Assembly (NCBI RefSeq): GCF_004010195.1
Contig: NW_025213749.1
Span: forward strand, 2,798 to 35,697
From: Chiloscyllium plagiosum
Lineage: Eukaryota
Length of the DNA stretch: 32,900 bases
Direction of reading: 5' to 3'
The notes under the pieces were generated by a model. That model worked only from the letters and a program-made list of their open reading frames with translations. It made no database searches and was not told the origin of the DNA. Both the position numbers and the translations under genes were made by a program. Of this stretch, positions 1 through 32,900 are shown piece by piece. Within the stretch, counting starts at the first letter, position 1. Every line of letters starts with the position of its first letter.

Positions 1-2335
1 GACTCCCTAGACTGACTCTTCGCGACTCACAGTGAATCTCTGTGACTCTGTGACTCTCTGTGAATCTCTCTGATCCTCTGTGACTCTCTGACCCCCGTGA
101 CTCTCTAACTCTCTGTGACTGACTGGGAGTTTGTGACTCTCAGTTACCATCTGGGACACTGTGACTCTCTTTGATGCTCTCTGATTCTCTGTTGGGCTCT
201 GTGTCTCGCTGTGACACTGTGTATCTCTCGTGACTCTCTCACTCTCTGTGACTCTGACACACTGTGACTCTCTGTACGTTTGAGTGGCTCTCTAACCCTC
301 TTTATCTCTCTGTCACTCTCAGTGATACTCAGTGACACTTCCTGACTCCGTAACTCTCTGTGACAATCTGCGACTCTCTCTGAAACTCTGTGATTCTCTG
401 TGACGCTGTGTGACTCTATAAGACTCTCTGACTCTCTGTGACTCTATAACTCTCTGTGAGACTCTGACTATCTATGACACTCTGTGAGTTTCTGTGTCTC
501 TGTGCCTCTCTGTGGCTCACTGACATGCTTTGACTCTCTGTGACTCTCTGTTACTCTATGAGACTCTCTGTGACTCTTTGACTCCCTGTGACTCTCGGTC
601 TCTCTGTGACTCACTGTCTCTCTGTGATTCTCTGTTGCTCTCTGAGACTCTTTGCGACTCTCTGTGATACTCTGTAACACTCTGTGAATCTCTGTGACTC
701 TCTCTGTCTCTCTTTGACACCCCGACTCAATGTGACTCTGCAATATCTGAAGCTAAGCGATATCTGTGTCTTTCTGTGAGTCTCTGAGTCTGTGACTTTG
801 TAACTCTCTGTGACTCTCTGTGACACTTTGTGAGTCTCTGACTCTCTGTGGTTCTCTGTCACTTATTGTGACATTCTGTGGCACTCTGTCTGCGACTCCC
901 TATTACTCTGTGACCTGCTAACTCTCTGTGATTCGCTGACTCACGGTGAATCTCTGTGACTCTCTCTGACTCTCTGTGACAATCTGACTCAATGTGACTC
1001 TGCATGGCACACTAATACAATGTGACTATCTCTGTCTCTCTGTGAGTCTCTCAGTCTCCGACTCTAACTCTCTGTGACACTCTGTGATTTTCTGTGACTT
1101 ATTGTGACATGCTGAGACTTTCAGACTCGCTGAAAATATCTGTGACACTCTAAGTCTCAGTTACTCTGTGTGACTCTTCGTGACTGCTGACTCTCTGTGA
1201 TTCTCTGACTCCCCAAACTGACTCTCGGTGACTCACAGTGAATCTCTGTGGTTCTCTGTAACTCTCTCTGAACCTCTGTGATTCTCTGTGACTCTCTGAC
1301 TCCCTGTGACATTCGGACTCTTTGTGACTGACTATGACTTTGTGACTCTCCTTAGATTAAATTAGATTACTTACAGTATGGAAACAGGCCCTTCGGCCCA
1401 ACAAGTACACACCGCCCCGCCGAAGCGCAACCCACCCATACCCCGACATTGACCCCTTACCGAACACTACGGTCATTTTAGCATGGCCAATTCACCTGAC
1501 CTGCACAGACTCTCTGTGATTATCTGTGACTCTGTGGCTCTCTGTGATTTTCTCTGACTCTCTGCGGGGCTCTGTGAATCTCTGAGACTCTATGAGACTC
1601 TCTGTGACTCTCGCACTCCCTGTGACTCTCTGACACACTGTGACTCTCTGTAAGTTTATGTGATTCTCTAAGTCTCTTTATCTCTCTGTGACTCTCTGCG
1701 ATTCACAATGACTCTCCGTGGGTCCGTAACTCTCAGTGACAATCTGAAACTCTGATTCTGTGTGACTCTGGGTGGCTAATACTCTCTGTGACTCTATAGC
1801 TCTCTGTGAGAATCTGTGACTATCTGTGACACTCTGTGACTCTCTGTGACTCTCTGCCTCTCTGTGACTCTCTGACTGTCCCTAACTCTCTGTGGCTCTC
1901 TGTTACTCTATGAAACTCTCTGTGACTTTCTGTGACACTCTTTGCCTCTCTGCCTCTCTGTGACTCATTGTCTCTCTCTGTGATTTTCAGTTACTCTCTG
2001 AGACACTCTGTGACTCTCTCTGACCCTCTGTGACACTCTGACTCAATGTGACTCTGCGTGACTCTCTGATGCCATGTGAATATTAGTGTCTTTCTTTGAT
2101 TCTGAGTCTCTGTGACTCTGTAACTCCCTTTGACTCTCAATGACTCTCTGTAGTTCTCTGTGACTCATTGTGACATTCTGTGATTCTGACTCGCTGTCAG
2201 TATCTGTGACAATCTGACTCTCTGTGACTCTCTGACTCCCTAGACTCTCTGACTGTCTGTGACTCACTAGGATTCTCTGTGACTCTCGGTCACTCTCTGT
2301 CACAATCTGACTCGGTGACTTTCTGACTCTCTCTG
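1..2335. repeat. Degenerate (CTCTGTGA)n / (CTCTCTGTGA)n satellite-like tandem array
   Basis: Continuous 8-10 bp units 'ctctgtga/gactctct' read directly; the array runs off the window start. The ESHR/TES-rich minus ORFs are translations of this repeat. Confidence 0.95.
1351..1507 (-). mobile_element. 5'-truncated HE1-type SINE (3' half with TAATC tail) inserted in the satellite
   Basis: 'ttagattaaattagattacttacagtatggaaacaggcccttcggcccaacaag...gcatggccaattcacctgacctgcaca' is the reverse complement of the elasmobranch HE1 SINE 3' part as I recall it. It is flanked by GACTCTC at 1344-1350 and 1508-1514 (possible TSD). Confidence 0.85.
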
Positions 2336-2337
2336 GA

Positions 2338-2468
2338 GGAGAAAGTGAGATCTGCAGATGCTGGAGATCAGAGCTGAAAATGTGTTGCTGGAAAAGAGCA
2401 GCAGGTCACGCAGCATCCAGGGAACAGGAGAATCGACGTTTCGGGCATAAGCCCTTCTCCAGGAATGA
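2338..2468 (-). mobile_element. Penelope pseudo-LTR fragment (family A) with degenerate hammerhead motif
   Basis: The minus strand reads attc-CTGGAGA-a-GGGC-ttat-GCCC-GAAACGTC-gatt followed by 'ggatgctgcgtgacctgctgc...ccagcatctgcag'. The same sequence recurs at 4417-4635, 5838-5932, 8245-8376, 11801-12010 and 15850-15910. Confidence 0.8.
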
Positions 2469-2477
2469 CTCTCTCTC

Positions 2478-3492
2478 CCTATTACTGGTTTCACTAGCAA
2501 TGGGCACCGGCAAAAAAAGAGATAATATCTCTATTTGCTCTAAGCTTCCACCCTATACGTCTGAATTCCTGCCATAAATCCGGATGCATTTTCCAACCTT
2601 TCTCATTCGTAAATACGTGGATCAAGTCTTGGGGTGCTCTTTTCCCCCTCAAGGATCTCGAAAACTTCATTGCGACATCACTAACCCTGACACCTGCGAG
2701 GTAACCCATTAAACATGAGTCTCTCTATTTATCACATAATGACCTATCTGTCCCTTTGGCGTTGCATCCTCAATGACGAATGCTCTGCTAATCGCCGCCC
2801 CCCTTCCTTTCCGGGCAACAAGGCAAGACTCTGTGCCAGAGACTTGTACCCCATGGTTTACCTGTGATAAGCTACTCTTCCCAACAATATCCAAAGCAGA
2901 ATAATGTTATTGAGGGGAACGGCTTCGAGGCTACCTGCACTGCCTGCCGGTTCGCTTTCCGTCTCCTGACTGTAACTTTAGAACATAGAAAACTTACAGT
3001 GTGGGAACAGCACCTTTCCACCCAACATGTCCATACCGACCCTCCGAAGATTAACCCCCCCCCCCCCCATATCCACATCCTTATTGCTCTACCTTTCCCC
3101 TGACTAATGCACCTAACACTATGGGCAATTTAGAATGGCCAATCCAACAAACCTGCACATCTTTCGAACGTGGGAGTAAACCGGAGCACTTGGAGAAAAC
3201 CCACGCAGAAGCAGGGAAAACGTGCTGACTCCACACACAGTTAACTGAGGCCGCAATCGAACACGGGTCCATGGTACTGTGAGGCTTCTTGCACCTGATG
3301 TTTGACTACCTCCCACTAACTCCTCTCAATAACGTCTGCCACCTCCCGAGTAATCCGAGGTTCATCCAGCTCCATCTCGACTTGCTTAATGCGGTTTTCA
3401 AGGAGATGGAGTTGGATGCTGCAGTTGAAGTCAGCAGCGACATGACTAATGACCCTTCCCTCCCATATTCTATAGAAGGAACATGCAATTGC
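2478..3492 (-). mobile_element. CR1-clade LINE ORF1 relic (zinc finger, coiled coil, SGNH esterase), interrupted by a SINE
   Basis: Minus translations are IACSFYRIWEGRV...DFNC..QLHLLENRIKQVEMELDE (3290-3492), VTVRRRKANRQAVQ, SRAFVI and GVRVSDV...IHVFTNEKG...QEFRRIGWKLRA (2494-2894). These align with the ORF1 copy at 32344-32900 (GARVRDV...VHVGTNNIG...QELRELGWKLKA). Confidence 0.85.
2978..3286 (-). mobile_element. Near full-length HE1-type tRNA-derived V-SINE
   Basis: The minus strand has a tRNA-like head 'gcctcacagtaccatggacccgtGTTCGAttgc' (B-box), a V-core-like 'gcgtgggttttctccaagtgctccggtttactccc' and a CR1-type tail. It shares 'atggccaat...acctgcaca' with 1351-1507. Confidence 0.85.
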
Positions 3493-3499
3493 TTTTCAA

Positions 3500-5836
3500 A
3501 ATTATGCCACATTCCTCTGTTTGGAGTATCCTCTAAACGTTGAGTTGTCCCAGTCGAATTTGTGATCCTTGTCATCTGTATGATTAGCTACCAGGGATAT
3601 CAGTCCATGATATTTAGTGGGCGCTTGGAGTTCGTGGATGCAGATTGATAATTGTCTGCCTGTTTGTCCTGTATTATATTTCGTGCAGTCTTCGCATGGC
3701 ATATTGTAAATTACGTTTGTTTTGCACAAGGTGGGTGCAGAGTCTTTTGTCCGCATGAGTTGTTGGCTGAGCGTGGCTGCCGGTTTCTGGGCTGTCATGG
3801 ATCCCAGTCTTCGGTGAAGTCTGGCTGTCAGTTCTGAAGATTTTTTTAATGTAATGTATAGAAGCCACTGATTTAGGTTGTGCCATTTCCTCTTCGTGTT
3901 GTCTGATAGGTATCTGCAGATATCGTTGTGGCATACCTGGTCTTGGCAAATACTCTGTAGAGGTGTTCTTTTTCTTCGCTTCTTAGATCGAGAGTGCTGC
4001 AGTGTGATGCAGCCCTTGTGAAAAGTTTCCTCATGCAACGTTTATTTTGTGTGTTCGTGCTGTTGCTGTTGTAGCACAGAAACTGGTCGGTATGCGTGGC
4101 TTTGCTCTCCCCTTTTGTGGTGCATTCATCATTTCGTGTTCTTTCCGTTACAACATCTCAGAATGGGAGTTATTTGTTGGTTACCTCCTCTCTCTGAAAA
4201 CTTACCCTGTGACCATGGCGTTGATAAATTGGAGTGAGTTCACAATTTCTTTTGTCTTCATGATAGCAGGAGTGTCGTCCACGTACCTGACATAGAGCTT
4301 AGGCTGGATTTGTGGGAAGGTTATTTCTTTGTTCCAGGCTTTGAATCACTGCTTCTGCTATGAGCTCAGATTTGGGTGTGCTGATAGGTATTCCATTGAT
4401 CTGTTCTTACAAATGGATCGAGAGTGTGGTGCTGGAAGGTACAGCAGGTCAGGCAGCATCTGAGGAGCAGTAAAATCGACGTTACAAGCTAAAAGCCTTC
4501 ATCAGGAAGGATTAAGTTTTTGTTTTCCAGAAACGTCGATTTTACTACATTTCGGGTGCTGCCTAACCTGCTGTAATTTTCCAGCCGCTCCCTGTCAACT
4601 GTAATCTCGAGCATCTGCAGTCCTCACTTTCGCCTTGCTCTTGCATGTTGTTGTTTGATATGAAGTGTGTCGCCAAGCACAGGCTAGTAATTTGCGTATG
4701 CCATCCTTGTTGATAGGGTCCCCGTCGTGTTTTCTGTTCTGCTAATCCAGAAGTTTGGCTATTGCCTGTCTGTTTCGAACTTGGTCAAATTATGTGAATA
4801 GAACCGTTATGTCAAATGAGTCTATTGCTTGTCTATGATTATGTTCTTGACGTTGTCTAGGAATCCCTGTGATGATTGTATGGAGTGTTTGGGTCCGCAG
4901 AGAATATCTTTTAGTTTTTGTTCAAGCTCTTTTGCCAGTTTACACGATAGAGTTCCAGGTGGTGCCAAAATGTGGCGAAGCAGTACGTCTGGTTTGTGAT
5001 ACTTTAGGTAATCCATAAAATATTGCGCTGTTGTTGCTCCTTGGTTTCATCCTTTGTAGGTCAGTGCTGATTATTTGTCCATTTATTGGAGGTCTCGTCG
5101 TGTGTTGTTAGTTTTATTTGTTACCTGTAGCGTGGGGCGACACTGCTTCTATAGGTAGGTGTCAGTATCTGCAAGTAGTTCTTCTGCTTTCTGAATATGT
5201 TCGATCTTGTCCATGATAACCGTCATTCTGCCTTTGTCCGCTGGTATTATGATTATATTCTTGTCATTTTCGAGTACTATTAGGGCTTCTCTGTCTGTGA
5301 TGTTGACGTTGTTCATTTGTCGTTTCCTTCTTAGTCAGGGTATAACGGTTTGTCAGACTGTTTGCTGTGTCTTTTCAGTTAGTCTGTTAGTTTTGAGCGT
5401 TTATTCCAGTGCGCCTAAAACGTCTGTTCTATTTTTCTTCCTGTAGTTGAGCTCCTTGGCTAGTAGGGCTTTATGTCTGTATCTGGAAGCTATCTGTTGG
5501 AGTGGTTTTTTTGCCAAGTTTGTCGTGTTGTCTTCGCTGATGTTGGTTTGCTTGCACATTTTATCTCATAATGCAGTTCTCTTTCAGGATGAAGATCAAT
5601 TCTGCCCTCTGGGTGTGACCTATTTGATTGGCGTGGTCGACTTCTGATTGATTTTTTTTTTTAAACTCGGGATTTGTGGCACGCGGTTTCTTGCATGGAC
5701 TTGTATATTTTGTTTGGGGCGACTGTAATCGTAATCTGTTTAATCTTGAGACTGTTTTGTCTGAGTATTCCCCTGCTTGTTGCTGGTTGATTGATAATTC
5801 GTATCTGAGACAGAACAACAAGGACTGCATACACAA
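3500..5836 (-). mobile_element. Penelope-like retroelement (lineage 1), decayed RT plus GIY-YIG endonuclease
   Basis: Minus-strand motifs in order: IIIPADKGRMTVIMD (~5205-5255), YGLPK (~5010), SFDITVLFT (~4795-4820), QINGIP...LIAEAV (~4345-4405), RYVDDT (~4270-4290), NVIYNMPCEDCTKYNTGQTGRQL..IHE, HKFDWDN. Many stops and frameshifts. Confidence 0.92.
4417..4635. mobile_element. Inverted pair of family-A pseudo-LTR fragments inserted in the Penelope RT
   Basis: 4417-4508 (gtgctggaa..agcaggtcaggcagcatc..aaatcgacgtt) is the approximate reverse complement of 4528-4590 (aaacgtcgattt..gtgctgcctaacctgctg..ttccagc). RT coding sequence resumes on both sides. Confidence 0.8.
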
Positions 5837-5837
5837 A

Positions 5838-5932
5838 GTCTAGATTAGAGTGGCGCTGGAAAAGCACAATAGGTCAGGCAGCATCCGAGGTGCAGGAAAA
5901 TCGACATTTCGGGCAAGAGCGCTCCATCAGGA
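5838..5932 (-). mobile_element. Family-A pseudo-LTR fragment with degenerate hammerhead
   Basis: The minus strand reads c-CTGATGG-agcgctcttgccc-GAAATGTC-gatt. It is homologous to 2338-2468 and 8245-8376. Confidence 0.75.
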
Positions 5933-6790
5933 CGCTTTGATTATCTTGAAAAGAACAGAAATCGAGAACACACATTGCATCATTGACACCATGCTAACAG
6001 GGTTTAGATTTATGAGAAAGGGAGAAAGCAACAACCAATTCCTATTCTTAGATATGATCGCGCAAAGAACAGAAAACGTTGATAGTTTCATTTACCGATA
6101 CCCAACAGATAATCAAAGCGAAGAGGATATGCCATGAGCTCACTCGCTCGTCTGAGACATTTTACACATTAAACCTTTTTTTTAATAACAAACTTCTCCG
6201 ACAACTGGGATTTATGACACTCACAATCCGACAATCACACTCAGACAAAGACTCACCAGAACAAAAGGACCGATGCCCGTCATGTGCAAGAGAAATATAA
6301 TTTACACGTTTCCATGGAAAGGCTGCACCCAACACTACAGAGTACAAACTGGCAGACGGCCAGCAATCCACACCCATGAACAAAAACACGCCAATATACT
6401 CCACGTCCAGCAGCTTCTAATAAACACACACACACACAGTTCGTGGGAAAATGTCTGCCACCCTTCCAACCCACGTTACACCCACAAAAGCAAAATTGGA
6501 CAAAACTATCAAAAAAAAGAATGCCCAAGCAGACTTTCACGCCAAACCAGACAACCCACACAGGCAAGGGAATACACTTCAAGCTGTCAATAACAATGAC
6601 AGAGCATCACTAATATCCCAAAACCCCTAGAGGAGTTTCACAACCAGCAATTCCAAACGCACACAAAGAGCAGTTCAGACAGAGAGGCATTAGCAAAGAC
6701 ATTGTTCCCACAACAAGTGAATGGAAGAACCTCACCACGTCAGAGGAGACATTAACAGCTACCTTTGAAAAGAAATGGAACCACTGATGT
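5932..6790 (+). mobile_element. Rearranged Penelope (lineage 1) fragments: post-DD RT, GIY-YIG, RT thumb
   Basis: DALIILKRTEIENTHCII...NNQFLFLDM (post-catalytic RT region) and RNIIYTFPWKGCTQHYRVQTGR..IHTHEQ (GIY-YIG, paralogous to 3620-3720). Weaker thumb-like sequence lies at 6500-6790. Confidence 0.8.
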
Positions 6791-7084
6791 TGTTAAGAAG
6801 TTGCATTGTGTGAAGGAACAGGACATTCTGCCGATAACTGTTTTCCAATTTGCATCCTTGTAACTAGACGACTCATTTCCAGATGCATTGTATTTTCCCA
6901 TTTCTTAATCAGTCTTATTGTACAGCATTATTATAAAAATTGTGTCATCCTCAGCTCTGTGAAGAGTATCCATAACTTTCTGGGCAGACTGTACTGTTTT
7001 CGCTTGGTCAGTTTATATTCCATGATATTGCCATAATAATAAACTGTTTGATATTTTTACTTCGAACTGTGCTCTGTGATCTCT

Positions 7085-7440
7085 AAACTATTGGGCAAAT
7101 TTCTCTGACACAAGTGACAAGGACGACGAATTCGACCAGAACAACATAATTATGATAGGACACAATAAAGAAAAGATTGTCAGGGAATTCATAGAAGAAT
7201 GACTTTCAACCACGGACTCCATTAGCAAACACATAGACCGAGACCCAGTATGATGGACATAACAATGAATTACGTCAACCAGCAACCTGAAGCAAAGTAA
7301 CGGAACCAAATAAATTCCACAAGTTACAGTAAAGTAGCACTTCAGAGGAGGCTCCAAAGCACTAAAGATCTCACTTAGACAGGGAAACTAAAACGTCTGC
7401 ACATCAACTTTCTAGCTCGGCAAACATACCCGCAATTACG
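7085..7440 (+). mobile_element. Penelope (lineage 1) 3' end with pseudo-LTR and degenerate family-B hammerhead
   Basis: DKDDEFDQNNIIMIGHNKEKIVREFIEE*LSTTDSISKHIDRDP is the endonuclease C-terminus. It is followed by gca-CTAAAGA-tctcacttagacagggaaact-AAAACGTC-tgc at 7359-7400. Confidence 0.8.
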
Positions 7441-7859
7441 ACAATTGTAGATATTGATTGCGAAGTAGTTATGCAGGCAGTTATGTCTGAAAAATCCTGA
7501 GAAACGGATAGCAAAATAGAAAAGCAGATTGCACCAGTCTCAGATATTAAAAACTGCACATATATCAGTACAGAGAGAAATGAGACATCGGTACAAGAAA
7601 TTGGCAGGCATCTGAGTGTGAGATTAATGAACACATCGTTGGATACCGAGGGATAAAGATAACGGTGTCTAGTGAATATGATAAAAATAAAGACCTGCTC
7701 AGATGTCGTCAGTTCAATAATTCTATTATTGTGGCTAACCATATACCTTTGTCAGACCTGATAATGCAACAATGAAGAAAACTCAGTTTCCTTTGGTTTG
7801 ACATTGATAATGCAATTACAACGTCCGTAAGCGACAGGCAAATGTCTAACTAATTGACC

Positions 7860-8376
7860 TTTAACGTTGTTGAAGTCCACATTGATGCCCTGGGTTTGAA
7901 GTGTTCCGAGTCGGAAGATGAGGCGTTGTTACTCCAGGCGTCTGGAGGTGAGGGAGCGGTGGTGAAGGAGGCCCGGGACCTCCATGTCCTCGGCAGAGTG
8001 GGAGGGGGAGTTGAACAGTTTTCGCATTTCCCCTTCCCCACTTCACCCCAGTTCCAAACTTGTCGCTCAGCACTGTCCCCATGACTTGTCCTACCAGCCT
8101 ATCTTCTTTTCCACCTAAAGACTCCACCCTCCCCCAAACCTATCACCATCCTCCATACCCCACTCACCTACTGTACTCTATGCTACTTTCTCCCCACCCC
8201 CAACCTCCTCTCACTTATCTCTCCACCCTTCAGCCTCTCTGCCTGTATTCTTCATGAAGGGCTTTTGCCCAAAACGTCGATTTTACTGCGCCTCGGATGC
8301 TGCCTAAACTGCTGCGCTGTTCCAGCACCACTAATTCAGAATCTGGTTTCCAGCATCTGCCGTCATTGTTTTTACA
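7860..8376. mobile_element. Penelope-like lineage 2 terminal fragment with inversion
   Basis: 7860-8020 on minus encodes FNSPSHSAEDMEVPGLLH...RLIFRLGTLQTQGINVDFN (GIY-YIG C-terminus). 8020-8376 on plus is a C-rich pseudo-LTR with a family-A motif near its end (ttcatgaagggcttttgcccaaaacgtcga). Confidence 0.82.
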
Positions 8377-9984
8377 TAATAAGTGGTGTTTGTCAGTTTG
8401 GGCTTTCCTCATGTCCCAGCATGTGTCAACCATAACCGTATGAAGCTGCTTGAAATGGCGAAGAGTGAGATGATGGATTTGCATCTCAGCATTGTTCTGA
8501 TCTTCACTGGCATGATTGCGGATTAATGTTTTTGGCTCGACTGCACAGCGCAATGCTTCCGATGTTTAAATTGTTAACCGTGGGAATCAATATGAAAGGG
8601 AGCCAAATAACGAAAGCGCTGTGAAACCAGACAATTGCTTTACCAAAATCAGAGGAGAAGAAAGATGCATTTCCCGGCATCTCCGCTGCATTCTGTCAAT
8701 TTGTGTCTCAGGTTCCAACGAAAGCAAACATTGGATCTATTTCAAAAAGACAAAGAAAACGAGAAATGAAACAACTATGGCCGCCGTTCGTTCAGTGCAG
8801 TGCGTTGCCTTAAAATTCCGGCAGCAGATCAGTATAAATTGGTCGAAACTAAAGGAAACATTGAACCCCACAGAAAAATAAAGAATAACAACTTTCGTGA
8901 ATGTACAAATGGAGGTTTGCGATAGGAATGAAGTTTGAAAGTGGCAACTCAAAATATGATATATTAAAACATTGCTGAGCATGACCAGAGACACCCTTGG
9001 GAACAGCACAATTTCCTCGAAAAAGAACCACAATTGTCAGCCGGTTCGCTGTGAGACATTAAAACAGGTGGTCATGCTCCATTGTCTGGTGAAAATTCTA
9101 ATGGATACAACTGTACAGCAACTGTTACCATTATCAGCGTGATCACAAACTATCGTTTCAGAAGATGATTTGTTAGAATGCAATTACCTAAGAACCCCTG
9201 CTATAAAGCGTAATAATCTGTTACAAGTCCATGTCTTGAAAAGGAACTGAGTGACAAAAAAAATCCGCTCAACTTGTTCTACTAAACCTTATAACAACTG
9301 CAACATAATCAGATTAAATTACGAGTAAACTGAAAAGTAAGGGTTGGCCAAACAATAGAAACAACTACCAACAGCTCAAGTAAAACAAAACAAAATGCAT
9401 ATAGTAGAAATCTGAAACTAAAATAGAAATTATTGCAAGAACTCACTACTTCAGAAACATTACCTCTGTTCTTCTCTGCACGGATACTGCCAGCATTTTA
9501 TCAGCCATGTCTAGTTTTGCAACTGATATTCGTGACTTTGTATAAGTGTGTGGCATTATTCTACATTGCGAGCGAGAAAGAAGAGAGACAGTTCACACAT
9601 GATAAGAATACAAAATAAAGTACCCTAACAGGCACATAAATGGCTGACAAAATCGGATAGTAAATGTTTTCATGAACAGAATCGCTGGTTGTCCCATTAT
9701 CGATAATAGTACGAAAATCGAGTAGCAGCCACAGGAATGATACACGGCTGAGTCAGTGGAAGTAATTATCCATTTATACATACATCATGTCTCCTGTGAC
9801 CAACCCAAATTACATCATTACTATCACTATTTACAACTGTTCAATTACTATACGCAGATAAGTTTAATTTGGCTCCAGTCACTCGAAACAGCCCAGTGTC
9901 CATTAAATACAAGAAATGCTGACAGGCCATCCTGGCAGGTCACGCAAACTGCAAGCATGCCAAGTCATAATGACTTTATGAGGG

Positions 9985-10128
9985 AATTTGCTACTTACTG
10001 GCATTGTGGGACAAACCATTGCAAGTGGTCTGTAGCGATGAAGAAGGCATCTCACCTTCTCCAAGGCAAATAGTATGCTCAATTACTGCTGGCGATCAAG
10101 CAACGCCCAAATAAAGTCCCATGGAATA
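9985..10128 (+). mobile_element. Old LINE-type 3' tail fragment
   Basis: 'ctgtagcgatgaagaaggcatctcaccttctccaaggcaaatag...tgctggc...gcaacgccc' resembles a recalled shark LINE 3' end. It is related in reverse to the tail of the SINE at 28793. Confidence 0.5.
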
Positions 10129-10514
10129 TAACGTGGATCGTTGCACAGAATTGCAAACGATCTCAGTGACATGTTAAAATCATAATCAGTCTCCAATCTA
10201 TATTTACAGTTCCAGTCAGTTTTGGTATCTGACAGAAGTCAGATTTCTGTTTAGATATTATAATAATAATATGAAGGTATTGAAAATAGAGAGGTTTTTG
10301 ACATCCCATCATAATGTTTACTTTCATGTTGATATCTAATCGATTACTTTTTCAGAATTGTATTTGGAATATAATGTGGTGAAAGGCGATTCAAGTTTCT
10401 GGGAAGAATGGAAATGAGACTAAACGTTTCTATTCAAAATAATGGGAAATTTTTAAACATTGTAGTCCATCGATATTTTCATATCAGAAATTTAACATGA
10501 TGGTATATTCCTTT

Positions 10515-10860
10515 TGCGTTCCTCCTTCACACACACATACACACTCACTCAATCTCTCTCTCACGCACACATACGCCCACATAAGCAAACACACTGTCAT
10601 GCATTTGCACACTTTGAGTAACTCACACATTCTTGCAGACACACGCATTCTCTCACAGACGCTCAAATGTCGGGAATTACAAACCCAAGGTCTTACAGAA
10701 TTTTGCAATTGTACACAAATATCTCACAAACATTCAATCAATATCTCTCACTCAAAGGAACGCAACCATAAACTTTCACTGGCTCACAGTTACATATATT
10801 TCCTCACAGTCACACTCACGCTCACTCCCTCACAAATATCAACAAGCAAGCATATGCATC
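10515..10860. repeat. CA/CT-rich low-complexity tract
   Basis: Recurrent cacacacatacacactcactc / ctctcacgcacac motifs; the H/T/S-rich ORFs here derive from it. Confidence 0.7.
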
Positions 10861-11800
10861 TCTGGGAACAGAGGTTATTTTTAAGCTGCTTATGATTTTA
10901 TGTTTAACAGCATTGCATTTGAAGTCAGTTATAAGCAGTTTATAACTTCCTGTTTTCGAGATAAATCAATCTGATCACGAGTTAAAACTCTGATAGGTTC
11001 AGAAAAAAGATGCTTCAACAACTCCATTTGAGTGGTTAACCTGACATGGCATATTTTGTAAATTCATATCACTTTGTTTCAAATTTGGATTGCTGGCAAG
11101 GCCCTGCTAAAGCACTACGTTATTTCATAAGATTGATTTCAAAGAGGTTCTGCAATTTGCATTTTCGTCAATAGAAACTAATGTATACTTTCTAGATGAG
11201 TTATCCATACCTGCTTCTGCAAACAAACTGTCATTTCTCAAATTCAATGTCGATTCAATTAAAACATCTTTTGATCCATTAACCATTCCCGTGTGGTGAT
11301 AGAATTCCAGATGCAAATAGAAGTTTTCTTCATTCATGCATCCATCGAGTTAGTTGATATTGTCCTGCCTCAGCCGAGCATCTAAAAAGCACTGGCTAGT
11401 TTCCGTCTGGATTTCATTTGCAGAAGTCTGAGAGATGTCCAAAGGGTTAGGTGTGTCTTAATCTGCAAACCCGAAATGAAGGTCACACAGCACTGTCATT
11501 TTCTCTTTTAAAACAGTAAATAGAAGAATGAGTGGGGCTTGGCAATCATTGTCCATTTGAATGCAACGTTGATTCAACAGAACGATAGCTGCAAAATGAG
11601 AGTTCAAAGTTCAAGGACTGGAATGACACAAACGTGGCGTCAATTTTAAATGATCTGAAGTGATGAAATATTTTCAATATAATAATCAAAACTGCGGAGA
11701 CATATAAGGAGAAATTCACCATGCTTCTTTTTTTCTGGAATTAAGACTTGAATAACCATCTAACAAATTAGCAGTACATTGAAAACCTTTCAACGATAAG

Positions 11801-12010
11801 CAAGTGAGGTCTGCAGATACTGGAGATCAGAGTTAAGAGTGTGGTTCTGGAAAAGGCCAGCAGGTCAGAAAGCATCCAAGGAGTAGAAGAATCGACTGTT
11901 GGAGCATATGCCCTTCATCATTATTCCTGATGAACTGCTAATGCCCGAAACGTCAATATTCCGAATCCTCGGATGCTGCCTGAACTGTTATGCTTTTCCA
12001 TCAGCATACT
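11801..12010. mobile_element. Stand-alone inverted pair of family-A pseudo-LTRs with two hammerhead motifs
   Basis: The left arm 11801-11922 matches 2338-2468. The right arm 11923-12010 is its reverse complement and contains CTGATGA (11927-11933) and GAAACGTC (11947-11954). Confidence 0.85.
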
Positions 12011-12239
12011 TACAGCATTGAAAGCATTTCAAGACTGACAGGAAAGAACAAAGTCTCCCAGCGACCTGCCTTGACACATTATGATTCTGTCATTCTCTGA
12101 AATTGATTAGGGGAAAAAGGAGGTTTGACATTTTCATTGACTGAGAGATCAAGAAGTACCCTGAGCAACAGAAAAAAATGGGAGATTTTGCCTGGGGGTG
12201 GCTTTTAAATAAGTTGATTCAAGTGTAAGTTATATATAG

Positions 12240-13975
12240 TCCCCATAAAACTGAAGGATGGTAGATTTCAAAAACCATGGATAATAAAGGAAATTGTAAG
12301 CTTCATCAAAAAGAAAAGAAATGAAGCATACAATAGGTCTACGGGGCTACAAACTGACGAAGCCCATGAGGAGTCTGGTGAAATTAGTAAGAAATCAAGC
12401 ATTGAAATGGAAAGCTAAGTCGGACTGTGAAATATCTTTAGCAAAGAGGGTCAAGGATGATCCTGCTGTTTAACTGTATATTAGACCGAAACAGGGCAGC
12501 GAGCGAAAGATAAGGTCCACTCAAGGAAAAAGGAGATAAGTTATGCATAGAGCCACCAGCAGTGACAGAGATCTTTAATAAGCACTTTGTATCGGTATTC
12601 AGAAAGAAGAACGGCATGACTGATTTTGACGACATGAATGAGTGTGTAAGTACTCCAGTGAATGTCAACATATTGAAGAGGGAAGTTCAGGTTATCCTAA
12701 ATTGCATTTCAGTAGACAAGTCTCCAGGGCCAGATTGGTTCTATCCCATGTTGCTTTAAGAGACAAGAGAAGGACTAGCTATTGTATTAGCAAATATCTA
12801 CACATAATGTTTGACTGCAGGCGACGGTCCAGAGAACTGGTGGTTCACCACTGTTGTTCCCATGTTTAAGAAAGGAAGCAGGAGTAATCCAGGAAATGCT
12901 CGGGCAGGGACCCTGTTTTCTGTGGTAGGGAAGCTCTTGAAAAAGATACTGGGGGACAAGGTATATGCTCTTTCGGAAGAAAATGGATTCAATATAGCAG
13001 GCAGCATGGTTTTGCATAGGGAAGGGCATGCCTTACCTGACTGAATTGTTTGAAGAAGAAACAAGGATAACTGATGAGGGACTTGCCATGGATATATTTT
13101 ATATAGGAAACAGTTTTTTGTACCAATCTGCCAGTAAACGCTTTACTGAAGTCCCACATGCAGTTTGGTACAAAGACAAATCACGAGACATTCAGGGTGG
13201 GTTGGCTTGAAGGGTACAAAGCTAAATTGTCAGTGAATACAAAGGGTAGCGGTGGAAGTGCATTTTTCATAATGGAACCGAAACTGGTCGTGCTCCACAG
13301 TGATCAGTTCCTGGGATCTCTGTAGTTTGTAACATATATAATCTTCGAGACTTGATTGACAAGTTTGCAAATGTCATGAAGATTAGTATAGTTATTGATA
13401 TTGTCGATGTTTGTGAAACGATGCAACAGAATATAAATAGATTGACGATTTGGGCACCGGTATGTCAGATGGAAATTAATCCAGACAAACGCGAGGTGAT
13501 GCATTTTGGAATATATAATTTAGATGTGCGTTTTATTGAAAATAGCAGAATGCTTTGCAACATTAATGTACTGACGGACCTGGGGGTGCAATTGCACGTT
13601 CTTTAAAAGTGGCAATACAGGTGGCCAAGACAGTTGAGAAGGCATACTGTATGCTTGCCTCCAACAGCCGGGACATGGAGTGCAAGAGCTGACAAAACAT
13701 TTTGCAGCTAGGTAAAACACTTGTCAGGTCGAATTTGTAGGACTGCGTGCTGTTTTCGTCGCCACACGAACAGAAGCACGTAGAAACTTTGGAGAGAGTC
13801 CAGAGAAGATTCATCAGAATGATGCCTCGTCTCGACGGCACTGCCTATGAGGAAAGTTTAAAAAGGCTCGGATTGATTTCAGTAGTAAGACAGCGATCGA
13901 GTGGAGACCTGATTATAGAATTAAGGTCTACAAAACGATAAAACACATAGATAGGATCGACTGTCAAAAATGAGG
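12240..13975 (+). mobile_element. Highly decayed CR1 LINE ORF2 (RT)
   Basis: EIFNKHFVSVF, DKSPGPDWFYPMLL, VVPMFKKGSRSNPGN, SVVGKLLKKIL, IDKFANVMKI, QMEINPDKREVMHFG and LERVQRRFIRMMP occur in canonical order. Confidence 0.9.
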
Positions 13976-15527
13976 AAATGTATGCTATATTGGTAACTGT
14001 ACATTTGAATTTTGTGGTTATACTCAAGAGAGTGCTGGGAAGACTTTTCTGTCTGTGCTGAATGATGATGAAACCTGCGAGAATTGGTGGAGCATGGACA
14101 GACGGTACCCCTTCGAAGAAGGGATGGCCACCAATGAAAGAACAGCAAAATATATTCCATCGAGTGAAAGGGCAAATTTGGTGAAAATTTATGCATTGAT
14201 ATCATGGAATAGAAGTCAGTACAGAGCATCACTGCAGGAGAATAAGAAAACTCTATGAGCGAAAATTTAGCTAAGAAGATTACCAGAAATAGGGTGCACC
14301 TGGAGTGACAAATGTTGTCTGCTTTCAGGTCTTGGCTTCAATTTGGATTTGTCATGTTGTCTATCTCAATAACTGAAACAGACACTACTTTGCTTAAGAA
14401 AAAGCCCTCAAAATAGTTTTTGCGTTGAGCTCATGGAGATTTTCAGTCATTGAAGATAAATGTATTGAGAAGAATACTATAATCTGATGTTTTTTTTTGT
14501 TTGTACTTTCAATTAAAAATGCATGCTATTTGGAATTGCACAATATATGTACTGGGTTTGGGCATTTATGGAACGGGTCTGCTCTGCCTTTCGAATAATT
14601 TATTCAGAAGCCGTTATTTTCCTGATATACCGAAGTCACTCGTAAACAGAAACTTTCCCACTTACCCTCAAAATATTCACTGATAATCCACAGACGTCTT
14701 CAGTTGAGACTTTCATATATTCATCCGATGGGCAAATTTATGCTTATTCACTTCAGTCTTCAGTAGCGAGCACCTCAGTCTGGAATCATTCCCTGTCCCA
14801 GACAGAGGAATTCCTTTGGGTCATACAAGAATCTAGAGTCGGCAGATAAGGAGAAATATATGAGCAATATGTAGCCCTTCATGTACTTCCAAAATTCAGC
14901 AAGATTCAATGACATCACCTCTCTTTGACACTCTGCTGAAAATACAGTTCCTTGAGTAGATTGGAAGATAATCCATACATGCCAGGGTTTAATTATTCAT
15001 ATCATTTCCTTTCCCCCAACGGAAGCGCACATGTTCTCAGACAACGAAGCATTGTTGTTCAGTGGTCAAGCTGTAGTTGTAGAAATGAAAGCTCCACATA
15101 ATTTTAATAAGTACATACTTCAATTCCAAGCAGCTTACTTAACACAAATATCACAGAGGTTCACAGAACAAAAAGTCACCCACAAGTCACACTTCATCCC
15201 TGCTGCATGTAAAGGGGGTGTACGCAGCATAGAAGTGCATAGGCATTTGACAAATGTTATTTTAATAAAATAAGTGTTAATTTGCAAGTGGGAATATAAT
15301 TGTAGTTTTCGAGATTGCCTCAATGATATGAAGTAGACAGTAGACAGAAACAGATATACTCATCATGAAAATAAATATGAGCAATCTACTGGAATGCCAA
15401 GTACATACAATTTATGCGAATAATTTAAATTAATAACTGATAAATACGTTTGTAAATTTGATATGATTGAAAATAATTCGGAAATTAAGTTGTTAAATGG
15501 GAACAAACCACGTGTACGAAATTTCAC

Positions 15528-15840
15528 AGAAACTACAAGAACTGTGGTGCTCTAAATCAGAAACATAAACAGAAACAGAAATTTCTGGAAAAGCTCAGTT
15601 GTTGTGGTGGCATCCGTGAAGAAATTTAGAGTTGATAATTCCAGTGCGGTGACCACTGTTCAGAACTGATGTTGTGAAGAAAAACGTATTTTTTAATGCA
15701 GTGTGGGGAGTAAGGAGTAAGGTGGGGTTGGAACCTGAAAAGATGTGAGAACAATTTGAAAGATAATATCTGGACAGGAGAGAGAAAAGATATTGAAGGA
15801 GAATGTAAGAAGTTAACAATGAGTTGAAAAGCGCGGCAAT
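15528..15840 (-). mobile_element. Penelope pseudo-LTR fragment (family C), degenerate
   Basis: 'aagaactgtggtgctctaaatcagaaac..tggaaaagctcag...ggcatcc...gagtt...cggtgacc...cagaactg' is homologous in reverse to 19410-19510. Confidence 0.6.
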
Positions 15841-16399
15841 GGCAAAACACAGCACATCAGACAGCATCCGAAGAGCAGGACAGTGGAAGTTTTCACGTCC
15901 TTCATCAGGAACGTGAAGGTGAGATAAAGGTCTCTGGGAGATAAATAGGAAGTGTGGTGCTGGGGAAGTTACCTACATGTAGGTGGGTGTTGATGGTGAT
16001 AGCTCTGAGCATGGGGTGGAGCAGATAAGTGGGTAGGAAGATGGACAGTTGGGGCAGGTCAAGCTGACGGTGCCGAGTTAGACACTTAGATCTGGAAGCG
16101 GATGAATGAATGTCAGATGAGGAGACGAGTGAAATCGATTTTGATGCAGTGTGTTTGGAGGTTCCCAAGTCAGAAGATGAGGCAGTCACCCTCCAAACAT
16201 CGGATTTGGAGATGGAGGAGGTCGAGGGCTCCCATATCCTTGGTGGAGTGGGAGGAGTAGCTGTAGTGGCCAGCCACAGGACTTTGTGGTTGTTTGTTGT
16301 GCGTGCTCCAGAGATATTCTCTGAAACATTTTGTGAGTTGGCCTCCTGTGTGCCGAAGGTCGTGGAGGCCACATCCAGATCAAGGAAACAGTCGATTAG

Positions 16400-16953
16400 T
16401 TCTTTATGGATGTAGGTTTGCTCGCTGAGCTTGAACGTTTATTTCCAGACGTTTCGTCACCCTACTAGGGAACATCTTCAGTGGGCCTCAGGCGAAGCTC
16501 TGCTGAAAGTTCCTGCTTTCCATGTATATGTTTGGCTTTTGGGGAGTTCGCGATGTCATTTCCTATTGTGATGCTCTTTCCTGTGATGAAGTCACGTTCT
16601 GTTCCTTTTTTCAGGGGGCGGTAGATGTGGTCTAACTCGATGTGTTAGTTGATAGAGTTCCAGTTGGAATACCATGCCTCTGGGAACTCTCGTGTGTTTG
16701 TTTGGTTTGTTCTAGGATGGGCAACACATCCATCCTGGACAACATTGAAGATGTTACTTAGTAGAGTGATGAAACGTCTTCAAGCCAAACAAAGACACAC
16801 CCGAAAATTCCTAGAAACGTGGCATTCCAACCAAAACTCTATCAACAAACACATCTACGACGTCCTGAGAAAAGAAACAAGATATAAGAGAGTAGCAAAG
16901 GAACCTACATCCAAAACCTCAACCTGAGCTACAAATCTTCTCAAAACTCGCTC
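16400..16953. mobile_element. Penelope lineage 1 terminal fragment in inverted pseudo-LTR arrangement, nested in the lineage 2 element
   Basis: 16400-16721 (minus) and 16722-16953 (plus) both encode the endonuclease C-terminus (QTKQTHTREFPEAWYSNWNSIN vs QAKQRHTRKFLETWHSNQNSINKHI). Both carry 'aacctacatcca' near their outer ends. Confidence 0.85.
16445..16484 (-). ncRNA. Minimal type-I hammerhead ribozyme (PLE-associated), intact core
   Basis: Minus RNA: CCA-CUGAAGA-U-GUUCCCU-AGU-AGGGUGAC-GAAA-C-GUC-UGG. It has intact CUGANGA and GAAA, a 7-bp stem II with one bulge, a 3-bp stem I (CCA/UGG) and palindromic ACGU at stem III. Predicted cleavage is between 16448 and 16447. Confidence 0.75.
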
Positions 16954-18734
16954 TGAGGTGCTAATATGTGGAGTAAAATCTCAGCTGAATATGGAAGGTT
17001 ATGTTGGGGCCTTGGACAGAGGTGAGGACAGAGGTGTGGGCGCAGGGTTTGCACCTCTAGCAATGGTAAGGGAGGGTGCAGTGAGTGGAGGGTAGGTTTT
17101 TCGCTACGTGGAACTAATAAGGGAGTCATGGAGGGAATAATCTGCACGGGATACTGATGGGGTGTTGAGGGAAATATATCACAGGTGGTGCAGCCTGACT
17201 GTATATTATCGGGAATAGCGAAGAATGATGCAGTGTATCGAGAGATTGGTGAGGGGAAAGTTGCAGACCACGGGTGGCTGAGGGTTCTGCTAGTTGCAGT
17301 TAGTCGGGAGGAGTTAAATGATAGAGGAATGTGAAGTAGAGGAGATGCATTGCAGAGCATCTTTGACCGTATAGGAGGGGAAATTGCGGTCCTTGAAGTA
17401 GGCATCATCTTATATGTCCTGGAGAGGAACTTCCCCTCCTGGGGCCAGATACGGCACTAGCGTATGAATCGCGAGGGAGGATGTCAATTTTAAAGGATGG
17501 GGCGAGGAGGACGTTGAGCCCAGATAGCTGTAGGAGTCAGTGTGTTTCAAGTATATGTCTGTTTTGAGTCGGTCCCTAGAAATTGAAACAGAGAGGTCCA
17601 GGAAATGGAAGGTGTCTGAGAGGTTGCAGTTGAACTTGGAGGTCACAGAGTGGAACAAATTTCATGAAATTAATGAACTATTGAACTTCCTGTGGGAGAA
17701 CGATGTGTCAGATTTGGCAGAGGAATAGGTGGAGATTGCCGCCAGAGTAACTGCAGAAGCTGGAAAATTCCATGAACCTGACTAAAAATGACAGCATAGC
17801 TGGGACGAATGCCAGTGCCCATGACTGCTATTCCCCTCTGTAGGAAGGTCAGATTCGAAGTTGAATTTGTTGATGATGAAGACGCGTTCAGCCAATCGAA
17901 TGAGTGTGTCTGTGGAGGTGAACTGGTTGTCTCGGCGGGAGATGACGAATCTAAGAACTCGGAGATCTTCGTCATTGTGGATGGATGTGCACAGTCAATG
18001 GATCTCCATGGAGTCCATTGTGTTGAGAAGTCTTTGGGACCCGGGGAAACGAAAGTTATGTAGCAGAACGAGGACATGCTTGGAATTCTGAATATAGTAG
18101 GAGAGTTTCTGGACCAAGTGGGACAGAAAGGTGTGAGGGTGTGATGAGATAATTTCGTTGAGGCAGGAGCAGGTGGAGACAACAGGTTGACCAGAGCAGC
18201 CAGGTTTTTGAATTCTAGGGAACAGATAGAACCAGACGGTGCGGGGCGCCAGGATTCTTAAGTCAGAGGCTGTGAATTAGAGATCACCTGAAGTGATGAG
18301 GTTGTGATGGTTTGGAAGATGATCGTTTGATGAAGGGAGTTGCGGTCGCAAACGAGCAGGCAATGGGTTTAGGTGTCCGTGAATTGGTGCCTCACCACAA
18401 GTGTCTACAGTTTGGTGTGCCAAATGACCACTGCACCGCGCTTGTCCACTAGTTTGACGGGAACGTTTAGATTGGAGGAGAAGGAATAGAGCGCAGTATG
18501 TTTCATGAGTGAGTTGTTGGAGTGGGTGAAGGAGCTGAGCGGTTAATGTGCTCAATGTCATGGTTGCACTCAGAGGTGAATAAGTCGAGGGCAGGTCACA
18601 GACAAACACAGCGTGTGGAATTGCATTCGACGTGATCACAAAACATGGTGTAAGGGTATGGGAGCTGGGACATTAAAGAATTCAAGCTCGAAAGTTATCG
18701 AATTCTCTATTCAGTCCTGAAAGGCCACAGGCTC

Positions 18735-19510
18735 TGTAAAGACTGGTCCCTCCGGTGCACCCTGATCCACTTTTCATTCTCTCCCAACACATTCTCCTCC
18801 TACAGCCCAACGGCACCTGTCCTGCAGTCAGCAAACATGTATCACTTGTCCATTTACCGACTCGCTCCTCAGGACCTATGGGCTCAAACAGACCTTTCAG
18901 GTGAAGCATTGTTTTAACTGCACATCACAAAATTGAGGTCGTCTCGACAATGGGGAAACAAGTGCTTGACTGTGTGACACCTCACGGAACGCCTATATTC
19001 CTCCTGCAACAATGAGCCTTAGTTTCAAGACGCCTGCCACTTCTAGACATTACCTTGTTCGCCGGCTAAGGTGAGTTGCAGTGCTCCAGCAGTGCTGTGA
19101 ATATAATACCTCATTATCCGCTTGGAGACACTGCAGACTTCAGTGCTCAATGTCGGTTCAAAAGATTTCGTGCTTGAACTCTACGCTGTCCCAGACCTGA
19201 ATCCCAAACACATTCTGTTAATACACACAACACATTGCCAGAATTAACAGACTCCATTAACATGTATTCCATCAACTGACAAGTTTGTTATCCAATGTGT
19301 TCGACTACTCTTCTCTGTCTTTGGATTCCATCTGCACCAATCATTTACCCATTGCCTCCGTATCCTTATTGTATCTTTTTCTTTAAAAACGGCATGTTCC
19401 GAGTTACCAGCAGTTCTGACTAAGGTTCACTGCAATGGAAATAACTTTGATTTCTCTTCATGGATGATGCCAGATCTGCTGAGCTTTCCGAGCAATTTAT
19501 GTTTCTGGTA
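18735..19510 (+). mobile_element. Penelope-like lineage 2 3' fragment (GIY-YIG plus family-C pseudo-LTR)
   Basis: CITCPFT...YGLKQTFQVKHCFNCTS...NGETS...LIIRLETLQTSVLNVGSKDF, then 'cagttctgactaaggttcac..ggaaataact...gatgccagatctgctgagcttt'. Confidence 0.75.
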
Positions 19511-20574
19511 CAATAAGTTATAATTTGGTGAACAAAACGGGCAAATTCGAGCAAATAGAAAAAAATAAGGAAAATCTGAACATATTGTCACTGATATTGA
19601 AAATGAAGCAACCTACATAACTCATGAGAGTTTACAGAGCTTTCAGATGTAGAGGTGCCTAAGTGTTCTGCATGATCCACCACCGGTTCAGATATAGCTA
19701 AAACAAACTGCTCACTAAATTTAATATGATGCTCTAATTTGTCAAGTGCTACTAAGTCGGGAAACTATGTTTTAGTTATGCAAGGCAGTTTTAAGGTCAG
19801 GTCTGCAGTACTTTGTACAGCATTATCGATTTATCGACTGTGCAAAGGCATTAAGTGTACTTTACATATTCTACTCCAAACCAACACTTGCAATGAGAGA
19901 ATTATTATTTTTTGGTCACAAATGGAACTGGCGAAGTTTGAACATTTAAAAGAGTTAAATGCTTCTGGAATGAAACATATAGTGTTCTGTGGAATACTGA
20001 TAATTTAGATAACTGGAAGATGCTTTCTCATATGAGGTAAGTCAGAAATATTAATTTAAAAATGAGTTGTCCATTTATAACATAAATAACGCTATTCCCT
20101 TTTCTTCTCTCGCATGATACAAATTCTCAGGAAGTCTCTTCCTAAAAAACGCCTTACAGGCTGGAAAACCACTCCTACTCCTAATTCATTCATTCATTTG
20201 AATCTTCTCCACTGTGAACAATCAGTCTTTGCATCTCTGTGTGTATGGGCTCGTCCTCTGATGTTTCCAAACTTCTCAACCATCCTTATCAACACTTCTT
20301 CTATTACATTGGATGGAAATTCTACTCGTTGGAGTTGTTTTACATTCCTCATTCGTTAGAACTACAGTATGTTTTAGATCTAGAATGAAATGAATGAAAA
20401 TTACTACGTTAAATTACTTACATTGATAAAAATTGAGAAATAAATATTGAAAGGTGAGAGAGGTTGAACAAGGACTAAGAATCTCCTTCACTGCTTCACT
20501 AATTCCCCTTTTTCACACCAACTTTAGCTCACCGTGTTGTTAAGCGCTGATTTTTTTCAAAGCCAAAGTAATAT

Positions 20575-21935
20575 CATACAACATAGAACACAGAACATTA
20601 CAGTGCAGTACAGGCCCTTCGGCCCTCGATGTTGCGCCGACCTGTCATATCAATTTGAAGCCCACCTAACCTACACTATTCCATGTAGGTCCATATGATT
20701 GTCCAATGACGACTTAAGTGTCCTTAAAGTTGGCGAATCTACTACCGTTGCAGGCAAAGCATTCCATACCCTTATTACTCTCTGTGTAAAGAAACTACCA
20801 GTGACATTTGTCCTATATTTTTCACCCCTCAGTTTAAAGCTATGTCCCCTCGTGCTCGCCATCAACATACTTGAAAAAAGGATCTCCTTGTCCACCCCAT
20901 CTAACCCTCTGATTATCTTATATGTCTCTATTAAGTCACCTTTCAGCCTTCTTCTCTCCAACCAAAACAGCCTCAAGTCCCTCAGCCTTTCCTCGTAAAA
21001 CCTTCCCTCCATACAAGGCAACAACGCAGTAAATCTCGTCTGCACCCTTTCCAAATCTTCCACTTATTTCTTACAATGTGTTGACCAGAACTGTACGCAA
21101 TATTCCAATTGCGGCCGCACCAGAGTTTTGTACAGATGCAGCATAACGTCATGGCTCCGGAACTCGATCCCTCTATTAATAAAAGGTAAAACACTGTATG
21201 CCTTCTTTATAACTCTATCAACCTAGGTGGCAACTTTCAAGGATCTGTGTACCTGGACATAGAGATCTCTCTGCTCATCTGCACTACCAAGAATCTTACC
21301 ATTCGCTCAGTACTTTGCATTCCAGTACTCCGACCAACGTGAATCTCCTCAAACTTGTCCGCATTAAACTCCATTTGCCATCTCTCAGCCAAGCTCTGCA
21401 GCTTATCCATGTCTCTCTGTAACCTATACCATTCTTCGTCACTATTCACAACTTCACGACCTTAATGTCGTCTGCAAATTTACGAACCCACCCCTTCTAC
21501 GCCCTCATCCAGTTTATAAAAATGACGAAAAGCAGTGGACGCAACACCGACTCTTGTGGTCCACCACGAGTAACTGGACTCTAGGATGAACATTTCCCGT
21601 CAATGACTACCCTCTGTGTTCTTTCAGCAAACCAATTATTGATCCAAACTGCTATATCTCCAACAATCCCATTCCTCCGCCTTTTGTACAATAGCCTACT
21701 GTAGGAACCTTATCGAACGCCTTGCTGAAATCCATATATACCACATCAACCGGTTTACACTCATCTACCTGTTTGGTCAGCTCCTCAAAGAACCCAATAA
21801 CGTTTGTGAGGCACGACTTACCCTTCACAAAACCGTGCTGACTGTCCCTAATCATATTATTATTTCTAGATAATTATGAATCTTATCTCTTATAACCTTT
21901 TCCGACACTTAACCAACAACTGATGTAAGGATTGG
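20575..21935 (-). mobile_element. 5'-truncated CR1 LINE (HER1-like), least decayed copy in the window
   Basis: IRDSQHGFVKGKSCLTN..VDVVYMDFSKAFDKVP, WQMEFNADK, LERVQTRFT...FFTQRVIRVWNALP, a 3' stem-loop 'ggcccttcggcc' and a (TTCTATG)-like tail at 20575-20597. Confidence 0.95.
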
Positions 21936-24118
21936 CAGTGTCTATTGCGCAGGTACATCTCCTGCATGGTGAATTATAACAGCAGAAATCCTACAACTAG
22001 CATACAAAGTCATGTTTTGAAAAAACAGGATATTTGGAAATTAGTGAGGAAGTCTTTTTAATGACCACATGATAACCCTGATTTGATGTGATTGTCAAAA
22101 GAACAAATTGAAGCATTACTATTATTTCTTTTTTAAAAATAAGTGGTTTAAAGTACATGATGAGGAGCTGGAATGCACCACCTGTGCTTGTGCTGGAAAT
22201 TTGTGATGTGATAGCACTGTTGGATAAGCAACTGAGTGAGTAAACGAAGAAAGAGCTGAACACTGGCAGGCGAGATTAATTTTATTCTTGCTGAACAGAG
22301 ACGACACTTGTTGATTAATCAATAAGACAGCCGTTGCATTGCAAGTATGCAAGGACGATATCATACTTTAAATGATGGCACTCAGATAAATGGAGCAGCA
22401 AGTATGAAACTCGAATGGCGTATCCCTGAGTGGGAACTCAAATTCTAAGGATTCATTATGGAACAATCACCAGCGAACGACACAAAGTGATACCTCAAGA
22501 GTTGGTATATGGATATTGATGAAATACTTTTATGAATATTTACTGTTGAATCCAAGTAAGTTTGCTTCTTCAAATAGATCACATCGGTCCAATAGAATCT
22601 CAAAGACCAATATATTCCACACATATGTGTAATTTAAGAAGCGTCTTCACATGTTTGTTCAATTTGTAAGTAAGAAAAGAAAATCAGTAATTTTCAGGCA
22701 ACAATTTCTGAGCAAAAACCACAACGGATATAAAGCAAAAACCCCGGGGATGTAGCACCTTACATTTGAATTCATACGTAGTCTCTGCAGCAGTGAACCA
22801 TCTAAATCAATTGAGGAAAATGTGTTGAACCACTTAAAACAGCCCAGAAAGATCCTTGCTGGAGTTCCTGTTTAGAGTATGCAGCGATTGAAATGAAACA
22901 AGTGAACAAAGTGAAGCCTACTTCTTTTTTTGGGTACTGCGAGTTTCCAAGGTTAATATTATTTTCAACCTTTTGCACATTTCCAAGTTGTGATATTATC
23001 CTGGTTAATCAATTCTACGAAGTTATCTGCAAGATGTTATACTGTGGCTGGCAATGATTTTGCACACTTCGTGCATTCCAGGTGTATTGCAGTTGTTCAA
23101 ATGTATAAACTTTGACTCAATCAATAAGTCAGGTTTCGCTGGTGGAAGGTGTCAATTGGAGTTTCTGTCATTGTCGAAGTGCAATAAGTTTTAAACACTG
23201 ACTGTGTTGAATTTTGTGACCCAGACTTCCATGTCTTGGTCCAAATGTTTGACAATGCAGATTTGTATTCAGTGTTGGATACTACATTGTATTTTGTTTC
23301 AGTAAAAAAAAAATCACTGCAAAGATGCTTTATTAGTAAGTAATTTCCTATAACTGGTACGTTTCCAAGATTATGTTTGTCACCGCTGTCAAGGTTCAAC
23401 TCTTTTTTTTCTGAACTGGATAATGATAATGATCTGAATGACGATTTCCCTTTCATGTAACAGTTTACAATAAAAATAATCAATTGTTCGTGATTAATGA
23501 TTGAACTGTTGCAATCAAAATGCTTAGATCAGTCAGAAATGTCCTGCAGCTATGTGTATGACTATACTAAAGAGACATATAGATTTAATATTCTCTTTTA
23601 CTTCCGTATCACTAATAATAATAATAAGACATTTCTTCCTTCTTGAAACCAGATTCCCTGAAATCTGCTTCCTCTGCACACCAGACCACAAGACATTGGA
23701 CTCACACTATAAGGAGCAAAGATACGTGCTTCTGTCGTCCATTTCCCTTTCAGACCATGTCAGACGCCACATGGCTGAAACTTTCAGGAAATGAAACTTT
23801 TTTTAAAAAAACTAAGACTATATCTGCACAAATCCGGAACTATTGCAGCAATTTGATTGCTGCCCAATTTCTCCCAATCATGTCCCAAAGCTAAATTCCA
23901 TCGATTCATTTTACAATCGATTCGTTATATTACTTTTGCACACCATTCCACTTTGGGCCTCCTCCAGGGATGGGAGAAAGTAGAGAAGTGAGTTTATGCA
24001 GGTTTGTCGTGTCACGAGTGGCAGAGTTAAGTTCAATATGGAAGGTCTTCTCCTGAGCAAAGGGAATTCAAAACTAGGGCGCATAGACTTCTTTTATTTT
24101 AGAATTAGAATTCCTACA

Positions 24119-24152
24119 GTGTGGAAATAGGCCCTTCGGCCTATTTCCACAC
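24119..24152. repeat. Perfect 15-bp inverted repeat formed from a SINE/LINE 3' tail
   Basis: gtgtggaaataggcc-cttc-ggcctatttccacac, preceded by the tail 'tagaattagaattcctaca'. Confidence 0.9.
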
Positions 24153-24659
24153 ATCCTTCAATTTCCTCATCCAAGTCATTTATAAGCAATAAAATGTGCA
24201 AATCATTTCTTTATTCCAATTTCCCAGGTATTCCAATCTGAATTCAAGATGATTTCCAAGTCGGGCGTTTATTTTTTTCAGTTGTAGCTACATGGACATT
24301 CATCACACCACTTGTCAGACATAATATAATCAGACATGTAACGGGCTTTACCACTGCGGCACGAGATCCATGTTCAATTTCAAACTGTGCCAGAGGTGTG
24401 TCACAATTTATTTGCAAAGTAACTTTAAAAAAGTACATAAGGCGTGTGTTGGGGCTTGTTTCCTGAAGATGTCAGGAGTATCCAAAAGGCAAACTGAGCA
24501 CCCGCGTTCACAACAAACATCTATCAATTATTACAAGTGGATCTGGAGTACTTTCCATCTCCGGGGAATTCCTTTTTTATGAATGGACGACAGTGCCTGA
24601 GAAAATTCTGACTGCATTAAGCGTTTCTGTGTAAATAAAAGTAAGACCTGCGGAAACAG

Positions 24660-24860
24660 GAATTATGAAACGAAAATATAGTGGTGCTGAAGTAATTCAG
24701 GAGGTAGACACAGCAGAAGGAACTTCCAAGTCCCGTCACTCTTCTGCAGAACTCATTTGGAGAAATGGAGAGGGTTTACTGAAGTAAAACGTTAACTTTG
24801 CTTTCTCTCCACATACGCTGTCAGAACTGATGAATTTCAGCAATACCTTCTGCTTGTGTT
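24660..24860. mobile_element. Degenerate inverted pair of family-C pseudo-LTR fragments
   Basis: The left part (tgctgaagtaattcaggagg...tctgcagaact) opposes the right part (aaaacgttaactttgctttctctccaca..gctgtcagaactgatgaattt), which resembles 19440-19500. Confidence 0.5.
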
Positions 24861-25479
24861 TAAGTTTTTCTTCTCTTTACAAGACAAACGAAGTTTGGCA
24901 GATAGTTTTGAGTGTAAAAAGTGTCATGAAATCAGCATGATTAACAATTATGAAATCCCAGTCCAAAGAATGGTTTGTGTTTGTACCATTAACCTTCATG
25001 GGGAGTTGACCAACTCTCATACTATCTTAACCCATGGCAAAACCCATTCTTTGGGGGAACAATTGCTGAGAAGTTGCTTACAACTTGCGGCTATTACTAG
25101 AGATTAGAAATAAATTAAAGTTAATATACATGTCTGTGGTTCAACAGCAGATCTTCCAAAAATTGGAGAGAGACACATAAGCAGATATGTAATCAAATGC
25201 AAATATGTGTGAGAGAAATATGTTGCCGTTGAGGAGCATTTCAACTTTGTTGACATAAACTGAGACCATCTTCACGTGAAAGGAGTCAATGGGGGCAAGA
25301 TTTAAGATATGTCCAGTAGACGTTTAATGCCAATACATAGATCGTCCTTCGAGGAATGTGATAGCGTTATAGGTAGCTATAGGGATTAATACTGGTCAAG
25401 AGTTTGACGTTTTTGTGGATCAGTATTTTGGGGATAGTGACGAAAACTCAGTAAATTCCAAATTCGTTCTTGAAATGCA

Positions 25480-28402
25480 TATGAATAGATGCAATGACAG
25501 ACTGACTGACTGACCGGCAGACATAATGAATTGATGACGAAATGAATGAATGGACGCACTGACCGAATGGCATACTGAATGGAGGCACAGATGAGAGACT
25601 GACTGATTGAAGTTTTGGACAAACTCAATAAACGACTAAATGGACGCACCAACTCATTAACAGACTGAAAAGATGTACTGACTGAGTGAATGGACGCTCT
25701 GACTTACTGACTGAATGGACCATCTCGCCGATAGATTGACTGACTAATAGAATGGACGCACTGACTGACAGCACAGACACACTGACTGACTGACTGAATA
25801 AAGGCACTGACTAACTGAATGTATGCACTGACTGATTAACTGACTTAATAGACGGACTGATTGAATGAGTGAATAGACACTGATTGACTGACTGAATGAA
25901 CGGACTGACAGTCGTACGGACTGACTGAACGCACTGACTGTCTGACTGATGACAAGACGCCGAGATGCCCTGACTGATTGATTGAACGAATGGACGCACT
26001 GACGGACTGAATTGACGTAGTGCATGTCATACTGTATGTGCAGTCATTGGCTGCATTGACGCGCTGAATGATGGACTGACTGAATTGGTGTACTGAATCA
26101 ATGACTGACTGGACGCACTGACTGACGAACTGACGGACTGACTGAATGGACGCAATAAAAGACTGACTGACGGACTTAGTAAATGCACTCACTGAATGAG
26201 TGAATGCTTGCACTGACCGAATGACAGACTGAATGAAATCACTGACCGTCTAACTGACAGAACTAACGCACTGACTCAAAGACTGACTGACTGACTTAGT
26301 GGACATAATACTTGACTGACTGAATGGTCATACTAACTGAGTGACCAACTGACTGGCTGAACGAATGGACGCACTAGATCAATGACTGTTTGACTCAATG
26401 GACACATGGACTGTCTGACTGACTGAATGGGCGCACTGACTAACTGACCGCCTGACTGGATACACTGACTGACGACACGAATGGACTTACCGATGAGGTG
26501 AATGGACGCACTGATAGACTGACTGAATGGCTGACATAATGGACATACTGACTGAATGACTGAGTGAATGGGCGCTGACTAAATTAACGGACTGACAGTC
26601 ATACTGACGGACTGGACGCACTGATGGTCTGAATGATGACGAGATGCCCTGACTGACTGATTGAATGAATGAACGTACTGACTGTCTGACTGGACACACT
26701 GCACGACTGACTGAATGAACACACTGACTGGTCAAATGGACGCACTCGCTGAGTGGATGGGCATTCTGATTGACTGAAGGAATGGAAATTCACTGACTGA
26801 TTGACTGATTGGCTGATTGTCTACACTAACGGATTGACTTACCTAATGAATGCAATGACTGATTGACTGACTGACTGACTGAATCGACTCAATGACGAAC
26901 TAACGGAATGGATGAAGTCACTGACAACACTAACTGTCTGAACGAATGAACACACTGATGACGGACTGACTGAATAGACGCACTGACCAATTGAGTGACT
27001 CACTGAATGGATGCAATGTCTGATTGTCCGAACAGACACATTGACAGTCAGATTAATTCACTGGACACACTGACTGTCTGATGAATGAATGTACTCATTG
27101 ACTGACAGACAGAATGGAAGCACTGACTGATTAACTAAATGGACACACTGACCGACTGAATGGATGGACTGATTGAGTGACTACCGGAATGGATGCACTG
27201 ACTGAATGACTGACTGACTGAATGGACGTACTTACTGACTGACTGTATGGACGCAACGACATACTGATGATTGACTGACTTAATGAATGCACTTATTAAA
27301 TGAGTGAATAGACGCACTGACTTAATGACAGACTGCATGGTGGCACGATCTGCTTACTGACTGACTGAATGGATGCACTGATTCAATGACTGACGAACTG
27401 AAAGGACGCACTGAGTGGACATACGATCTGAACGGCTGAATGATTGAATGAACGCAGTGACTGGCTGAATGATCACACTGATTTGCTTATTGAATGATTG
27501 CACTAACTGATTGACTGACTGACTGAATTGACCCACTGACTGAATGCGCTTACTGACTGACTCAGAGAATAAATGCACTAATTGACTGAATGTATACACT
27601 GACTGAACGGACTGACTGGTTGCATGCGCTGACTGACTGACTGGACACGCTGTCACATTGACCGACTGAATGAACGCACTGACAGAATGAACACACTGAG
27701 TGTACGGACACTCTGACTGATTAGTGCAGTGATTAACTGAATGTTTGCACTGATTGGCTTATTAAATGAACGCACGAACTGATTGACTGACTGGCTGAAT
27801 GGGCACATTGACTGACTGACAAAATGGACGCACTGACTGTGTTGATGGACGCTCTGTCTGACTGACTGATTGGACCCATTCACTGACTGAATAGATGCAC
27901 TGCTTACTGACTGAATGGTCCCATCGACTGTGTTAACGCACGCACTGACTGACTGAATGTACGCACCAACTGACTGACACACTGAATGAACTCGCTGACT
28001 AATTGACTCACTGAATGTATGCACTGACTCAGTAACAGACTGAATGCATTGACTGTCTGACGGAATGGTCGTACTGACTGACTGACTACGCACACTGACA
28101 GACTGACTGACTGGACATACTGTCTCACTGAGTCGCTGAATGAACACACTGACTGACTCAATGGACGCACTGACTGACTGAATAGATGCATTGAATTAAT
28201 GTACGACCTGACTTAGTGACAGATAGCATCGATGCGGTGGCTGGCAAATGATCGCACTGATTGGCTTATTGATTGAATGCAGTAACTGATTGACTGACAG
28301 AATGAATGAACACATTCACTGAGTAAATGAACACTCTGTCTGCTGACTGACTGAATGGACCCACTAACTAACATATTGATTGACTGACTGAATGGACACA
28401 CT
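25480..28402. repeat. Degenerate (GACT)n satellite with a ~20-24 bp 'tgaatggacgcactgactgac' unit
   Basis: Read directly. The SQSV-rich minus ORFs are its translation. Confidence 0.95.
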
Positions 28403-28792
28403 GTGTTGAAGATTTGACCAAAATTGACACGAAACAGTTAGAAGCCATTTTGTCACAAAGCAATTTTTGAAGTAAGATTTCTGGCCAGGTCGTCAAGTGT
28501 GAGAACAATCCTGCACTGATAAGTCTGATCTTGCAGCTGCAAAATGTATTGGCCCTTCAGTGCCGTTAGCTCTATCCCAGAGAATGAATTTTATAAGGAC
28601 ACGTTCTTCATATATGTCATGTGATTTTCGTGTAATCGATCATGCATTCATTCTTCTGGCAGCTATGATTCTGAGTTAATATTAAGCATTAAGTTGGAAA
28701 ACTCAATACGATTCCACTTGAGTTTCATACTTCATGTTGGTGGAAGAAATCTCGGGTGATAGAATGCTGTACCAACAGATTACATTCTTTCT

Positions 28793-29157
28793 TTATTCAA
28801 TTCTTAAATAAGGGTATCGCTAGCTATGCAAGCACATATTGGCAAACTGTAATTTCCCAGATGGCTATTAGGAGTCAACCACCTTGCTGTGGGTCTGGAG
28901 TTACATGTAGGCCTGATCAGGGAAGGATTGTAATTTCCTTTCCTTAAGAACATGCATGAATCAGGTGAGATTTTACCAGACAATTCCCAAACGATTCATG
29001 GTGTTAATCAGTCTCTTAATTTCAGACATTTTCACTAACTGAGTTTAAATTCCATTATCTGGTGGGCTGGGATTCAACCCCCGGATCCACGGAGCATTGT
29101 GTCGTTCTGTCGTTTATCAATCCAGCAACAACACCATGATGCTGTCGGCTGCACCTG
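28793..29157 (-). mobile_element. tRNA-derived SINE (second family), decayed
   Basis: The minus head has 'tggtgttgttgctggattg...ggggGTTGAAtccc' (A/B-box-like). The body 'gagtcaaccaccttgctgtgggtctggagttacatgtaggcc' matches a common shark SINE from recall. Confidence 0.7.
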
Positions 29158-29444
29158 AATATTGAAGTTGTCACGAGTAGGGCTTTTAAATGTGTGCTGA
29201 CATATTGACTATAAATATCACAACAACTCAACAGATAGTAACTGATTATTATAAAATATTCCTGCCTGGAAAGAATTTGGACAAAAAGGTGGTGAAAACT
29301 CATTATATTGTACTAGGTGTGACCTCGCTCATAAAAACACTGAAATGAAATGCATGATGATGAATGAGTTAATTTAATTCATATCTGGAACTCACTTCCT
29401 GTTTCTATTTTGAAACGCCGACTCTAATAGCGACGCAGATTCTC

Positions 29445-30589
29445 AGCGTCATAAAGCGCAAGAAAGAGCCTTTGGTCTAACTCATCTACCGCTGGCAATA
29501 CTCACAAACAAAACTAAACCGACTTGGATGCGCTTGGTCCATGTGTCTCCGAACCTTTCCTGTTCATGAACCTGTCCTATCGTCTTTTGAAGGCTTTAAC
29601 TATGCCTGCCTCTTCCATTTCCTCTCGCAAGCCAGTCTATATACCACCACCCTCTAGATCAAAACGTTGCCCCTCATGTTCGACTGAAGTATTTCTCCTG
29701 TCAACCTAAATACATGCCCCCAAGTTTTGGACTCCACCACCCAAGAGAAATACCTTTGCCATTCAACGTATATGTACCCCTCACGATGTTATAAGCCTCT
29801 AAAATGTCACCACTCAATTGTCTTCCCGCCATTGATAAAAATCCAGCCTGTTGTAACTTAAAACCCTTCAGTCCCTGTAACATCCTGTGAATATTTTCTG
29901 AACCCTTTCGAATTAAATAATACCCTTATAATAACAGAGCGACAAAACGCACAATACGTCAAACGTGGATCACCAAGGTCGTGTACAACCTCAAATTGAA
30001 TTCCCACTACTTTACTCAATGTTATGAGCACGGAAGGCAAACGTGATAATACCGTTATTAAATAGCTGTGATGGTACTTTCATAGAACCATGTGCAGGAA
30101 ACCCCAGGCCTTTCTGTTTGACAAAATACCCAGGTCCCGACCATACTCTATAAATCCAACCCGTCTTCCTTTTAGCTAAATGCAGTAAATGGCATTTTTC
30201 GAGTTGAATTCCATCTTGCCAAAACTTTTTCTAACGTCCATGTATATAACGTGTAGCATTCTGTCTTCATCTATCTTTTGGCGTCCGTCCTTAAACTACT
30301 CAGTCAAGTTTGTGAGTCACGATTGCCGACGTACAAAGCTGTGCTTAGAATCCTTGATATGCCCTTGCCCCTCCAAATACATGTAAATTCTATCTCTCCT
30401 CATCCCCTTGAATAACATAGCCACCACTCTTCTCAGACTCAACGGTCTATCATTCCCAGCCTTCTCTTGTGGGCTTCTCTTCAATAAAGACACAATATCA
30501 GTCACCCTACAGTCATTTTGAAACGTACATGCAGCTGTAGATGATTTGAAAATTTATGCAAGTGCCCCTACTATTTCTTCCCTATCTCA
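29445..30589 (-). mobile_element. Decayed CR1 LINE ORF2 / 3' end
   Basis: GNDRPLSL..VVAMLF...RDRIYMYLE.QGHIKDSKHSFVRRQS and QLSGDILEAYNIVRG; paralogous to 20575-21935. Confidence 0.85.
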
Positions 30590-31149
30590 TGCGATAAGTC
30601 TGTCACTTTAAGAAGGTAATTTTGTCCAGTTTTTTAGAGTTCTTAAAGGCAGAAGTGCCGGACAGTATAGATTAACAATTGAATAGGTGTGGCCAGGTCG
30701 CATGGTTCAGGCTTTGTCTAGTTTGGCTTAACTGTGCCAGTCACAATATGTGTGAGTACAGGGGAGTTACAAGCTTCTTTGAAGGATTCCTCTCACTTTC
30801 TTCTGAAGTCTTTCTCTGGATACTTTTCCCACCTGCCTGCAAGAATTTGTTTAAATTTACCATTTTTGCGAAAAGTGTGTTTATGGGATGCTACTGTTTT
30901 GGAACATTTAATTCGTACTTGTTACTGTATTGGGTCGTTAATGTTTTGCAACAGTGCCGTTATTCTAAAATTTTCTTTCTATTTTGTTCATGTTCCAACT
31001 GTAGTGCTTAATTGAATTCTGTTTTGTTTAAAGCCGAGTCGTATGACGAGTTGCATTACAGGTGGAACACACAACTCACGTCTGCCTTTAAAATGAGGAA
31101 ACGTTAGTTTCGACACAACCTTCTTAGAATATATTCCAGGGATCTGGCA
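30590..31149 (+). mobile_element. Putative LTR of a Gypsy-like or ERV-like element
   Basis: It begins with TG where CR1 similarity stops, ends with CA at 31148-31149 and is followed after 3 nt by a PBS-like sequence. No second LTR or gag/pol is visible. Confidence 0.6.
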
Positions 31150-31152
31150 AAT

Positions 31153-31171
31153 TGGAGGCTCTTGCCGGGAT
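31153..31171 (+). promoter_or_regulatory. Primer-binding-site-like sequence (tRNA-Pro)
   Basis: TGGAGGCTCTTGCCGGGAT compared with the canonical PBS-Pro TGGGGGCTCGTCCGGGAT. Confidence 0.6.
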
Positions 31172-32017
31172 CGATTCTATAATTAAAAACTCAACTTGAG
31201 TTTGTTGAACACAAAGATGGTGAGTGGTAGGTGTTGGTGTCTGTTGTTCCTGGAGTTGAATTCGGTTGGTTTAAACAGTGCTTTGTGAACTATTCGCTTT
31301 TCCAATCGCTTAGAGTCTTTTGGGAGTGGAAGAATTGACTGTTGGAGTTTCATAAACGTAGTGCAAGGGAAATCTGTTGGATTTGGCAGCAAGCTGGATT
31401 TGCCTTTGCCTTCGTCTGTGCAAGATGGAGGAAAATTAAAGGAAAATTGACAGCTGTGCCCACGCCAGTTTGTCCTTGTGTGGTTTTGTTCATTCTCTTT
31501 TACAGGTTACAGCCTGCTACCACAACTGCTGAGGTTCCAATGGGGTTGGTTAATTTCAAATGCCAGCTTCCAAGCCTGCCACGAGGACATATTCGCTTTG
31601 TCATGTTGTGAAGGCCAGTGTGGGTCGTCTGGGTCTGTCCAGAAAGACCCTGAAGCACCATAAATAAGATAGGAGATACCTGGTCCTGCCAGGTCACCAG
31701 GCAATATTTTTGGAGTGATGAAATCGAGAAGGCGATTGCTGCTTTGGTCACGTCCAAAATAAAAGAAAGTTGGCCAGTGACAAAAAAGTGCTATTGGGAA
31801 TTGTGATACAATTCTCGATCCCCGGCCACAAGATGCTCATGTGAGTACTCAACAGGGACCTAGTGGCCGGATGGGAAGTGCTGCCGAAATCATCATCAGA
31901 TGTCCAAAATTATAATGAAGAGTTTTCTTGACCCAGGGTTATGGAACATTTGAAAAGCCCTGGACTCACTCATAGACCCGTAGCGTGTTCAGGATGTCCC
32001 GATCCATTCAATTGCCC

Positions 32018-32212
32018 GACATTTGCCACAGCAGAGGGCGGCGCGAGCTGGGCGGAAGTGAAGTTGGAGCGCAGAGCTGGTCGGGAAAGTAAGTGATTGA
32101 TATGTAACACCGTACCTCGACGCCAACGGACTTTTCACTGCAGAGAGCGGCGCGAGCTGGGCGGAAGTGAAGTTGGAGCGCAGTGCTGGTCGGGAAGGTA
32201 AGTGATTGATAT
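32018..32212 (+). repeat. GC-rich tandem duplication (period ~109 bp) at the CR1 5' end, with ETS-like GGCGGAAGTG and a GTAAGT donor
   Basis: 32031-32103 and 32140-32212 are nearly identical (3 substitutions). Confidence 0.9.
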
Positions 32213-32343
32213 TTGAGTGGGTGTTTTCTGGACCCCAGGCCTTACAAAGTAGGTCCTCCCTCCCATCCTACTCCTCTAACCTAACTTTACAGTCCACAGG
32301 TAAGCTACTCAGTGTTCTTGTTTTGGAGATTAAGTGAAGAGTA

Positions 32344-32900
32344 ATGGCAGCGCAGGGAGTGGAATGTTACTCCTGCAGGATGTTTGAGGTAGGGGTGACC
32401 ACCGATGCTCCTGCCGACTTCATCTACAGGAGAGAGGAGGAGAGCGCTAGTTATAGGAGAATCTATAGTTAGAGGGACAGACAGGTGGTTCTGTGGACAT
32501 GGGCGATACTCTCGGATGGTTTGTTGTCTCTTGGGTGCCAGGGTCCGAGACGTCTCAGACCGTGTCTTCAGAATTCTTAAGGGGGAGGGTGTGCAGCCGG
32601 AGGTCGTGGTGCACGTTGGCACCAACAACATAGGTAGGAAGAGGGGTGGGGAAGTCATTCAGGAGCTCAGGGAGTTAGGCTGGAAGCTAAAAGCTAGGAC
32701 AGACAGAGTCGTCATCTCTGGTTGTTGCTGGTGCCACGTGACAGTGAGGCAAGGAAGAGGGAGACAGTGCAGTTGAACACGTTGCTGCAAGGATGGTGTA
32801 GGAGGGAGGGCTTCAGGTATTTGGACAATTGGACTGCATTCTGGCGAAGGTGGGACCTGAATAAGCAGGACGCATTGCACCTGAATCAGAAAGGAACCAA
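32344..32900 (+). mobile_element. CR1 LINE ORF1 (zinc finger fused by deletion to SGNH/GDSL esterase), runs off the window
   Basis: ATG at 32344 gives MAAQGVECYSCRMFEV..DF. After a junction at ~32430 it reads RRALVIGESIVRG, VVVHVGTNNIG and DALHLNQKG (SGNH blocks I, III and V). It is frameshifted. Confidence 0.9.

Follow-up and report, generated by a model that had tools for sequence, protein, structure and literature searches.

The question raised by this 32.9-kb stretch of Chiloscyllium plagiosum DNA, referred to as the window, was what its many hammerhead-like motifs are and whether RNAs of different families could cut one another. The first-pass annotation had described motifs of three families, which we named A, B and C. 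We searched the window with profiles made from genomic copies (30 loci per family) at a threshold of at least 20 bits. At the positions proposed earlier, 14 remnants were confirmed, eight of family A, three of family B and three of family C, with seven copies on each strand. A weaker 15th match (9443–9531, plus strand, 18.6 bits) stayed below the threshold. Since the same profiles gave no match in a reversed-sequence control of 962 kb, the motifs in the window do not result from chance. An Rfam scan of the window detected no hammerhead family; its 10 matches at E values up to 5 were chance matches only, and none reached the gathering score.

The family A copy at 2349–2468 (minus strand, 81.9 bits) is a pseudo-LTR (pLTR) end of about 120 nt, which by eye starts about 6 nt 5' of the core; C3 lies at 2462, and the core is broken by a change of A6 to G. 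Within a Poseidon-type ORF, two family A ends form a head-to-head pair, back to back on opposite strands. The left arm (4425–4508, minus) has lost the GAAA box, and the right arm (4524–4621, plus) has the GAAACGUC half (3' half) alone. The copy at 5833–5932 (minus), with its 5' break at −2, is broken by changes of A9 and the palindrome. A Neptune-type pLTR at 8031–8371 (plus; profile match 8240–8371, 114.2 bits) carries a family A hammerhead at about 8251–8278 with two mutated boxes. The head-to-head pair at 11.9 kb, again back to back on opposite strands, consists of a left arm with a broken core (11809–11921, minus) and a right arm (11919–12021, plus) with intact boxes (11927, 11947) and broken stems I and II; the pair folds as a single long hairpin (z −5.56). 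The end of the upstream Neptune-type element at 15834–15911 (minus) has a damaged stem II and GAAA box.

The family B end at 7350–7441 (plus) belongs to the GCA/UGC subfamily and has two mutated core boxes. The end at 16402–16492 (minus, CCA/UGG subfamily) is the sole intact minimal hammerhead of the window, with its core at 16481–16448; the cut is predicted to fall between positions 16448 and 16447. An AUG starts within this core, and a Poseidon-type C-terminal fragment lies upstream (16591–16734). Its inverted partner, a B remnant at 16741–16789 (plus) with a changed C3, is fused just past the cut site to another Poseidon C-terminal fragment (16781–16855). Family C ends were found at 15559–15671 (minus, heavily decayed), 19407–19511 (plus, decayed core) and 24787–24869 (plus, only the 3' half recognised by the profile), and the first two retain the AGUU/AACU arms. 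All stem-I arm pairs reported earlier (GCA/UGC, CCA/UGG, AGUU/AACU and UC/GA) were present. Only 2 of the 14 copies kept both catalytic boxes, and core plus stems I and II were intact in just one (16481, minus); the other 13 are dead.

We also compared the motifs with the PLE ORFs in the window and in the genome. Sequence comparison revealed a decayed Poseidon-type ORF with RT, thumb and endonuclease pieces at 3490–5508 (minus), interrupted by stops as well as frameshifts, and the search found no family B end beyond it. The 3' part of a second decayed Poseidon-type ORF (5931–7307, plus) leads into the B copy at 7350. A Neptune-type endonuclease C-terminal fragment (7871–8015, minus) is the inverted partner of the following pLTR. 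A decayed Neptune-type ORF at 15984–18276 (minus) comprises RT (17500–18276), Cys linker (16985–17077) and endonuclease (15984–16379) parts and is split by the family B insertion at about 16400–16950. Pfam gave nothing useful on 10 reading frames of the window, because the ORFs are too decayed; linked genomic ORFs scored just under the cut-off (RVT_1 29.4 bits with a cut-off of 29.6; GIY-YIG E 0.0034).

In the genome, the A and B hammerheads sit in the pLTR downstream of an ORF with RT and GIY-YIG domains. All 14 Poseidon-type endonuclease loci ended in family B, a Poseidon-type peptide preceded 35 of 42 long B copies, and a Neptune-type peptide preceded 19 of 31 long A copies. The A-linked ORFs L021 and L030 have a C-x4-C-x2-C linker before the endonuclease, of which the window holds a decayed form at 16985–17077; in B-linked ORFs a CX2-5CxxC linker is missing ahead of the GIY-YIG domain. 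Presence of this linker separates the Neptune/Nematis from the Penelope/Poseidon clades (PMC8557442). Judged from these linked ORFs, family B is the hammerhead of a Poseidon-type lineage and family A that of a Neptune-type lineage, an assignment by linker motif and not by tree that does not tell Neptune from Nematis. Family C likely belongs to the A-related, Neptune-type lineage: the C tail resembles that of A, and of the 11 long C copies one matched a Neptune-type peptide. The earlier proposal that B goes with one lineage and A and C with the other was thus borne out for B and A, and C is tied to A only by these two observations.

The window turned out to be no special cluster. Its density of 0.43/kb was ordinary against 253 such ends in 100 arbitrary 10-kb stretches (962 kb of background, 0.263/kb), and resampling gave P = 0.061 for at least 14 ends in 32.9 kb. 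The lower value for 22.5 kb (P = 0.011) refers to boundaries drawn round the matches afterwards. With 13 dead copies out of 14, and such ends about once per 4 kb genome-wide, the window itself is of little weight and the families weigh more. Genome-wide, 169,238 intact cores with both catalytic boxes were counted (control 2,373); exact counts were 21,234 for A, 8,798 for B and 3,274 for C, with controls of 0, 2 and 20, respectively. An intact C core was rare (1 of 70). About 4,000 motifs were reported for coelacanth and about 9,000 for Xenopus with different search descriptors (PMC4209133). With roughly 170,000 intact cores, this genome is an uncommonly large natural reservoir for the motif.

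Genomic copies of all three families showed, at family level, the CUGANGA and GAAA boxes with NUH that a hammerhead consensus should have (in the window, 2 of 14 copies). The families, and 1 of the 14 window copies, have a stem II that contains G10.1-C11.1 and follows a single unpaired base; the search patterns for A and B prescribed its first pair. Helix III is palindromic without a loop (ACGU in A, B and C). The short stem I changes in a compensatory fashion, as seen for subfamily A2 (AUUC/GAAU) versus C (AGUU/AACU). The covariation expected by the first-pass annotation was found for the B pair 2.3/1.3, where the 18 distinct rows comprise 7 with G-C, 5 with C-G, 2 with U-A and 4 without pairing, with a score of 0.229 versus 0.156 and none of 500 shuffles reaching it, in a sample of few subfamilies and related copies that were selected for an intact core and whose B stem II is also coding. 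We consider the stem-I covariation between subfamilies, as read from these alignments, to be real. None of six monomers adopted the hammerhead fold. Stem I of an A homodimer did not form in constrained cofolding, which is of little use for A because the energy model cannot deal with so short a stem I, most commonly just two contiguous pairs.

This kind of motif is already known as the minimal hammerhead of metazoan PLE pLTRs reported in 2014 by Cervera and De la Pena (PMC4209133), and the window copies, on the evidence of family cores and linked ORFs, are further members, as had been recognised. Shared features are the type-I topology, the CUGANGA and GAAA boxes, an extra base between 9 and 10.1, G10.1-C11.1, a palindromic 15.1-16.1 without loop 3, a short stem I, and several families per genome that occur mainly solitary or on opposite strands. 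In contrast to the motifs described there, family A has a stem II of 4 bp and a stem I of merely 2–4 pairs. The parts of that paper at hand name no cartilaginous fish. Searching titles and the beginnings of abstracts, mostly outside subscription papers, we found no published shark PLE hammerheads, heterodimeric hammerheads or U6-Penelope chimeras. The main reading, to which we assign a probability of roughly 80%, is that the remnants are decayed 3' pLTR ends, those of A and likely C from Neptune-type and those of B from Poseidon-type elements, with this minimal type-I hammerhead, which would likely cut as a dimer within one family, probably protein-assisted, with no cutting predicted across families. 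The unqualified statement that such motifs cleave as dimers was too strong: one Schistosoma motif, assayed as dimer and as trimer, showed low activity (PMC4209133), and the ribozyme of the Anolis Poseidon element PAc cut only with protein present (Frangieh et al. 2024, PMC11167929).

All three families have the ACGU palindrome, and it had been suggested that this lets RNAs from different families pair and cut one another. The palindrome is not sufficient for a heterodimer, since the two RNAs have to form stem I with each other as well; as stem I of a double hammerhead lies between them, its covariation also argues against this idea. We scored the core of one family against the cut-site arm of another. 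A/B and B/C gave no stem-I pairs in both directions, and neither did an A core on a C site. A C core could form 4 bp, two of these G-U, on the A1 cut arm and 2 bp on A2, and B subfamilies paired 2–3 bp among themselves. Mixed read-through RNAs can exist, as in the background 33 same-strand pairs lay no more than 1 kb apart and 15 of them were cross-family. However, intact C cores are rare, the window holds no two intact copies, and head-to-head pairs were family-pure genome-wide, with 9,263 A-A pairs (about 216 by chance) versus 10 A-B pairs (about 16 by chance). Cross-family co-insertion was ruled out, as the A-B junctions were at chance level and mostly nested: 6 of the 10 were, by eye, insertions of A into a B core that show a target duplication. 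An A-C head-to-head pattern had 15 matches, and 10 that were viewed comprised 8 C-C or C-like and 2 A-C pairs. Mutual cutting across the families is quite improbable; from the trans stem-I pairing, their stems are predicted to block it, except for a C core on an A site.

The 5' ends of A copies differed from those of B. Among 113 A copies at risk, 78 broke within −12 to +6 of the core. The break hazard was 0.036/nt in this interval versus 0.003 upstream and 0.008 downstream, and a same-subfamily control gave 24 of 32 breaks there; none of 14 B copies broke in this interval. The mode of the A breaks was −4/−3, and A/C copies begin about 4 nt 5' of the core. At the cut site itself there was no such pile-up, with few ends (9 of 144) in +28 to +34. 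The position about 4 nt before the core is likely the A/C transcription start, as judged from these ends. As a check for cap-derived G, the base at −5 was G in 66 and A in 34 of the first 100 matches listed (hand count), 12 versus 8 in solo copies and 2 versus 4 in an unbiased sample.

An inverted partner adjoined 44 of the 78 A breaks. The very high copy number, the sharp 5' boundary and preferred 3' ends would also fit a separate element that is non-autonomous but propagates itself, like a retrozyme or a SINE, in place of truncated PLE products. Animal non-LTR retrozymes likewise have a type-I hammerhead derived from PLE pLTRs and occur in the one cartilaginous fish sampled (bioRxiv 10.64898/2026.07.22.740005). 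They form head-to-tail arrays of complete-ribozyme units, whereas the 14 window copies include no head-to-tail array of complete-hammerhead units; the short copies are solo or head to head, without arrays of intact units. They also grade continuously into full pLTRs with ORFs, their tails are at least 95% identical to those of long copies, and pair junctions vary case by case, which makes a separate element highly improbable. The short copies resemble inverted-pLTR insertions of EN+ PLEs, which are 5'-truncated with an adjacent inverted copy and an optional tail and have an initiator-like or internal promoter in the pLTR (PMC8557442, PMC3846280, PMC2377424). The pile-up of A/C 5' ends a few bases from the first paired base of the ribozyme is not stated in the parts of these papers at hand.

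Seven U6-A chimeras were found in the genome, and with 31 positions allowed, all seven junctions lay exactly at position 1.1, the cut site. They carry seven different tails. Pattern searches for U6 chimeras gave none for B and 0 of 7 for C. The exact joining of U6 at the cut site is indirect evidence, from genomic DNA, which suggests that family A cuts in living cells. Active elements could instead keep the motif as a start-site or promoter element, a protein-binding hairpin or a start-codon context, with cutting incidental or absent. Most copies come from uncut RNA, the A/C 5' arm doubles as an initiator-like sequence, and B stem II is coding. Activity in vitro was low (PMC4209133), PAc with a mutated ribozyme still inserts in vitro, and in the parts of PMC11167929 at hand no PAc RNA-seq read ended at the cut. 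Nevertheless, such a role is unlikely: the two catalytic boxes and NUH persist in two PLE lineages that are distant and differ in their stems, stem I shows covariation, and the U6 junctions mark the scissile bond.

According to the main reading, two RNAs would pair through ACGU (stem III) and each would give its partner the cut-site arm, so that differing stem-I arms would act as family locks. An A/C transcript would begin about 4 nt ahead of the core, and cutting after GUC would remove a capped leader of 32 nt at a point 136 nt ahead of the ORF. In B, cutting would remove the start codon because the AUG lies inside the core; in a tandem copy this AUG opens 195 codons. Most insertions would stem from uncut RNA, with reverse transcription primed in the tail running off the 5' end to give copies of 90–130 nt, often head to head. 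The rare U6 chimeras would record cutting, with U6 likely ligated to the 5'-OH product. More tentatively, and with some doubt, the hammerhead at the first bases of capped Neptune-type RNA might serve as a germ-line decapping switch that works in same-family RNA pairs only. Its stem I lock might be re-keyed by compensatory changes, with a one-way leak through old C cores that cut A RNA, and the U6 chimeras might be the first in vivo cleavage record for an animal PLE minimal hammerhead.

Whether such hammerheads cut in vivo, and for what purpose, was left open (PMC4209133, PMC11167929), and the families described here bear on both points. Together, the 5' pile-up, the junctions with U6 and the table of trans stem-I pairing give exact predictions of the RNA start, the cut position and the compatible RNA pairs. 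Family B resembles PAc in its AUG at the start of stem II, a cut site downstream and a tail beyond, and the both-strand extension and predicted protein dimer of PAc fit the head-to-head pairs (PMC11167929). PAc cleavage was assayed, whereas we infer start site, expression and cleavage from DNA alone; PAc showed no RNA end at the cut (PMC11167929), whereas here U6 chimeras mark it in Neptune-type family A. As in the chimeras of U6 and LINE-1 that RtcB ligation produces (Moldovan et al. 2019, PMC6789731), the U6 3' end with its U tract is joined to a retroelement RNA and retrotransposed; unlike there, the retroelement is a PLE, and the junction does not vary but sits at the hammerhead scissile bond. 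At locus L274, the inverted arm bears the identical U6-A junction.

The motifs in the window are of a known kind, hammerheads of Penelope-like element (PLE) pseudo-LTRs (pLTRs); the first-pass annotation had observed them correctly, and its family assignment was largely right. Profiles for families A, B and C, each built from intact-core copies at 30 search loci in the genome, recovered all 14 listed motifs (8 A, 3 B, 3 C; seven per strand), with no match in the reversed-sequence control. Only one copy, the minus-strand B at 16481, passed the strict descriptor (both boxes, at least three contiguous stem II pairs, ACGU and NUH). In the A copy at 11927 both boxes were kept, but stems I and II were lost. 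The Rfam search of the window returned no hammerhead, which is unsurprising since the motifs have no loop 3. Nearly all copies in the window are dead. A further family C end, weak (18.6 bits), very decayed and not listed before, was seen at 9443-9531 (+).

The window, on a contig of 35.7 kb, was compared with a background of 100 10-kb stretches at round coordinates on the 17 largest contigs (961,918 bases excluding N). The background held 253 remnants (164 A, 70 C, 19 B), or 0.263 per kb, which extrapolates to about 0.9 million in the genome. Against this density the 14 remnants in 32.9 kb gave P=0.061, and the 22.5-kb interval chosen to enclose the hits gave P=0.011; the window is ordinary for this genome, not special. 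The strict descriptor, with at least two stem-I pairs, was passed by 42 of 248 background copies (A 38/161, B 4/17, C 0/70), so the one of 14 in the window points, if anything, to more decay than usual. In the 3.56 Gb searched, exact-pattern cores numbered 21,234 for A, 8,798 for B and 3,274 for C, and both boxes plus ACGU-H matched 169,238 times versus 2,373 for the reversed pattern.

Families had been assigned to two PLE lineages, B to one and A and C to the other. With the window frame 3505-4041 as query, a large family of endonuclease domains was matched, and a B hammerhead lay downstream on the same strand in 14/14 loci examined (the 15th locus fetched, the window itself, was left out). 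The ORFs linked to B were without the Cys linker, and those upstream of A carried C-x4-C-x2-C ahead of the GIY-YIG motif; PMC8557442 gives this linker as the distinction between Neptune/Nematis and Penelope/Poseidon. Poseidon-type peptides were matched by 35/42 long B copies and Neptune-type peptides by 19/31 long A copies and 1/11 long C copies; one long A and one long B copy matched the opposite type, and the remainder matched nothing. Pfam scores on the linked ORFs were 29.4 bits for RVT_1 (cut-off 29.6) and E 0.0034 for GIY-YIG. The linked ORF types thus bear out the lineages of A and B, while that of C is only plausible. Two decayed pieces of Poseidon type in the window (3490-5508 and 5931-7307) face away from each other, and an inverted B insertion splits a Neptune-type element at 15834-18276. 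At 16741-16950 (+) a B remnant joins a Poseidon C-terminal fragment about 1 base past the predicted cut site, followed by B tail; a template jump onto the end of a cut RNA may account for this single case.

The 5' ends of 146 background A copies were scorable (18 of 164 were dropped for edges, N or lack of a reference). Among copies reaching the 5' edge of the core, 78/113 ended within -12..+6 of core position C3. The break hazard per base was 0.036 in this interval, compared with 0.003 upstream of it and 0.008 within the core. The pile-up was also present when copies were restricted to those with 95% identity or more to a long copy (24/32), and an inverted partner adjoined 44/78 of the piled-up ends. 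C copies showed a similar but weaker pile-up (25/30, with few long C references), and B copies showed none at the core edge (0/14). Breaks in A are commonest at -4/-3, at the A in TCATTC or TCAGTT. This site fits an initiator consensus, and stem I begins with this base. Internal promoters and initiator-like sites of pLTRs are known (PMC2377424 and PMC3846280). We propose that the RNA of A and C would start at the first base of the ribozyme. Given that reverse transcription begins in the tail (PMC11167929), it would run off the RNA 5' end and leave short copies. A cap-derived G at A 5' ends was sought and not demonstrated.

Hammerhead cleavage leaves a 5'-OH end. The U6 3' end carries a cyclic phosphate, and RtcB ligates U6 to 5'-OH RNA (PMC6789731). 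In two of 30 fetched U6 loci (of 48), U6 was joined without a gap to position 1.1 of an A tail, which places the junction at the predicted cut site. A pattern with the U6 end fixed and the junction free over 31 positions of A or C tail found seven loci, 7/7 at position 1.1; each had a different A tail, and the U6 match covered 24-101 bases. Ordinary 5' breaks in this span hit position 1.1 in only a few per cent. At one locus (L274) the inverted arm bears the identical junction, a point in favour of RNA that was already joined when copied rather than of a template switch. The junction patterns found no U6 chimeras of B or C. These junctions are indirect, sequence-based evidence that family A cuts in the germ line; most insertions keep an uncut 5' end. 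The weak A stem I suggests that cleavage may be aided by the element's own protein, by analogy with PAc, the Poseidon element of Anolis. By eye, 11/30 U6 loci (L246, L253, L254, L258, L263, L266-L271) continued past U6 with the head of a tRNA-like SINE, and two (L260, L264) with Neptune-type ORF sequence. PLEs are known to contain introns; A and C tails past the cut site, e.g., 8295-8325 (+), resemble branch point, pyrimidine tract and AG.

The reported stem-I covariation was confirmed. Among 30 B copies, of which 18 were distinct, the outer stem-I pair of the distinct rows was G-C in 7, C-G in 5 and U-A in 2; four rows left it unpaired. None of 500 shuffles reached the covariation score (0.229 versus 0.156), and slid controls dropped to 0.03-0.11. 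Measures counting pairs or pair types did not exceed shuffles (190/500 and 425/500). Since the B rows are related and were selected for an intact core, the covariation corresponds to roughly three independent changes. Between subfamily A2 (AUUC/GAAU) and C (AGUU/AACU) both sides had changed in 2/4 pairs; in the commonest A, the third stem-I position is a U-U mismatch. In B an AUG begins at core position A9 and opened 195 codons in a tandem copy, so that stem II is also coding; an AUG within the core is likewise described for PAc (PMC11167929).

The same covariation works against the suggested cleavage by cross-family heterodimers. From the fold geometry we infer that, in minimal hammerheads paired via ACGU, the cut site of each core is supplied by the partner RNA, so that the core's 5' arm must pair with the partner's 3' arm. 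Contiguous pairs counted on six natural copies were 0 in both directions for A with B and B with C, and 0 for an A core on a C site. A C core formed four pairs on the site of subfamily A1 (two G-U) and two on that of A2, and B subfamilies formed 2-3 with each other; homodimers formed 2 (A1), 4 (A2), 3 (B) and 6 (C, for the copy used). On pairing grounds the heterodimer idea is mostly excluded. Genomic head-to-head pairs at most 24 nt apart numbered 9,263 for A-A versus about 216 by chance, and 10 for A-B versus about 16, 6/10 of the latter being, by eye, A inserted in a B core with target duplication. Adjacent inverted partners in the background were A-A 61, C-C 18 and C-A 1. This family purity agrees as far as it can, as it measures shared insertion and not ribozyme pairing. 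Back-to-back copies cannot dimerise in cis because one is antisense, and read-through RNA of 11800-12020 is predicted to fold as a single hairpin (z -5.56). The six short A copies (L279, L280, L281, L283, L285, L286; ~1360-1540, sense orientation) were inserted at a nearly identical bond of the B core, with a 12-15 nt target duplication spanning the first catalytic box (by eye). A target preference is possible; the total is at chance level. At L057:1455-1540 an inverted A tail stops directly at C3 of a B core.

The interest lies at the family level, in three testable points: the RNA start on the first base of the ribozyme, the U6 record of cleavage, and the family lock that stem I would form. 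Searches of an incomplete paper collection brought up no paper dealing with these three points in cartilaginous fishes; the supplements of PMC4209133 and the retrozyme preprint may list such motifs.

Other repeats were also seen in the window. Degenerate simple repeats, CTCTGTGA-like and GACT-like, form long tracts at 1-2335 and 25490-28400. Copies of a tRNA-derived SINE, which we take to resemble the elasmobranch HE1 type, lie at 2985-3290 (-), 1360-1510 (-) and 24105-24145 (-). Stretches at 12250-13960 (+), 20585-21930 (-), 29440-30590 (-) and 32030-32900 (+) resemble decayed CR1-type LINE pieces. The last of these contains a short tandem duplication and one frame with a weak GDSL esterase match (E 0.016).
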